This document shows positions 1-64,000 of a DNA stretch of 64,000 nt, in pieces. Within the stretch, counting starts at the first letter, position 1, and every line of letters starts with the position of its first letter. The notes below the pieces were generated by a model. The model ran no database searches. It saw only the letters and a list, made by a program, of their open reading frames with translations, and was not told the DNA's origin. The stretch lies in the IMG/VR virus record IMGVR_UViG_3300043409_000785, positions 9,647 to 73,646 of that record; one strand, given 5' to 3'. Source of the stretch: a virus. The position numbers and the translations under genes are program-made.

Positions 1-3
1 ATC

Positions 4-43
4 AAATACTGGAATCTCCGAAAGGTGGTTCCAGTATTTTTTT
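4..43 (+). terminator. Hairpin with T-tract, probable intrinsic terminator
   Basis: aaatactggaa...ttccagtattt inverted repeat followed by a T-run. Confidence 0.6.
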
Positions 44-120
44 GGTTCCTACATATATATGGCAGATTTTTTGAGAAAAACTTCAATGAATTCAACAACT
101 TAGCTGCTGCGAAAGGACGT

Positions 121-158
121 AAAAAAACCTACTCCCCTGCAAGGAAATAGGTTTTTTT
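121..158. terminator. Hairpin with A-tract and T-tract, possible bidirectional terminator
   Basis: aaaaaaaccta...taggttttttt inverted repeat. Confidence 0.5.
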
Positions 159-202
159 ACTAACTATGGTATGCTGTAGGTTCCTCAACGAAAGCAACCA
201 AT

Positions 203-607
203 ATGGGTATTCTACTAGCAGCTTACGACTCAAGCAAAACTGAAGTCACGTTCGGCAAAAAAAGATTCAACGTGCCCTTCTACTCACCACTACAAACAAG
301 GAACAAGTGCATGACTGACGCAAGAAAAGTCCTACAGACGCTTACCAAAACAGAGTCTTGGTTCTTTTGGGAAATGGATATATCCAAGGATACGGAAACA
401 AATGAAGTAATGTTTTCTAGGAGTAATTGCCCAGAAGAGAATAAAACCACCTACCCAACTATTATTAAAAATCTGGTTGACAAAGGTATGATTTTGCGAA
501 TCAAGCAAAACCATTACCTGATAAACCCCAACGTGACGATGCCCAAGTTTGATTCGTATGCCAAAGTGTTGGCCAAATGGCATAGCTTAGGTGGCTTGCC
601 GCTGTAG
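203..607 (+). CDS. Hypothetical protein, possible winged-helix (RepL-like) DNA-binding protein
   Basis: 134-aa ORF; IKNLVDKGMILRIKQNHYLINP resembles a wHTH wing with a YxxNP motif. Confidence 0.55.
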   Translation: MGILLAAYDSSKTEVTFGKKRFNVPFYSPLQTRNKCMTDARKVLQTLTKTESWFFWEMDISKDTETNEVMFSRSNCPEENKTTYPTIIKNLVDKGMILRIKQNHYLINPNVTMPKFDSYAKVLAKWHSLGGLPL

Positions 608-652
608 TGGCATAGCTATTCTTTCTTTGGTTCTAAAAACTAGGAGTGACTT

Positions 653-985
653 ATAACAAATGATCGTATTAAAGAATTGGCACTGGCCAATGGATTCAAG
701 CTTGTAAATCAAGGCATGGCAGGTATTGACCTGGAGCCTCCTGTTTATGCCTTTGCAAATGCTTTGCTTGCAGAGCACAAAAGCTGGCAACCACTGACAA
801 GCAAAATGCTTGAGCAGTTTGAGCTGGAAGGCTCTGGTGAGTGCTTCCTTATTGATGATGATGATGGATTCAAACTGGTAGGTGTCTATGAGTGGCGTCA
901 AGGCAGGAACCCACATGGATTTTCTGACAGTGATGGTCGATGGTATTCAGCAAGCGACTTCACCAAGATCATGATCAATCCTTGA
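653..985 (+). CDS. Hypothetical phage protein; start probably ATA 653 (track calls TTG 677)
   Basis: AGGAG at 642-646, then in-frame ATA; IKELALANGFKL segment resembles other phage proteins I recall. Confidence 0.65.
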   Translation: MTNDRIKELALANGFKLVNQGMAGIDLEPPVYAFANALLAEHKSWQPLTSKMLEQFELEGSGECFLIDDDDGFKLVGVYEWRQGRNPHGFSDSDGRWYSASDFTKIMINP

Positions 986-1056
986 TTTCTTTACTTGGTT
1001 CACTAATCTTTTCTTGGGTTGGTAAACCCATTCAACAATTTTTAGGAGCATCCCTC

Positions 1057-1470
1057 ATGGGCCTCGATCAGTACGCCTACCGCATCAAAGCTGGCATTCT
1101 CAACGATAACGATCAAATTGATCTGTGTAGCAATCTTTTCCATGATGGAAACCCACTGCCAGGGGTTGACACAAAATTTGCCTACTGGCGCAAGTTCAAC
1201 GCCTTGCACGGCTGGATGGAACAGCTCTACCGTAGCAAGGGTGGCACCAAAGAATTCAACTGCACCACAGTACGTTTGATACCAGATGACATTGCTCGCC
1301 TAGAGTCGATGGCTTTGGCTAAAGCTCTAGTACCTGTAGCTGGATTCTTCTTTGGAGATAGCGAGTCTCCCTTCAGCGATGAAGACAAGGATGAAGTGCT
1401 TGAGTTTGTTTCAAAAGCCAAAGAAGCTCTGGCTTCTGGTGATGCTGTTGCGTATGACAGCTGGTGGTAG
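1057..1470 (+). CDS. Conserved hypothetical phage protein (MGLD...YWRK.N..H.W type)
   Basis: AGGAG RBS before ATG 1057; recognisable MGLDQY and YWRKFNALHGW motifs. Confidence 0.8.
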   Translation: MGLDQYAYRIKAGILNDNDQIDLCSNLFHDGNPLPGVDTKFAYWRKFNALHGWMEQLYRSKGGTKEFNCTTVRLIPDDIARLESMALAKALVPVAGFFFGDSESPFSDEDKDEVLEFVSKAKEALASGDAVAYDSWW

Positions 1471-1503
1471 GCTCAGCCTTTCTTGGGTTGAGTAAACTAT
1501 AAA

Positions 1504-1781
1504 GCCTGCCTGAAATGGCAGGCCCATCATTGAATGACATTGAGTAGGTTGCCACAACAACCTAACTACTTGTGGGTATGCCGGAGCTGAGGCTGCGGTC
1601 AGTGTTATTCAATGATGGTGAATGTGGGATGCTGACCCACAACGAGTGTCGGTAAATCCCCATCCGATTCGATAGGATATGACTCAAGGTGTGTGAAATA
1701 GCGGGTTGTCTCAGGACAGCAATAGGCTTTCACTGCAAACGTAAGGACACCATGCAAGGATCAGCTCTCGCCACCATCACC
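1504..1781 (+). ncRNA. Putative structured ncRNA, cassette A
   Basis: No long ORF; hairpin 1504-1523; 20-bp stem 1524-1543/1599-1618 with two G-U pairs; further hairpins downstream. Confidence 0.55.
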
Positions 1782-1807
1782 TATTGTTAATAACTAAGGA
1801 ACCAAAG

Positions 1808-2080
1808 ATGAACCGAGAAAAGAATGAGCAGTCTGTGATGATGTCTGCTTTTGCTCTGTGCCCAACTGAGCAAAGTCATCCTCAAAAAATGAAGTGGATC
1901 GGTGACTACTTTCTCAAGCACTACGTCCCGTGGGTGCCCAAGTACGCTCAGCTTTCCCAAGAGGAATGTGATCGTCTGCAGTACGATCAAGGTGGTTGGA
2001 CACGTAAGTTCCGTGAGGCTCACAAGCTAGGCTGGGATGCAGCAAGGAAAGCTCATGAAACTGATCTGCCCAAACTGTGA
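1808..2080 (+). CDS. Hypothetical protein
   Basis: ORF with AAGGA RBS before ATG 1808. Confidence 0.6.
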   Translation: MNREKNEQSVMMSAFALCPTEQSHPQKMKWIGDYFLKHYVPWVPKYAQLSQEECDRLQYDQGGWTRKFREAHKLGWDAARKAHETDLPKL

Positions 2081-2252
2081 GACAGAAGGTAGCCTGTCTG
2101 TGATAGAAACCAGACAGTCTGCCAAGCTCATCTACCGTACAAGGAGATGTGAATCCTGTAAGTGGAAGTTCACTACCCACGAAACTTTTGCTGAAGATGA
2201 GACTATCCCCAACAATATCCGTAGAAATTACAGCAAAGAGTTGGAAAGCTAG
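2055..2252 (+). CDS. NrdR-like N-terminal zinc-ribbon protein
   Basis: CPNC...VIETR...RRCESC..KFTTHE matches the NrdR zinc-ribbon pattern. Confidence 0.75.
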   Translation: MKLICPNCETEGSLSVIETRQSAKLIYRTRRCESCKWKFTTHETFAEDETIPNNIRRNYSKELES

Positions 2253-2299
2253 TGTAGAATTAAGTTAGTGGTAGCCCAGAGATGGGGCTATCCTAGAAG

Positions 2300-2377
2300 C
2301 AGGTTGTAACTCAGTTGGTAGAGTAGAGTCCACCGAACACCGATCTTTTGTCGCTGGTTCGAGTCCAGCCAGCCTGC
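2300..2377 (+). tRNA. tRNA-like element with an aberrant anticodon arm, inside a 19-bp extended stem (cassette D)
   Basis: D-arm actcagttggtagagt and T-arm gctggttcgagtccagc are canonical; anticodon loop about 11 nt; no CCA. Confidence 0.55.
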
Positions 2378-2388
2378 TTCTAGGATAG

Positions 2389-2463
2389 TGTGATGTAGCT
2401 CAGTGGTAGAGCAGAGAACTCATAATTCTTTGGTCCTTGGTTCAAATCCAAGCTTCACAACCA
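2389..2463 (+). tRNA. tRNA with CAT anticodon (Met or Ile2)
   Basis: Cloverleaf; gagaa-ctCATaa-ttctt; TTCAAAT T-loop; encoded CCA. Confidence 0.85.
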
Positions 2464-2570
2464 GTATGCGGTGCGGTTCATGGTGTTGCTTGTAAAGCTG
2501 CATCTCGTGGGTGTTAAAACCATGAACCAAATAGCCCATAGCCTAGGGGCTTTATAAATTAGGTTGACTT

Positions 2571-2860
2571 TGCTGGTGGGAAAGAAACCAGCACTATCAA
2601 GAGAGTAGATCAGAGTGGCAGGTTAACTGCAACCTTGTCAAACAATTGCCAAGTGAAGACGTAATAGCTTGGCATGGATTTGGTGTTCAACAGGAGCATG
2701 GACTAGCTATCCTACGCAAAGGTTGAACCACAGCAGCAAATCGCTGGATAGTATTGATCTACTCCCTTGATGGTGTAACGTAATTTGCGTACTAGCTCCG
2801 AAGTACAAGGAATCAAGCTAGGGTGCTTGAGGCTCAAAAGGCATGATCGGCCCCATCAAC
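2571..2860 (+). ncRNA. Putative structured ncRNA, cassette B
   Basis: Hairpin 2571-2593; 21-bp stem 2592-2612/2755-2775 enclosing several hairpins. Confidence 0.55.
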
Positions 2861-2874
2861 TACCAATGGCGCTT

Positions 2875-3054
2875 TGCTGGTTTAGCGTCGATACAAATCA
2901 AACCAGTACCATCAAGTAAGAATCAAGGAGTCCGTTAATCACGGAAACAGGAGCAATGACTTAGTATCTTCTTCCTTGGTTCTTTCTTGATGGTTAAGCA
3001 TATACGGGCTTCATGCTCTGTATGTCGGGTTGGGAGTTCCTAGCCGCCATCAAC
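2875..3054 (+). ncRNA. Putative structured ncRNA, cassette C
   Basis: Hairpin 2875-2908; 22-bp stem 2908-2929/2973-2994. Confidence 0.55.
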
Positions 3055-3061
3055 TTTTAAT

Positions 3062-3137
3062 GCGGGCTTGGCCGAATCAGGTTAGGCGGTAGCTGTTATG
3101 GTTACAGATGTGAGTTCAAATCTCATAGCCCGCTTCA
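3062..3137 (+). tRNA. Atypical tRNA with nominal TTA anticodon on a Gly-like body (suppressor-like or pseudo)
   Basis: Acceptor gcgggct/agcccgc; gtagc-tgTTAtg-gttac; T-arm present; 3' end is TCA. Confidence 0.6.
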
Positions 3138-3144
3138 ATTTCAA

Positions 3145-3219
3145 GGGTGTATATTTTAATTGGCAAAATGCTGATCTCCAAAATCAGTGATGGGAGTTTG
3201 AGTCTCGCTACACCCGCCA
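3145..3219 (+). tRNA. tRNA-Trp(CCA)
   Basis: ctgat-ctCCAaa-atcag; acceptor gggtgta/tacaccc; CCA end; T-arm somewhat degenerate. Confidence 0.75.
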
Positions 3220-3226
3220 AGTATTT

Positions 3227-3302
3227 GCTGGTTTAGTTCAATTGGTAGAACGCCTGATTTGTATTCAGGATGTTGAGGGTTCGAGTCCTTTGACCAGCAC
3301 CA
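3227..3302 (+). tRNA. tRNA-Thr(TGT)
   Basis: cctga-ttTGTat-tcagg; canonical D and T arms; CCA end. Confidence 0.9.
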
Positions 3303-3310
3303 AGTTTATT

Positions 3311-3401
3311 GCGTCGTTAGCTTAATGGATAAAGCAGCAGCCTTCTAAGCTGTAAGTCAACGAAGACATTAATGTAGGTTCGAGTCCTACACGGTGCACC
3401 A
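3311..3401 (+). tRNA. tRNA-Arg(TCT) with a long variable region
   Basis: gcagc-ctTCTaa-gctgt; variable region about 20 nt; CCA end. Confidence 0.8.
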
Positions 3402-3477
3402 GAACTCTCCAGTGAGGGCTAAGGCCACGGCAGTAAGGCTACCATTTGAATGAGTATGGAAAATCTGTCCCAGTTTT

Positions 3478-3551
3478 GCAGGCTTGGCCGAATGGTTAGG
3501 TTCTGGATTTCCAATCCAGCTATGTGAGTTCAATTCTCACAGTCTGCTCCA
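3478..3551 (+). tRNA. tRNA-Gly(TCC)
   Basis: ctgga-ttTCCaa-tccag; CCA end. Confidence 0.85.
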
Positions 3552-3572
3552 TTATGCTTTGCAGCAGCCTTT

Positions 3573-3611
3573 AACCCCGTATGTTCCTCTGGAGCTGCGG
3601 GGTTCTTTTTT
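3573..3611 (+). terminator. Intrinsic terminator ending the tRNA cluster
   Basis: aaccccgta...tgcggggtt followed by a T-run. Confidence 0.7.
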
Positions 3612-3861
3612 GAATCAAACAAAATAGGATAGCTTATATCTAAACGAGAATTCTTTGGTGAGTATTATTACCTCTGGGCAATTCAGCAATATGAAGCAGC
3701 CAGGGTATTTCTCAAAAACTGTGGCCGTCCACAAAACGACCACGATAGATTTCTGATTTCAGAAGCAAAGTGGTCTGCTTCATTTTTCAAACAAATATTG
3801 AACTAGGCTAACAAGCCTGTTCTTCTTTTCTTGGTTCAACAACCCTTTAACAAAACAAATC

Positions 3862-4905
3862 ATGGCTGAAAATAATCTTTATCGCTGTACGCCCCGACAG
3901 GCTAAACGTTTCGTCATTGAAATACTGGAAGCAGGTCTGGTTCCGTATATTCAATCTAGCCCCGGCATGGGTAAAAGCAGCATCGTTCGGGAAATTTCCG
4001 ATGAAGCCCATACCTTTCTTTTGGATGAGCGCCTGAGTACACGGGAACCCGTGGACATGTCGGGTTTTGCCATGGCTAACAAAGAGCGCACTCGTGCAAG
4101 CTACATTCCTTTGGAAGACTTTGTGCCCTTGGAAAATGAACCTATTCCCGATGGTTATGATGGTTGGTTGCTTTTTCTTGACGAGTTTAATGCTGCTCCT
4201 AGAACGGTACAGGCAGCGGCTTATAAGCTCATCCTGGATCGAATGATTGGACGGCACAAAATTCACCCCAACGTGGCTATAGTAGCTGCGGGTAATCTCG
4301 CCACTGATCGAGCGATTACCAACCCCATTTCCACGGCTATGCAAAGTCGCTTGGTGCATCTGGAGATGGAACTGAATTTCGATGAGTGGTTGTTCGATGT
4401 GGCAATTCCGCAAAACTACGACAGCCGCATCGTTGCTTACCTGAACCAGTACCCTAGCAAACTGATGGACTTTCGCCCAGACCATACGGAGAAGACATTC
4501 GCTTGTCCGAGGACGTGGGAGTTCCTGAACAAGCTCATCACTGGCAAGGAAGTCACTGAAGACCGAGCTGCCATGTATGCTGGAACGATTACCTCCGGTG
4601 TGGCTGTGGACTTCATCCAGTTCACCAAGGTGTTCCACAACATGGTGTCCATCAAGGACATCCTGGCCAATCCCAAAACCTGCCATGTGCCACAAGACAA
4701 CTCCACTCGCTGGGCCGTCATCACGCACATGATGGAGAAGATGACGGCTGACAACTGGGGAGCCTTGATGGATTACTCCAGTCGCTTCAGTAGTGACCAT
4801 CGAATTCTGTTTTTCCGGGCCTCTCTTAACAGGATGCCTGCATTGAGGCAGCACCCTGCTTTCATCCAACATGCCCCTGAACTGGGTCGTTATTTACTCA
4901 GCTAA
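3862..4905 (+). CDS. MoxR-like AAA+ ATPase (N4 gp24-like)
   Basis: Walker A SSPGMGKS, Walker B LFLDEFN, AAGN sensor, CPRTW motif. Confidence 0.9.
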   Translation: MAENNLYRCTPRQAKRFVIEILEAGLVPYIQSSPGMGKSSIVREISDEAHTFLLDERLSTREPVDMSGFAMANKERTRASYIPLEDFVPLENEPIPDGYDGWLLFLDEFNAAPRTVQAAAYKLILDRMIGRHKIHPNVAIVAAGNLATDRAITNPISTAMQSRLVHLEMELNFDEWLFDVAIPQNYDSRIVAYLNQYPSKLMDFRPDHTEKTFACPRTWEFLNKLITGKEVTEDRAAMYAGTITSGVAVDFIQFTKVFHNMVSIKDILANPKTCHVPQDNSTRWAVITHMMEKMTADNWGALMDYSSRFSSDHRILFFRASLNRMPALRQHPAFIQHAPELGRYLLS

Positions 4906-4927
4906 ACCAAAGAAAGAAGAAACTGAA

Positions 4928-5023
4928 ATGCCAAAGAACTATATCGGTTTTGTGAACGACAACTCAGGCTCAATGTCCTCCCTGGCTGCTAAAGCCAACA
5001 AAGAACTTTTGACTGGGCAGTAA
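4928..5023 (+). pseudogene. Truncated vWA-domain gene remnant (31 aa)
   Basis: MPKNYIGFVNDNSGSM has a MIDAS-type DxSxS motif but stops after 31 codons. Confidence 0.5.
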
Positions 5024-5271
5024 TGCTGGTTTGCACCTACAGCATTCGGGATGAAAGTCCTAAAGTGAACTGCCAGATCCAAGGTAAAAGGAACTGGCTT
5101 GTTGAACTCTACATCACTGATGGCATCGAACGCATCACCAAGACACTTCGCAACAAGGATAGGGCTTACCTGCCTGAGTTGCTGAGCACTTCTTTAAACG
5201 AATTAACCAGTATGTGGCCTGAGCTGGATCAGGTTACTGATGCCGGTTTCACTGTCAAACTTTTGAGGTAA
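5023..5271 (+). CDS. Hypothetical protein
   Basis: TAATG overlap with the upstream ORF. Confidence 0.65.
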   Translation: MLVCTYSIRDESPKVNCQIQGKRNWLVELYITDGIERITKTLRNKDRAYLPELLSTSLNELTSMWPELDQVTDAGFTVKLLR

Positions 5272-5276
5272 ACGGA

Positions 5277-5471
5277 ATGGAATTACAAGAGTTGAGCCAA
5301 GACAAGAATCTCACCGCTGCCCAATTGCGGGTGAAATACAAATACTACTGTGATGGTGAACATCACACTTTCACCAAAGCAGATTGGCGCGATTGTGTCT
5401 TGGAACATAAGACACTCTTAGGCTACTGGGACTGGGTGGGAACTTCCATCCATGCCGCACTGAAAGGCTAA
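5277..5471 (+). CDS. Hypothetical protein
   Basis: GAGG RBS; tightly packed; GYWDWV motif. Confidence 0.7.
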   Translation: MELQELSQDKNLTAAQLRVKYKYYCDGEHHTFTKADWRDCVLEHKTLLGYWDWVGTSIHAALKG

Positions 5472-5473
5472 TC

Positions 5474-6598
5474 ATGCAACACGACAGCTACCAGCTACAG
5501 CGCATGTTGGATCAAACCAAGAGCAGTGTCTTTCTTGGCAAGAGTGCTGCTTTCCTTGGTTCAATCTCATCCAACTTAGAGTTTATCTGGGATAACTCTA
5601 TTCCAACAGCAGGCACTGACGGTACCAAACTGTGGTGGAACCCAGACTACTTTCTAGGTCTTCCCCCAAAGTCTCGTAATACGGACTACATGCACGAGTT
5701 ATGGCATGTTGCTTTGCTTCACGGTGTCCGCAGAGACACCCGGGATCCTAAGCAGTGGAACATAGCTTGTGATGTGAAGATAGATCTCATGCTAGAAGAT
5801 GAAGGCTATAGCTTTGATGGCATCAAAGGTGTGCTGACATTCCCAGACCTCAATGCTAGGCAGTATGCTGGATGGGTGGAAGAAGACATTTATGACGATC
5901 TTGTTAAGAACAACTTCCAACCACCACCTAAGTATGAATGCGATATGGTTCCTGGAGGGCCTGGGGACAAACATGCTGTGATCAACAGTGTTGTCAGAGC
6001 TGTGCATCAAGCCAAGCTGGCTAACGCTGCTGGGAGCATTCCTGGCGGCATCGAGGAAATGCTCAACAACTTTCTCTCGCCTGTCGTGCCTTGGGAAACC
6101 CTGCTAAGACGCTGGTTTACCGATATGCTGGACGAGGACTACACCTGGAAGCGGCCTAACCGTCGCTACTCAGACATGTATCTACCGTCTCGTTTTTTGG
6201 ATGATGGCCGCTTGAAGCACTTGGTTTACTACCAGGACGTTTCAGGCTCTGTTTCCAATGCAAATGTACATCGCTTCAACTCGGAGCTGAGTTTTGTCTG
6301 GAAAGAATTCAAACCTCAGAAAATGACCGTGGTGCAGTTCGACACCAAGATCCAAAAGATTGATGAGTTCAAGGAAGGTGATACCTTCAATGAAATCAAG
6401 ATCGTAGGTAGAGGCGGTACGGATTTGCGTTGTGTTCGTGAGCACATCATGGAAACCAAGCCCACTGCTGCCATCATATTCAGTGATCTGGAATGCCCAC
6501 CAATGCGCAAGCTGGACTTTGATATTCCAGTGATCTGGGTTGTCGTTGGGAACAAAGAGGCTGGGGTTAACTTTGGCCATAAGATTCATATAACTTGA
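5474..6598 (+). CDS. Metallopeptidase-like plus vWA domain protein (N4 gp25-like)
   Basis: TAGTDG, HELWH zincin motif, DVSGS MIDAS motif, GRGGTD. Confidence 0.9.
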   Translation: MQHDSYQLQRMLDQTKSSVFLGKSAAFLGSISSNLEFIWDNSIPTAGTDGTKLWWNPDYFLGLPPKSRNTDYMHELWHVALLHGVRRDTRDPKQWNIACDVKIDLMLEDEGYSFDGIKGVLTFPDLNARQYAGWVEEDIYDDLVKNNFQPPPKYECDMVPGGPGDKHAVINSVVRAVHQAKLANAAGSIPGGIEEMLNNFLSPVVPWETLLRRWFTDMLDEDYTWKRPNRRYSDMYLPSRFLDDGRLKHLVYYQDVSGSVSNANVHRFNSELSFVWKEFKPQKMTVVQFDTKIQKIDEFKEGDTFNEIKIVGRGGTDLRCVREHIMETKPTAAIIFSDLECPPMRKLDFDIPVIWVVVGNKEAGVNFGHKIHIT

Positions 6599-6613
6599 AC
6601 CAAGGAAATAAAT

Positions 6614-6748
6614 ATGAAGACCTATATAGTCTATGGCGGCACCGGCAAAGAAGTTGGGTATATCAAAGCCGGTAGCCACAATGCTGCCGAGAAGAAAGCC
6701 CAGAAGAAATATGGCCCAAAAGCCTCCGTGGCCTACACTGAGCTTTGA
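6614..6748 (+). CDS. Small hypothetical protein (44 aa, MKTYIVYGG...)
   Basis: AAGGA RBS; below the ORF-track cutoff; translated by hand. Confidence 0.6.
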   Translation: MKTYIVYGGTGKEVGYIKAGSHNAAEKKAQKKYGPKASVAYTEL

Positions 6749-6761
6749 ACCAAGGAAAGAA

Positions 6762-6998
6762 ATGACTCTGCTTAACTACCCAAGCGAGGAAGTCCTGCAA
6801 TTCGGTGTGCGAGTCTCTGATGCTCTGCTTGACTGTTGCATTAGAAAAACCATGGAAGGCTTGGGTGGTTGTAAACCATACAAGCTTGAGGACTTTGATG
6901 AAGACCTCAGACCGTATATCGAAGCGTACATCGTAGGCAATAACAACAGCAGTATTGCTGTTACCTACGCAGCAATGCGAACCAAGGAAAAAGAATGA
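6762..6998 (+). CDS. Hypothetical protein
   Basis: AAGGA RBS before ATG 6762. Confidence 0.65.
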   Translation: MTLLNYPSEEVLQFGVRVSDALLDCCIRKTMEGLGGCKPYKLEDFDEDLRPYIEAYIVGNNNSSIAVTYAAMRTKEKE

Positions 6999-7270
6999 AA
7001 ATTGTTATCAACAAATGCTACGGAGGCTTTGGCCTCTCAGTTGCAGCAGAAGAACTCTACAAAGCCAAATCTGGCAAAGACAAGTTCTATGACTTTGAAC
7101 TTGAGCGGGATGATCCTAATCTTGTTGCTGTGGTGGAAGAACTTGGCAATGCTGCCAATGATCGTGCTGCAGACCTTAAGGTTGTTGATGTCCCTGATGG
7201 TGTGCATTGGGAAATCAAGGAATACGATGGGCTGGAGCACATTGCTGAAATTCACCGTACTTGGGGTTAA
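6995..7270 (+). CDS. Conserved hypothetical phage protein
   Basis: KIVINKCYGGFGLS...RDDPNLVAVVEELG...EYDGLE pattern. Confidence 0.8.
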   Translation: MKIVINKCYGGFGLSVAAEELYKAKSGKDKFYDFELERDDPNLVAVVEELGNAANDRAADLKVVDVPDGVHWEIKEYDGLEHIAEIHRTWG

Positions 7271-7272
7271 GC

Positions 7273-7776
7273 ATGATAATCAATGGTAAATCTTTGCTTT
7301 TCCAAGCACCCATCAAGAACATGCTGACTGAGAAGCAGACAGCTCATGGGGTAACCCATGGGTTAACCGAATGCGGAGTAGATATTCGCATTAAACAAAG
7401 CATAGTTTTTAGCCAAGCAGGTGGCAAACGGGTAGTTTACTTTACCGATGAATCAAACGTACCTGAGTTTAGTGAAGGACGGTTCTGTCTTGCTTCTTCC
7501 ATTGAAGAATTTCAAATGCCCAACAACCTCATGGCTGTTGTGCATGACAAGTCTTCTTGGGCACGACAAGGTTTGTCAGTGTTCAATTCCTGTATCGAAC
7601 CAGGATGGAATGGTTTTTTAACCATCGAGCTGGTTTACCACGGGAATGGTGAGTTGATTATTCCAGCTGGTTCAGGCATTGCCCAAGTTATCTTCCATGA
7701 TTTGACTGAGCCTGCAAAATATACCGGCAAGTATCAAGGACAAGCTGATCGGCCTGTGGCTGCTATTTTGGTTTAG
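7273..7776 (+). CDS. dcd: dCTP deaminase
   Basis: HDKSSWARQG, IEPGWNGFLTIEL, GIAQ and KYQGQ motifs; N4 gp26 position. Confidence 0.9.
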   Translation: MIINGKSLLFQAPIKNMLTEKQTAHGVTHGLTECGVDIRIKQSIVFSQAGGKRVVYFTDESNVPEFSEGRFCLASSIEEFQMPNNLMAVVHDKSSWARQGLSVFNSCIEPGWNGFLTIELVYHGNGELIIPAGSGIAQVIFHDLTEPAKYTGKYQGQADRPVAAILV

Positions 7777-7834
7777 TTTGCTTTGTTTGGGGTTGATGCG
7801 CTTTTGCACAGCCCTGAACCAAGGAATAAATAAT

Positions 7835-8101
7835 ATGACAACAATCAAACAAGTAGCTAAAGCTTTTGCTTCAGGTAATAAGGCTAAATGTTACAACGCT
7901 GAGACTGATGGTAAAAGCTATTGGCTGCATGGCAACAGGATTGCCTATAAGAAAGACGATTACGTAACTGCAGACTGGTGCGGTTATCACACCGCAACTA
8001 CAGCCAACCACTTGAACAAGATCGCCAGAGCCATTGGCAGTCAAAAGCGTATCGGTTATGCAACTGCCCGGCTTGTTGATGAGAAAACATTCCAATTCTA
8101 A
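7835..8101 (+). CDS. Hypothetical protein
   Basis: AAGGA RBS; YWLHGNRIA...TTANHLN motif. Confidence 0.7.
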   Translation: MTTIKQVAKAFASGNKAKCYNAETDGKSYWLHGNRIAYKKDDYVTADWCGYHTATTANHLNKIARAIGSQKRIGYATARLVDEKTFQF

Positions 8102-8109
8102 GATCAATC

Positions 8110-8475
8110 ATGAAAATCAAAACTGCTGAGTTAACCGAAGCTGCACTCAACTGGGTAGTAGCTTCTATCGAATGGCCGAATGACTCTGGGATTTTGAATC
8201 CTAGGTTGGTGAATAAGGAATCTGTCAACGAAGAATATGGGTTTCATTGTGATGGAACCCTGTCCATACACATTTTTGAACGTGAGCAAATAAGCTTACG
8301 GGCACCGAAACCCTACTGGCCCCATTGGACAGCCTGTGTGTACGTGCTACAAAGCGGAGTGGGCATGGTTGATAATCAAACAATGTCTGGCCCCACCATG
8401 CTAGTTGCCGGTCTTCGCTGCCATATTGCCAACAAGCTTGGTGATGAAGTCGAAGTACCTGATCACCTTCTTTAA
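8110..8475 (+). CDS. NinX/DUF2591-like phage protein
   Basis: [15 protein letters not shown]...GPT.LVA..RC....LGDEVEVP. Confidence 0.7.
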
Positions 8476-8494
8476 TTCTTTCCTTGGTTCAAAA

Positions 8495-9448
8495 ATGAAA
8501 CAATACCTAGACTTCCTCAAGCACATCCACACCAATGGTGTGTATAAATCTGACCGCACTGGCACTGGTACAACTAGTGTCTTCGGCCATCAAATGCGCT
8601 TTGACCTCAGTCAAGGCTTTCCTTTGGTGACCACCAAGAAGGTCCATACCAAGTCTGTCATTGCAGAACTGCTGTGGATGCTTTCTGGTAGTACCAACGT
8701 CAATGATTTGCAGGCTATGGGCTGCACAATCTGGGACGAGTGGGCTAATGAAATGGGTGAGCTTGGTCCAATCTACTCAAAGCAATGGCGTAGCTGGGAT
8801 GCCCCAGTAATTGAAGAATTTGATTGCCCAACTGACGGCATTTATGATGTGGATTTCAAAACAATTGATCAAATCAGTGAAGCCATCCGCCTTCTCAAGG
8901 AAGACTCTGATTCTCGCCGTATTCTGGTGAGTGCTTGGAACGTAGCTGACCTGCCTGATATGGCTCTGGCACCATGTCATTGCCTGTTCCAGTTCTACAC
9001 GCAGGAATTGGCATTGCACGAGCGCAATACACTGTGGGAAAAGCAGTTCAATACACTAAAGAGGCTAGAAATTGCTTTCCCTTGGGATCATGGTGACCTC
9101 GACGATATTGGTATTCCTCGTCGCAAGCTCTCCTGCCAGCTCTACCAGCGCTCTGCTGATGCTTTCTTAGGCATGCCTTTTAATATCGCCAGCTACGCTC
9201 TTCTGACACACATGATGGCCCAGCAGTGCAACATGGCAGTGGGCGATTTCATCTGGACTGGTGGAGATTGTCACATTTACAGCAACCATCAAGAGCAGGT
9301 TGCCTTGCAGCTGTCTCGTGATCCGCAACCACTGCCTAAGCTGGTCATCAAACGTAAACCTGATTCCATCTTTGATTACAAGGTGGATGATTTTGAGTTT
9401 GAAGATTATGTCCACCACCCGGCCATCAAAGCTGATGTGGCTGTTTGA
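8495..9448 (+). CDS. thyA: Thymidylate synthase
   Basis: DRTGTGT, MALAPCH, YQRSAD..LG.PFN and GDCHIY motifs. Confidence 0.97.
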
Positions 9449-9470
9449 AATCTGAACCAAGGAAAAGAAA

Positions 9471-9644
9471 ATGTATTCAGACAAAGAAATGTTCATATTT
9501 GGACTGATCTGTGGAATGTTTGGGGCTATTGGTTTTCTCATTTCGCATGGAACTAACAGTTATGCGCTGAAGAAATCTCAGTATGAGTGCGTTGAGACTA
9601 TTAACGACAAATGCACAACCTATGTCTTGAAAGAAATCAAATGA
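9471..9644 (+). CDS. Small membrane protein (57 aa)
   Basis: AAGGA RBS; hydrophobic MFIFGLICGMFGAIGFLI segment. Confidence 0.6.
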   Translation: MYSDKEMFIFGLICGMFGAIGFLISHGTNSYALKKSQYECVETINDKCTTYVLKEIK

Positions 9645-9820
9645 TCAAACTGTTTACTGTCTGCTTAGCTTTTGTTTGTTTTGGCTCCATTGCTGCAGAG
9701 CCTGTGCTTGTATCTAACAAGCTTTATCCTGCTGTGGAATACAAACCAGCTATTTTTGTTTCAGCTAAGACTGAGGCTGTTGTTAAACCTGCCGGCAAAG
9801 CTAGTGAACCCAAGAATTAA
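9641..9820 (+). CDS. Small protein with a signal-peptide-like N-terminus
   Basis: ATGA overlap; MIKLFTVCLAFVCFGSIAA-EP. Confidence 0.6.
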   Translation: MIKLFTVCLAFVCFGSIAAEPVLVSNKLYPAVEYKPAIFVSAKTEAVVKPAGKASEPKN

Positions 9821-9823
9821 CCT

Positions 9824-10120
9824 ATGAACCCCCCAACTAAACCTGGACAGAAATGCCGTGTCGTCGGTGGCAGGATGGCTTACAACGATGAGGGCAAAGG
9901 CCCAAATATCGGCAAGAAAGTCACCACCATGTTCCTGCACACTAAGCAAGCTGGTGTGGAAAAGGAGAACGTCTGGCACTGCCGGGCTAAAGATGGTGAG
10001 ATGCTTCAGACCTACTTCGGAGTGGGTAATGAAGCCGACTTTTTGGAGTGTTGGCTTGAGGTGATTCCTGAACAGGAAAACCAAGATACGCTCTCTAACA
10101 AATTAGAGCTATCTTTGTAG
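9824..10120 (+). CDS. Hypothetical protein
   Basis: 98-aa ORF with operon packing. Confidence 0.7.
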   Translation: MNPPTKPGQKCRVVGGRMAYNDEGKGPNIGKKVTTMFLHTKQAGVEKENVWHCRAKDGEMLQTYFGVGNEADFLECWLEVIPEQENQDTLSNKLELSL

Positions 10121-10279
10121 AGCAGTCTGCCTTATCCTAACGTCAACGCAGCTCTCTACTGTAGAGCTGAGTAGTTCAAGGAAACCACCCCCGATATGTT
10201 TTGTGGGTCGGGCACCTTGTAACCACAGCCAGTAGTGTCTCGGCCTCATCAGCTCAGATGCGTGACTGGCAGCCATCCT

Positions 10280-10317
10280 AGCCCCTGTTGCCTGCCACGG
10301 AACAGGGGCTTTTTCTT
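10280..10317 (+). terminator. Intrinsic terminator
   Basis: agcccctgtt...aacaggggct followed by T-run. Confidence 0.75.
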
Positions 10318-10367
10318 GACCAAAACCTTTTCAACCATTAAGCGGTTCTTTGAACCAAGGAGCAAAC

Positions 10368-12824
10368 ATGCAGGTCACCCATTCAGACGACTATATCACC
10401 CACGCTGTTATCGGTGGTGGCAAAACCATCGACTTCGGCATCTCTAACAATGCCGAGTTCTTCCACATCCTGAGCAGCACCCTCTACACCAACCAAGAGT
10501 TGGCTGTCGTCCGTGAAGTGCTGTGCAATGCCTGGGATGCCCATATCGAAGCAGGCTGCACTGACAAGGCTGTCATCGTCAGCACCAAGGACAGCAAGTT
10601 CTCTGTGCAAGACTTCGGACACGGTATCCACAAAGAAAAGATTGGCCCTATCTATGGCACCTATGGAGCTTCCACTAAGAAGAACGATGGTGGTCAAACG
10701 GGTGGCTTCGGTTTGGGATGTAAAGCACCTTTTGCCTATACAGACCACTTTGAGGTGACCTCCTGCCATGATGGTGTCAAGACCGTCTACAGCATGAGTA
10801 AATCTTCTGCTGAAGTAGGTGGCAAGCCTAGCATCATTCCCATTGCCAGCTTTCCTACTGTTGAATCAGGTATCACAGTCTCACTGGCTTTCAAGCAAGC
10901 TAGTGACCGCTACACTTTTGAGAGGTACATCAAGCACATCACTCGCAATGGTGAGATGAAAGTTGAACTCGACGGCAAGCTGCTGGAAGTTCACCCTTTC
11001 AGTAGTATGACAGAAAACTTCTTGGTAACGACTCAGTTGAATCAAGATCACCCAAGTAGTGAAAGACTCTACGTTCGCTACGGCAATGTGGTGTACCCAA
11101 TACCAGACAACGGAGCCTACACAAGCAATTACAAGTACATTGAGCATTATCTGAAACAACTGCAGCAAGGCTATAGCAGCAGATACAGCATCGTGTTTCA
11201 GGCACCAGCTCACAGCATTGGTGTAACACCCAGCCGGGAATCATTGTCCATGCAGGAACACACGCTTAAAACATTGCAAGCACTTTTGACTGCTTTTGTT
11301 GATCGTTTGAACCAAGTAGAAAAGACACAATCGGTTATTGTCATGAAGCAGTCTATTGAAAAGACAGCTGCTGAAGGCAAGACTGGTTTGTTGCTGCATG
11401 CTTCGGATGCTATTCCTGGTCTGTTAAAGGCAAGCAATGTAGCTCCACAGTACATACTGAGTTCTACTGAACTTATCAACGCTAAAGTAGCCTACATGTA
11501 TCCTCAGTTTAATGGTTTTCGTTATGCAGATATTTTCAACCGAGTTGACGCTGCAATGAAAGCTGGTGTAGGTGATCGTGGTTTGCTTCAGTCTTACCGT
11601 GCTGCTTTATTGAAAGAGAAGCTGTCAAAGTACCGAGAATCTGATTGGTTTCACAAACAGATTGCTGGTCCGTTGCTGGCTGCTATGAGCAGCGCTCCAG
11701 AAGACAAACTGGCTAAAAGTCCTGTGAAGAAAGTTCCAGATGTGTCTGTTGATCGCTTGTTGGCTTACGGGCACATGCACTCAATACATAGCCATTCTTT
11801 TCGGGATGGAAGTGCCTCATTCAAAGGATTAGTTGTTCCTTTGGTTCAAGCCAAGAAGCTACCATTGGATCAGTATCTGCCGTATCTGAGAAACATCGTG
11901 GTCATCTCGCATACCAAGATTGGTGTGAAAGATGCTCTGAAGAATGTTTCTGAGTTTAGGGCTGCTGACAATAAACCTTATGGGTTTCTGCTCTACCACG
12001 TCCACCGCTCTAAGGCCAAAACTGAAGCTGCCATTGAGTTCTTCAAAAAGCGTAGGATGGTTGTAATTGACATTACTGACCAGCAGCAGCTGGAAAGTAA
12101 AGAGACAAGAGCACCAGTTATTACTCGTAAGAAGGGATTGGCTTGTGCTTCTTCTGCTCTGGTTGCTGATAGAGTTGATCTGTCTTTGGTTATGCTCAAT
12201 GATGTTAAACGCATTGAGAAGCCTGAATGGATTAGCAAAGTCAGCACAAGTGACTATGCAACCAATGGTGGAAATTTCGACAAGTTCAGCAATGAGGATA
12301 CTGTTGCTATTGTTCGTTTGTTTGGTTCAGTAGGTGGCATTTATGTCAGCTCACTTCAAAAGAAGAATTACACCAGCAATGGCGCAGTTCATCTTGTGAA
12401 GTATGTGCATGACAAAGTTTGTGCTGAGATCATGAGCAACCCAAGAATCAAAGAGCATTTGAGCCTCAAAGTAAGTGGTGCCCCACACTACTGGGACAGC
12501 TTTTGTTCTTCGGAGTTGTTGGCTAAAGAGTTTGGTTTAGTGACTAACATCACTGAACAGGATCGGCTGTACCTACAACTGTACAACTCTTTACTTGACA
12601 AGTCTTACTACAACCGCACAACCTACCCAGAGCTCACTAAAGTAATGGCTTATTCTGCTGCTATTCAGGTCAATACAGTTGCTATTACTTTGGTGGACAA
12701 TCTTAAAGCAATTGATCATTATTTGGATGTGCGGAATTTTGTTAGTAAATTAAAAAGTAAATCTTCTACCCTCGCAGTTAAATCTAAGTTATTGGAAATC
12801 TTGCATCTTGCTTTGAAACCGTAA
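10368..12824 (+). CDS. rIIA: rIIA-like protein (N-terminal GHKL ATPase)
   Basis: LYTN..LAVVREVLCNAWDAH, DFGHG, GGFGLGCKAPFAY; adjacent to rIIB. Confidence 0.9.
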   Translation: MQVTHSDDYITHAVIGGGKTIDFGISNNAEFFHILSSTLYTNQELAVVREVLCNAWDAHIEAGCTDKAVIVSTKDSKFSVQDFGHGIHKEKIGPIYGTYGASTKKNDGGQTGGFGLGCKAPFAYTDHFEVTSCHDGVKTVYSMSKSSAEVGGKPSIIPIASFPTVESGITVSLAFKQASDRYTFERYIKHITRNGEMKVELDGKLLEVHPFSSMTENFLVTTQLNQDHPSSERLYVRYGNVVYPIPDNGAYTSNYKYIEHYLKQLQQGYSSRYSIVFQAPAHSIGVTPSRESLSMQEHTLKTLQALLTAFVDRLNQVEKTQSVIVMKQSIEKTAAEGKTGLLLHASDAIPGLLKASNVAPQYILSSTELINAKVAYMYPQFNGFRYADIFNRVDAAMKAGVGDRGLLQSYRAALLKEKLSKYRESDWFHKQIAGPLLAAMSSAPEDKLAKSPVKKVPDVSVDRLLAYGHMHSIHSHSFRDGSASFKGLVVPLVQAKKLPLDQYLPYLRNIVVISHTKIGVKDALKNVSEFRAADNKPYGFLLYHVHRSKAKTEAAIEFFKKRRMVVIDITDQQQLESKETRAPVITRKKGLACASSALVADRVDLSLVMLNDVKRIEKPEWISKVSTSDYATNGGNFDKFSNEDTVAIVRLFGSVGGIYVSSLQKKNYTSNGAVHLVKYVHDKVCAEIMSNPRIKEHLSLKVSGAPHYWDSFCSSELLAKEFGLVTNITEQDRLYLQLYNSLLDKSYYNRTTYPELTKVMAYSAAIQVNTVAITLVDNLKAIDHYLDVRNFVSKLKSKSSTLAVKSKLLEILHLALKP

Positions 12825-12837
12825 AAGGAAATAAATC

Positions 12838-14268
12838 ATGAAAATTAAAATCATAGCTGCGGTTGTCGATACACGGCAACTGACACTCTATAAAGAGAAC
12901 GGTGAAGCTGTAGTCATCCCACAAGGTGACCCACGCTTGGCTCGTATCGTGGCTGAGGCTACACCTTTCCTGGCTCGTAATGAGCCTGTGGAAGTAGATT
13001 TGACTACTAAGACAGTTAACCACTATAAGGACTTTGAAGAAAGTTCTGGCGGTTTGGTCAAGTTCTTCCGAGTGGCTAAGAACAAGCTGAAAAGCTTGTT
13101 TGCTGTTAGTGCAGAAGCTGAACCTAAAACAATTCAGCCAATGACCCTGGGAACTGTTCCGGGAAACAAAGAAGAAAAGATCACAGCTGCTGTTGCTGAA
13201 ATCATGCAGCATGCTGTATCTGTTTCAGCTCCTGAGTTTGATGATCAAGAGATTGGTGAGAACGCTGACAACACTGTCATTGCAGTGATGAAACAGGTCA
13301 ATGCAGCTCCTGCTGTGGTCACCAATATTGAGAGTATTGAGCCTCAGTTGGCGCATGCTAATGCCAATGGTTCAACCATCGGTGTGCAGCGTTTCATGGA
13401 ACGTATGGCTGCTGTGGTAAACAAGCGTCGTCATTCTGTGGAGGACTTGATGAAGTTCCTGCAGAAAGGTGACCTGCCCATTGCCCACGATGGCTCCATC
13501 ATCATCTACAAAGTGCTGAACAAAGTAGACGATCACTACGTTGATTGCCACACTTGGAATGTGCCTCAAAAGGTGGGCAGCTATGTCTGCATGGATGAGT
13601 CCTTGGTGGACCCGGATCGTCGCAACGATTGCAGCAATGGTCTGCATGTGGCTCGCCGTGGCTACATCAGCGGCTTCAGTGGTGATGTATGTGTGCTGGC
13701 CAAGGTCAAGCCCGAAGACGTGATTGCTGTACCGCAGTACGATGCCAACAAGATGCGTGTCTGTGGCTACCACATTTTGTTCGAGCTGAGCCAGGAAGAC
13801 CATACCAAGCTCCGCAACAACAAGCCTATCACCGACACGGTGGAAGGCCAGAAGCTGCTGGGCAAAGCCATTGCTGGTGACCATGCGGGCATCCTAGAGG
13901 AAGTTCGTATCGGTGGGCACAAGGGCACCAATATCAAGGTAACGCCTGTGAAAACTGCTAAAGCTAAACCTGTAAAGCAAAAACCAACACCCTTGGTTGC
14001 AGCCATCGAAGAGTCGTCGGCAGTACCACAAGCTCCTGCTCTCGATCCCAAGGCTGTAGCTACTGCAGTGGTTGTTGCCAAGCAAGGCAATGCCCGTCAG
14101 CAGAAAGCCAAGGCACTGTGGGAAACCACTTGCTTTCCTGCTACTGAGCTGGAACGTACTCAGGCAGCACAAGCTTTGCTTGACTTTAAGAAAGCTGCCA
14201 AAGTGAGCTGGGCAACTCTTGGGTTGCCAGACGCCACTGGAGCTGACTTGACCAAGCTGCTGAGCTAA
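12838..14268 (+). CDS. rIIB: rIIB-like protein
   Basis: LPIAHDG..I.YK, CSNGLHVA, VKPEDVIAVP, KMRVCGY. Confidence 0.9.
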   Translation: MKIKIIAAVVDTRQLTLYKENGEAVVIPQGDPRLARIVAEATPFLARNEPVEVDLTTKTVNHYKDFEESSGGLVKFFRVAKNKLKSLFAVSAEAEPKTIQPMTLGTVPGNKEEKITAAVAEIMQHAVSVSAPEFDDQEIGENADNTVIAVMKQVNAAPAVVTNIESIEPQLAHANANGSTIGVQRFMERMAAVVNKRRHSVEDLMKFLQKGDLPIAHDGSIIIYKVLNKVDDHYVDCHTWNVPQKVGSYVCMDESLVDPDRRNDCSNGLHVARRGYISGFSGDVCVLAKVKPEDVIAVPQYDANKMRVCGYHILFELSQEDHTKLRNNKPITDTVEGQKLLGKAIAGDHAGILEEVRIGGHKGTNIKVTPVKTAKAKPVKQKPTPLVAAIEESSAVPQAPALDPKAVATAVVVAKQGNARQQKAKALWETTCFPATELERTQAAQALLDFKKAAKVSWATLGLPDATGADLTKLLS

Positions 14269-14332
14269 ATTGATCTGTAAAGGGTACCTCTATCGTATAA
14301 ACTTAGAGGTAACTTTTACAGGAATCACTTAC

Positions 14333-14653
14333 ATGTCAGACGCTTACCGAGCCAACCGAAAATGCACCGATGAGGACATCATCCGACTCAACAGTGTTGG
14401 ATTGTCCTTGTCCACCATTGCCAAAAAACTAGACTGCCACCCAACCACCATCACGCTGCGATTAAAAGCCCTCAAAATCAATCCAGCTGATACCCGAAGA
14501 ACCTTCATGGAAGATGTGTTCAATGGTATGGCCAAGCCCCAACAAGACTGGCTCATCAGTCAACTAGGGCCACATATTACCATCAAGGACTATGTACAAA
14601 ACCTACTGGTCAAGGATTACTTGACCAGAAATCAATCGAACCAAGGAACATAA
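14333..14653 (+). CDS. HTH DNA-binding protein (conserved N4-like)
   Basis: GLSLSTIAKKLDCHPTTITLRL HTH pattern. Confidence 0.75.
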   Translation: MSDAYRANRKCTDEDIIRLNSVGLSLSTIAKKLDCHPTTITLRLKALKINPADTRRTFMEDVFNGMAKPQQDWLISQLGPHITIKDYVQNLLVKDYLTRNQSNQGT

Positions 14654-14654
14654 C

Positions 14655-15356
14655 ATGCCAGGACACTTTACTACTTCGTATCTTAGTGCTGACTCCAGTT
14701 CTGCAATAGCCGCGTCAGGAGATGAGTTTTTTGTGGGAGAGGTTGTGGGCCATCAAGGCACAAGCGACCTAGCTACAATTAAATCCTTCAAAGCCAACAG
14801 CGAAACCAATGACATTGATGTGGATACTGATAAAGGACACTGCACAATAAACTTTTTAGTGAAAGTAGATAGAGCAGTATGCGTGCATGAGGGTAATAAC
14901 TGTACGCTAAGCAAAACCAAGGAATGGTTTGAGAAAGCTGTGCCCAACCCTGTGTTGAAAAACTTCAACAGCCAGCTGGGTTGCCATTTTGAAGAAGTGG
15001 CAGAGATGCTAAATCCAATTCAAGGAGTGGATAGTCTTACATCTGAATTGCTGATCTCTGCTGAAGACGCTATGAGCGCCCTAGCCAGCCATATCAAGAA
15101 CAACAGTGGGAAACGCATTGTTTTTATTGAATCAGAAAACGAACTTGAATTTCTTGACGCTATCTGTGATCAGATCGTCACCGGCACTGGCGTAGCTCAC
15201 ATGTCAGGACAGGACATCATTGGTGCTATGACCGAAGTCAACGACTCCAACTTCTCCAAGTTTGAAGATGGCCTGCCTCTCTTTGATGCTAACCGTAAGA
15301 TCATCAAAGGCAAGCATTACCGCAAGGCAAATCTTGAACCTTTCCTGAAGAAATAA
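14655..15356 (+). CDS. MazG-like/PRA-PH-type NTP pyrophosphohydrolase
   Basis: EEVAEM, LDAICDQIVT, EVNDSNFSK, KIIKGK.Y. Confidence 0.8.
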   Translation: MPGHFTTSYLSADSSSAIAASGDEFFVGEVVGHQGTSDLATIKSFKANSETNDIDVDTDKGHCTINFLVKVDRAVCVHEGNNCTLSKTKEWFEKAVPNPVLKNFNSQLGCHFEEVAEMLNPIQGVDSLTSELLISAEDAMSALASHIKNNSGKRIVFIESENELEFLDAICDQIVTGTGVAHMSGQDIIGAMTEVNDSNFSKFEDGLPLFDANRKIIKGKHYRKANLEPFLKK

Positions 15357-15414
15357 ACTCCCCCATCCTCACTAACACAGCCCCTGCTCAGGGGCTTTTT
15401 GATTGGAAATCTAT

Positions 15415-16719
15415 ATGGATACCAAAGACGAATTGAACCAAGGACAGAGAAAAGCTGCGGAAGGCTTTTTCTCGTGGTTGTTTGACCCATCCTCTAAGGA
15501 ACTCAACATCTCCGGCCCTGGTGGTGTTGGTAAGACCTTCCTCATGGGAAAACTCATTGATGAGATATTGCCTCGTTACTTTGATACTTGCAAGTTGATG
15601 GGTATTCCTCCTGAGTACGACTCGGTGGTGATGACGGCTACCACGAATCAAGCTGCTGAGGTGCTGGGGCTATCCACAGGACGGCCTACTGAAACCGTGC
15701 ATTCCTTCTTCAACCTTACCGTGAAGGATGACTTCAAGACGGGGGAATCTATTCTCACTAAAACCAGGAACTGGGTAGTGCATGAGCGCAAGATCATCTT
15801 TGTAGATGAAGCCTCTATGGTGGATTCTAAATTGCGTAAATACATACTGGAAGGAACACACAACTGCAAGCTAGTCTATGTTGGCGATCATTGCCAACTA
15901 GCACCAGTCAAGGAAACTCTGTCTCCTGTGTACCGAAATGGCTTGCCAATTTTTGTGCTTACAGAGCCAATGAGAAACAGCAAGCAGCCTGCCTTGATGG
16001 CTCTGTGCCAACAGCTCAGAGACACTGTAGAGACTGGCGTATTCAATCCTATCCAGGTTGTTCCTGGCGTCATTGACTGGCTTGACAATCATCAGATTCA
16101 AGCAGAGCTTGCTAATACATTCCTACGTCAAACTCTTGATGCTCGTATTCTGGCTTACACCAATCCCCAAGTAGTAGGTTTCAACGACTACATCCGGGAT
16201 TTGCGCCAGCTTCCTGACGAATACAGTGTGGGTGAGATGTTGATCAGCAACAGTGCTGTTCAGCTCAGTATGACTTCTCGACTGTCTATTCAGGAAGAAG
16301 TGGAGATTGTTGAACAAGCTCCCTTGACCATCATGGAAAAGATTGCTGCTGGTGGCGTAGAACTGGAAGTACGTGAAACCAAACTCCGTACTCGCCTTGG
16401 TTCGGTGGTCAGCGTCAAACTGCCAGTCAACCGGGAGCACTTTGCCCAGCTGGTCAAGTATTTCCAGCAGGCCAAGAACTGGGAACGCTACTTCCATTTG
16501 AAGAACACTTACCCCGATCTGCGTCAACGAGATGCTGCCACGGTGCATAAAGCCCAAGGCAGCACTGTCGAGACGGTGTACATCGACGTAGGTAACCTGA
16601 GTACTTGTCACCAACCCAACACAGCAGCACGTTTGCTGTATGTCGCTGCTACCCGAGCACGTTCCAGGATCGTCATGTATGGTGAACTGGCTCAGAAGTA
16701 CGGAGGCATCATTTACTGA
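15415..16719 (+). CDS. Dda/RecD-like SF1B DNA helicase
   Basis: GPGGVGKT, VDEASM, GDHCQL.PV, TVHKAQGST, YVAATRA. Confidence 0.93.
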   Translation: MDTKDELNQGQRKAAEGFFSWLFDPSSKELNISGPGGVGKTFLMGKLIDEILPRYFDTCKLMGIPPEYDSVVMTATTNQAAEVLGLSTGRPTETVHSFFNLTVKDDFKTGESILTKTRNWVVHERKIIFVDEASMVDSKLRKYILEGTHNCKLVYVGDHCQLAPVKETLSPVYRNGLPIFVLTEPMRNSKQPALMALCQQLRDTVETGVFNPIQVVPGVIDWLDNHQIQAELANTFLRQTLDARILAYTNPQVVGFNDYIRDLRQLPDEYSVGEMLISNSAVQLSMTSRLSIQEEVEIVEQAPLTIMEKIAAGGVELEVRETKLRTRLGSVVSVKLPVNREHFAQLVKYFQQAKNWERYFHLKNTYPDLRQRDAATVHKAQGSTVETVYIDVGNLSTCHQPNTAARLLYVAATRARSRIVMYGELAQKYGGIIY

Positions 16720-16728
16720 AAGAGACTC

Positions 16729-17238
16729 ATGATTGACGAAGCAAAAACCATCCTGGCAAAGATTGATGAGACGCTATTTGTGGCTGAAGAGCGTCGCTTG
16801 AAAGCTGCACTTGATGCACTGGTTCTAGCTAATAACGAAGCGCATAAGCAAGTCTTGTCTGGATTTTTTTACAACGGGGATTTCTATTTGCATAGCAAAA
16901 TGCTCCCCAGCTTGCAGAGTGTCAGGGTGCCTAAGCCCACTTTGCACATAAGCTTAAATGATCAAATGCAGGCTCATCTCAAGGACAGGGTAGCTGTCAA
17001 ACTGGACCGGGATCAGATAAAACAGATTCTGTACAAGCTGGTGTATCGGTGTCTCAGTCTTCAGGAAGTTAGGGACGCTCTCCCGGAGTGCCTTGTTTCC
17101 TTGGTTCCAGATTTGGCCAAACTAAGGCGAAAAAAACGCCAAGAAATGTTCTTCTTTGGTGACCAAAGAACAGAGCGACAGTTCCTAATGCTGCTGCCCA
17201 AGATGGAGTTATATGCTGTCTCAAGATTCCTTTATTGA
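16729..17238 (+). CDS. Hypothetical protein (N4 gp38 position)
   Basis: Between helicase and polymerase; RDALPEC motif. Confidence 0.75.
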   Translation: MIDEAKTILAKIDETLFVAEERRLKAALDALVLANNEAHKQVLSGFFYNGDFYLHSKMLPSLQSVRVPKPTLHISLNDQMQAHLKDRVAVKLDRDQIKQILYKLVYRCLSLQEVRDALPECLVSLVPDLAKLRRKKRQEMFFFGDQRTERQFLMLLPKMELYAVSRFLY

Positions 17239-17250
17239 ACCAAGAAGAAT

Positions 17251-19386
17251 ATGAACTACCTTGTTTACTCCAACCCAGAGAAAGCTACATACCCAATTTG
17301 CATTCTGGTGTCTGCCATTCGCAAGACAGAGATCATGGATGCTTATCTCAAAACAGGAATCAATCCTGATGATGTATTGGTCATGGACTTGCACTATAGC
17401 AAAACCCAAAAGAAAACCCCTGTCTCGGAAATCAAAGCCTATCTTAAAGAAGAGCTGGCTCCTGAGCTTACACGGCTGGGTGTGCAACACGTTCTAGTCA
17501 CGGACAGTGATTACTTCAAAGTCTTGACTGGTACTGCTAAGGTAGAAGCTCATCTTGGCTATGTGATGTCTTCTTCCTTTGGTTCCTTCAAGGTGGTTTA
17601 CGCTCCCAGCTACAAGGCGATCTTTTACGATCCTGTAAAGGTCAAGGCTAAGATTGCACAGGCTGTGGATGCTTTGTTGGCTGACCTACAAGGTCAATAT
17701 GCCAAGCCAGGAGAAGGCATTATCAGGTTTGCTGAGTACCCTAGAACCAAAGAAGAAATACAGCAGTGGCTAGACAGGATTCTGGCCATGAACTGTGACC
17801 TGACCTGCGACATTGAAGCATTCAGCCTCAAGCACCATACGGCAGGCATTGGCACTATCACCTTTTGCTGGAACCAGCATGAAGGCATTGCCTTTGCTGT
17901 GGACTACCAGGAGATTCCTGGAGCCATGACAGCACCGTATGGCAAGCAAGTCTTCAACGTAGAAGTCAGGGCCATGTTGCTGAAGTTCTTCCTAGCTTTC
18001 AAGCAAAAGATGATTTATCACAACATCGCCTATGACGCCTACGTGTTGATCTACCAGCTCTTTATGGTGGACATTCTGGACACGGAAGGATTGCTCGATG
18101 GTATGGATGTGATGCTCAGGAATTGGGAATGCACCAAGCTCATCACCTATCTGGCTACCAACTCTTGTGCAGGCAACAAGCTGGGACTGAAGGCCCAAGC
18201 ACAGGAGTTTTCAGGGAATTACAGCATGGACGACATCCATGACATCACCAAGATTCCATTGCCTAAACTGCTGGAATACAACTTGGTGGATGGTCTATCT
18301 ACGTGGTTCGTTTACCACAAGCACTGGAATACTCTGGTGGCAGATCAACAAGAAGAAATTTATCAGACACTCTTCAAGCCAGCAACTCTGGACATCATCC
18401 AGATGCAGCTGACAGGTTTGCCATTGAACATGGAACGTGTCAAGGAAGTCAAGGCCATCCTACAAGCCATTGAGGATCAGGCTACTTCCGTGATTCAGCA
18501 GTCTCCACTGGTGCAGCAGTACACCCATCACTTGCGAGAAAAGCATGTGGCCAAACGAAACTCAGAGCTGAAGAAGAAGCAAATCACCATGGCAGATGCT
18601 GAGGTATTAGCGGTCAACTTCAATCCGAACTCAGGACCACAACTGCAGGAGTTGTTGTTTGAGATGGTAGGCTTGCCTGTCATTTCTTATACCGACAGCA
18701 AGCAACCTGGAACTGACGGGGATACGTTGAAAGCTTTGCAGAACCATACCAAGGATACCGATGTGCTTTCTTTCCTTGGTTCGTTGATTGACTACAAAGC
18801 AGTCAATAAACTTCTGGTGAGCTTCATTCCTGCATTTGAGGAAGCAGTCCAGGGACCGGATGGCTGGCATTATTTGTTTGGTAGTTTCAACTTGGGAGGC
18901 ACCGTCTCAGGACGGCTATCCAGCTCAAATCCGAATATGCAGAATCTGCCTGCTAACATTGTGATGGTTATCTCTGCTGCTTTGCTGATATTGTTTGAAA
19001 AGCAACTTGAAGGCTTTGTCGAAAAAGGCAAGCTCAATCTGGGCAAGCTCATCAAGAGCTGTTTTCAAGCGCCCCCAGGATGGTTATTTTGTGGCTTGGA
19101 CTTTGCTTCCTTGGAAGACAGGATCAGTGCGCTGACCACCAAAGATCCCGCTAAGTTGCTCGTGTACGTTGACGGGTTCGACGGCCACTGTTTACGCGCT
19201 CATGCCTACTTTGGGGAGCATATGCCAGAAATCATTCTTGCTGCCGAAACAGATCGCTGTTTTTTGGTAAATGTAGGTGGCAAGGAATTATCTGTAATGT
19301 GTGGTACATTAGTTACCTGTCCAGATGGGCAGGTTAGAAAAGTGGAGGATTATTTTGAACTGGTTACCGATAAAAAACTTCCCTAA
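17251..19386 (+). CDS. Family A DNA polymerase, N-terminal piece (3'-5' exonuclease through motif A)
   Basis: CDIEAF, HNIAYD, YNLVD exonuclease motifs; TVSGRLSSSNPNMQN; GLDFASLEDRI; DGH; no motif B or C. Confidence 0.93.
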   Translation: MNYLVYSNPEKATYPICILVSAIRKTEIMDAYLKTGINPDDVLVMDLHYSKTQKKTPVSEIKAYLKEELAPELTRLGVQHVLVTDSDYFKVLTGTAKVEAHLGYVMSSSFGSFKVVYAPSYKAIFYDPVKVKAKIAQAVDALLADLQGQYAKPGEGIIRFAEYPRTKEEIQQWLDRILAMNCDLTCDIEAFSLKHHTAGIGTITFCWNQHEGIAFAVDYQEIPGAMTAPYGKQVFNVEVRAMLLKFFLAFKQKMIYHNIAYDAYVLIYQLFMVDILDTEGLLDGMDVMLRNWECTKLITYLATNSCAGNKLGLKAQAQEFSGNYSMDDIHDITKIPLPKLLEYNLVDGLSTWFVYHKHWNTLVADQQEEIYQTLFKPATLDIIQMQLTGLPLNMERVKEVKAILQAIEDQATSVIQQSPLVQQYTHHLREKHVAKRNSELKKKQITMADAEVLAVNFNPNSGPQLQELLFEMVGLPVISYTDSKQPGTDGDTLKALQNHTKDTDVLSFLGSLIDYKAVNKLLVSFIPAFEEAVQGPDGWHYLFGSFNLGGTVSGRLSSSNPNMQNLPANIVMVISAALLILFEKQLEGFVEKGKLNLGKLIKSCFQAPPGWLFCGLDFASLEDRISALTTKDPAKLLVYVDGFDGHCLRAHAYFGEHMPEIILAAETDRCFLVNVGGKELSVMCGTLVTCPDGQVRKVEDYFELVTDKKLP

Positions 19387-19948
19387 GTATGTTGTGTCCG
19401 ACACTGGGCTTGTGGCAAACATCAAAGACTATGTTCCGCTTGCAGCAAGCCTTTGTGTTCGGAATCACACAACCTATGTTCGTGTAACCCTGTTTAAGGG
19501 TGGGACACGGCACTACAGGCAGGTCCACAGATTAGTCGCAGAAACGTTTATACCTAACCCACAAAATTTGCCAGAAATTGACCATCAAGATAACAACGGT
19601 GAAAATAATGCTGCAAAGAATCTGCAATGGGTCACACGGACCAGAAACATACAACTCTCTTTTGAAAGAAATCCCAATGAAAAACTGAAAATATGCAGCG
19701 CAGGGGGCAAAGTATCTGGGGCCATGAAGCAGGCCGCTTCAGAGAAAAAACATAAAGAAATGTTGAATAGTCGCTTTCTAAAATTCTTTCCTTCAGGGGA
19801 AATCAGCAAGGAAGCGGCAGTTCGATACACATGCGAATGCGGTGTACAACGTACTGCCGAAATTGTGTGGAAAGAGTTACGACAGCACTCAGGTAAATGC
19901 CCGGCGTGTACCAACACAGTTAAACGATCATCCCAATCACTAGAGTAA
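19355..19948 (+). mobile_element. Free-standing NUMOD4-HNH homing endonuclease with C-terminal Cys pairs
   Basis: WLPIKNFPKYVVSDTG (NUMOD4); VHRLVAETFIPNP..LPEIDH.D....N...NLQWVT...N; GGAGG before TTG 19355. Confidence 0.88.
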
Positions 19949-19953
19949 CACCA

Positions 19954-20709
19954 ATGGAGCATAAAGGACTTGTGCCTTTGGTTCTTGACAACAGTTCTAT
20001 CACCGAAATATCGCATATAGCGTATAACGTTCGGGCAATAAATAGAATTGAATCCTTGTACAAAGGATACCGTCAAGAATCAAAGGCACCTTAGCTTACG
20101 TTTGCCTTAACTTATCAGGGCACTTTTAAAACCCTAATGGCTAATTGTGGGTTTTCGCTGGAGAAAGCAAAGCTAGTGGAATCCCGGTATCACCAACTAT
20201 ATAAAGTCAGCGACCAGTGGGTAGCTGCCAAATTGAACCAAGCAAGCAAAGATGGATACATTACTGCAGCTTTTGGCTTAAGAGTCCGTACACCACTGCT
20301 TCATCAGGTAATACGTGGAAATTCACGCACTCCATTTGAAGCTGAGGCTGAAGGCAGAACTGCGGGTAATGCTCTTGGTCAAAGCTGGTGTTTGCTCAAT
20401 TCACGAGCCAGCACTGAGTTCATGGCTAAGGTTAGACAAAGCAAGTACCGTCTTGACATTCGACCCTGTGCCCACATCCATGACGCCCAGTACCACCTGA
20501 TCCGAGACAACATCAATACCCTGATGTACGCCAACGAGCATCTGGTCAAAGCCGTGGAGTGGCAGGATCACCCTGACATTGCCCACGATCAGGTCAAACT
20601 AGGTGGCAAGCTTGGCATCTTCTGGCCGTCCTGGAAGAACGAAATCACCATACCTAACGGAGCAAGTCAAGCAGAAATTTTCTCAATCATCGACAAACTT
20701 ATGTCGTAA
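19954..20709 (+). CDS. Family A DNA polymerase, C-terminal piece (motifs B and C), interrupted by an in-frame TAG at 20092-20094
   Basis: One frame reads MEHKG...RQESKAP*LTFALTYQG...RTAGNALGQS...HIHDA; the track shows only 20137-20709. Confidence 0.8.
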
Positions 20710-20796
20710 GTCGGTGCCAAGCGTGTTACGCTTGGTGCCAAATTCCCGTGAACCGAGAAGCAAAGAAATGCTTCGTTACTACCTTGAAAGCAAGTT

Positions 20797-21198
20797 ATGA
20801 GCCAAAACCTTTCCACCCACCGTTTCCGATTCCTTGTCGCTGGCGAGATCATCTTTAACCAAGCTGACAGCGATGTCACGCACTCGGTACGGCTCAATGC
20901 CATGATTGCCCACACCGATGTCAACCTGCCAGCTCGCCTCATCGGCAAGGCCCAGCAGACCCTGCAAATGCTGCTGTTCAAGCGCATGGGTGAGTCTGCT
21001 GAAGCCGCTGATATCGCTATGCCCAAGATCACTGTCCATGACGTGGTAATCCTCAACATCAGCAACCTTGGTTGGATGAGCGAAGAAGAATTCAATGCTC
21101 CCCCCGAAGGTACTGTGAAGCAGGAGAAGGACAAGAATCCTCTTTCCTTGGTTCCTGCCAATGACGAATTTCACATCATCACCGGGGCTGCAGAATGA
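20797..21198 (+). CDS. Hypothetical protein (conserved N4-like)
   Basis: Synteny; LNISNLGWMSEEEF. Confidence 0.75.
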   Translation: MSQNLSTHRFRFLVAGEIIFNQADSDVTHSVRLNAMIAHTDVNLPARLIGKAQQTLQMLLFKRMGESAEAADIAMPKITVHDVVILNISNLGWMSEEEFNAPPEGTVKQEKDKNPLSLVPANDEFHIITGAAE

Positions 21199-21587
21199 TT
21201 CCAAGTCTAATTGTTTTCAATTCCACTGATGAGTACGATGCTTTTATGGAAAGCCTTGGTGTTCCTTGTCAAGAAGAGGAACCAAAGAAGGAAAAAGCTA
21301 AGCTTGCTAACCCACTTACTGGGGGTAGTGTTGGCTACTATTCAGTCGATGTTGATCCTTTGAATAAGCCAGCATACACAGCAGAGTGTGGGGACATCAT
21401 TGATACTCTCGGACTGACGTTCAGTGAAGCCAATATCTTTAAAGAGATTTGGCGTTCTGCCAATGCTCGTCTGGGCAATGGCAAACCTGGCAATACCCCA
21501 TTGCGTGGCGCAGAAAAGATTGCCTACTATGCCAACCGCATTCTGGCAGCAGAGAAACAAAATAGTGAATTGACTTTCAAATCCTAA
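21195..21587 (+). CDS. Hypothetical protein, DUF3310-related
   Basis: GGS..YY, ECGDII..LG.TF.EANIFK..WR, AEKIAYY. Confidence 0.7.
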   Translation: MIPSLIVFNSTDEYDAFMESLGVPCQEEEPKKEKAKLANPLTGGSVGYYSVDVDPLNKPAYTAECGDIIDTLGLTFSEANIFKEIWRSANARLGNGKPGNTPLRGAEKIAYYANRILAAEKQNSELTFKS

Positions 21588-21660
21588 GTCTTCGCTCCCA
21601 CAATGGGCCACAGTCTTTCTTTGGGCTGTGGCCCTTCTTTTAACCACTTGGAGCTATCCT

Positions 21661-22635
21661 GTGAAAGTAACTAACAACAATGACGTGTCACTGGCTCTGG
21701 CCGTGTGGCTGCTCCACGATGAATACGATTACGTCAATGAAAAGAACTACATCAGCGTCACCACCCTGATGAAGCCTTTACGGCAAATCATCCTCCCACC
21801 ACGAATCCAGCAAGGCCAGCATGAAGTGCCTGATGTGATGGACTATGCTTCCCGTGCTTTGGGTAACTCCATGCACGCTGCCATTGAACGTGCCTGGACG
21901 GTGGGCCATAAACGCTCTCTGGAGTTGTTGGGCTATCCTGAGAATGTGATTGACCGTGTTCGTATCAATCCACCCGATGCTGTAGTTTTGGCATGCAAGG
22001 CAGAAGGTAAATTGATTATCCCAATCTATTTGGAGCAACGTGCTCTACGTCCACTCGATGGCTACGTCATCGGTGGCAAGTTCGACATGGTGGCTGAGGG
22101 CATTGTGCAGGACTACAAGAGCACCAGTGCTCATAAGTGGAACAAGTTTTCTAGCGATAGTGACTACAAACTTCAAGGTTCCCTATACCGCTGGTTGAAC
22201 CAAGACAAAATAACAGAAGACTTTGTGCGGATCAACTTCATCTTCACTGACTGGAAGAAGTTGGATTCAATCAAAGATCCTACTTACCCCAAGCATCGTA
22301 TCATGCACAGGGATATTCCTTTGCTGAGCATTGAAGAAACGGAAGCATGGGCTAGACGCAAGCTAGCCCTGATCAAGAAATACTGGAATACCCCTGAAAA
22401 GGAAATTCCCCGCTGCACTGATGAAGAACTTTGGATTGGTAAGTCTGTATTCAAATACTACTCTGATCCAACCAGTACATCAGGCAAGTCAACTAAGAAC
22501 TTCACTACTCTCAGAGAAGCCAATCAGTTCCGTGCTGAGAAAGGTAAGGGACTGGTGATCTCTGTTCCTGGTTCGCCAAAACGTTGCGGCTACTGCAACG
22601 CCTTTCCAATCTGCACTCAACGAGAACAAATATGA
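21661..22635 (+). CDS. PD-(D/E)XK exonuclease (N4 gp42-like)
   Basis: GGKFD...QDYKST, LQGSLY, C-terminal C.YC....C. Confidence 0.85.
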   Translation: MKVTNNNDVSLALAVWLLHDEYDYVNEKNYISVTTLMKPLRQIILPPRIQQGQHEVPDVMDYASRALGNSMHAAIERAWTVGHKRSLELLGYPENVIDRVRINPPDAVVLACKAEGKLIIPIYLEQRALRPLDGYVIGGKFDMVAEGIVQDYKSTSAHKWNKFSSDSDYKLQGSLYRWLNQDKITEDFVRINFIFTDWKKLDSIKDPTYPKHRIMHRDIPLLSIEETEAWARRKLALIKKYWNTPEKEIPRCTDEELWIGKSVFKYYSDPTSTSGKSTKNFTTLREANQFRAEKGKGLVISVPGSPKRCGYCNAFPICTQREQI

Positions 22636-24785
22636 TTGACTTAACAAATGTGGTCCACCACCCAGCAATTGAAGAGATTGTTGATGTACTGTGCAGAAAG
22701 ACACAGAACACCGACCGAGGTTTCTTCAGAACTGAGGTGGCTTATTTTCTTGCTAAGATGGCCAGCAACATGCGGGCACTGATCGTCACCAAGGATCGGG
22801 GTGAGATTCCCGTCAACATCTATGCCATGGCCTTAGCCACATCCGGCTACGGCAAAGGTCACTCCGTCAACATTGTCGAATCCGAGTTCATGCTGGGCTT
22901 CAAGAAGCGGTTCTGCGACGACACCTTCAATGTCATTGCTGAGCAGCATCTTTGGAAGATTGCCAACGAACGCTCCCTACGTAACGCTACTGATCCACAG
23001 GAAGAGTTTGACAAGGTGGAACGCTCCTGGGAGTCTGGTGGCGAGTTTCCCTACACGTTCGACAACGGCACCCCCGAAGGCGTCAAGCAATTGCGTTACA
23101 AGCTGCTGCTGTCAGACATCGGAGCCATCAGCTATCAAGTGGATGAGATTGGATCCAATCTGGAACGCTCCAACGATGTGCTGAACCTGTTCCTGGAGCT
23201 GTATGACCAAGGCATCGTCAAGCAAAAGCTGACCAAGAACACCAGCGAGAACAAGCGGGCTGAAGACCGGGATGGCAAGACACCTTCCAACATGCTGCTC
23301 TTTGGTACGCCTATCAAGCTGCTGGATGGCGGCAGGACAGAGGATGCTTTCTACTCCATGCTGGAAACTGGCTACGCTCGTCGTTGCCTGTTTGGCATTG
23401 GGGTGCAGAGCAAGAAAGCTTTCAACACCCAGACACCAGCGGAAATCTATGCCAACCTGATCCAGCCTGCCAACACCACAGCTGTGAACAAGTGGGCACA
23501 GCATTTCCATAAGCTCGCTGACCCTGCCATGTATGGCTGGAAGATGACAGTGCCAGATGATGTGGCTATCGAGCTGTTGACCTACAAGATAAACTGCGAG
23601 ATGGCTGCTGATCTGATGGCTGATCATGAGGAAATCCGTAAGGCTGAGTTGTCACACCGTTACTTCAAAGCCTTGAAGCTGGCAGGTGCCTATGCCTTTG
23701 TGGATGAATCCAACGAGGTGGAGATGGATCACTTGAAGCAGGCTATCCTGCTGGTAGAGGAATCCGGCGCAGCTTTTCAGAGCATCCTCACTCGTGAGAA
23801 AGCTTACGTGAAGCTGGCTCGGTACATCGCTGACGTGGACGAGGAAGTGACCCATGCCGACTTGGTGGAGAAGCTTGCCTTCTACCCAAGGGGTGCTGCT
23901 GGCCGTAGTGAAATGATGAGTCTTGCAATGGGATGGGGCTACAAAAAGCACATCATCATCAAGAAGACTTTTCAAGATGGTATCGAGTTCTTCAAGGGTG
24001 AAAAACTCAAGGAGACGGATTTGTCCAAGCTCATCATTGCCTACAGCGATCATTGGGCCTACAACTATGCCACTGAGGATGTTCCATTTGATCAGCTCCA
24101 TGTGTTAACTCAAATGGCAGGGCAGCACTGGACTAACCATGCTTTTAAGAATGGTCATCGCTCTGAGGAAAACGTCATCTGTGGCTTTAACGCCGTGGTA
24201 ATTGACGTGGACCACGGAACGACCTGGGAGTCAGCCAAGGAACTGCTCAAGGACTACAAGTTCTTGAGCTACACCACCAAGCGACATACCGATGAGGCTA
24301 ACCGCTTCAGAATCATCCTGCCGATCAACTACCACCTGGAACTGGACAAGGATGACTACAAGGAGTTCATGGAGAACGTGGTCAACTGGCTACCCTTCAA
24401 GAACACCGACGAGGAAGCCAACCAGCGCTCCAGGAAGTGGGCTTCCTGTGAAGTAGGACAGTATGCCTACAACATGGAAGGTCAGATTCTGGATGCTTTG
24501 CCGTTCATTCCCAAGACCAGCAAGAATGCCGACTACAAGCAGGCTTACCAGAAAGTTGAATCCCTCGACAATCTGGAACGCTGGTTTGCCCAGCGGATTG
24601 CCTCGGGTAACCGCAACAACCAAATGCTGAAGTTTGCTCTGGCGTTGGTTGACTCTGGGCTGGACCTGATGAGCGTCAGCAAGCAGGTGCATGCTTTCAA
24701 TGCCAAACTGAGCAACCAACTCAGCGAGACAGAGATTGACACGACAATCCTCAACACCGTGGCCAAACGCTTTCAACGGCATTAA
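22632..24785 (+). CDS. DNA primase (N4 gp43-like) with PriCT-like C-terminus
   Basis: SGYGKG, DVDHG, YTTKRH...RFR, GNRNNQML. Confidence 0.88.
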   Translation: MIDLTNVVHHPAIEEIVDVLCRKTQNTDRGFFRTEVAYFLAKMASNMRALIVTKDRGEIPVNIYAMALATSGYGKGHSVNIVESEFMLGFKKRFCDDTFNVIAEQHLWKIANERSLRNATDPQEEFDKVERSWESGGEFPYTFDNGTPEGVKQLRYKLLLSDIGAISYQVDEIGSNLERSNDVLNLFLELYDQGIVKQKLTKNTSENKRAEDRDGKTPSNMLLFGTPIKLLDGGRTEDAFYSMLETGYARRCLFGIGVQSKKAFNTQTPAEIYANLIQPANTTAVNKWAQHFHKLADPAMYGWKMTVPDDVAIELLTYKINCEMAADLMADHEEIRKAELSHRYFKALKLAGAYAFVDESNEVEMDHLKQAILLVEESGAAFQSILTREKAYVKLARYIADVDEEVTHADLVEKLAFYPRGAAGRSEMMSLAMGWGYKKHIIIKKTFQDGIEFFKGEKLKETDLSKLIIAYSDHWAYNYATEDVPFDQLHVLTQMAGQHWTNHAFKNGHRSEENVICGFNAVVIDVDHGTTWESAKELLKDYKFLSYTTKRHTDEANRFRIILPINYHLELDKDDYKEFMENVVNWLPFKNTDEEANQRSRKWASCEVGQYAYNMEGQILDALPFIPKTSKNADYKQAYQKVESLDNLERWFAQRIASGNRNNQMLKFALALVDSGLDLMSVSKQVHAFNAKLSNQLSETEIDTTILNTVAKRFQRH

Positions 24786-24856
24786 CCAAACAGGAACCAA
24801 GAAGAGAAAGGGTATTTCTTTTCTTGGTTCCAAACCTTTAATCGACAGGAGAAACA

Positions 24857-25603
24857 ATGTCCGACACCGATCAAATCAATGATCAGCTGATTCTTGTCAG
24901 TGGCTACAGTGCCACTGGTAAATCAGCCAGCCTGCGAAATATCAGGAACCAAGAAGGATGGCTCTACTTGAATTGTGAGGCAGGCAAACGTCTACCCTTC
25001 AAGAACAAGTTTGACCAGTACCGCATTGAAGACCCGTATCAAGTGCATGAAGCATTTGACTATGCCACCTCTGGTGAGGGTGCTGGGAAAGTACAAGGAA
25101 TCATCATTGATTCCATCACCTTTCTTCTGGACATGTTTGAAACCATGTACGTGATCAACAGTGCCAACACCATGAAAGGATGGAGTGACTTTGCCCAGTT
25201 CTTCAAGATCCTAATGCAAGACAAGGTGACCAAGTTTGGTAAGCCTGTCATCATCATGGCCCACGTTCTGGACGTGTATGACGAGAAAGCCATGGAGATG
25301 AAAACCTCCGTGCCCGTCAAAGGCAGCTTGAAGAACAACGGCGTGGAAGCCTACTTCTCCACCGTTGTTTACGCCAAGAAAATGGCGGTCAAGGACTTGG
25401 AAAAGTTCGGCTCCAAACTTCTCACCATCACGGATGAAGAAAAGGAACTTGGCTACAAGCACGTCTTCCAAACCCGGCCCACCAAGACCACGGTGGGTGA
25501 ACGAATTCGTTCTCCGATGGGAATGTTCAGCAAAGAACAAACCTATACGGATAATGATGTTCAACATTTGTTGGACCACCTCCATGAGTTTTATACTCAT
25601 TAA
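24857..25603 (+). CDS. AAA-family Sak4-like protein (N4 gp44-like)
   Basis: GYSATGKS, IIIDS, GERIRSPMGMF. Confidence 0.85.
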   Translation: MSDTDQINDQLILVSGYSATGKSASLRNIRNQEGWLYLNCEAGKRLPFKNKFDQYRIEDPYQVHEAFDYATSGEGAGKVQGIIIDSITFLLDMFETMYVINSANTMKGWSDFAQFFKILMQDKVTKFGKPVIIMAHVLDVYDEKAMEMKTSVPVKGSLKNNGVEAYFSTVVYAKKMAVKDLEKFGSKLLTITDEEKELGYKHVFQTRPTKTTVGERIRSPMGMFSKEQTYTDNDVQHLLDHLHEFYTH

Positions 25604-25642
25604 CCCAAAATCAACCAACCCTGAAACTGAAACGAAACAAAA

Positions 25643-26392
25643 ATGACTTCTCTCTTTGGCAACCTGAAATCCGATGGCCTCGAAGCTTCTACCGACAATC
25701 TGGGCGGTGGTAGCTTTACCCGTGAATCTGACATCTACAGCGGCAAGATCAAAATGGCTTATGCCGGTGCAGCCAAGTCCGGTGCTCGCTTTGTTCAACT
25801 CATTGTGGACCTGCCTGATGGCAAGGAATACAAAGAGACGGTGTACATCACCAATAAGGCAGGCGAGAACTTCTACCTGAACAAGTCGGACAACTCCAAG
25901 AAGGTTCCTCTGCCGGGCTTCACCACGATTGACGACATCTGCTTGTGTGCCACTGGCAAGCCTCTGGCTGAACAAGATGCAGAAGAAAAAATCGTCAAGA
26001 TTTACGACTTTGAAGCCAAGGCAGAACTGCCCACTTCGGTGCCAGTGCTGATCGAACTGCTGGGTCAGGACATTTCCCTGGCCATCCTGAAGGTTACGGA
26101 AAACAAGCAGGCCAAGAATGCCAGCGGTGTCTATGAAGCCACGGCAGAAACCCGTGACATCAATAGCATCGACAAGGTGTTCAACACGGCTACCCAGATG
26201 ACTGTGGTGGAGGCCCGCAACAAGGCCGAAGCACCTGTCTTCTGGGACAATTGGCTGGAGCGCAACAAGGGCAAGACCCGTGACAAGACCAGCAAGGTTA
26301 CCGGCAATCCTGGTGCTCCCGGTGCAGCTCGTTCTGGACCCCCACAAGCTGGTGCAGCTCCTGCCCGTCAGAGTCTGTTTGGCAAGAAGTAA
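25643..26392 (+). CDS. Single-stranded DNA-binding protein (N4 gp45-like)
   Basis: Synteny; LPGF motif; C-terminal SLFG. Confidence 0.85.
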   Translation: MTSLFGNLKSDGLEASTDNLGGGSFTRESDIYSGKIKMAYAGAAKSGARFVQLIVDLPDGKEYKETVYITNKAGENFYLNKSDNSKKVPLPGFTTIDDICLCATGKPLAEQDAEEKIVKIYDFEAKAELPTSVPVLIELLGQDISLAILKVTENKQAKNASGVYEATAETRDINSIDKVFNTATQMTVVEARNKAEAPVFWDNWLERNKGKTRDKTSKVTGNPGAPGAARSGPPQAGAAPARQSLFGKK

Positions 26393-26395
26393 ACC

Positions 26396-26962
26396 ATGAA
26401 GGTAGCTGTCCTGGGCATGGACCCCTCAATGAGAAATTGGGGACTTGCCGAGGCAGTGCTTGATCTGGAAACTGGCTTGCTGGATACCCCTATTCTTTCC
26501 TTGGTTCAACCCAAGGATTTAGTAGGCAAACAGGTACGTCAAAACTCTTCAGATCTGCACCTGACAACACAGCTGGCTGAGGTTGTTTTACCTATGGCGC
26601 GTAAGGCAAAGGTCATCTTTGTAGAAGTGCCCATTGGCTCTCAATCGGCTAGAGCTATGGCCAGTTACGGGTTTTGTGTCGGTCTTCTGGGGGCAATTAG
26701 AGCTGAAGGGATCCCCTTCATCGAAGTTACTCCTACCGAAGTGAAGAAGGTCTTCACCGGCAAGGCTGATGCAACCAAAGGTGAAATGATAGAGAAAGCT
26801 CTATCTGAGTATCCTGATGCTGTCTTCCCCATGCACAATGGGAAAGTTAGCGCAGCCAAGACAGAGCATGTTGCCGATGCACTGGCTGCAATCCATGCGG
26901 GAGTGCAAACTCCCGTTTTTAAAAACCTGATGCGTTTATTGAGTGTCAGCAAATCCAACTAG
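26396..26962 (+). CDS. RuvC-like Holliday junction resolvase
   Basis: LGMDPS, VEVP.GSQS, ATKGEMI, EHVADA. Confidence 0.88.
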   Translation: MKVAVLGMDPSMRNWGLAEAVLDLETGLLDTPILSLVQPKDLVGKQVRQNSSDLHLTTQLAEVVLPMARKAKVIFVEVPIGSQSARAMASYGFCVGLLGAIRAEGIPFIEVTPTEVKKVFTGKADATKGEMIEKALSEYPDAVFPMHNGKVSAAKTEHVADALAAIHAGVQTPVFKNLMRLLSVSKSN

Positions 26963-26969
26963 GAACATC

Positions 26970-27407
26970 ATGCAAATTACAATCAATCAATCTGAAATCG
27001 AATCGGCTATCACCACGTACATTGGTGGCCTCTTCAAGCTTAATCCTGGCACGAAAGTTCAGATTGAACTCAAGGCTACCCGTGGTGCTGAAGGTGCTAC
27101 AGCCATCATTGACATCGTGCCAGATTTTCAAACTGGCCCTATGATGATTTCTGCTGCCTCAGCTGCTGTGCAAGAATCAAAGAAAAAAGAAGTAGCCGAA
27201 ACCATCCACGAGATCAAAGCTACCTCTGCCAAGCTGTTTGCTGCCTCTGTGGCTGCTGAAGCTCCAGCTACTGTGACGGTTGATGAGGCCATTGCTGCAA
27301 TCCCTGAAGTTGCACAAGAGGCCCCAGTCCACGACCCTGTTGCTGAAGTGCCAGTGCCCGCTCGCACCAGCTTGTTTGCTGGCCTGAAAAAACCAGTTAA
27401 CACTTGA
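26970..27407 (+). CDS. Hypothetical protein (conserved N4-like)
   Basis: MQITINQSEIE..I, ATRG, C-terminal SLF. Confidence 0.75.
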   Translation: MQITINQSEIESAITTYIGGLFKLNPGTKVQIELKATRGAEGATAIIDIVPDFQTGPMMISAASAAVQESKKKEVAETIHEIKATSAKLFAASVAAEAPATVTVDEAIAAIPEVAQEAPVHDPVAEVPVPARTSLFAGLKKPVNT

Positions 27408-27409
27408 CC

Positions 27410-27571
27410 ATGCCGCAAGTCTTGACTGTTCTGGCACTGGTTCTGGTTGCATTTTTCATTGTGACCACAGCCGTCATTGCCGCTGCCCCGTATGTTGCTA
27501 TTGCAGCAATCATTTGGGGTATCGGTTGGAGTATTGGCCAAGAGGCTGATGATCCACCAACCCAGAAGTAA
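27410..27571 (+). CDS. Small membrane protein (53 aa)
   Basis: MPQVLTVLALVLVAFFIV...; hydrophobic; translated by hand. Confidence 0.6.
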   Translation: MPQVLTVLALVLVAFFIVTTAVIAAAPYVAIAAIIWGIGWSIGQEADDPPTQK

Positions 27572-27587
27572 ACACAGCACTTCAATC

Positions 27588-27617
27588 AAACCCACCAGAA
27601 CCTCTGGTGGGTTTTTT
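27588..27617. terminator. Terminator between convergent transcription units
   Basis: aaacccaccaga-acc-tctggtgggttttttt. Confidence 0.85.
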
Positions 27618-27626
27618 ATTTAGAGC

Positions 27627-30600
27627 TTAGTCAAACACAGCATTCACAGTTGGCAGCAGCATTGGTGCATTGAACAACATTCCTGGTCCAATGGAATTGC
27701 CAAGACCACCAGACCATGCTTTAGAGAACAGGTTGTCCGTGATGGGCGTTCCAATGGAACCAAACAGATCGGGCTTGGGCATCATTCCTACCACCAGAGC
27801 ATGCACTGGATTATTACGAATGGTACTTAAGGCAATCTTCACCAGACGAAGCTTGAAGTTATAGAACCAAAGCATACCAACACTTTCCAGATACCCGCGG
27901 CTACGGCCTGGGAGTCTGTCGTAGTTTACAAACTCTTCAGTAATACGTGCCAGAGCTTCTTTGGAAGTCAATCCTTTGCGTTGTGTCAAATCATCATAAA
28001 GGACTGCCTTGGCAATAAAGTCTCCGTAGTTCACTGCTTTTTGCAAGCCTTGGAACAGGGCAGTGTCTTTGGTAACCAGAGCATATCGGCCTGCATTACG
28101 GATGCTGGTAGGCAGTTTGTCCACCAGTGATTCGATGTACTCATGCAGCTTGCCACTGGTCAGTTGAACGTCTTCGCTCGCCACTTCCATATCTGAGATG
28201 GATGAGAACTGGCCAGCTTCAATCAAAGGCCAGATCGACATACGACGATAGCTGTCACGGATAGACTGCAGCTCAGCACTGAGCTTGCGGGTATTGATCA
28301 CATCACCTTCAGCGGCTCTGAGCAAAGCTTCAACCTTAACTTCCCGACGACGAGATTTGGAGTATGAATCTACTTCCAGAGTTTTACGTGGCATTCCTTT
28401 AGCAATACTTAGCAAAGGAACACCCCGGCTAATCAACTGATAGACATTACCAATCAGATTGGAGATTGGAACAATGATCGACTTCATAACAATCAAAGTC
28501 TTGGCACTACCGACCACGTTCTGCAAGATACGTTCACCATTGACCATGTACTGATAGGCTTTGTTTCCAAAGACACTGATCGCCAAGTTCTTAACAGCAG
28601 CCTCAGTCTCAGGTGACCACCGATGATTACCTGTCCAGAAATCGCCAATAGTAGCGCCACGATAACCAAGCATATCATTAGCCAGTTCTTTGCGAACCAT
28701 GAAAGTGCCTTTACCAAACACATCCTCAATGTATTTAATGGTTTCTGGGTTTAATAAACGAACTGCATCAGCCAGCACAGGGTCTTTCTTTTGTTCCTTT
28801 GGATCAAAGACATTGATGTACTCTGCTTTTTTGCTACTGCTATTTTGCAGATCGGTTTTGTACATCTTCTTGGCAGCATCTACCAAGGCTTCATTGAAGA
28901 CTTGAACCTTGGCCTCTTCCACCTGACGACCACGCCATACACCAATCATTTTGGCAAGGTCTGTGCTTTGGCTCAGACGCTCTAGTTGCTTAGGATCAAC
29001 AGCCCGTTCAAAGGCCACAATGACACCATCAGCAGAGCGTACTGGCAGCAAAGGTTCGGTGGTAGCACGTTCATTGCGCAGGTTCTGTGCCAAACGATAA
29101 ACCAGTTTACGATCAGTGATTCGCCCTGCTGTCATCAGCCCATCGGTAAAGCCAGTAGCCAGATCAATACCGCCAGCAGTCTGTCGAGCATTCTGCATCG
29201 TGCCCTGGTTGTAAGCAGCACGACCTGGAACGTTAGCAAAGTAGTAGCTTCTTGGTTCACCGCCCACTAGTGAAGAACCTTTATAGCTTTCCACCTTGGT
29301 ATAACTTTTGCCGATTAGCTTGCTGTATTCAGCGTCAGAAGCTACAACCATAGTGACATTGCCATCCTGGCTGCTTGGGACAAACCCCTTGAAGTAATTC
29401 ATACGAGCTGTCAGTGAAGCATTGGCTTTACGCATCTCTTCAGCACGTTGACCAGTCAAGTAAGCCATCACAAAATCAACACCCTGGGCTTCACTTTGAA
29501 CCAAGGAAGAAAGACTACTGAGGTTCTCGTTGCTCAAACCATCAATGGCGTAAAGCGATACCAGCTTGTCCACAGCTTTGATATAGGCTTCATCTGGTTT
29601 GGTTCGTTTAGCTTGTTGAGGCTCGTCAAACAGGTTAGCCACAGACTCAGCATTGCGAAGCAGATTGTTTCCATAACCCTTACCGTTCATGTAGTCAGCC
29701 AGTTGCCTGGCTTTCTTTTCTACTTGGTTCCAGTGTTGTGGATCAGCAGTTTTAAGCTGGGTTTCCACAGTCCGGATAGCCATAGGCAGAGCAGATGGTT
29801 TGGTGAATAGTTCACGAATCTCAGCATCCTTCATGCTTTCACGAAGCAATGCAATATCGGTTTTGCCCAGACCATGAAACATGGCTGTCATCTCTTCTTT
29901 GGTCACAGTACGGCTGAACTGTTCCAGAATAACTCCCGGCAGATCATCCCGGTAGTGTTGACGATCTTGAGAAACCATAGTCCGAACCAGCTTGTTCTGG
30001 TCATAGATTTCAGCATTGGAATCGGTACGTCCCACAATGTCGGCGATGACTTCACGCAAGGTACGGAAACCATCCACCTTGTTGATAGTAGAAACAATAC
30101 CTTGAGCAACAATCTCAGCGTTATCCTCATTAATGATGGCAGAGGTCAGCTCACCCAACTTGCCCAATGTTTGTGAGAACTTACCGTACTGTGGGTTTTT
30201 CAACGCAGATACAGAAGCTTTGTGAAGTGCTTTTGCACTCTTGTCGATGTAACCTAGCAGTCTGTTGTTGCGTTTGTTCAAGCGGGTTTCTCGCCAGTCT
30301 GCAAAACCTTCTGTCATTCGAGTCAGCAAATCATTGTTCGCCGTACTCATCAAGTGTTCAGTCAAAGCATCAATGGCAGCTTGAACATTAGGCGCATGTT
30401 TGCCTTCACCAGAGAGACGGAGAGAGAGCTTTTCCATCAAGCTGTTACCGGCATTTTCAAAAGCACTGTCCAGACTATCCCAGTCCTTGAGTTTGGTTTT
30501 GGGCAGTTCCAGCTTGGACAGCACACCACGGAACTTCTCGTTGGTGATAGCCAGCCCCATAAATACAGGCAGCAAGGTAGAACGCCCAAGGGCGTCTTTG

Positions 30601-33600
30601 CCCTCGTAGTAGTTACCCATCACAGCGTTGTACTGCTCATTGGCGTAGTACAAAGCCGAACCAGCATCGGTATTGCTTGGGTCAATGAAGTCAGCAACCG
30701 TCAGTGTTTTGGTAGCCAGCGTAAACAGCTCTTGAGCACGAGCCATTGTGTTGGGGTCAATCACAGCCTGGGTAGCCAACGTCTGCACAATGGATGTGAA
30801 TGTAGATTGCTCTATTGGTTCCATTGGGAAGCCATGAGCATTCAAAGTCATGGCAGCTTCAGTAGCTACTTGAATGGCTGTGGTAGTCACTTTGCCCGTC
30901 AACACACCGTCTTTGGTAAGAGGCATCTTTAAGTGGTTAGGGATACGCTTCAAGAAGTTATCCCGAATACCGCGTAGGCGAAGATCATTCTTGGGTGAAG
31001 AATGTGGCAACACCGCAGTAGAAGCAGCTGCCATCGTAGCTGCAATACTAGGCTGATAACGAGCCAGCAAAGCAGTATTAAAGCGAATGTTGGTGAACAT
31101 ATCACCACCGACTTTAGGAGCACGTTTACCCCACACCAGTTCCTTAATGAACTCCAGCACCATCTTGGAAATACGAACCAAAGGATTAGCCGTGGTGTTT
31201 TTCGTCATGCGGATTAGGGCAGGATTTGACTGGGTGTAGGCCATGAACTCATTGAGTGCAGATGCCTGAGCCAATGGATTTTTTCCTTGGTTCAAGTGGA
31301 TCTGGATCACCGAACGAGCATGCAGGTACTGCTGCATCGTTTCAGTGCTCAGAGCAGGAAGCTCTTCACTCAGTTCCATGAACTGACGCATCAGGATTTC
31401 AAGACCCCCCACAGCACCAGCAATATCTGCATTGCCTTTACCCGGCAATGTGCCACTGTAGTGGGCATGGATGATACTGAAGGTAGCGGCATGGACCATC
31501 TCATGCACCAACGTTTCACCGGTGGCATTGGGAAATATGATGATTTTTTGCCCAGTCAGGGTCAGACCCTTTTCCAGATTGTTTAAATGCTCTGCTGCAA
31601 CGCCTAGTTGCTCTGCTTTGGCTCTGATTTGTTCATTGGTTCCAGTGATGAAGGTCCATCCTTCAAGGGCTTTACTGTTCACCAGTTCGTTGTACATCCA
31701 CCGCTGCTCTTGTGGGATGTTCATTTGTGAACCAAGGAAAGAAAGATTCTCTTGGTAGAAGACCTTAGCCCCAGTAGCCATATCGTGGTAACCAGAGTTA
31801 CTAATGGCTTCAGAAATGTCCTGAGTCTTGCTTAGTTGCTTGGTGACCCTCTCACGATGGAACTCTCTGCGCTCGTTTAGAACTTCAATGATTTTTTCAT
31901 CAGACATGCCTTCAACAGAGATGGTTCCTTGATGCTGGTAAGGTGAGCTGAAGCCAGCCATCTGGTCAATACCAGCACTAATGTCTTGCATTGCAAGATG
32001 GCGAATCTCAACCTCAATGGCTGCATTTTTAAGCTTTTCATTGACCTTCACTAGCTCTAAACTGAGATCAGTTCTTAACCAAGACAGCTTTTCCCCATCC
32101 ATTTGATCAACTTTTAAACTCGGACCATAAAATGCTGAAGCAAGCTTCTTAAACAGAATGGGCTTGTCAACTGCAATGCGTATTATCTCTCCATCAGTGT
32201 CTTGCATGAACACACTGTAAGACTCCGACAAGGCTTTCATGGCATTGCCCATCCAGGCATCGAAGATGGCCTTATTAGCCTTCTCGGAATACTCACCCAG
32301 CTTGTCCAATGGCAGGTTGATACCGTCGAACACTGGGAGCGTACCAACAACATCACCATCCCAGTAGAAGTTCATGATCATCTGGCCATCAACCATGCCG
32401 ATGTTCAGAGCAGCAATACCACCAACACCCAGATCTTTTGGTCCACTAGCCATAGCTGGAGTTTTAAACTGCCCATCCAAAGATGAACCAAATGCCTTAA
32501 CGTTTTCCAGTCTATTGGATTGAGAACCGGCAAGGTAGTATTCCATGTTGCCTGTGTCAATCTTAGGCATCATGTACTTCAGCTTTTCCAAAACCTTCTT
32601 TAGCTCATTCTCAGATAGGAAGTCTCCTTCTTGATGGTTAGGGTCTTCCTTTTTCTTTTTGTCTAGGGCTTTAGCAACCTCAGTCTTAAAAGCATCCTCA
32701 AGGAACAGGGTCTGAACCTGGGTGGCTTGGCGAATAAGCTCCATAGAACTCATCAAGCTTGCACCCATAGTTTGACGAATAGCTGTATCCATTGGTTCAA
32801 CAAACAGTGTCTTGACATTGCCAGTCAGTGTAGCTTTAGCATTTTCATCTACAGTGAAGCCAACTGCAGTTTCATGATTCACTGATTCAACTCTTGGGGT
32901 GTAAACATCAGACTGACCCAATGAAGTAATACCAGAATCCCTATCCGTTTTAACGTAGAAGTTGGTTAGTGCTTCCCAAGCGCCAGTGAACTTGTTGAAG
33001 TTCTCTCTTGAACCAAACATGATAGTAGCTTCATCAGCGTTACGATCAGCATACTTAGCTGCAGCTACGTCAGACATCTTGGAGTACAGCTCGTCAGTGA
33101 TGATGCCTACAATCTTGGCAGCAATGCCATACTGACCAGCACCATAGATGGTCACAGTAACTGGACTCTTGGCGGCACCACGTTTGATCTTCAGTTCACC
33201 TTTCTCATTGAAAGTGACATTGCCTTCAAACAGCAGTTCCAGCAGGTTCAACATGTGCTGAACTTGGTTACTGGCTTGCGTATCTCCAGGAGCACTCGTA
33301 GCGTCATACACTGCTTTGCTCTCCTCAATCAATGTAGAGGCAGTATTAGCAACAGTGCCATAGGTATCTACGTCGTCAGCAACAAACTGATCCTGTGCAG
33401 TCCACCCCTCTTTACCGGGGTAGTAGCCAACCTTACGCATCATTTGAAGCTCATGCACTGTGAAGGCTCCAGTGCTATGCAGAATCATGGCACCACCGGG
33501 ACCATTCTGCATACCGTCAGCTTCACCATACAAAGTTGTGGTGAAGTTCTTACGCTCATCCGAGTCCTTGGCTGTATTCAAGTACCTAGCGTACTCAGTC

Positions 33601-36600
33601 AGAGCCTGTAGAGCCAGGTTGTTAAGCTCCAGACCAGCATTATTGAAGCTTTCAATGAAGATGTCTGTAGCGTCAGCTTGGATAGCACCTTGGTCATTCA
33701 CCCACTTCTGCAATACTTCCACAGCAGGTTGCAGTTCAGTGTGCAGTTGCTTCTTGATCTGCTCTCTTACCAAATCGGGCTTGATACGCTCAATCTTCAT
33801 GCCAACAGCCTGGGCGATAGCAATTAGAAAGTTCTTATATGAGGCTTCGTTCTTGTTGTCCAGGTTAATGACTGTTGTATGAGGCGACAACACAGCTCTC
33901 ATCAGTTTATCGCCTTGAGGAGTGTTTCTTCCTTTCTGCTGTAGGCGCTGAACCTTGCTAGGCTGCATTGGGAAATGCACACCAACTTCTTCTGAGGTCT
34001 TACCAACAGCTTCAGCTCTAACATCAACCTGTGAGCGCAAGAAGTCCATACCGAGCATGCCGGAGACGATACCTTGGTTAGTGCCCTCCACAGACTTCAA
34101 GTGGTTTTTATTGAACTTGTTTTGCTTCTCTTCCTTGGACAAACTACCAAAGCCAAACAGCTTAAGCATGTTATCAAAGCCAAGAGCTTCGTACAGCTTG
34201 TACTGGTGAGTGAAGTTGTACGGGGTATTCTGAGTAGCTTCAATAGCTTTCAGTGCTTGCTTCTTGTTCTTGGCTCCAGGATTACGCATCTGTGTTCTGG
34301 CAACACTAGGACGCTCATCCTCCAAATAAACAGTCTGCTCAGGGGTAACCAGCACAGCTTGCTCGATGGCGTCTGGGTAAGACTGTAATGATTTCACATG
34401 TTTACCCACAACAGCTCTCAAGTCAATCAGGATACGATTGTGGGTTTTACGATCAATGGCTGGAAAGCCTTTTTTGTTCAAGACCTGTTTGCCCTTAGCG
34501 TCTAAGATCGGCGTATTCCAATTAAACTCTTGTTTGCTCAGTAAGCTGATTGGGCCTTGCTTAGTGTCAACTGTGATACCAACCATAGTTGCAAGAATCT
34601 CAGCAGCCATGGAGTTAGCAATACCAATTACCTGATCCATCGGGTAATCTTTATTACCCTCCAGTCCCCAGTATTGACGGATTTTGTCACCAAGAGCAGT
34701 AACAGCATCAAGTTCACCTTGACCAATGCTCATCTCAGTAGCCAAACCAGAAGGTACTTCACCCTCTTGAATGCCAAAGATACCAGCCACACTCTTGTTA
34801 GTGAGCCTGCTTGTCACGCCCTCAGAAGTAATCAACCACTGCAATGCAGCGAGCACAGCACCTTCTAGCAGTGTTTCGTTGTAGGTCAACTTGCCATTGT
34901 TATTATTCAGCAGGTTGAATACCTTACCTGTGTCCCAGGTGTTCACAAAACCAGAAGCAGTAATCTGCTCTTGAATAGTCACACCAATGTTCTTGCCGGT
35001 TTCAGGTGCATAGGCTAATCTAGCAGCTAGCTTAGCTTTCACCGCATCAACTACCTGAGCGCCAACACGAGAAACGTACTGTTTGTACAAGTTACCTAAC
35101 TGGTCAGAGTAACCAGCTTTAGGTTTTTTACCCATTGTTTCTGTCATATTCTCGGTAGAGGTTACAGCACTAGAGATAGTTTCCAGTGCTGTATTGACCA
35201 AAGCAATACGGCTAATAGCTGCAGCAGGCAGCTTGTATGCATCCAGGAAGCGATTGGCAGCACCACCAAACAGGTTAGAGAATTTGGGTTCATCACGAAG
35301 ACCCGTAGCCTCACCTGTGTACACGAACGGTGTCACATCGCTAACGTCTTCTTCCTCAATAGGGTCAGCTTCCTCTTCTTGAACCAAGGAAGAAACAACA
35401 GTGGCACTAGGCTCAGCAGTTACAGGCTTGTTCACCAGCTCATATTGCATCTGGTAAGCAATCTTGCCTTTGTACTTGGCGTAGAGGCTAGGTGCCCAAC
35501 CTTCCAGTTTGCTCCACTCTTCTGCTGTGACGCTAGACACCAAGTACGGATCAGTAGTTGCACGAACCTGTGCTTTCTGGCCTGTATAAGTGTTCTTTAC
35601 CGTAAAGACATCGCCCTTCTTTAAACCCTTGAACCCTGCGAGATCATTACGTGTGCTGGCAGTCCGGTCACCAGACAGAATCAAATCCATCGTGCTTTTG
35701 CCTTTAAACTCAGAGCGCATTACGTGAGAGGCATCCTGACCATCACGATAGTTCATTGGAACCACAATGCCAGTGTCAGCACTAGGCTCAGCAACAGCAG
35801 TAGGTGCAACAGCTGCTGGAGTAGAAGTAGCTGGAGGTTCTACTTTCTTCTTTGGTTCAACCGCAGGCACACCATTGAGAACATCTTGGTAGGCAGCATT
35901 TAGCACCTTCATGAAATTGCTCTTGGAGCCGACACCTTCCCAACGAGAACCTTTCACACCAACAGTATGCTCAGAAGCTTTCAGAAATTCCTTACCACCC
36001 CGTTCAGTAATCTGAGTAACCAGTTCAGGGTACTTTTGCAGCTTGGCAATGATCACTGCTTTCATGGTCAGCATATCTGCAGCCAGCTTCTCAGCAGCAG
36101 TACCTGTAGTGGCTTTGTTGGCCAAGTACCAACGCTCAGCGTCTTTGAACTTGGTGGGGACATTTGCCAAACCTGGAACTGAGTCAAGCGTGTATTTGTC
36201 ATAGGTAGGGTTGGTCAACGCCCTGCCAAGCGCATCAGTCGATTTGCTGTAGATGTTGATGCCAACAACTTCAGCAGGCTTGGCAGTAGCTACGCTGCCT
36301 TGTGGAGCTTGCGGTACAGAAGTGCCTGGATCACTTCCAGTCGTTGTTTGGCTGGCAGTTGCTGCAGCTTTTGCAAGGCGTCTTGCTTCCCGATTGGCTT
36401 TTTGTTTTGCGAGTTCGGCTTCGACTTCTTTAAGGGCATTTTGTAAATCCTCTGCGTTGAGTGCTTGTTCAAGTTCCTGCAAGCTGGTGCCAATTTGGCC
36501 CAGCAGCATCTCGGTATCATAGGTTAAGTAGTTACCCTGCCCCAACTTATTGGCGATATATAGTTCCGCACTGCTCTCTTCATTAGGCGCAGTGTACCCA

Positions 36601-39600
36601 TCGTTGACTTGCCGCTCAGAACCAAATCGCATATTGGGCGGCAAAAAGTCATCCAGCCTACCATCTGCGGTGTAGGTTGACAACTTTTGCCCTGGCTTGC
36701 CTTTCAAGAACGTCCTGGTCTTTTTCCAGTCAGGACCAAAGATTTGATTCAAATCCCACTCAGTCATCGAATGCTTAAGAGCATTCCACAAGCTTGCTGG
36801 GTTCTCCCGTACTGCTTTTTTCTCAGCACGAGTCGTTTCACGAATCAGTTTGAGAAGCTGCCTGACTTCTTTCTTTTGTTCTGGTGTAGCTGTTGACAAA
36901 TCAACAGACGAGTCTTCGCCTAACTTATCGAGCAGATTCTCAATGTCTTTTCTGAGATCGTGCAATGGCGCTAGGTCATTAGGGAGGCCATATATGTTGT
37001 GGCTTTCATATACCCCAATGAAATCATTTAGTTTTTCCAAAGTTTTCTTGAAATAGTTTTCATTGAACTTACGATTAGCCTCAATGTCTTCTAGGCTACC
37101 TGTGTTGCTTAGAGACTTCCCAACAATCTCCATATTATGCCGGATGCCACTAAGTACGGGGATGCTTTCAATAAAGTCGGCAGCTTCATTCCATATGGCA
37201 AACTCTAAGGGGGACACTACACCCTCTTCGTTTACAGGAATGCCATCTTGTAGATCGTAAACAAGCCAAGCAGTTGAGTAATCTTCCGCTTCTGGTGAGA
37301 ACTCCACATCAACGTCACCCCGCCTCCAAGTCAACTCTTCGCCATCTACTGGAGTAAACCCCATGTTCTGTAGCTGATCCAACTCTTCTTCTGTTGGCTC
37401 AGTCTTCATAGAAGTCTGGGAATTGATGGCACTTGTGGCCTCATCAACCAGTGCGTTCATTTCTTCCAACGCCGTGGACAGAGCAGTAGCATCAGCTTCA
37501 CTGACAGAACCAGCCATCAATTCATTGATGGCAGTTATCTTTTTATTGGCCCACTCAATTACATTTTTGAGCTTTACGGAATCCTCTGCAGTAGGTTTTT
37601 CAAGAAGAGCTTTAGCTTTGTCCACCCCCACCTGTATATTTTTTAGCAAAGATTTAACAGGTTCCACTGACGTGTTAACTTTTCCTTCATTTTTAGACAC
37701 GTTGGTAATTTCACCGCGAGCAAGTCTTGCGGAAAACGCAACCCCATTTCCATCAACTTTACCTTTACGGAGATCACCGTGGGGGACCATTTCTCCACCA
37801 GCGCCTTCTGAAAAAACAATACCGTTTTTCACTTCAAATTTGAGGCCAGTTTCAGAGTCTTCGTATAAACCATCCGATATCCCGTTTGGTTGATTTTTTG
37901 TAACCACGCCCTCACGTTCTTTTAATTTTTCAGCTGCCTTGGCTGCTTCTGCAGCGTCACTTTCTGCGCGTCCTTCCGGGGATTGGCTACGCTCCAGCTG
38001 TGCTTTACGCGCAGCTAGTATTTCTTTTTCCTGGGCTTTGGCTTCTGCAATGGTAAGGAGGGTACCACTTTCTTTTGCTGCAATCAGCAAGCGAACTGCA
38101 TCAGCGCCCACACCATGCTCTTCTTTAAATTTACGAACAGCAGGGCTATTCGGAAAACGCCGACGACCATCCTCATCGAATAAGTCATCTACGGTTGTAT
38201 TAGTAGTAATCGGCGAGACAGGCTTCACACCAGTCTTGAAAGCTGCCACCACTTCAGCAGCAGGCTTGTCAATCCGGGAATCCAAAGCAACAGCCTTCAG
38301 CTCTTGACCATTCAGCTCAGAGAATGTGTCCTTCAAGTTGTTGTAGGCAGCAGCAATCATCCTGGCATCAGCTGCCACATCCTGCATGAGCTGGACGCTT
38401 GCCTCATTCCAAGGCTTGACCCAAACACCACTCGCACTGTCTTTGAACATGCGATCAGTTTGTCCAAGCGTTGTGTACGGCACAGCCTTCTTCACGTCAC
38501 CACGGCCAGTCAGCAAGTGCTGATTGAATGCGGCCATTTTGTTCTGGATGGTTTCAGCGAACTTCCTGAAGTCTTCCAGCAAGACTCTAGCCCCGGCAAT
38601 GTCGTTGGCTCGGTAGGCTTTGTAGATTTCAGTGGCATGCTGTACAGCTGACAACTGGCCCTTACCCAGATACTCGGCAGACTGGATCTGGTTGCTCACA
38701 ATGTCTTGAGTTTTCAAGCCAAGACGTTCACGGTTAGCAAAGTCTTCCCGTGACATATCGAACAGCCCCTTGGCAATAGCTACACCTTTTTGCTGCTTCT
38801 CCGTGAGCACCAGCTTGCCAGAAGCAGCATGGGCCAACACAGCATTAACCAAAGCAGGATTGGCTTTTGCAGGATCATGCGCAATGGCATTGGCAGCGTT
38901 CTGAGCAGCAAGCTGACCTTCAGGGGTAGCCATGCTTTGCTCTGTCAGGTTAGCACCGGCTTTGGCATTCTCAGCCACCACAAAGGCATCAATCCTGGCC
39001 AGCGTTTTCTTCACGATTGGTTGAGCATTGATCTTTGCTAATGTGTCCTTAATGGCCTTCATGCGAACCACAGCAGGATGATCGTCAGGCAGTTTGCTTA
39101 GCGAAGCAGGCTCACTACGAAGAGCATCTTCCAAATCAAACACATAGTTGTTCAGCTCCAGAGCAGCAGCAAAGTTAACCGTCCCAACATCACCTTCACT
39201 GTTTGCATTGACAAACTGAGCCAGCTTCAGCATGGCTTCAGCTTTGTCTTTGGAACCAGCAACAACATCTACCAAGGGAGTTCCTGCAAAGGCAGCAGCG
39301 TCCTGTTCACCATAGTTTAACGCACCAGTGAGTTTTGCTGCGTAAGCCTGCCCTTCTGTCTTTTCTTCTTGGTTCAAATCTGAAGTATCAATACCTGCTT
39401 GAATGGCAGCAGCAGTTTCTGGCATGGCAGCCTGAGTAGCTGCAACTTCAGCAGCAATCTTGTTTGGAGCCAAAGGAGAAGCAGCTTCATTGCCAGCTTC
39501 AAGCTTGGCAACAGACTCACTCATTGCTGTAGAAGCTTTGCCCCACAGGTATTTGCTGGAATCACTGACAGCATTCTTGACAGCACTGGGACCAGCAATG

Positions 39601-41006
39601 GCTGCTGTAGTGCCAAAGCCGTACAGACCACCTTCACCGGCCTGTTCACCAACTTGATCGTACATGTCCTGATTAGGATTAACCACAGCTTTGTTAAGCA
39701 GGTTCTGGCTAAACTGACCCCAACCAGATTGGATGCCCTCTTCCAAAGTCTCCTTGGCTCCATTTTGGGCAACGGTTTTCACAGAAGCACGGGCAAATGG
39801 ATTAGCCTCAAATGGGGCTACCAACTTACCGGCTGCAGCAGCTACAGGGGCTGTGATTGCACCAGCAGTGATACCAGCACGGTTAGCCAACTGAGTACGG
39901 GCCTGCTCTGGCGTCATCCCACTGGCAACATATCCACGGAAGGTTTCACTGTTTTTAGCCAGTTCTTCAAATGGCATCTTGGCAATAGCGTCTGCTGTTT
40001 GTTGGTAAACACCAGCACCTTCCATTGCACCAACAGTCAGTGGAAATGCTGCCTTATCAACAAGAGTGCCTAATTCTGAACCAGCCAGACCAGTGTTGAT
40101 TGGCCCACCAGACTTGATTACACCGGATTTACCCAGAGCACCGAAAATTCCCTTACCAGCCGTTGAAGCGCCCTTGGCCAAGACTGAACCAGACAGAAGA
40201 GATCCTACACCGCTGGAGATGCCACTTCCAAGAATAGCCGAATCATCTGCAGCGTTACTAACAGCGTTAATAGCACCACGACCCAGACGTTTAAGCCCCG
40301 CATAAAGTTCACCGTCACCATTGGATAAATCAATTTCTTGTTGTGCTTTGCTGTCACGAGAATCAAGTGCATTCCTTGCCTCGTTAACTTTTTTTCGTTG
40401 ATTCAACTCATCAGACTGAAGTGTGTTCTGTGTCCAGTTATTGAGTTTGGCAAGACCTTGAGCAGCAGACACACCAGCATCTTGGTTAACCAGTCCAAGA
40501 CCAAAAGCACCAATGTTCAAAGCTGGCATGACAAAGCCACTGCCAACATCCACAACAGAATCACGTATAGCCTGTCCAGCAGTACGACTAGCACCGGAAT
40601 CCAGAATGGCTTCTTGGTTAGCTTTGTTGGCTTGACTCATCATATCGGCAGCTTGACGACTACCGTATTTGAATCGAAGATCGTTTGGCCCCATAGTACG
40701 GATATCACGTTCGTACTCGGTCATCGTGTTACGACCTTGACCTGTCAGACCACCAACAGCAGTTTGATAAGACTGATCCAAGGAAGGAAGGATGCTTGGC
40801 TTACCCATAGCAGTCTTCTTTTGTTCTGCAGCGGCAGCTACGTTGACTTTCTTGGTATCAACTGTGCTTGGAGTAGTTCCATCAGAAAATGGATTTGCGT
40901 AAACACCATCCAAAGTTCGCTTGCTATCAACAGCTTGTCTGGTCGGATAAGTGTCAGCAGAAGTGTTGGTTGCGTACTGTGCCAGCAAGTCGTTGAAGTC
41001 TGTCAT
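27627..41006 (-). CDS. Virion-encapsidated RNA polymerase (N4 gp50-like), extended to about 4460 aa
   Basis: GEADGMQNG (motif A), KRGAAKSPVTVTIYG (B), PVFDG (C); HEMVH zincin motif; C-terminal EEFVNY; no Cys seen. Confidence 0.95.
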   Translation of the reverse strand: MTDFNDLLAQYATNTSADTYPTRQAVDSKRTLDGVYANPFSDGTTPSTVDTKKVNVAAAAEQKKTAMGKPSILPSLDQSYQTAVGGLTGQGRNTMTEYERDIRTMGPNDLRFKYGSRQAADMMSQANKANQEAILDSGASRTAGQAIRDSVVDVGSGFVMPALNIGAFGLGLVNQDAGVSAAQGLAKLNNWTQNTLQSDELNQRKKVNEARNALDSRDSKAQQEIDLSNGDGELYAGLKRLGRGAINAVSNAADDSAILGSGISSGVGSLLSGSVLAKGASTAGKGIFGALGKSGVIKSGGPINTGLAGSELGTLVDKAAFPLTVGAMEGAGVYQQTADAIAKMPFEELAKNSETFRGYVASGMTPEQARTQLANRAGITAGAITAPVAAAAGKLVAPFEANPFARASVKTVAQNGAKETLEEGIQSGWGQFSQNLLNKAVVNPNQDMYDQVGEQAGEGGLYGFGTTAAIAGPSAVKNAVSDSSKYLWGKASTAMSESVAKLEAGNEAASPLAPNKIAAEVAATQAAMPETAAAIQAGIDTSDLNQEEKTEGQAYAAKLTGALNYGEQDAAAFAGTPLVDVVAGSKDKAEAMLKLAQFVNANSEGDVGTVNFAAALELNNYVFDLEDALRSEPASLSKLPDDHPAVVRMKAIKDTLAKINAQPIVKKTLARIDAFVVAENAKAGANLTEQSMATPEGQLAAQNAANAIAHDPAKANPALVNAVLAHAASGKLVLTEKQQKGVAIAKGLFDMSREDFANRERLGLKTQDIVSNQIQSAEYLGKGQLSAVQHATEIYKAYRANDIAGARVLLEDFRKFAETIQNKMAAFNQHLLTGRGDVKKAVPYTTLGQTDRMFKDSASGVWVKPWNEASVQLMQDVAADARMIAAAYNNLKDTFSELNGQELKAVALDSRIDKPAAEVVAAFKTGVKPVSPITTNTTVDDLFDEDGRRRFPNSPAVRKFKEEHGVGADAVRLLIAAKESGTLLTIAEAKAQEKEILAARKAQLERSQSPEGRAESDAAEAAKAAEKLKEREGVVTKNQPNGISDGLYEDSETGLKFEVKNGIVFSEGAGGEMVPHGDLRKGKVDGNGVAFSARLARGEITNVSKNEGKVNTSVEPVKSLLKNIQVGVDKAKALLEKPTAEDSVKLKNVIEWANKKITAINELMAGSVSEADATALSTALEEMNALVDEATSAINSQTSMKTEPTEEELDQLQNMGFTPVDGEELTWRRGDVDVEFSPEAEDYSTAWLVYDLQDGIPVNEEGVVSPLEFAIWNEAADFIESIPVLSGIRHNMEIVGKSLSNTGSLEDIEANRKFNENYFKKTLEKLNDFIGVYESHNIYGLPNDLAPLHDLRKDIENLLDKLGEDSSVDLSTATPEQKKEVRQLLKLIRETTRAEKKAVRENPASLWNALKHSMTEWDLNQIFGPDWKKTRTFLKGKPGQKLSTYTADGRLDDFLPPNMRFGSERQVNDGYTAPNEESSAELYIANKLGQGNYLTYDTEMLLGQIGTSLQELEQALNAEDLQNALKEVEAELAKQKANREARRLAKAAATASQTTTGSDPGTSVPQAPQGSVATAKPAEVVGINIYSKSTDALGRALTNPTYDKYTLDSVPGLANVPTKFKDAERWYLANKATTGTAAEKLAADMLTMKAVIIAKLQKYPELVTQITERGGKEFLKASEHTVGVKGSRWEGVGSKSNFMKVLNAAYQDVLNGVPAVEPKKKVEPPATSTPAAVAPTAVAEPSADTGIVVPMNYRDGQDASHVMRSEFKGKSTMDLILSGDRTASTRNDLAGFKGLKKGDVFTVKNTYTGQKAQVRATTDPYLVSSVTAEEWSKLEGWAPSLYAKYKGKIAYQMQYELVNKPVTAEPSATVVSSLVQEEEADPIEEEDVSDVTPFVYTGEATGLRDEPKFSNLFGGAANRFLDAYKLPAAAISRIALVNTALETISSAVTSTENMTETMGKKPKAGYSDQLGNLYKQYVSRVGAQVVDAVKAKLAARLAYAPETGKNIGVTIQEQITASGFVNTWDTGKVFNLLNNNNGKLTYNETLLEGAVLAALQWLITSEGVTSRLTNKSVAGIFGIQEGEVPSGLATEMSIGQGELDAVTALGDKIRQYWGLEGNKDYPMDQVIGIANSMAAEILATMVGITVDTKQGPISLLSKQEFNWNTPILDAKGKQVLNKKGFPAIDRKTHNRILIDLRAVVGKHVKSLQSYPDAIEQAVLVTPEQTVYLEDERPSVARTQMRNPGAKNKKQALKAIEATQNTPYNFTHQYKLYEALGFDNMLKLFGFGSLSKEEKQNKFNKNHLKSVEGTNQGIVSGMLGMDFLRSQVDVRAEAVGKTSEEVGVHFPMQPSKVQRLQQKGRNTPQGDKLMRAVLSPHTTVINLDNKNEASYKNFLIAIAQAVGMKIERIKPDLVREQIKKQLHTELQPAVEVLQKWVNDQGAIQADATDIFIESFNNAGLELNNLALQALTEYARYLNTAKDSDERKNFTTTLYGEADGMQNGPGGAMILHSTGAFTVHELQMMRKVGYYPGKEGWTAQDQFVADDVDTYGTVANTASTLIEESKAVYDATSAPGDTQASNQVQHMLNLLELLFEGNVTFNEKGELKIKRGAAKSPVTVTIYGAGQYGIAAKIVGIITDELYSKMSDVAAAKYADRNADEATIMFGSRENFNKFTGAWEALTNFYVKTDRDSGITSLGQSDVYTPRVESVNHETAVGFTVDENAKATLTGNVKTLFVEPMDTAIRQTMGASLMSSMELIRQATQVQTLFLEDAFKTEVAKALDKKKKEDPNHQEGDFLSENELKKVLEKLKYMMPKIDTGNMEYYLAGSQSNRLENVKAFGSSLDGQFKTPAMASGPKDLGVGGIAALNIGMVDGQMIMNFYWDGDVVGTLPVFDGINLPLDKLGEYSEKANKAIFDAWMGNAMKALSESYSVFMQDTDGEIIRIAVDKPILFKKLASAFYGPSLKVDQMDGEKLSWLRTDLSLELVKVNEKLKNAAIEVEIRHLAMQDISAGIDQMAGFSSPYQHQGTISVEGMSDEKIIEVLNERREFHRERVTKQLSKTQDISEAISNSGYHDMATGAKVFYQENLSFLGSQMNIPQEQRWMYNELVNSKALEGWTFITGTNEQIRAKAEQLGVAAEHLNNLEKGLTLTGQKIIIFPNATGETLVHEMVHAATFSIIHAHYSGTLPGKGNADIAGAVGGLEILMRQFMELSEELPALSTETMQQYLHARSVIQIHLNQGKNPLAQASALNEFMAYTQSNPALIRMTKNTTANPLVRISKMVLEFIKELVWGKRAPKVGGDMFTNIRFNTALLARYQPSIAATMAAASTAVLPHSSPKNDLRLRGIRDNFLKRIPNHLKMPLTKDGVLTGKVTTTAIQVATEAAMTLNAHGFPMEPIEQSTFTSIVQTLATQAVIDPNTMARAQELFTLATKTLTVADFIDPSNTDAGSALYYANEQYNAVMGNYYEGKDALGRSTLLPVFMGLAITNEKFRGVLSKLELPKTKLKDWDSLDSAFENAGNSLMEKLSLRLSGEGKHAPNVQAAIDALTEHLMSTANNDLLTRMTEGFADWRETRLNKRNNRLLGYIDKSAKALHKASVSALKNPQYGKFSQTLGKLGELTSAIINEDNAEIVAQGIVSTINKVDGFRTLREVIADIVGRTDSNAEIYDQNKLVRTMVSQDRQHYRDDLPGVILEQFSRTVTKEEMTAMFHGLGKTDIALLRESMKDAEIRELFTKPSALPMAIRTVETQLKTADPQHWNQVEKKARQLADYMNGKGYGNNLLRNAESVANLFDEPQQAKRTKPDEAYIKAVDKLVSLYAIDGLSNENLSSLSSLVQSEAQGVDFVMAYLTGQRAEEMRKANASLTARMNYFKGFVPSSQDGNVTMVVASDAEYSKLIGKSYTKVESYKGSSLVGGEPRSYYFANVPGRAAYNQGTMQNARQTAGGIDLATGFTDGLMTAGRITDRKLVYRLAQNLRNERATTEPLLPVRSADGVIVAFERAVDPKQLERLSQSTDLAKMIGVWRGRQVEEAKVQVFNEALVDAAKKMYKTDLQNSSSKKAEYINVFDPKEQKKDPVLADAVRLLNPETIKYIEDVFGKGTFMVRKELANDMLGYRGATIGDFWTGNHRWSPETEAAVKNLAISVFGNKAYQYMVNGERILQNVVGSAKTLIVMKSIIVPISNLIGNVYQLISRGVPLLSIAKGMPRKTLEVDSYSKSRRREVKVEALLRAAEGDVINTRKLSAELQSIRDSYRRMSIWPLIEAGQFSSISDMEVASEDVQLTSGKLHEYIESLVDKLPTSIRNAGRYALVTKDTALFQGLQKAVNYGDFIAKAVLYDDLTQRKGLTSKEALARITEEFVNYDRLPGRSRGYLESVGMLWFYNFKLRLVKIALSTIRNNPVHALVVGMMPKPDLFGSIGTPITDNLFSKAWSGGLGNSIGPGMLFNAPMLLPTVNAVFD

Positions 41007-41060
41007 TCTGGTTTCCAAGATATAAATTTGAGCTAGGTTGTAGTGTAACTCTACATAGAC

Positions 41061-41092
41061 AAAAGCCCCGCCTCAAGTGAAGCAGGGCTTTC
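41061..41092 (-). terminator. Intrinsic terminator after the gp51-like gene
   Basis: aaagccc...gggcttt hairpin with a T-run on the - strand. Confidence 0.6.
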
Positions 41093-41109
41093 AAATAGAG
41101 CTGAATTAG

Positions 41110-43263
41110 TTACTGAGGTGCCAGCAGTACCTTGCCAGTTTTAGCCAAGTAAGCTTTAGCACGTTCTGCGACAAGTCTTTCTTGTTCGAGCTTGGCAATA
41201 CGTTCTGCTTCTTTTGCTGCTGCTTCACTGGCTTTTCTAGCTTCAGTCTGTTGACGAAGCCATGTTGCACGAAGTGGTGAATCTTTAGCTGGCTCTTCAG
41301 TAATTGCTTTGGCAATTGCTGTTGAGGCATCACCCCAAGAACCAGTAACACCCTGTTGTGGTATTACCTTGCCAGCAATAGTCTTGGCAACTGGTGGGGG
41401 TTTATCAGTTGTCTTATCTGGAAACTCTTGCTTGGCTACTTTAGAGTTGTCTTGTCTCAGAATGGCGTCTTGGTATTGCTTCTCAGCAGTTGCTAGTCGC
41501 TGCTCAGAACGAAGCACCGAACCAGCAAGAGCTGGGTTATCTGCAGCACGAGCACGAAGCTGCAGATACTCTTGATTTGCTGCTGTGAATTTATCTTTAG
41601 CAGCATCGACAGCCGCACCAATAGCAACGATGGCGTCATTCTCAGCTACTCGACTTTGACCCATTGGCGTTTTTAGCGCATTTGCGAGAGCCTCAATACG
41701 CTTCTCGTTTGGTTCATAACCAGTACCTTTAAAGGCATTTCCAGTAAGCCATTGTGGCAATGTGAACCTAACACTACCAGAACCCATACCTTTATTGAGC
41801 AAAATCTCACCGGCCAATGCAGGTGTAATTTCGTATTTTTCAGATATTCTGTTAATTTCCTCCATAAGTACAGGATGTGGGATAGTCTTCCATTTTTCAT
41901 TAAGAGCGGTAGCAATGTCAGATGGGTTACTGAGATCACCTCCCTTAGCCATTACGCTAGATAGACCAGTAAGGTTCTTCATACTCAGTGCCATCTTGGC
42001 ATCTAACGTAGCACTTGCCCCAGCACTATTGAGTTCTGCTGGTGTATTTAACTTAGCACGTTTAGCTGCATCAATCAGTCCTGCAACAGCGTCAGTACCG
42101 CCGTTAACTGCCTGTTTATCATAGTAGTCAAGACGTTCCATCCAAGTGCTGCGATTTTCAGCGTGCTTGGGTTGTTTTAGCAAATCTTCATAGTGTGCTC
42201 TTCGCAGAGCATTGAACTTAACTGGATCACCTCCAGACTGTTCAACCCATTTCTTAGCATTACCTGGGCCTTGGTTCACAGCTGCATCCATAGCCGTACC
42301 CTGAATAGCTGGTGGCAAGCTATCACCACCAATTGCATCCCAGTAGCGTTCTTTGTAAAGCTGAACTGCTTTGTCTTTTGTCAGGTTTTTAACATCAATG
42401 TCTGGGTTTGCTTTTTGGTTTATACCAAAATTAGCAGGAGCACCACTAGCACCATCACTAGAAGTGTATCCACCCTCACGACGAAGAATTGATTCTGTGG
42501 CCCCAGCAAACCCTGGAGTAATGCCACCGCCACCAACTGCACCAGCTTGAGGTCCAAACGCAGAACCCCAACCTGCTGCTGCAATAAGGTTTTGTACACC
42601 CTGCTTAACTTCAGGTGCTGCATTAGCCCATTTTGGATTCTTAAAAAGAAGTGCTGGAATGTCAGAAGCAACACCAATTCCTGGAATGATTTCTGAAGCA
42701 ATAGCTGAAGCTTCTTGGCTTTGAACATCCTTGCGGATACCAACACCTGTGTTTGCAATGCCACCAACATTCTTGAACATATCAAGAAGCTGGTCACCCC
42801 GCAAATTACCAAAGGATGCAGCACCCTGGGCTGTACGCATACCTGCTGTGTCGCCTCTAGCAGCAGCACCAGCATAGATCAACAAATCAGGAACAGAAGC
42901 GTCTAATGCAGCATCTTTTTCCTGAGTACGCTTCATGTTGTACATGTTGGTGTTCTGAGCTGTCAGGTCACTAACACCCTTGTCCATTGCATTAAATGTA
43001 TCAGTGCTAACTCGACGGGGATCAATACCTTGCAGAAATTCGCCAGAAGCTAGAGCCTGTTGTCTGGCTGCAGGGTCTTGGTAACGCTGCATTGCTGCTC
43101 TAATTCCTTGGTTCACACCATTGGAAATAGAGTCGTCGTAAGCAGTGACAGCACCAGTGGCTGTAGCACCAGCACGGTTGATCAGATCACTGAAAGTCTT
43201 GTAGCCATCCAGACTCCCTGAGAAGTTTGGGGCATCTACATTGCGCCAAGTAAGTTGAGCCAT
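41110..43263 (-). CDS. Ejection protein (N4 gp51-like) with an internal GH108 lysozyme-like domain
   Basis: MAQLTWRNVDAP N-terminus; REGGY...FGI...LT...A..LY..RYW...D.AVN.G. Confidence 0.85.
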   Translation of the reverse strand: MAQLTWRNVDAPNFSGSLDGYKTFSDLINRAGATATGAVTAYDDSISNGVNQGIRAAMQRYQDPAARQQALASGEFLQGIDPRRVSTDTFNAMDKGVSDLTAQNTNMYNMKRTQEKDAALDASVPDLLIYAGAAARGDTAGMRTAQGAASFGNLRGDQLLDMFKNVGGIANTGVGIRKDVQSQEASAIASEIIPGIGVASDIPALLFKNPKWANAAPEVKQGVQNLIAAAGWGSAFGPQAGAVGGGGITPGFAGATESILRREGGYTSSDGASGAPANFGINQKANPDIDVKNLTKDKAVQLYKERYWDAIGGDSLPPAIQGTAMDAAVNQGPGNAKKWVEQSGGDPVKFNALRRAHYEDLLKQPKHAENRSTWMERLDYYDKQAVNGGTDAVAGLIDAAKRAKLNTPAELNSAGASATLDAKMALSMKNLTGLSSVMAKGGDLSNPSDIATALNEKWKTIPHPVLMEEINRISEKYEITPALAGEILLNKGMGSGSVRFTLPQWLTGNAFKGTGYEPNEKRIEALANALKTPMGQSRVAENDAIVAIGAAVDAAKDKFTAANQEYLQLRARAADNPALAGSVLRSEQRLATAEKQYQDAILRQDNSKVAKQEFPDKTTDKPPPVAKTIAGKVIPQQGVTGSWGDASTAIAKAITEEPAKDSPLRATWLRQQTEARKASEAAAKEAERIAKLEQERLVAERAKAYLAKTGKVLLAPQ

Positions 43264-43272
43264 GGTAATTCC

Positions 43273-43737
43273 TTACTTGGGCAGAGAGTTCTTGCTGAGA
43301 TAGGCTTGACGGTCTTGTTCAGACATACCTTGAGTCTTAGCACGGGAATTGATACGATCCTCCAAAGCTGTGTTGTAAGACTGGGTTTGGTTGTTCAAAT
43401 TCTTTTCAGCCATCATCTTGGTGAAGTCAAATTGTTTGTTTGCCAAACCAAGAGACTTAAAACCACCCCACAGATTGCCCAAAGTCTGCAGTCCACCAAT
43501 ACCTAGATTGATCATCCCTGCGTTGTCACCAAGGGTCTTAAACCAGTCAGGTGAACTATTTTTATCCAGTCCAAAGCTAGGCATCTGGAAACCTTGCATT
43601 GGATTGACAAGACCATTGCTACTTGGGTCAGCAAAACTCATTTGAGTTGGTTGCATGTTTGAACCAGGACCAAAAGAGAACTGGTTAGTGTTGGTAGGCA
43701 TACCCATGCCATAAGGGGTGAGATCAAACATTCCCAT
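43273..43737 (-). CDS. Virion/ejection protein (N4 gp52-like)
   Basis: Synteny; NLNNQTQSYNTALEDR. Confidence 0.8.
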   Translation of the reverse strand: MGMFDLTPYGMGMPTNTNQFSFGPGSNMQPTQMSFADPSSNGLVNPMQGFQMPSFGLDKNSSPDWFKTLGDNAGMINLGIGGLQTLGNLWGGFKSLGLANKQFDFTKMMAEKNLNNQTQSYNTALEDRINSRAKTQGMSEQDRQAYLSKNSLPK

Positions 43738-43746
43738 GATTTTCTT

Positions 43747-46095
43747 TCAAGTAGGTAAATCGGTTGTTAGTGTGAGTTCTGAAAATCTACTCAGCATGTT
43801 CATAGATAGTTCTGCTATCTCAGAGCCTGTCATGAGAGTTCTACCCAAAAACTTATCTGAAGATTCTAAGGTAATGTGCGAGGAATCTGTCAACTTCATT
43901 GGATCAATCAGACCTTGCCCATAGCCAATGTTCTGTTCAAACAGTCGTTGTACCTCATCCATCTTGCCTTTGTAAGACTGCAACATGGCTTGAGTGTCTG
44001 CCAACACTTCCATTGTAGAAGCTCTGAGATAAGCTGACACACCATTACCTACAGCTTGAGTAAGCTTTAGTAGATTCTCAGCTTTCATCATGTTAGAGAA
44101 GTTAGCAGCACTACTGGCGTCTGCATTGATCTGACCGTTAACAATCAAAATGACATTAACGATTGCAACGATCAATGCAGCGTTCTTTTCCCCAAAGATT
44201 TCAACGGCTACTTTTTCAATAACTTTAGTGGCAACCAATGTTGCTAGTGCAGTCGGCAATCCGTAAAAGTAAGCCTGAACGACAAAAACAATAACCTTGA
44301 ACAACCCGGTCTGATACCATTTCTGTTTGAACTCTTGATAGCAGTTGAAGACAATAAAGCAGCAAGCGGTTGACACCTGGGTGCTGTCTATCAGCGACAT
44401 ACTTTTGTAGATGCCAGCGTGCAATGGAACAATGAATCCAGACTCAGAAGTATCACCCAAAGCCTCTACCGCATTGATCTCTACAGCCTTACCACCGTAG
44501 ATCAAATTACGATGTTTCAACCCTGAAATTTTAAGGCTCTTCCAGGTGTTGTCTGTGTCTTGCCAGTACAGTGTAATGTGCTCTACAGTGATTGACGTTA
44601 CTGAGGTGATCAAGCCTGCCCTGTCAGTTTCAATGCCATAAGCAGTCATGTCGTAAGTGTCAGTGCCGCTTACCTCAAACCACAAGTCACCTTGCTTGGC
44701 ATCAGGCTTCTTATGGCCGTAGCCAGTTTCTTCCTTGATGCCTGCCCAGTGAATCAGCATATCGTAGTTCATTACAGGACGATTGCCAGAAGTGATCTGC
44801 ACCTTGTAATCCGGGAATGGGGGATATGGTTTTACTACTGGTTCTGGTGAACTAAAGGAAGAACTACCATGCTCTCCTTGGGCATTCTTCCAAGCAGTCC
44901 AGGCTTCAAGTGAAGCTTTGGCCTCTGCCATCTTGATTTCCCAATCCCCTAAAGCATCAGATACGGGTTGAGCTTCTAACAGTGTTTTGAAAAATTGGTA
45001 CAGATACTTTTTGCAAGAATTGTCTTTGACATTCAGAGACACACCAAACACTGTGTAGGCATAGTCAATATCACCCAGAGAAGCATTGTCAGATACCTTC
45101 TCAATGATGTCATCCAGTTTGCCTGTGGTGACTTTCTTTAATGCTTTCTTAGCGCCTGCATAGACATCTGGGTAGTAGGTATCCGAGACAAACTGGTTAT
45201 CCAGTCGGATGGGAATGAATGGAAAAAACTCTCCCATGTCTTTTGTGCCACTGAATAATTCATCCAAGTTAGTATTGCCACTTTCAAACTTGTAGATGAA
45301 ATACTTCAGTGGTGACCAAACTTTATGAACAATCTTTTGAGTATCTATTCTGTACCATTTGGGTGAAAGACTTCTGTGCTGAATCTCTTTAGTCGAGTAG
45401 GTGTAGTCACCCACATCGCCTTGACCTTTATAGGTAGTCTTTACCCACGTACTACCATCAATAGTCCATCCAGTAAGACTGGGGAATGATTCAGTTGAGC
45501 CAAGGAAAATAGTAGTTCCTGTTATGACTGGTCCAGGTGTGCCTTCTTTGGTTAATGAGTAGCTGGCGTATAGATAACGAGCATTGGGATCAAAGTCATC
45601 TGGAGTGAATGTTGACTCAGTGCTGTCTTCATAAGTGATTGTGATCTTGCCAGTGTTGGCAGAGTAATCTGCCACCCAGTCTGAAGTAAACAGCTCAGGA
45701 TGATTGGTCAGCATGTACTGCTCAGCCCAATAGGTGAAGTCAGCCCAGCCTACAGAAGAAGTCTGGAGCTGTACTGTCTCACCCACAGCATGATCAATCT
45801 CTTCAATCAAAACCTTTTGGTCTAACTGGTTTCCTACTTCTATGGTTCCAGACACCAAACCAACTGTGTCACTATAACCAGTACGCTTTGCCCAGTCAGG
45901 GAAGTGTCTAAAACGAATGCCTGGTCCCTTTAAATAGCCAGAACTAATGTTGGCTGCCATAGACGATTTGCTATTACCGATCACATTGGAAGTGACAAGT
46001 GACTTCAAATAATCTGGACGTTTCGCCTCATCCCCTGCCATGTTGTACACGACAGAAGACACAACAATAGTCTTGGAGCTACCGAAGAGTCCCAC
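43747..46095 (-). CDS. Structural protein (N4 gp53-like)
   Basis: MGLF...VSSVVYN; KWYQTG followed by hydrophobic segments. Confidence 0.8.
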   Translation of the reverse strand: MGLFGSSKTIVVSSVVYNMAGDEAKRPDYLKSLVTSNVIGNSKSSMAANISSGYLKGPGIRFRHFPDWAKRTGYSDTVGLVSGTIEVGNQLDQKVLIEEIDHAVGETVQLQTSSVGWADFTYWAEQYMLTNHPELFTSDWVADYSANTGKITITYEDSTESTFTPDDFDPNARYLYASYSLTKEGTPGPVITGTTIFLGSTESFPSLTGWTIDGSTWVKTTYKGQGDVGDYTYSTKEIQHRSLSPKWYRIDTQKIVHKVWSPLKYFIYKFESGNTNLDELFSGTKDMGEFFPFIPIRLDNQFVSDTYYPDVYAGAKKALKKVTTGKLDDIIEKVSDNASLGDIDYAYTVFGVSLNVKDNSCKKYLYQFFKTLLEAQPVSDALGDWEIKMAEAKASLEAWTAWKNAQGEHGSSSFSSPEPVVKPYPPFPDYKVQITSGNRPVMNYDMLIHWAGIKEETGYGHKKPDAKQGDLWFEVSGTDTYDMTAYGIETDRAGLITSVTSITVEHITLYWQDTDNTWKSLKISGLKHRNLIYGGKAVEINAVEALGDTSESGFIVPLHAGIYKSMSLIDSTQVSTACCFIVFNCYQEFKQKWYQTGLFKVIVFVVQAYFYGLPTALATLVATKVIEKVAVEIFGEKNAALIVAIVNVILIVNGQINADASSAANFSNMMKAENLLKLTQAVGNGVSAYLRASTMEVLADTQAMLQSYKGKMDEVQRLFEQNIGYGQGLIDPMKLTDSSHITLESSDKFLGRTLMTGSEIAELSMNMLSRFSELTLTTDLPT

Positions 46096-46098
46096 AGC

Positions 46099-46932
46099 TT
46101 AACCCAGGTTGTTATTGGTCTTGAGTACAGTCAGCACCTCATCCAAACTTGCGTTGGTAAATCCATTTGGCGGCAGCAAACCTTCATCAATGGTCTTCTG
46201 AGTAATCCAGGCGTCAACAAACATCTTGGCTGCTTTGGCTTCAGAATCACGCTGATAGGAGGTAATCTGCTGGTTGTATAACTCACGTTGTTTACCTAAC
46301 GTGCCGCTAACAGGTACTCCATCAACCCGTGTATCCAAAGTTTGTGCTCGTTGAGCTTCTACCTGCTCACGCAGCAATGTAAGCTGTGCAGGCATCAAAT
46401 TATCAAGCTGGTACTTCAATGTGCCATACTGAGCGTCTTCTGTAGCAAGCTTAAGCTTGGTCAGTGCGTAATCTACTTCAGCAGTAAGTGCCTGAAACTG
46501 CAAAGCAGCATGCTGAACCTTGGCAGATTCCAGACCAATACGCGCTGTAATGGCAGCAATCTGAGCTGTCTGGGCCTGCCAGAATGCTTGATCCCTGCCA
46601 AGCAAGAATTGAACTGCACCCCCCATAGCCGATTCCGTCAAGGCAATGAACGCCTTGGTGTACTCAGCCCCAGTAATCCGGTTAGCGTTGTACTCCACCT
46701 TGAGGTGCGCAGCAAAGCTTTTCATGAGTACATCAAACGTACCAGTGCCATCCACCCCAGTGGTCAAATCAGCATTTGTCAGCTTGGTCAGCAAAGCGTA
46801 CATTGCTGCAGTAACGTCACCTGGGACTGCAAATTCTGATCCAGTCAGATCGACATTGGGCACTTCAAAAGATACCCCCTCAGTCAAACTGACAAGCAAA
46901 GCATTGGCTTCGATGTCCGATTCATAGCTCAT
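46099..46932 (-). CDS. Structural protein (N4 gp54-like)
   Basis: GTGTFDVLM..HL..EY...RITG; GKQ..LY.QQI. Confidence 0.8.
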   Translation of the reverse strand: MSYESDIEANALLVSLTEGVSFEVPNVDLTGSEFAVPGDVTAAMYALLTKLTNADLTTGVDGTGTFDVLMKSFAAHLKVEYNANRITGAEYTKAFIALTESAMGGAVQFLLGRDQAFWQAQTAQIAAITARIGLESAKVQHAALQFQALTAEVDYALTKLKLATEDAQYGTLKYQLDNLMPAQLTLLREQVEAQRAQTLDTRVDGVPVSGTLGKQRELYNQQITSYQRDSEAKAAKMFVDAWITQKTIDEGLLPPNGFTNASLDEVLTVLKTNNNLG

Positions 46933-46960
46933 GATCATTCTTTCCTTGGTTCAAAATAAA

Positions 46961-46991
46961 ACGGCCCGACCTATGAAGGTATCGAGCCGTT
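46961..46991 (-). terminator. Probable terminator
   Basis: acggcccga...tcgagccgt hairpin; T-rich tail on the - strand. Confidence 0.55.
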
Positions 46992-47009
46992 CATGCCGAG
47001 CAACTGCGC

Positions 47010-47639
47010 TTAGTCAGCAGTGCTACCAGCAGCGGCTTGGACAGCAGCCAATCGGTTCAGCTCTTCACGGGTCAACTGAGGCAAAACATCCAAAGAAAAT
47101 TCTTTGGCCCAGTTGCTTTCCACTTTCGTAGTGCCTTCTTTGCGATTGCGTACCGTGCGAATGTTCAAGAATTTGCGAGAGTCCAGTTCACGGTAAATGC
47201 AGTAAGGAACGTGGAAACCATCATCAGTAACTTCACCAAAGGGCACAAATTTCTTGATCGTACCAAGATATTCATTGGCTACAGTAATGACCTCACCCTG
47301 AAGATCCTTCTTCTTGGGATCCAGGTTGGTAATGCGAAGGCGTACCAATTTCATCTGGGTATCCCGCATGTACTGTCGCAGGCTTGGAGTTTTTGCTGCG
47401 GGCTGTTGTTCAATCAACGGATTGACAATTTGCACGGGCTTTTCCAGATCAGGCTTTACTGCATCAACACCATTCATCTTTTCCTGAATGCGCTTCTTAA
47501 GCGTTTCTAAGCTGATGTTGTTTGAGTAGCTGATGCCCATGACCGTAGCCCGTTGTTTGAGCATAGTCAGCTGATCAATTTGTAGATCATCAGTGTCAGT
47601 GTCAACAGTGTCTGCAGAGAGGGTTTGATCGTCGCTCAT
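47010..47639 (-). CDS. N4 gp55-like protein
   Basis: KLVR.RITNLDP.K..L.GE; LPQLT.EEL. Confidence 0.8.
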   Translation of the reverse strand: MSDDQTLSADTVDTDTDDLQIDQLTMLKQRATVMGISYSNNISLETLKKRIQEKMNGVDAVKPDLEKPVQIVNPLIEQQPAAKTPSLRQYMRDTQMKLVRLRITNLDPKKKDLQGEVITVANEYLGTIKKFVPFGEVTDDGFHVPYCIYRELDSRKFLNIRTVRNRKEGTTKVESNWAKEFSLDVLPQLTREELNRLAAVQAAAGSTAD

Positions 47640-47664
47640 GTATTTATTCCTTGGTTCAAAATTG

Positions 47665-47693
47665 GGTAGCAAAGTATTTCTACTTTGCTACCC
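47665..47693 (-). terminator. Terminator after the capsid gene
   Basis: gggtagcaaagta...tactttgctaccc hairpin. Confidence 0.7.
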
Positions 47694-47701
47694 AGACTGG
47701 G

Positions 47702-49165
47702 TTAGATGGGGGCAACTGTTTTGACAACTGCAATGCGCTCGGGGCGTTTGATGAGCACCCCGTAGTACCACTTGATAGAGCTGAAACCAGTCTCACCGTA
47801 AGGATCGGTTTTGTCAGCCGTTTCCTTGCCAGGCATCTTGGTCATGACCGAGAATTTCACGCTCTTGCCATCAGTTTGGAAACCAATAGTGGTGAAGGAA
47901 TCATCACCGATGACCAGCATAGGGTACACATCGTAGCGTTCAACACCAGCCACCGTGGAGGTGCGGTAACCGGGGTTGTCATCTACTGCAGCACCCGCAC
48001 CAGCCCAGTGTAGCATTTCAGGAACCTGGATGATGTGGAAAGCGTCCACCATACCGATTTCACCGTTCAGTACCGTGCCCGCATCAGCATAATGCTGGAC
48101 AGCGATAAAAGCTTTCTCACCAAACAAGTCCGTCATGGCTTTAACCACTGGCACCAGCTCAGAGCCAATGTACATGATGCGGCCAGCAGGGATGGTCTTG
48201 GTATCCGTCAACCGAGAACCAGTAATCACCGTGGTTTGTTTGGGAGTCCGGTTGTCCGTCAGGGTTTGATCCAGGCGCATAAAGTTGCGGTAGTTCACCA
48301 CAGACGCTGGGATCTCCGGGGATACACCAGCCACAGCTGGAACAACTTCGCCAGTGATCTCACCAGCCACCGTAGCAGCACCCGCAAAAATCACCGTACC
48401 AGCAGCAGCCAGCAGGTCTTTTTGCAGCACAGCTTCTGTCAGCTGGACAGCACCGCTCATCAGCTCACGGCTGAGGTGATCCATCAGCATATCATCCGAG
48501 TCAAAGTCCATGGACTCTTGGTTGAACTCAGTGAAGAAACCAAACTTGTGGATGGAACCTTCTCGCTGGACACGGGTAAAGCCAACACGGTTAACTCGAC
48601 CACCATTCTCGCCAAGGACTGGCAATTTACCCGTGATGGTGCCAATATCTTTGGACGAACCGTACAGGTTACCAGAACCTTGGCGAACAGTAGCATCTGG
48701 GTACTTGGCCACAACAGCAGCAGCTTGTGCTTGAGTAGCAGCACTCAGATCCGTTTTACTGGTAGTCACAGTCCAAGGAGAAGCAGAACCAGACTTCACA
48801 GCCACACCGGCCTGGATGGCATTGATTGCTGCAGCAGCAGCTGTTGCAGTAGCTTCAACAGCAAAAGTCTCAACTTGGTTTGCCAGCGTAACAAAATACT
48901 GAGAAGTCGAGATCGTTGCACCAGCAGCATCAATACCTTGATCGTTGACGTTGCGGTTATCAAGCATCGGGATGTATTCATACACCTTGATGGTCTTGCC
49001 GTAGTTCTTAGGCATGTTTGTGACCGAAGCCAGTGGCATGAAGAACTGCTCTTTACGGGCAGTGATGATAGCCTTCTTCAGATAGAAGAAGGTGTTCATC
49101 TGGTCGGAACCGGCACCGTCGATACTCGACTTTTGGCCATCGGCAGGGGCGTTGTAATTCAGCAT
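47702..49165 (-). CDS. Major capsid protein (N4 gp56-like) with an insertion of about 80 aa
   Basis: [49 protein letters not shown]. Confidence 0.95.
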
Positions 49166-49177
49166 GAAATTTTCTCT

Positions 49178-50251
49178 TTAAACACGGTTGTTCATGTGCT
49201 TGAGGAATTCATCATCACTCATGGAAAGAGGATTGACGAAAGCCTCAGCTTTACGGGGAGTGCTGCGGGTTGGGGCAGCAGCATTGGCTTTGTCACCATT
49301 GGCCACTTGTGGCTTGGGTACAGCAGCACGGGTAATGACGGGAGTCGGATTGGTTTTTGGAACCAAATCAGCAAAGGCATTTGCCTCCACCATCTTGTCA
49401 CCTACAGCTTTGTAGGCATGCAGAAATGGTGTATTCGGTGCAATAGTTCCCAGAATACGTTGACGTTCCACTTCAGTCGCAATGCGGTCATAGATACCGC
49501 CCTCACGTTGCTGGTGGATCAGTGTCAAGTATTCAGGATTCTTCCACAAGATTTCCTTGCTGGCCTGATCCCAAGTATTGTGAACGGTGTTTAGCGTTGC
49601 TTTGCCTTCTGGATTGGAACTAAGGTCGTCCAGAACATTGCGAAAGCTTGCCTCTTCATCCGTTACCTTGTGATTGCCTTCACGGTAAGTCGGTTCGACA
49701 GTGGTATCAATATCCATTGGATCAATACCAGCATCCTTAATCAGCTTTTTAATAGCCTCAGGGTTCTTCTTTTCCAGATCAATCAGGTAAGAAAGTTTGC
49801 CCTCATCGAGCAAGCCATTGTTTTCCAACATCATCAGCACCTTACGGTGCGGAGCAATATCTTGCATCTTACGGGTGTAGTTAGCACCCTTCTGCATGAG
49901 TTGAACAGCTTCATTGATGTCCCGAAGTTCAATGGTTTTACCATTGGCTTGGAACGGAGTCATCACCTGTTTGTAGAACGCCTCATAATCCACAGCTGCT
50001 GGCTGTTCTGCGGGTTTCTCTTCCGGCTTGGAACCAACAGAAGAAGAATCAATACCTTCCTTCTTTGGTTCGGCCACAGGAGTGGCAGCTTCAATTTGAG
50101 CAGTGGGAGTCTCAGCGACTTCTTCAACAGGTGTAACAACGTCTTCAACTGCAGTCTTATCAACTGGTTCAACAATTTCACCATCTTCGGGGGGAGATTG
50201 CATGTTCATAATGTCTTCATCAGACATTGCCAACAGATCAGCACCGTCCAT
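49178..50251 (-). CDS. N4 gp57-like protein (annotated as tape measure/scaffold)
   Basis: PFQANGK, LMQKGANYT.KM, MSDDEF. Confidence 0.85.
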   Translation of the reverse strand: MDGADLLAMSDEDIMNMQSPPEDGEIVEPVDKTAVEDVVTPVEEVAETPTAQIEAATPVAEPKKEGIDSSSVGSKPEEKPAEQPAAVDYEAFYKQVMTPFQANGKTIELRDINEAVQLMQKGANYTRKMQDIAPHRKVLMMLENNGLLDEGKLSYLIDLEKKNPEAIKKLIKDAGIDPMDIDTTVEPTYREGNHKVTDEEASFRNVLDDLSSNPEGKATLNTVHNTWDQASKEILWKNPEYLTLIHQQREGGIYDRIATEVERQRILGTIAPNTPFLHAYKAVGDKMVEANAFADLVPKTNPTPVITRAAVPKPQVANGDKANAAAPTRSTPRKAEAFVNPLSMSDDEFLKHMNNRV

Positions 50252-50583
50252 TATTCAGCTCCTTCCTGACGAAGTTCTTCAATAGCAACTTCGATCTGGG
50301 GAATCTCATTATTGGCAGTGTTGCCCATTTGAACAACAACAGACAGGAATCGACGGAGATGACCAGCAGCTTGAGCCAAAGCCAGGGCATCAGCACGCTG
50401 TTCAGTAGTCAAAGCTGGATCAGCAGAGGACTGAGCATAACGAGCGCATTCTTCAACACAAAAGTCTTTCAGGATCAGTTGTTTGAATTCACGGTTGTCA
50501 CTCAGCTTGAGTGCCATATCCCGACGAGCTGCCAGTTGTTTGGCAGTTTGCAATTGTTTTTCGAGAGCGAGGACTTCTGACAT
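50251..50583 (-). CDS. N4 gp58-like protein
   Basis: Synteny between portal and gp57. Confidence 0.75.
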   Translation of the reverse strand: MSEVLALEKQLQTAKQLAARRDMALKLSDNREFKQLILKDFCVEECARYAQSSADPALTTEQRADALALAQAAGHLRRFLSVVVQMGNTANNEIPQIEVAIEELRQEGAE

Positions 50584-50630
50584 AGATTGGTCTGTGGGTT
50601 GGGTTGATTAAATTGGAACCAAGAAGAAAA

Positions 50631-52814
50631 TTAGTAACTCATTGGTTGTTCTTGCGAGCTTAGTTTATCACTAAGTTCATTGAAACCAATAGCTGCTGTC
50701 AAATCAGGTTGATATTCGCCTTCTTTACGTGGCTTAGTCAATGCTTTAGTAATCTCTAAGTTCTGATTACCACGAGCTTGTCCACCTTGCTTTTGCAATT
50801 CACGAGCATGCTTGGTGCCAGTTTCTTGTTCAACGTAGTTCAAGTCATTGATGTCTTTCTTGGAACCAGCTTCTTCTGCTTTTGCTTGGTTCAAAGCAAT
50901 CTCAGACTGCACTTTGGCAATCTCTGCTTTCTTCAGTGCTATCTCAAGCTGTGCCAATTCCTGTTGTACTGGATCAGGCTCTGGCTTGTAGGTACGCAAC
51001 TTATGGGCAAGTGCAGGCATTCTTTTGAGAGAAGCAATCTCAGCCAAGATGGTCATGGAAATAGCTGGATCTCCTTTTGGTCCCATAGTCTGAAGCATGA
51101 AAGACAAGTCCTTGGCCTTGGCATCATCCACCTCGGCTGTGGAAATATCCACCTTGAAATCAAAGTTTCCTTTCAAGTCTTCCCGTTTGACAGTGACAAA
51201 CTCATCATTGGTAATCCGTACCGTCTCTTCTTCAGACAGGAAAGCTGCATTCATGGCAGCAATTTTGGTACCAATTTCCTCCATGCCTTTAGCCAAACGA
51301 CGAAGGATAGCCATCTCCCGCTTGGAAGCAGCATCTAACACACCACGAATACCAGCAGCTACATCACCGTAAGCTTCACCAGAAATACCACCCCCAAAAG
51401 ATTTCACCCCAGTCAGTGCTTCTGCTTCTTGGTTCTGAAGGTTCAGCATCATGAAAGCAGACTGAGGCAGCTCTGGATATTTGTGCTCAATCAAACCAGC
51501 AGCAGGTGTAAGGTTGGGATTGAACTCATAATCCTGGCCGTTCTCATAACGACGACGATTCAAGGGGTCCAGCATTCCCTTAGCAAAGCCTTGCTGGCCA
51601 TTGGCAGAACGTCCCAGCAAATCAATCATGCCTCTTGAAACAGCTCCCAGAATCTTTTGGTTGTCTTCCAGCAATTCAGCATCAGGCTCACCGTAAAGCT
51701 CACGTTTAATGGGCAGGTATGGCACCACCACATAAGGAAGCTTTTCATCCGGGAAGGGATTGGTTTCCATGCGGATAATCGTGTCACCAATCCAGGTGAC
51801 CACGATAGGAACCAAAACGCCATCCCCAGCAATATCGTAGAAGCCCCAATACTCATAGGCCACTACCTTCTTGCGAAGAGCATCCTTGAACTGAAAATCA
51901 GTTGGGGTGTTGGTTTCGTGCTCTGGATTGGTAATAGGGCTGTTGCCTTCCCAGTTCACCTTGTCCAGATTTTTGTAGCGGTTAGGTTCCTTGAGTAGTT
52001 CTGCCTTGTTAGTTTCAAAGGACTCCACCACAAATAGAGCTTTGTTCAGATCACCCTGGCAGGAAGGATCAATGAAAACATTGGCGGGATTCTTGACCTC
52101 CACCGTAGGATAATTCTCAATGACCTTTTCTACATCAACTTTCTGCACACCAGACTGCACAGCTATCGTAGCTTGCTGGGACTCCAAGTAATAATCCACT
52201 GCTGCTTTGACTGCAGGATTAACCATTTCGTTGTACTGACGTGGATTACTTTGTTGAAGCTCCAAAGCTTGCTGAAGCATTTGCAGTTGCTGCTCATCTT
52301 GAATTGGGTAATGCTCATAGACTGGCACATCTTCCTTGATAGTGACCGTCACACGCTTCCAGCCAATACGAACAATGCTGGTGCCTTCATCTACTGTAGC
52401 CCTAACAAAGTTGTCAATAAACTTGACCTTGTTCATCTTGGTTCTGAATTGCCAGTTCAACACCAGTTCATTTTGTTTGGCTCCCAGATCATCCTCGTAG
52501 GTGACAGGAGATACTTCAAACAATTTATTGGAACCAAGAAATGGCTCTGTCAACGCGGAGTAGCGCCATTCAGCTTGTCTGCGAATGAGCTTGGGCTGGA
52601 CTGAAGAACGCCCCTTTGCCGCAGGAGGCTTGGCTTTACCACGCACAGCAGTGAGATCATTCCAGCCATTGATGCGGGTGATCTGCAACTGCTGGGCAGG
52701 CTTGGCCACTTCCAAGTCACCCTTGAGGGTTTGTAGAGTTGGCTCATTGGCCCAAGTAGTTAGCTTTTGGGATTGGTTCTCTGCCAGCACGAATTCAATT
52801 GGTGTACTTGGCAT
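50631..52814 (-). CDS. Portal protein (N4 gp59-like)
   Basis: [28 protein letters not shown]. Confidence 0.93.
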
Positions 52815-52817
52815 GAT

Positions 52818-53051
52818 TTACACCCGGTAAGTCGTAAAGGTGTTGGTGCCAGTACGGATTGTTTTAAATGATGCCGACCCAGAAGTGCCCACCACCATAT
52901 TCCCGACAACTGAGTTTCCAGTTGCAAGGGCTACCGTGGCGGTAAAGCTGGCACTGGTGTTGACAACAGACCAGCTAATGCCTTCACCAGTACCTATCAT
53001 AGCCACCCCGGTATTAAATGCAGTTTCCATAACCGTACCCGTAATATGCAT
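52818..53051 (-). CDS. Short beta-rich ORF, probably an orphan tail-fibre C-terminal domain
   Basis: WSVVNT...VGNMVV...F....T..NTF.TYRV; start uncertain. Confidence 0.45.
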   Translation of the reverse strand: MHITGTVMETAFNTGVAMIGTGEGISWSVVNTSASFTATVALATGNSVVGNMVVGTSGSASFKTIRTGTNTFTTYRV

Positions 53052-53065
53052 ATCAGTCACCACGG

Positions 53066-55387
53066 TTAAATAATTGCAGTCCAGCCGGTAACGGCTTTCC
53101 ACCACACCCTGGAACCTGCAGCCCCGTCCAGCTGGAAGTAAATGGAACCAATTGATGCTGCGGAAACGTAACTTGCCACCCCCGCAGCAGTTGGGGCACC
53201 AGTGCCTGCGGTCTGAATGGCGGTAGTGCCAGCAGGGCCAAGAGCGGTCGAGTGAGCAAACACACGGTTGAATTTGTACGCCGTCTGGGTGCCCAGGTTT
53301 TGCACATCTGGCGTGTTGGGCCGGAAGTGCCCGTCAGTCTGCAGAATCAAGCCCCATGTAGTTGAGGTGGTGCCATTACGTGAGTAAATCTCAGCTTGCC
53401 CCGCTGCGGTGGAAGCGCCAACGCCCATAAGGTTAATGCCCGCACCGTTAGCTAGCCCACCATCACGAGCACGAATCAACAGATTTTCTGTGTCATTAAA
53501 GTTGGCTTCAAGGTAAGCATGCTTGGTATTGTCTGATCCATTACGTGGATCGTACACACGCATACTTGCCCCTGTCAGTTCCACCCGCTTGTAATACTTC
53601 TCAGACTGCTCGGAGTAATCAGCAACCAGCAGGGCTTCTCCTTCAGGAATGCTGACATCAACAGCATTTTGGCGCAGAGCCACAGATGCTCCTGATACCC
53701 GTCTTGTAATTGCCCGGCTGATTGGTTCTTCACCGTCTTCCCCCCACGGCGGGCGCACGGAGTAAACGACCTTTGAGCGACGAGAGATGGTTCCATACTT
53801 GTAGTTTGTGCTGGAGTCCCATGCTCCTTTAGTTGCAGCTTTCGTCGTCTCTACCCAGCTACTGTCAACACGGTCAGGCACTTGTCCGGTGCTGGACGAG
53901 ACGGTGCATGCCCAGTTTTTTCCGGCGTGACTCACAATGTCACTACCGGTTCTCCACCAGTCGTGCAGCAAGATCAGTGCTTCACCATTGCGCAGGGTCA
54001 AACCTTCCGGCTCCAGGTTGTTTGGGTTGCCAAGGGTCAAGTGATTAAGAATCCCCGACTTACCATAAGCTGCCCGTACATCATCAGTAAAGACTTCTCG
54101 AATCAACTGCCCGGTCATGTCAAAAATTTGCAGCAAATGCGAGTGGAGTGGTTGCCCAAGTCCTCGCAGTACGTAAACGCAGCGTCCATCGCTGGCTACA
54201 GCCTGTAGTGGTGTACGTATAGGCCCGCCAGGTTGCAAAGGTGAATACCCGATTGGTTTCACAGTCAGTGGATCGGATGCTGTCTCTACTTCTTTGCGGT
54301 CGTAGATAAACATGTACGGTGCAGTGTCTTCAATAGCTTCAGCGTAGTCATCTGCAACCAGCACAATCAGATTACCGTCCGTAGTCACACACGGGGTTGC
54401 GCTACTGTACGATTGAAACTCATGCGAACTTCCGGTAACTCCAAAGAGCTGGTAGTGGTTCACATTGTCATCCGTGGTGCTTGCACCATTCCAGGTGGTA
54501 CGGCTATAACCCTTCCCGCCGTAATCGCCTTCCATAGTGCCCGCAACAGCTTTATGCTGTGAATACAGAAAGACCGTGCCATCTGACGTGACACGGGCGC
54601 TCAAGCTTTGGTGTCCAATACTAAGTGGTGCGCTCCAGTCCAATGCTGGCGACACAGTACCATCTTCCATCAGTTTGTATCGCACAATCCGAACTCGTTC
54701 ACTGGCATCCATTGGGGTGCCCGCCACAGTCTGTAGCATGAACAAATACTCAGATCCATCCAGGTATTTGGCATACGCCAAACCTTGTGCCGTCGCATCA
54801 GCACCGCTGAAAATTTGAGTATCAACTGTTCCGTTCCAGCCAGCCTGAAGTTCGCACAGCTTCTTTTGAACAATTTCAGGCGAGGACTCCAGCGAGCTGC
54901 CGCGGTCATCGAGCAGCCCGGCCACCAGAGAATCCGCATAGGCTTTGGTTGCCTGCACAGTAGGATAGAGAGTGTCATTCACGACATCGAAGGTTGTTGC
55001 CTTGTTTGCAACAGCTTCCGCCCCCAAAGAACCAAGTGTTTGATCACCAGTATTTGACCCAGACAGGGTGGTAATTCCGAGCTTGGTTCGGATAGATGCA
55101 CCGGACTCATCGCCTGTGTTGACACCTGAATTGGTGCCTGTGATGTCGCTGGTCAAGGCCACTGTGCCATCTTTGTTTGGCATAACCCAAGTACGCACTG
55201 CAGCAGCATTCGTGCTAAAGAATGATGTCAGTGTATCTGCAGCATTTCTGAGATTAAGCTTCAGGCCGGTAAGTCCGGCATATCCACCGGGCACATCTTT
55301 ATCGGCAAGGTTTTGCTTTAAGTCCAAGGCTTCTTTCTGCAAAGTGCTCACGGGTGCATTGGAAGGGTTAGATCGAATGTGGCTCAT
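53066..55387 (-). CDS. Tail fibre/receptor-binding protein with a putative beta-propeller
   Basis: Fibre-like N-terminus (SGVNTGD/SGSNTGD repeats); QGLAY, GHQ, LQAVASDG, EPEGL blade motifs. Confidence 0.7.
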   Translation of the reverse strand: MSHIRSNPSNAPVSTLQKEALDLKQNLADKDVPGGYAGLTGLKLNLRNAADTLTSFFSTNAAAVRTWVMPNKDGTVALTSDITGTNSGVNTGDESGASIRTKLGITTLSGSNTGDQTLGSLGAEAVANKATTFDVVNDTLYPTVQATKAYADSLVAGLLDDRGSSLESSPEIVQKKLCELQAGWNGTVDTQIFSGADATAQGLAYAKYLDGSEYLFMLQTVAGTPMDASERVRIVRYKLMEDGTVSPALDWSAPLSIGHQSLSARVTSDGTVFLYSQHKAVAGTMEGDYGGKGYSRTTWNGASTTDDNVNHYQLFGVTGSSHEFQSYSSATPCVTTDGNLIVLVADDYAEAIEDTAPYMFIYDRKEVETASDPLTVKPIGYSPLQPGGPIRTPLQAVASDGRCVYVLRGLGQPLHSHLLQIFDMTGQLIREVFTDDVRAAYGKSGILNHLTLGNPNNLEPEGLTLRNGEALILLHDWWRTGSDIVSHAGKNWACTVSSSTGQVPDRVDSSWVETTKAATKGAWDSSTNYKYGTISRRSKVVYSVRPPWGEDGEEPISRAITRRVSGASVALRQNAVDVSIPEGEALLVADYSEQSEKYYKRVELTGASMRVYDPRNGSDNTKHAYLEANFNDTENLLIRARDGGLANGAGINLMGVGASTAAGQAEIYSRNGTTSTTWGLILQTDGHFRPNTPDVQNLGTQTAYKFNRVFAHSTALGPAGTTAIQTAGTGAPTAAGVASYVSAASIGSIYFQLDGAAGSRVWWKAVTGWTAII

Positions 55388-55998
55388 TTGCGGGTTTCCC
55401 GTGTAGTGACACTGGCAGTATTGCCTGTAGCGCAGATTGCATACCATGCCACATTGGGGGCAGTGGTTTCAAATCGAGTATCACCCGCCATGAGGGGAGA
55501 ACACGCCTTGCTCCAGGCAATGCCTGCTCCACCTACTGCCACTGGGTCAGGTCCGGCATTGTAGATCTCCAGTTCAATACGGTTGGCATTGGCTGCCACC
55601 AACTGGGTGGCATCATCAGTAACTGCCGCTGCAGTGTTGTCCAATATAGTTGTTGCTTGCCCTGCCAATGCAACAGCAACCGGAGAAGCCCGCAGTTGAA
55701 TATCCGTCAGTGCCGAACTCCCCATCAACTCCAAATTGCTCAAATTGGGAACTGTCGCCAAAGGAGACGATGTGCTTTCGTTGTACCAAAGAGTCGATAC
55801 CAGCGTTGCGTTTTCAGTATCAATGATCTTGGTGGCAGTCACCATGTCGCCCACACCAGCACCTGTAAATGCCGTCTTGGTGTGGTAGGTGATGACAACA
55901 ATATCTTTGCTGCCGGTTCCAGCATTGCTGCCAGCCTTTTCAAGAATATCTTCCAGCACATCAAGCTGGCTTCTTCGGACGTTCACATCAGTGGTCAT
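55384..55998 (-). CDS. Hypothetical, probably tail-associated protein
   Basis: ATGA overlap; LTDIQLRASPV, ANANR..L.IYN. Confidence 0.65.
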   Translation of the reverse strand: MTTDVNVRRSQLDVLEDILEKAGSNAGTGSKDIVVITYHTKTAFTGAGVGDMVTATKIIDTENATLVSTLWYNESTSSPLATVPNLSNLELMGSSALTDIQLRASPVAVALAGQATTILDNTAAAVTDDATQLVAANANRIELEIYNAGPDPVAVGGAGIAWSKACSPLMAGDTRFETTAPNVAWYAICATGNTASVTTRETRK

Positions 55999-56006
55999 GA
56001 TCTTAT

Positions 56007-56168
56007 CTAGCCTTGCGGATTGGAGTTCGGGTTAGGAGAGGGTATTTGTTTTTCTGGTTCCGTGACTTCACGACTGGAATGCACCAGTTCATAAACATCG
56101 TTGGCTTGCATCCACTCATTGAATGGCAAGACTCCCCATCGTTCAAGCGGAGTAAGTAAATTGATCAT
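56007..56168 (-). CDS. Small hypothetical protein
   Basis: ORF between endolysin and tail gene; start uncertain. Confidence 0.4.
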   Translation of the reverse strand: MINLLTPLERWGVLPFNEWMQANDVYELVHSSREVTEPEKQIPSPNPNSNPQG

Positions 56169-56199
56169 GATTGTAGTTTGGAACCAAGGAATAAACAAC

Positions 56200-56751
56200 T
56201 CAAGCCAGTGCTTGTAGAGTTTTGTTATACAGGGCAAGACGATCATTGTAGCCATTCAAGCCACCGTTGATTCGTCTAGTGATGGTTTTGAAATCCAGGT
56301 TATCTGCCAGCTTGTTTAGTCCGTGTACATGCCAAAACCAGGCAGCAGACAAAGCAGCGAATGCTGGTTTCTCAAGGTCTTCTGGGTACAACTCAAAGTC
56401 AGGAACTTCAGTCATGATTTCTCGTAAGCCATCCCTAACTGAGGCGTAGTTAGCTCTACCTGTTATCTGGATTAAGCCCCTACCTAAGTAACGCTTACCA
56501 TCCCCTAGCTCAGTATTACCCAAATCCTTGCGGTATTCATAACGCCTTTGAGATTCAGTTGGTCCCCAGATTTCTTTCACATAAACCAGTCTTCCAGATT
56601 CATGAGCAATTTGAGCCAAGAAAGCAGCTAGTCGTTTGACGGTATCAATTTCATATACCTTGCAGGCGTACTGAAGATGGGGCAACCAATAAGCTGCCCT
56701 CGATAGCGTAGAGTTAAAACTGGACTGAATTTGCTCAACTGAGGGAATCAT
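56200..56751 (-). CDS. Endolysin, glycoside hydrolase family 19
   Basis: FLAQIAHESG, GRGLIQITGRANY, SAAWFW, INGG.NG..DR; start ATG 56751. Confidence 0.92.
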   Translation of the reverse strand: MIPSVEQIQSSFNSTLSRAAYWLPHLQYACKVYEIDTVKRLAAFLAQIAHESGRLVYVKEIWGPTESQRRYEYRKDLGNTELGDGKRYLGRGLIQITGRANYASVRDGLREIMTEVPDFELYPEDLEKPAFAALSAAWFWHVHGLNKLADNLDFKTITRRINGGLNGYNDRLALYNKTLQALA

Positions 56752-56825
56752 TTCAATGCCCAAATCAAAGAGTATAAAGCCCAGCTTGCAAATATTGCAG
56801 ACATGAAAAACCAGACTACTCGCAT
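56748..56825 (-). CDS. 25-aa single-TM miniprotein in the lysis cassette
   Basis: MRVVWFFMSAIFASWALYSLIWALK; ATGA overlap with the endolysin start. Confidence 0.55.
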   Translation of the reverse strand: MRVVWFFMSAIFASWALYSLIWALK

Positions 56826-56827
56826 GA

Positions 56828-57091
56828 TTAGCCCCTAGTCTGGTTGTGGACAACAAAGTTCCACAAAATAGCACCAAAGCCAACCACTGCTGACCAGACC
56901 AGGCCAGCAAGAGTCTTTTCAATAATGGCCTGTCTTACTTCAGCTTTTTGAGCTTCTCGTTTAATGGCCAGTCTTATCCATTGCTTTTCTTCGCCAGTAA
57001 GCTTTCGATCCTCATCGGTACGTTGGGCGTCTTCATGACGAATTGCTTCCACAATAGAGGCGATGAATTGTTGTTTTTCTTCAGGATTCAT
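56828..57091 (-). CDS. Putative holin-like protein with one C-terminal TM segment
   Basis: Upstream of the endolysin; LAGLVWSAVVGFGAILW. Confidence 0.55.
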   Translation of the reverse strand: MNPEEKQQFIASIVEAIRHEDAQRTDEDRKLTGEEKQWIRLAIKREAQKAEVRQAIIEKTLAGLVWSAVVGFGAILWNFVVHNQTRG

Positions 57092-57102
57092 TTTGGAGTT
57101 GT

Positions 57103-59538
57103 TTATTGAGTTGGGGAAAGCAAACTGCGAAGGTAAGCACATTCTAACGCCAGAGCCTCTTCATACCGAATGCCATACACGTTGCCTGCAGCTTGGTATG
57201 GAGTCTCAATCCGTCCAGTTTTTTCGTCAACTATTTCAGCAGTTTCACCCCACTCATCATAGCAAAGTAAGCCATACGTAAAAGCATCAAGACCTTCTGA
57301 CTCAAAAGCTTCTTTAACTTTTTGGGCAACTACTCCGAAGTGCCAACGAGCACTACTACCTTTTTTAGCAACAGCATCTTTGAATTTGTATTGCTGATAT
57401 TTAACCTTTGACCAAGCACGTAAGACAGCTGCGTCAATATCCTCAATGTCCTCTTTAAGCCTCTCGTCAGATACATCAATGGTTGCAGTTGAAGCAAACA
57501 ACTGAGATACCCTGCGAGTGCTATTACCGAGGGAGTACACCCCAGACACGCTAGGGTAAAAAGAACCGGAAACCTCACTCAATCTCCACTCGAATGAACT
57601 AGTAAAGTCAGACGCAGGTGCTGTGTTCAAACAGAGTGTTCGTCCATTTTTAGCACAATAAATGGTGTTTGAGCTTGACGTATAAATTGCACCGGCAAGT
57701 GAGCTACCAACCTTCTGCTCATACCCGTAGTACCCACTGCCAAACGAGACAGAGTAGCCAGCATAACCATCAACAGGGGTTGACTGTACAGTGCCACTAG
57801 GGTTGAAGGACACATTTGGGGTTTGGCTTGACCACGCTGGTTTGGGGAACCCAAGCGACAACTTCATTGGGATGTACGTAGTACTCTGCTCAAAACCAGT
57901 GCTTGCAGTTCCAACTTGAGCTAAGACGCTCAAACCCTTTACCCATGCACCACCAAACGATCCCCAAAACGTGTCAGCGTAGATATTGTCTCCTGGCAGC
58001 GTATTTCCATGAGATCCAACTACCCCAGAAGTGGATCGTAAAAGTATTCTGCCAGATTCACTGCCGCTAGAGGCGCTAAAACACGTATGCAGAGATTTTG
58101 AATTAGTTTCAGTACTACCATGATACTGAAACTTAGGATACGCGCCTTCAGGCTCCTGCAGTAAAGTAGCGTAATCACCGACTGTTAGCGTTGGGATGTA
58201 CTCGATTGGCCGATTAGCAATAAAACTATCTTGGTTCTGTCCCGAACCAAAGAGATAAATCTTGTTACGTGGTAGGGCAGTAGAGTCACCGGACAAAGAA
58301 AAGGCAATACACGGAGTAGAGTTACCCTCAATCTTCACAAAATCAAGAGATTCAATTTCCCAGTGTGTGCCTGGCTGATTAACATTGATAGCTGCTTGAC
58401 CTGGGTTAAATTGAGAGACATCAAAAACAATATTGCCGTTGATGTCCTGAACAGTGAGACGCCCAGGATCTTTATTTGTACTAATGTTTCCTGTCGTGTA
58501 CAGGTACTGCCCATCAAAACCGTGGGCCTGCAGCTGGGTCACATGGTCATCACGATTGAGTGTGAGTGTGCGTTCAACAAGCGACGATACATCTCCAGGC
58601 CCATGAGCAATAACAGCTGACAGCAAGAAGAACAAATTATAAATTACTGAGCCTGTGCGCTTCTGCCAAACAATGTATTTCTGATCATAGCTAATGGACA
58701 CCTTGCCATTACCCAACGAGCTAAACTTGTAGTAATCAAACGTAGGTACGCCTCCTGGCGTGTACGTAAAACGAACGCTATAACCAGCAACATTGGAGTC
58801 TGTCCACAGTTTACCCGTAGCACGTTCTACTGCACACCCGCTATGTCCAATAACGTCACTGGCCGGTTGGTAGTCAAGTGCAGTAAGTTCACCAGGAGCA
58901 CCCATTGCGTAGCGAGTGATGATGCCAGCTTCCGCCGTAGTAATACCCACCTTGTTGTTGTGCATGTAAATATAGCTACGCTGTTCGTCAAAACCATTGC
59001 TTTGACTAAGCGAAGCAGCACTATTAGCTGGGTGTGGGATCAACGTCCAATACGGAGTTTTCCAGGAATTGTCTGCAGCTAGCGAAGCTAAAAGTAGAGA
59101 CTTACTCTGAACAAGCTCAAGACTTGTATCGGTAGATTCTGCAAAATTAGACCAAGCAGCACCATTCCACAAATATTCTTTGTCCAGCGTTGTGTTGTAG
59201 TATCTGTCGCCCTCTTGCATAGCAGAGCCATCTGGGCGGAGTGTTGGAACAGCACTTAAAGCACCGTAGAAAGTGGATTCAATTGTGTTCAATGCAGCTT
59301 CAGCAGCTTCCTTGGCAGTAGTAGCGTCAATGACTGCTTGCCCAATTTCACTAATGTTCTCTTCTACATTCAAGGCAGCGTTGCCTGCTTCAAGAATAGC
59401 TTCGGTGTTTGCAACCACATAAGCAATTTCGCCAAGCTTTCCGTAAACCTCACGAACTACGGGATAGGCATTGCCCAGCATCTTGTCCACAACAGCAGAT
59501 GCACTGCTGTTTACGTTGAAGGGGGATTGAATTCCCAT
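57103..59538 (-). CDS. Tail fibre/spike with putative beta-propeller and C-terminal S74 intramolecular chaperone
   Basis: N4-type anchor (VDKMLGNAY.VV); SDERLK...HFGVVAQ...YGIRYEE. Confidence 0.88.
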   Translation of the reverse strand: MGIQSPFNVNSSASAVVDKMLGNAYPVVREVYGKLGEIAYVVANTEAILEAGNAALNVEENISEIGQAVIDATTAKEAAEAALNTIESTFYGALSAVPTLRPDGSAMQEGDRYYNTTLDKEYLWNGAAWSNFAESTDTSLELVQSKSLLLASLAADNSWKTPYWTLIPHPANSAASLSQSNGFDEQRSYIYMHNNKVGITTAEAGIITRYAMGAPGELTALDYQPASDVIGHSGCAVERATGKLWTDSNVAGYSVRFTYTPGGVPTFDYYKFSSLGNGKVSISYDQKYIVWQKRTGSVIYNLFFLLSAVIAHGPGDVSSLVERTLTLNRDDHVTQLQAHGFDGQYLYTTGNISTNKDPGRLTVQDINGNIVFDVSQFNPGQAAINVNQPGTHWEIESLDFVKIEGNSTPCIAFSLSGDSTALPRNKIYLFGSGQNQDSFIANRPIEYIPTLTVGDYATLLQEPEGAYPKFQYHGSTETNSKSLHTCFSASSGSESGRILLRSTSGVVGSHGNTLPGDNIYADTFWGSFGGAWVKGLSVLAQVGTASTGFEQSTTYIPMKLSLGFPKPAWSSQTPNVSFNPSGTVQSTPVDGYAGYSVSFGSGYYGYEQKVGSSLAGAIYTSSSNTIYCAKNGRTLCLNTAPASDFTSSFEWRLSEVSGSFYPSVSGVYSLGNSTRRVSQLFASTATIDVSDERLKEDIEDIDAAVLRAWSKVKYQQYKFKDAVAKKGSSARWHFGVVAQKVKEAFESEGLDAFTYGLLCYDEWGETAEIVDEKTGRIETPYQAAGNVYGIRYEEALALECAYLRSLLSPTQ

Positions 59539-59540
59539 AG

Positions 59541-60251
59541 TTAGACCCATCCATTTTTATAAAATCTATTGCTGGTAACTGAAAGACTGGTGCTTACCAA
59601 GTCTTGTTCTACAGCTTCCCGACACAGAGCCTCGTACATGGACAGGTGTTCTTGTGACTTCAGGGTAGCTTCTTGAGTGTTCATTCCACTGTACACATGG
59701 TACGCGATGTAGCAACGCATAGCTTCATGCAGACAGTCTGGAAGAACAATTTCTTGTTCAGCATTATCCACTATAAGCTTGTTATGCCTAGCCTGGTAGA
59801 GAAGAATAAGAACTCTTCCTTCCACTGGTCTAGGAACTTGAAGCACATTGCCTTGTGGTGTGAACACTGACTCAGGCTGACCTTCATCATTCAAAGGGAG
59901 AGTGCAACCAAACTCGTCTTGAACTGAAAGAATACGAATCACATCTTCTGTGAAAGGTTCTCGCATCAGGTCTTTGATGTAGGTGTATGGCTGAGTAGTG
60001 GAACCAAGAAAAGAAGAAGACTCGGCAAACTTCTTGAGCAAATGGTAGTTGGTGATGTGATCTACCATCTCAATCATCAGATCGTTCTCTTTTAGAACAA
60101 ACTTGGTATGCAGCCTGAGCAATGCTTCATTCGCTGCCAAGATGATCTTGGGCTTGCTTGCTTCCAAGATAGTTCCATTGCCATCACCACCCAGAGCAAT
60201 GTTGGAAAACTTCCCGTGAGAGAGGTCTTGATAGAGTTGTTCGATGTTCAT
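59541..60251 (-). CDS. Head-tail adaptor (N4 gp67-like)
   Basis: Synteny; NEALLRLH..F.LKE, C-terminal GWV. Confidence 0.8.
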   Translation of the reverse strand: MNIEQLYQDLSHGKFSNIALGGDGNGTILEASKPKIILAANEALLRLHTKFVLKENDLMIEMVDHITNYHLLKKFAESSSFLGSTTQPYTYIKDLMREPFTEDVIRILSVQDEFGCTLPLNDEGQPESVFTPQGNVLQVPRPVEGRVLILLYQARHNKLIVDNAEQEIVLPDCLHEAMRCYIAYHVYSGMNTQEATLKSQEHLSMYEALCREAVEQDLVSTSLSVTSNRFYKNGWV

Positions 60252-60254
60252 AAT

Positions 60255-61859
60255 TTAAACGATGTAGGAGGATATACGATTGACCTCTGTGTTTTCTTCT
60301 TCTGGTTCCCAAACGTCATCCTCCTGCTTGGCCAGCTTGATGGAATCCGACGGTTTCCAGGGCATGAGAAATCCCAGCATGGAAATAGTGTCGATGCAGT
60401 CATCCTTGCCCTTCAGGCCGGAAGATGTTGCCAAGCGGATCTGCCCCATGAACAATCCCATGATGACGCTGTGTTTCATTTCCTCTGGGAAGTACATTTT
60501 TCCTGCTTTGAACCAAGGAACAACCAAATTGAAGCGGGAGAGTTTGTCCGTGATAGGACGGATACCAGGGGCACCACCCTTTTCAGTGCTGGCAAAGTTG
60601 AACCAGATATTCCGGTTCACCATTTCTTGCTGCAGCCACTTGATGAAAGCGCCTTGTTGGCCAGTGATTTCTACGCCGACTTGCTGTGGCCTGTACAGTT
60701 GAACCAAACGAAACAAGTCATTGATGGTCTTGTCCATGGTCTGCCGTTCGCAGATGCCATCTACCCAAAACCAATCACCATTTGAATTGTAAGCCCAAAC
60801 AGAAATTACTGAATAGTCTGCTGTTTGTTTTTCTGAAGTGGCAAAGTCTGTGGTGATATAAAAGTTGAATGAGCCTTGGTTGGCAATCAACTTGGCACGG
60901 TTGTACCAGCGAATTTCTGCATCCTGAACCAAGCGTTCTTCCTCAGAAGTAATCCGAAGCATCAGCTCCTGAAAGAATCCTGACAGCTTGCCGGTCTTGA
61001 CGGCCATATCGTATTGAGTTTGTATATAGTCAAAGCTGAAACGATCTTCCCAAGCACCGACAAAATCCTCACGGCTGCAGGGAAAGCGTTCACACACCGG
61101 CCAGACGTTTACATCCCAGGCACCAGACTCCACCGCTTCGATCAGGATGTCTTCCGTGTTGAAAGGTGTACCGTTGAAGATGACCTTCCTTCTCGTTGGG
61201 TCCAGCGCATGGTTCACCCCCTTGTACACCGTGTCCTTGATGGCCAGCATGGCAGCTCGGCTCTTGGAGTCATCGTCACTAACCAGATCGTCCAACACTG
61301 CAATGACAGGACGTTTGCCAAAGATCTTGGTTCCTCGCAGACCAGTTTTTGCCCCGAACATCTTGATGCCCAAACGATGCCCATCCTTGTTCTGGAACTC
61401 GATGTAGTTATCGGTAAAGACAGCCCCAGGAAGCCACTCTTTCAGGAAGTCTGAGTTGTGGTACCGAAACTCAATGTTCTTTCTGGCCGACTTCACACCG
61501 TTATCCATGGAGTCTGAGACATAGATCATGCCCTCAACTTTGCCGAACCCCGGTAAGTAACCAAACACTCCCAGGAACAGCGACAGGTATTCCATAAACA
61601 GTGTGGTCTTGGCTGCACCACGAAAGCACAGATTGGCCACATAGTCTGACGCAGCTTGGGCAACCTTGTCCAACATAGCCAGATGAACAGGTGGAGTCTT
61701 GTGAGACTCCCCTACACCTCCGTTGACCAGCTTGATGAAGTTCATGAAGATCAGTGCAAACTCACTCGGCACATAGTCTGGTGAATTCAGATAGCGGTAA
61801 TCAACGTTGTCAAGCCATACATCCAGCTCTTGCTTAATCAGAGTTCTGGGCGTACTCAT
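60255..61859 (-). CDS. terL: Terminase large subunit
   Basis: FRGAAKTT, VLDDL, GTPF, TTDFA, DDCID. Confidence 0.93.
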   Translation of the reverse strand: MSTPRTLIKQELDVWLDNVDYRYLNSPDYVPSEFALIFMNFIKLVNGGVGESHKTPPVHLAMLDKVAQAASDYVANLCFRGAAKTTLFMEYLSLFLGVFGYLPGFGKVEGMIYVSDSMDNGVKSARKNIEFRYHNSDFLKEWLPGAVFTDNYIEFQNKDGHRLGIKMFGAKTGLRGTKIFGKRPVIAVLDDLVSDDDSKSRAAMLAIKDTVYKGVNHALDPTRRKVIFNGTPFNTEDILIEAVESGAWDVNVWPVCERFPCSREDFVGAWEDRFSFDYIQTQYDMAVKTGKLSGFFQELMLRITSEEERLVQDAEIRWYNRAKLIANQGSFNFYITTDFATSEKQTADYSVISVWAYNSNGDWFWVDGICERQTMDKTINDLFRLVQLYRPQQVGVEITGQQGAFIKWLQQEMVNRNIWFNFASTEKGGAPGIRPITDKLSRFNLVVPWFKAGKMYFPEEMKHSVIMGLFMGQIRLATSSGLKGKDDCIDTISMLGFLMPWKPSDSIKLAKQEDDVWEPEEENTEVNRISSYIV

Positions 61860-62539
61860 TTCACTTCCTTGACTTCGGCTTCAATGATAGTTGCTGCAGC
61901 CACTTCCTTGGTGGACATGCCTGCTTGGATCAGTTGCTGTTGTTGCTGTGCCATCTTGGCCAGGGCATCCTTCAGCTCAGTCATGCCTGAGTTCTCTTTC
62001 ACATCCAGGTTGAGTTGAAAGTTGGTGCACTCTTTGGGCTTGGTCAGATGGGTCAGAATCGAATTGGCCGCATCACAACGTACCTTGTCCGAGGCTGAAT
62101 TGGCCATCAGGTCTGCCTGCACGTTGAGTGCCTTCTGATACAGGTCTTGGTTCAGAACCCAGCTAGGCACCAAGCTTTGTTCCATGATCAGGTTGACAAG
62201 CTTGCCTTTGTGGTAGGCAGACACGTAGGCTGAGATGTCCTTGGGTGTCGTTCCTCTAGCCACCAGATTGGCATGCCGTTGGGGGAAAGTTCTGAAGTAG
62301 GCATCCTGATTGCTGTAGCCCATGAGCTTGTAGCTCACATAAGCCACTGCATGCACGTAATCTTCAGCCTTGAACTTGCCCTCCTTGAGCACAGAGGTGT
62401 AGCTAATAAAGTTGTTCCTGACCTGCTCTGCCACCAGAGGGTCAGCAGCAATGTTGTTTAGCAGGTCTGTCAGGGGCTGAGTAGCTGCACTCTTCAAGTT
62501 GGCAGGCAATGAGCGTTCGACTTGTTCTTTGGTAAGCAT
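61856..62539 (-). CDS. Terminase small subunit (N4 gp69-like)
   Basis: Synteny; AV.YVS.KLMG, SDKVR.DAA. Confidence 0.8.
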   Translation of the reverse strand: MLTKEQVERSLPANLKSAATQPLTDLLNNIAADPLVAEQVRNNFISYTSVLKEGKFKAEDYVHAVAYVSYKLMGYSNQDAYFRTFPQRHANLVARGTTPKDISAYVSAYHKGKLVNLIMEQSLVPSWVLNQDLYQKALNVQADLMANSASDKVRCDAANSILTHLTKPKECTNFQLNLDVKENSGMTELKDALAKMAQQQQQLIQAGMSTKEVAAATIIEAEVKEVK

Positions 62540-62563
62540 GGTGAGTTTTGTTCTAAATATAGA

Positions 62564-62583
62564 AAAGGGGCAGAATGCCCCTT
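62564..62583 (-). terminator. Probable terminator
   Basis: aaggggca-gaa-tgcccctt hairpin. Confidence 0.55.
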
Positions 62584-62615
62584 GAGTGTTTAAGCCTGGA
62601 ACCAGGAAAGAAACG

Positions 62616-62897
62616 TCAGTCTGGTTGAAGGTCTAGCCATTGTTTGTAGGCCATCAATTCACGGACCAATGTATCAACCTTGAACCGCCAATCTGCCATG
62701 CTGTCGTTAGGTTGCTTGTGTAGCCTCGCACTTTGATGGCAGTCAGCTACCTCAATAAACTGAAACTTGCTGGGCTTCTCGTTCTTACGCTGCCAAGGAT
62801 TCAGCCCATCAAAGACAGTGACTGATCCCGTAGATGAATGCCCTGCTGGGTTCAACCAAGCACGGGTGCTGTAGGTTTTGATTTTTGGTTTTTTCAT
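62616..62897 (-). CDS. Hypothetical protein
   Basis: R.WLN, IEVADCH...LH motif. Confidence 0.7.
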   Translation of the reverse strand: MKKPKIKTYSTRAWLNPAGHSSTGSVTVFDGLNPWQRKNEKPSKFQFIEVADCHQSARLHKQPNDSMADWRFKVDTLVRELMAYKQWLDLQPD

Positions 62898-62937
62898 GAT
62901 GACTTGTTGTTTGTAGTTGGAACCAAGAAAGAAAGAG

Positions 62938-63684
62938 TCAGCTCACAGAGTAGCTACGCTCGAACACTTCTTTTGGGGACCAGCTGATATAGCCGGTGAA
63001 GCCTTCGACATTGGGTTTGCCACCATCAACATACTCAACCATATAACCTTCTTGATCTGGTGCAGGTTCAGCATCCCAGTTACGCAAGTTGTCGTAAGCA
63101 TGCTTGGTCATGGGAAAAGCATGAACCACTTTAGTGCCCAAGTAGGTCTTGACCGTATCGTGCTCACGACCTAACTGACACAGAATGGCACCACTGGGTT
63201 TGGGTGCCTGGTTGATCTTGTGCAGCTTCTGAGCCAGCTCGAAACCAAACATAGGCCAGAGCTTGTCGATAGCCTTTTTGCGAGTGTTTTGCTTTACCAA
63301 TTCCAACGGCATAGTGGATGCTTCTGAGATGCTATGACTAACACCTTCCACTCGCATGCCGTTCTTCAGAACCAAGACACAGAACAAAGTCCTGTCCATA
63401 CTTTTAGGCACGGACCAGCCATCCGAACTGCCTGGATACTCATGGGTACCGTGAACACCCTCAGCTGCTGTGAAATAGAACTCATGTTTAATCTCAGCCT
63501 CGATCTGCTCAATGGTCACTCGGGGTGCTGTTTGCTCCACACCGCCGACGATGGTAGGAATCGAAGCCATTGCCTCATTGAAGTGAACATCATCCCAGAA
63601 AGCTTTGGCAGTCACATCCTCAGTGACCACAACAGGCTTACCGTCAACCATCTCGTAGTGCGTTTTCAAAACTTGAGTGCTCAT
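62938..63684 (-). CDS. Two-domain protein: N4 gp49/Sf6 gp66-like domain plus a YxGTK...SWSPKxVF domain
   Basis: APRVT..IE, FCVLVLKNG..V.G, LWP..GF; YLGTKVV.A.PM...GY.VEY...YISWSPKEVFE. Confidence 0.75.
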   Translation of the reverse strand: MSTQVLKTHYEMVDGKPVVVTEDVTAKAFWDDVHFNEAMASIPTIVGGVEQTAPRVTIEQIEAEIKHEFYFTAAEGVHGTHEYPGSSDGWSVPKSMDRTLFCVLVLKNGMRVEGVSHSISEASTMPLELVKQNTRKKAIDKLWPMFGFELAQKLHKINQAPKPSGAILCQLGREHDTVKTYLGTKVVHAFPMTKHAYDNLRNWDAEPAPDQEGYMVEYVDGGKPNVEGFTGYISWSPKEVFERSYSVS

Positions 63685-64000
63685 GGTTTCGTTTCCTTCT
63701 GTAATTTCAGTTGCTAAGGTCATCAGTGTAGCTTACACTTTAGGCATACCACAACCTATTTCCTACTCTATTTCTTATATGGGAATGGGAGGGCTAGGGC
63801 TATGTTGGTTCCAAGGAACCAAAAGAAGAAAATAAAACAACAAAATCTCACATCTTTAGCGTAAGATGTACCTACGTTTTGCGACGTAGCCAGGCCAGTG
63901 GAAGGTGCTCCAACATCCACAGTCAGAGAAGTCTCCTCCTAGCTTTGATCTGACAGCAGTTCCCAGACCTGCTTTATCAAAACTGGTTTCCTTTTGTCTT

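Follow-up and report, generated by a model that had tools for sequence, protein, structure and literature searches.

Short DNA words that recur along a genome have been described in several settings. Chi, DUS/USS and KOPS are short asymmetric words that occur at about one copy per kb or denser and lie in genes in several frames, where the force acts on the DNA and not on the protein; their single copies are dispensable and turn over. All three kinds act as signals in host chromosomes, where host machines read them; strong polarity is a feature of Chi and KOPS. Primase sites are short words found on both strands all along phage genomes: the T7 primase site is 5'-GTC, the T4 sites are 5'-GTT/GCT, AEP primases start at 3'-G-pyr-pyr-5', and primers start with a purine. 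The start-associated sequences of Cluster K mycobacteriophages and the stoperators of Cluster A are 13-17-nt phage-specific motifs present in tens of copies, part of which overlap the RBS upstream of starts; they are intergenic, keep one orientation relative to transcription and are limited to one cluster. The site-specific single-strand interruptions of the T5, phiKMV-like and tf phages also involve a short conserved word scattered through the genome of a podophage or siphophage; they lie on one strand, at a few to a dozen sites.

A word with some features of each of these systems is found in a 64-kb window, the whole stretch of DNA analysed here, which is most of the 73.6-kb (73,646-bp) genome of an N4-like (Schitoviridae) podophage from a freshwater metagenome. 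A sequence-only reading had listed 25 positions of a dispersed 10-mer. An exact GAACCAGGA-type check found an exact GAACCAAGGA at all 25 (12 on the + strand, 13 on the - strand), where 0.17 are expected by chance (maximum 2 in 100 dinucleotide-preserving shuffles), and the repeated motif is real. The count for the full 73,646-bp record is 26 (13+13). The 10-mer forms the conserved middle of a family of graded sites with the 17-mer consensus ttGAACCAAGgAAaaAA; sites with three or fewer mismatches from this consensus number 37 in the window compared with 0.29 expected. The 8-mer core, GAACCAAG, is present in 62 copies genome-wide compared with 9.3 expected (order-3 Markov), and the word family is at the top of the k-mer ranking for k = 7-12. 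The variants and purine-rich tail that had been reported were also recovered: GAACCAARRA has 45 matches against 0.84 expected, with the tails GGA (25), GAA (12), AGA (7) and AAA (1), and the consensus over the 62 GAACCAAG sites, ttGAACCAAG[G28/A25]AArRAA, ends in purines. Within this family, which numbers about 60-100 sites, the 25 copies are those best conserved. The 10-mer is the form that a short DNA word, A-R-C-C-A-R, commonly preceded by R-A, takes in this phage, a local and elongated dialect. A dispersed mobile repeat (REP/MITE-like) is rejected because conservation ends at about 17 nt, outside which the information content is zero. A literature search found no paper that describes the word.

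By context, nine of the 25 copies are in the RBS position, 4-9 nt before an ATG, nine are antisense in genes, three are sense in genes, three are antisense between genes, and one is in the T arm of a tRNA-Met (Table 1). The motif therefore doubles in part as an RBS and lies antisense and within genes in several frames, as had been read from the sequence. The copy at 2434-2443 is the only one of the 25 with the G53-T54-T55-C56 and paired stem of a T arm; a second tRNA (Gly, 2299-2378) has TGGTTC without the 10-mer. The tens of copies and the partial overlap with the RBS (9/25) recall the Cluster K and Cluster A motifs. In contrast to those motifs, most copies here are in CDSs, half of those antisense, and the core is common to a whole family of lytic phages.

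Table 1. Positions of the 10-mer copies, of related sites and of the candidate primase gene in the window
Feature	Position	Strand	Location	Further detail
GAACCAAGGA	2434..2443	-	phage tRNA-Met(CAT), 2389-2463	+ strand is T stem/loop CTTGG-TTCAAAT-CCAAG
GAACCAAGGA	2973..2982	-	non-coding, within tRNA cluster	antisense to tRNA genes
GAACCAAGGA	5553..5562	-	antisense in VWA/DUF2201 gene (5474-6598)	
GAACCAAGGA	6597..6606	+	RBS position	ATG 6614 is 7 nt on
GAACCAAGGA	6747..6756	+	RBS position	ATG 6762 is 5 nt on; exact 17-mer 6745-6761
GAACCAAGGA	6979..6988	+	RBS position, end of ORF 6762-6998	ATG 6995 is 6 nt on
GAACCAAGGA	7816..7825	+	RBS position	ATG 7835 is 9 nt on
GAACCAAGGA	8481..8490	-	antisense, 19-nt spacer between stop 8475 and thymidylate synthase (thyA) ATG 8495	4 nt upstream of thyA ATG; exact 17-mer 8476-8492
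GAACCAAGGA	9454..9463	+	RBS position	ATG 9471 is 7 nt on
GAACCAAGGA	10352..10361	+	RBS position	rIIA ATG 10368 is 6 nt on
GAACCAAGGA	14638..14647	+	RBS position, end of ORF 14333-14653	ATG 14655 is 7 nt on
GAACCAAGGA	15435..15444	+	sense in RecD/Dda-like helicase gene	read L-N-Q-G
GAACCAAGGA	17098..17107	-	antisense in ORF 16729-17238	
GAACCAAGGA	18773..18782	-	antisense in DNA polymerase gene (17251-19386)	
GAACCAAGGA	21145..21154	-	antisense in ORF 20797-21198	
GAACCAAGGA	26498..26507	-	antisense in RuvC-like resolvase gene	exact 17-mer 26493-26509
GAACCAAGGA	29498..29507	+	antisense in virion RNA polymerase gene (27627-41006, -)	
GAACCAAGGA	31284..31293	-	sense in virion RNA polymerase gene	
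GAACCAAGGA	31729..31738	+	antisense in virion RNA polymerase gene	
GAACCAAGGA	35381..35390	+	antisense in virion RNA polymerase gene	
GAACCAAGGA	43105..43114	-	sense in virion protein gene 41110-43263	
GAACCAAGGA	46943..46952	-	RBS position	4 nt before ATG of gene 46099-46938; exact 17-mer 46938-46954
GAACCAAGGA	47648..47657	-	RBS position	8 nt before ATG of gene 47010-47639
GAACCAAGGA	56181..56190	+	antisense, non-coding, between endolysin stop and small - strand ORF	ATG of the small ORF 12 nt downstream on - strand
GAACCAAGGA	60510..60519	+	antisense in large terminase gene (60255-61859, -)	
GAACCAAGAA inverted pair	24793..24830	24794 +, 24821 -	8 nt past primase stop, ahead of Sak4-like gene	17-bp perfect hairpin, RNA fold -25.9 kcal/mol; only inverted pair examined
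GAACCAAGAA variant	3828..3837	-	antisense, upstream of ATPase gene	~25 nt before ATG 3862
Similar variant	50616-50625	+	antisense, upstream of - strand gene	gene starts at 50583
Similar variant	62920-62929	+	antisense, upstream of - strand gene	gene starts at 62897
gp43/dns-type primase-helicase gene	22632..24785	+	candidate reader	717 aa, PriCT_1 residues 653-706

The sequence-only reading had suggested that selection acts on the DNA, and had proposed codon-preserving shuffles as a check. Under this null (300 synonymous shuffles each, protein sequence unchanged), the 10-mer is observed 10 times antisense in CDSs where 0.26 is expected (maximum 3) and 5 times sense where 0.62 is expected (maximum 3). 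For GAACCAAG the corresponding numbers are 18 antisense (1.9 expected, maximum 6) and 23 sense (5.0 expected, maximum 12). The enrichment survives, and therefore a force does act on the DNA. Synonymous-shuffle enrichment in both sense and antisense holds in six of six genomes tested, and all six reading frames are enriched in four of four. When a coding-aware null is applied, the pooled O/E is 2.28, 2.46, 2.57 and 3.06 in the four classes of gene orientation and motif orientation. In all 38 of 38 genomes the raw counts are higher for the early/middle coding strand, but the observed +:- ratio of 1.48 compares with 1.42 expected under the coding-aware null, which leaves no strand polarity. The raw bias is thus explained by coding constraints and does not support a directional process; a polar signal of the Chi/KOPS kind is rejected on the same ratio. 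The N4-like word shares with Chi, DUS/USS and KOPS its short asymmetric form, density, placement in several frames and turnover of single copies, but it belongs to a phage family with many hosts and, unlike Chi and KOPS, lacks polarity.

The motif had been taken to be a feature of this genome. It is present there, but the underlying word is lineage-wide: the RARCCAR family has an O/E of at least 2.1 in 22 of 24 Schitoviridae genomes, the two without it being Vibrio phage VBP32 and Vibrio 1.169.O. Four related genomes (G001-G004) carry 53, 66, 52 and 64 copies of GAACCAAG. Coliphage N4 has 110 copies of GAACCAG compared with about 26-29 expected, and the word is densest in PG11, where TGAACCA reaches 207 copies in 72 kb, the highest number for one 7-mer. 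Of the related loci, 54 are 10 kb or longer, and in every one GAACCA is more frequent than its order-1 expectation, mostly by 2-6 fold and by ~1.2-1.9 fold in the six weakest. Lineages differ in dialect: GAACCAG in N4; GAACCAAG in Achromobacter, P. putida and rhizobial phages; AAGCCAA and AAACCAA in P. aeruginosa Litunavirus; AAGCCAG and AAACCAG in Pectobacterium and Klebsiella phages; and TGAACCAG in some vibriophages. The dialects all share C-A-R as their core, with a purine where +1 is presumed to be. In most N4-like phages, whatever their host, both strands carry more copies of the word than protein and codon demands allow, sense and antisense and in six frames. That it is a DNA-level word of the whole family is very likely. 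Just short of an even prospect is the broader proposal that N4-like phages carry an undescribed genome-wide "self" word, A-R-C-C-A-R, with lineage dialects, which is read on either strand by a conserved phage machine. If so, this machine could guide replication priming or helicase loading by sequence, or it could mark the genome in a new way, and its specificity would co-evolve with the genome text.

The sites are old and have been retained. Between orthologues of ~50% amino-acid identity, 18-28% of GAACCA sites are at the identical position, compared with 4-7.5% for all hexamers. At identical amino acids, 336 of 560 cases also agree in the motif nucleotides (0.60, versus 0.24 for other hexamers), which is 2.02 times the codon-usage expectation for the motif and 1.42 times for other hexamers. 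Short-term constraint, on the other hand, is absent in the comparison of N4 with two relatives that are 1.7-1.8% diverged: GAACCAG carries 15 substitutions versus 13.4 expected and 12 versus 14.1, and sites turn over as control 7-mers do (20/114 variable versus 983/5432). Strong constraint on single sites is therefore lacking. If selection is responsible, it would have to work on the density of the word; otherwise the force is something other than selection.

The reader of the word is probably encoded by the phage. With low confidence, the word is explained as a site, present in many copies, at which a conserved replication protein of the phage would recognise the DNA or start primers. Taken as a whole, the explanation of a site family read by a conserved phage protein, with the primase preferred, is tentative, and the choice of the gp43/dns primase in particular is doubtful. 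According to this explanation, a directional force carried by the phage lineage would act on the DNA itself, and the word would be an individually dispensable recognition site, repeated over the whole genome on either strand. The family-specific gp43/dns primase-helicase may preferentially prime or load at these sites. Opposite the invariant C-A-R the template would read 3'-G-T-Y-5', so a primer made there would begin with a purine, and the reverse complement YTGGYTY contains G-Y-T; both fit the known primase sites, which are likewise short and dispersed on both strands. Primer synthesis in this phage would then run on into the purine-rich tail, which would have become AAGGA(A) and been put to further use as a Shine-Dalgarno sequence.

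The primase gene is core to the family. It was found in 23 of 23 other genomes tested, including all 21 word-positive genomes and also both negatives, and its family is confined to Schitoviridae-type records (475 records). Several observations stand against this candidate. VBP32 has the primase (48% identity) but a word O/E of only 1.3. Known primase sites are 3-5 nt and only ~1.2-2 fold enriched in T7, whereas the N4-like 7-8-mers are enriched 7-13 fold, and the 17-nt consensus of this phage exceeds any primase site known to us. The spacing of the sites is close to random (CV 0.78-0.99). The AF2 model of the primase has a pLDDT of 42, and its fold is unconfirmed by the model. Two other proteins had been named earlier for pull-down: the wHTH ORF 203-607 has no detectable homologue in 10 Schitoviridae genomes or T7, and the HTH-like ORF 14333 is present in only 6 of 9 motif-bearing relatives, compared with the word in 22 of 24 genomes. 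Judged by sequence comparison, both are poor candidates for the conserved core.

The reader may instead be a conserved double-strand DNA-binding protein, architectural or condensing, or acting in packaging or ejection, for which many weak sites in any orientation would organise the genome. The O/E of 2.3-3.1 is alike in both orientations and both gene blocks, as expected of a duplex site, and the consensus of 15-17 nt in this phage is of footprint size. The other five genomes profiled likewise show a weak A at +8 (in G001 an A-rich tail spans +8), and some sites keep their position between distant relatives. Furthermore, the sites are denser in non-coding DNA, which makes up 11% but contains 14 of the 62 GAACCAAG copies, and another 10 are at starts. 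The search for a candidate protein was negative, however. The two word-less genomes have all of the core proteins, and the RecD/Dda-like helicase, the sole gene that tracks the word (19/21 positives, 0/2 negatives), is missing in PG11. The word is also asymmetric, unlike the palindromes usually bound by dimers, and short-term constraint is absent. A duplex-binding reader is on balance unlikely.

The sequence-only reading had proposed binding, nicking or modification sites, for example for injection, packaging, replication or protection. Modification or nicking at the word, for example T5-type interruptions or a protective base or backbone modification, is improbable. Modification motifs are typically of this form, short and asymmetric with hundreds of copies in each genome; the phage lineage carries the word across hosts, and GAACCA contains GAAC and CCA, which are phosphorothioation motifs of the Dnd and Ssp systems. 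Against this, no methyltransferase, Dnd/Ssp-like gene or nickase was found when 61 window proteins were compared with PHROGs and 12 with Pfam. The protein at 5474, an "HNH endonuclease" in PHROGs, is a DUF2201 metallopeptidase/VWA protein by Pfam, and the sole true HNH ORF (19325-19948) interrupts the polymerase gene in the manner of a homing endonuclease. Known phage nick sites, moreover, are strand-specific and few, whereas this word has hundreds of sites on both strands, and targets of defence-related modification are usually not enriched.

The word might also be a neutral by-product of the phage replication machinery, through a context-dependent bias in mutation or mismatch repair, without a function of its own, comparable to very-short-patch repair acting on CCWGG-related words in E. 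coli. The uniform O/E over four orientation classes and six frames, the lack of purifying selection at 1.7-1.8% divergence with control-like turnover, and the lineage-specific dialects, as expected if enzyme specificity drifts, are consistent with such a bias. One neighbour, C-to-T at position 5, is scarce in seven of eight genome/word pairs (O/E 0.0-0.6; 0.9 in Vibrio phage phi 1). Nevertheless, the one-substitution neighbours are not depleted, almost all others being at or above expectation (most O/E at least 1), and therefore the word is no simple mutational attractor. The low neighbour, with 3-17 copies expected (3-10 in the seven low pairs), cannot supply ~100 extra copies, and it contains CTAG/CTAA, rare anyway. 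We know of no precedent for a bias that recognises 7-8 nt, or ~17 nt as in this phage, and the copies are concentrated in non-coding DNA and at gene starts. A neutral origin is accordingly given little credence.

A transcription signal for one of the phage RNA polymerases, either RNAPII initiation with a single-strand-binding cofactor or a pause or processing signal in genome-long transcripts, is most improbable. RNAPII is core to the family, the raw counts favour the early/middle coding strand, and the middle transcripts of LUZ7 and LIT1 extend rightward across the late region (PMC9163698). The strand preference vanishes under the coding-aware null, however, and early/middle-block copies antisense to the sole transcribed strand have an O/E of 2.46 compared with 2.28 for sense copies. 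Promoters of the N4 type, which number tens at most and are hairpins in the case of vRNAP, are rejected: N4 RNAPII promoters are AT-rich from -7 to +2 (PMC4496689), and early promoters are hairpins, as are the GC-rich middle promoters of LUZ7 (PMC9163698), whereas the word is neither hairpin nor AT-rich and occurs in both orientations. Its 100-200 copies are far too many for promoters.

Reading by a host factor, whether Chi-like, uptake-type or through a sigma-70 -35-like TTGAAC in late transcription, is largely refuted and keeps a very small probability. The N4 reverse complement CTGGTTC has CTGGT in common with E. coli Chi, the word tends to end in G in enterobacterial phages and in A in others, and TTGAAC resembles TTGACA. 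But phages of E. coli, Achromobacter and P. putida have the core in common, and it is found in phages of alpha-, beta- and gamma-proteobacteria; the TT prefix is present at only part of the GAACCAAG sites; and the polarity that Chi would need is lacking. No enrichment of the N4 dialect was seen in T7 or in 50 kb of E. coli K-12. Among 185,579 species genomes the 17-mer gave 96 single hits scattered over all phyla, with no locus holding more than one copy, and a host uptake-type (DUS/USS-like) word is rejected since no bacterial genome has multiple 17-mers. The copies are not a host signal.

An extended RBS or start-associated sequence alone, with the other copies left to chance or as relics, can practically be dismissed: relatives do have 3-8 start-associated GAACCAAG copies each (10/62 in this phage), but 16 of the 25 exact copies lie outside the RBS position, nine are antisense in CDSs versus 0.26 expected, the thyA copy is at the Shine-Dalgarno location in the wrong orientation, and the codon null, the six-frame enrichment and the N4 dialect, which has no Shine-Dalgarno sequence and only one start-associated GAACCAG in 110, refute RBS usage as the sole explanation, an explanation that would have been fatal to the proposal of the sequence-only reading. 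Since AAGGA is a good Shine-Dalgarno sequence and nine exact copies precede an ATG at a suitable distance, the tail AAGGA(A) probably serves in this phage as the Shine-Dalgarno of at least 9 genes.

The decamer GAACCAAGGA occurs in exact form at all 25 coordinates at which the sequence-only reading had listed it in the window, 12 on the + and 13 on the - strand, against 0.17 expected and a largest value of 2 in 100 dinucleotide-preserving shuffles. The whole 73,646-bp record, of which the window is bases 9647-73646, contains 26 copies (order-3 Markov expectation 0.5). Under the same Markov model, the family of the short word A-R-C-C-A-R, to which the decamer belongs, takes the top place in the over-representation ranking of k-mers for k = 7-12; GAACCAA is found 102 times in the record (31 expected) and the 8-mer core GAACCAAG 62 times (9.3 expected). 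Aligned, these 62 sites share the consensus ttGAACCAAG(G 28, A 25, C 5, T 4)AArRAA. No conservation beyond it was found in their flanks, and a mobile repeat is ruled out on that ground. The 17-mer consensus TTGAACCAAGGAAAGAA, allowing up to three mismatches, has 37 matches in the window (0.29 expected), four of them exact. The variants described earlier are equally real: GAACCAARRA matches 45 times (0.84 expected), ending in GGA (25), GAA (12), AGA (7) or AAA (1). The original observation is confirmed, and it is even stronger than had been supposed.

The copies lie in diverse contexts, listed in the table with the other features. A partial role in ribosome binding, as had been proposed, is seen for nine of the 25, and the remark that many copies are antisense or within genes also stands, with nine antisense and three sense copies inside CDSs. 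At the thymidylate synthase gene (product N-terminus MKQYLDFL), the copy at 8481 takes up the preceding 19-nt spacer, precisely the place expected for a Shine-Dalgarno (SD) sequence, but its orientation is wrong for one. An inverted pair directly 3' of the primase gene produces a 17-bp hairpin. Two of the exact 17-mers are antisense, so the long form is kept also where it is useless for translation. An origin of the word in the tRNA T arm was considered and rejected: only one of the 25 copies is a T arm, and the lineage-specific versions ("dialects") AAGCCAA and AAGCCAG are incompatible with a T loop. The tRNA genes themselves form a cluster in an otherwise "gene-poor" stretch; the one with anticodon TTA (Rfam tRNA, 45.9 bits) would read UAA and is suppressor-like.

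Placement of the motif copies and of other features in the window
Feature	Position in window	Strand	Remarks
GAACCAAGGA in ribosome-binding position	6597, 6747, 6979, 7816, 9454, 10352, 14638, 46943, 47648		sense; 4-9 nt 5' of ATG; AAGGA = SD
GAACCAAGGA within CDS, far from starts	15435, 31284, 43105		sense
GAACCAAGGA within CDS	5553, 17098, 18773, 21145, 26498, 29498, 31729, 35381, 60510		antisense
GAACCAAGGA in non-coding spacers	2973, 8481, 56181		antisense
GAACCAAGGA as T arm of phage tRNA-Met	2434
Exact TTGAACCAAGGAAAGAA	8476, 26493		antisense
Variant copies	before genes starting at 3862, 24857, 50583, 62897		antisense; ~15-26 nt 5' of the gene
Seven tRNA genes	2299-3551	+	Gly(ACC), Met(CAT), TTA anticodon, Trp(CCA), Thr(TGT), Arg(TCT), Gly(TCC)
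AAA ATPase	3862-4905		adjacent to DUF2201/VWA-like protein
DUF2201/VWA-like protein	5474-6598		PHROGs label "HNH endonuclease" (phrog_1314)
Thymidylate synthase	ATG at 8495
DNA polymerase, split gene	17251-19386, 20176-20709
ORF between the polymerase parts	19325-19948		HNH_3, NUMOD4
gp43/dns primase-helicase	22632-24785	+
Virion RNA polymerase	27627-41006		4459 aa
Major capsid protein	47702-49165		487 aa
Match to contig bases 1-643	61964-62608		71610-72254 of the record

Coding bias was assessed by shuffling synonymous codons inside each gene, leaving the proteins unchanged (300 shuffles). The enrichment from which selection on the DNA had been proposed persists under this null. Within CDSs, GAACCAAGGA has 10 antisense copies vs 0.26 expected and 5 sense copies vs 0.62; the 8-mer core has 18 antisense copies vs 1.9 (maximum 6) and 23 sense copies vs 5.0 (maximum 12). 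Enrichment in both orientations under synonymous shuffling holds in six of six genomes, and enrichment in all six frames in four of four. The early/middle coding strand is favored in the raw counts of all 38 genomes (33/33 oriented by the capsid gene, plus the whole genomes of five relatives), but this universal polarity is a coding artefact. The +:- ratio predicted by the shuffles, 1.42, matches the observed 1.48, and the observed/expected ratios (O/E) are similar in the four classes (2.28 for sense and 2.46 for antisense copies in + genes; 2.57 and 3.06, respectively, in - genes); hence real polarity is absent. Enrichment is no lower for copies antisense to the sole transcribed strand than for sense copies, an argument for the word acting as DNA, not RNA. 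Spacing is near random (CV 0.78-0.99), with no regular period.

The sequence-only reading took the motif to be a feature of this genome. Relatives share it: the word is family-wide, operates at the DNA level, and is present in the model phage N4 too. GAACCA exceeds the order-1 expectation in 54 of 54 related IMG/VR loci (10 kb or longer, surrounding the capsid gene), mostly 2-6 fold, and ~1.2-1.9 fold in the six weakest. Among the whole genomes of relatives, GAACCAAG is present in 53 copies in the metagenomic G001, 66 in Achromobacter phage Axy12 (G002), 52 in G003, and 64 in Pseudomonas putida phage Zuri, with ~10 expected in each. In coliphage N4 (100% identical to EF056009), the dialect GAACCAG is the top 7-mer, with 110 copies (26-29 expected). 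After 18 further named Schitoviridae genomes, chosen across the portal-protein range, were added, R-A-R-C-C-A-R has an order-1 O/E of at least 2.1 in 22 of 24 genomes; that of the T7 control is 1.5. Dialects include AAGCCAA (89 copies) and AAACCAA (52) in P. aeruginosa phage DL64, AAGCCAG (74) and AAACCAG (76) in Pectobacterium phage Possum, AAACCAG (133) in Klebsiella HS106, and GAACCAA (122) and AAACCAA (123) in V. cholerae phi 1. The Vibrio phages vB_VhaP_PG11 (OP745480) and D285 (OZ195850), with ~72-kb genomes, carry 207 and 181 copies of TGAACCA (~10 expected), roughly one every 350-400 bp, and 93 and 109 copies of CTGAACC; they offer the best starting point for a search for the word's reader. 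The two exceptions are Vibrio phages VBP32 (O/E 1.3) and 1.169.O (O/E 1.0), though the latter has 46 copies of AACCAAG vs 11 expected. These words are not enriched in T7 or in 50 kb of E. coli K-12.

Between orthologues of ~50% amino-acid identity, GAACCA positions are identical in 18-28% of cases vs 4-7.5% for all hexamers, ranking 2-23 among ~390-730 frequent hexamers. At sites whose covered amino acids agree, the nucleotides agree as well in 336 of 560 cases (0.60) vs 0.24 for other hexamers; this is 2.02 times the codon-usage expectation, vs 1.42 times for the others. Five of six frames show a large excess; it is absent (1.06x) in TGG-TTC, where codon usage alone predicts identity. Proteins >2500 aa were excluded from these comparisons, and the close pair G002/G003 from those of nucleotide identity and codon usage. 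Constraint was not detected between N4 and Jura (1220 substitutions) or VEc25 (1279 substitutions): the 770 motif nucleotides carry 15 and 12 substitutions vs 13.4 and 14.1 expected. Similarly, the three phages differ at 20 of 114 sites, vs 983 of 5432 for control 7-mers. Since substitutions and turnover are at background here, single sites are dispensable. What keeps the word in place, whatever its nature, acts across many weak sites.

Phyletic profiling of 21 word-positive and two word-negative genomes found no gene strictly tracking the word. Every core gene is also present in both negatives: RNAPII subunits, AAA ATPase, VWA protein, polymerase, exonuclease, primase, Sak4-like protein, SSB, virion RNA polymerase (vRNAP), structural proteins and terminase. 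A RecD/Dda-like helicase is found in 19 of 21 positives and neither negative, and is absent from PG11, the bearer of the densest word. Two proteins named earlier for DNA pull-down do not suit the conserved core: ORF 203-607 is without detectable homologues in the other genomes, and ORF 14333, HTH-like with Pfam HTH_38 below cut-off, is restricted to the N4/Achromobacter/rhizobial clade. Either might read a lineage-specific extension.

The sites may possibly be priming or loading sites for replication, with the gp43/dns primase-helicase as the favored, low-confidence candidate reader. Its gene is core and confined to the family (475 records), it has a PriCT_1 domain, and such an enzyme must work on both strands, genome-wide. 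Primers begin with a purine, AEP primases start beside template 3'-G-pyr-pyr-5', and T4 primase reads G-Y-T. The C-A-R after a purine-rich stretch, invariant in all dialects, fits these rules, and the word's reverse complement YTGGYTY contains G-Y-T. Against this, VBP32 has the primase without the word, known primase sites in T7 are enriched only 1.2-2 fold, and 17 nt is a long consensus for a site of this kind. From a six-sequence alignment, the N-terminal half may carry putative Walker A/B-like motifs, with a possible DxD motif near residue 525; the AF2 model built on this alignment is too poor for use (mean pLDDT 42, pTM 0.26). PDB sequence search, NCBIfam and relaxed Pfam searches on the halves gave nothing besides PriCT_1, and the protein atlas returned only "DNA primase family", plus DUF3987 in 30% of members. 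The passages of PMC4889955 and PMC4538821 consulted hold nothing on the N4 origin or primase template rules.

Binding of the word as duplex by an architectural or packaging protein is a lesser possibility, consistent with enrichment on both strands. That the word is a target for modification or nicking, as had also been suggested, is unlikely. A neutral mutational by-product is just as improbable: one-substitution neighbors are mostly at or above expectation, the only low one being C-to-T at position 5, which creates CTAG/CTAA, and a neighbor-depletion test gave no clear source word. With neighbors generally at or above expectation, the pattern looks like a degenerate recognition motif, not a single mutational attractor. 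A transcription signal is quite improbable, the word being unlike the N4-type promoters described (vRNAP hairpins; AT-rich -7..+2 for RNAPII; GC hairpins in LUZ7; PMC4496689 section 2.2, PMC9163698). Reading by a host factor is very improbable: the core is common to phages whose hosts span three proteobacterial classes, neither the E. coli nor the T7 control shows enrichment, and the 17-mer has only 96 single scattered matches in 185,579 species genomes. A role solely as ribosome-binding site can practically be discarded, since only 1 of 110 N4 copies is start-associated and the decamer is in such antisense excess in CDSs (10 vs 0.26).

A tail rich in purines or in A follows the word in this phage and G001; here it reads AAGGA(A), and at least nine genes take a copy as SD. 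A DNA-level word common in spacers may have been co-opted as a ribosome-binding site, and the consensus would have been lengthened by this dual use or by a lineage-specific change of reader. Upstream of the window (genome 2000-6000), small early genes each follow a short inverted repeat, ..tcaatca.. and a GGAG SD; judged by sequence, these leaders look like N4-type hairpin early promoters. The GAACCAAGGA leaders, which belong to middle and late genes, are of another type.

No description of the word, as GAACCA/TGGTTC in N4-like phages or TGAACCAG in Schitoviridae, was found in the library of openly accessible papers searched. N4 has been a model phage for 60 years, and N4-like phages are frequent both in therapy collections and in the sea. 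In phages of alpha-, beta- and gamma-proteobacteria alike, the word has shaped both DNA strands and every reading frame of the genome, which points to an unrecognized sequence-specific step in the life cycle; N4 allows direct testing of this step by standard methods. The word and its dialects provide a compact signature to recognize and sub-type Schitoviridae contigs, and recoding or synthesizing such genomes would strip the word unknowingly. For the window, the word explains the unusually long "RBS" common to many genes.

By megablast and PHROGs, the genome is that of a standard N4-like (Schitoviridae) podophage, with early/middle genes on the + strand and late genes on the - strand. It encodes rIIA/B, RecD/Dda-like helicase, DNA polymerase, exonuclease, gp43-type primase, Sak4-like protein, SSB, RuvC-like resolvase, a vRNAP of 4459 aa, major capsid protein, portal and large terminase. 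It occurs in two public DNA runs, both freshwater metagenomes, with no RNA run listed; their assembled contigs are identical over 5001-25000, with no variants, starts or ends. The ORF within the split polymerase gene looks, from its domains, like a homing-endonuclease insertion. The phrog_1314 label appears misleading, as Pfam gives DUF2201 metallopeptidase-like and VWA-like domains; this protein and the adjacent AAA ATPase are core (24/24 genomes). Contig bases 1-643 are 94% identical (604/643) to the right-end segment in the table, and the contig's first genes resemble diverged copies of right-end genes; this may reflect wrap-around assembly from two strains, not a true terminal repeat. The metagenomic G001, which is the record of related locus L016, has a second, unrelated over-represented word: the palindrome GGTACC (KpnI site) is present in 118 copies, where the order-1 expectation is exceeded ~8.5-fold, while GGTACCG has 45 copies vs 3.2 expected. 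The vRNAP of N4 is 3500 aa, shorter than that of this phage. For the major capsid protein, the match to most relatives covers ~409 aa; a longer match is seen in just four IMG/VR relatives (L009-L012).
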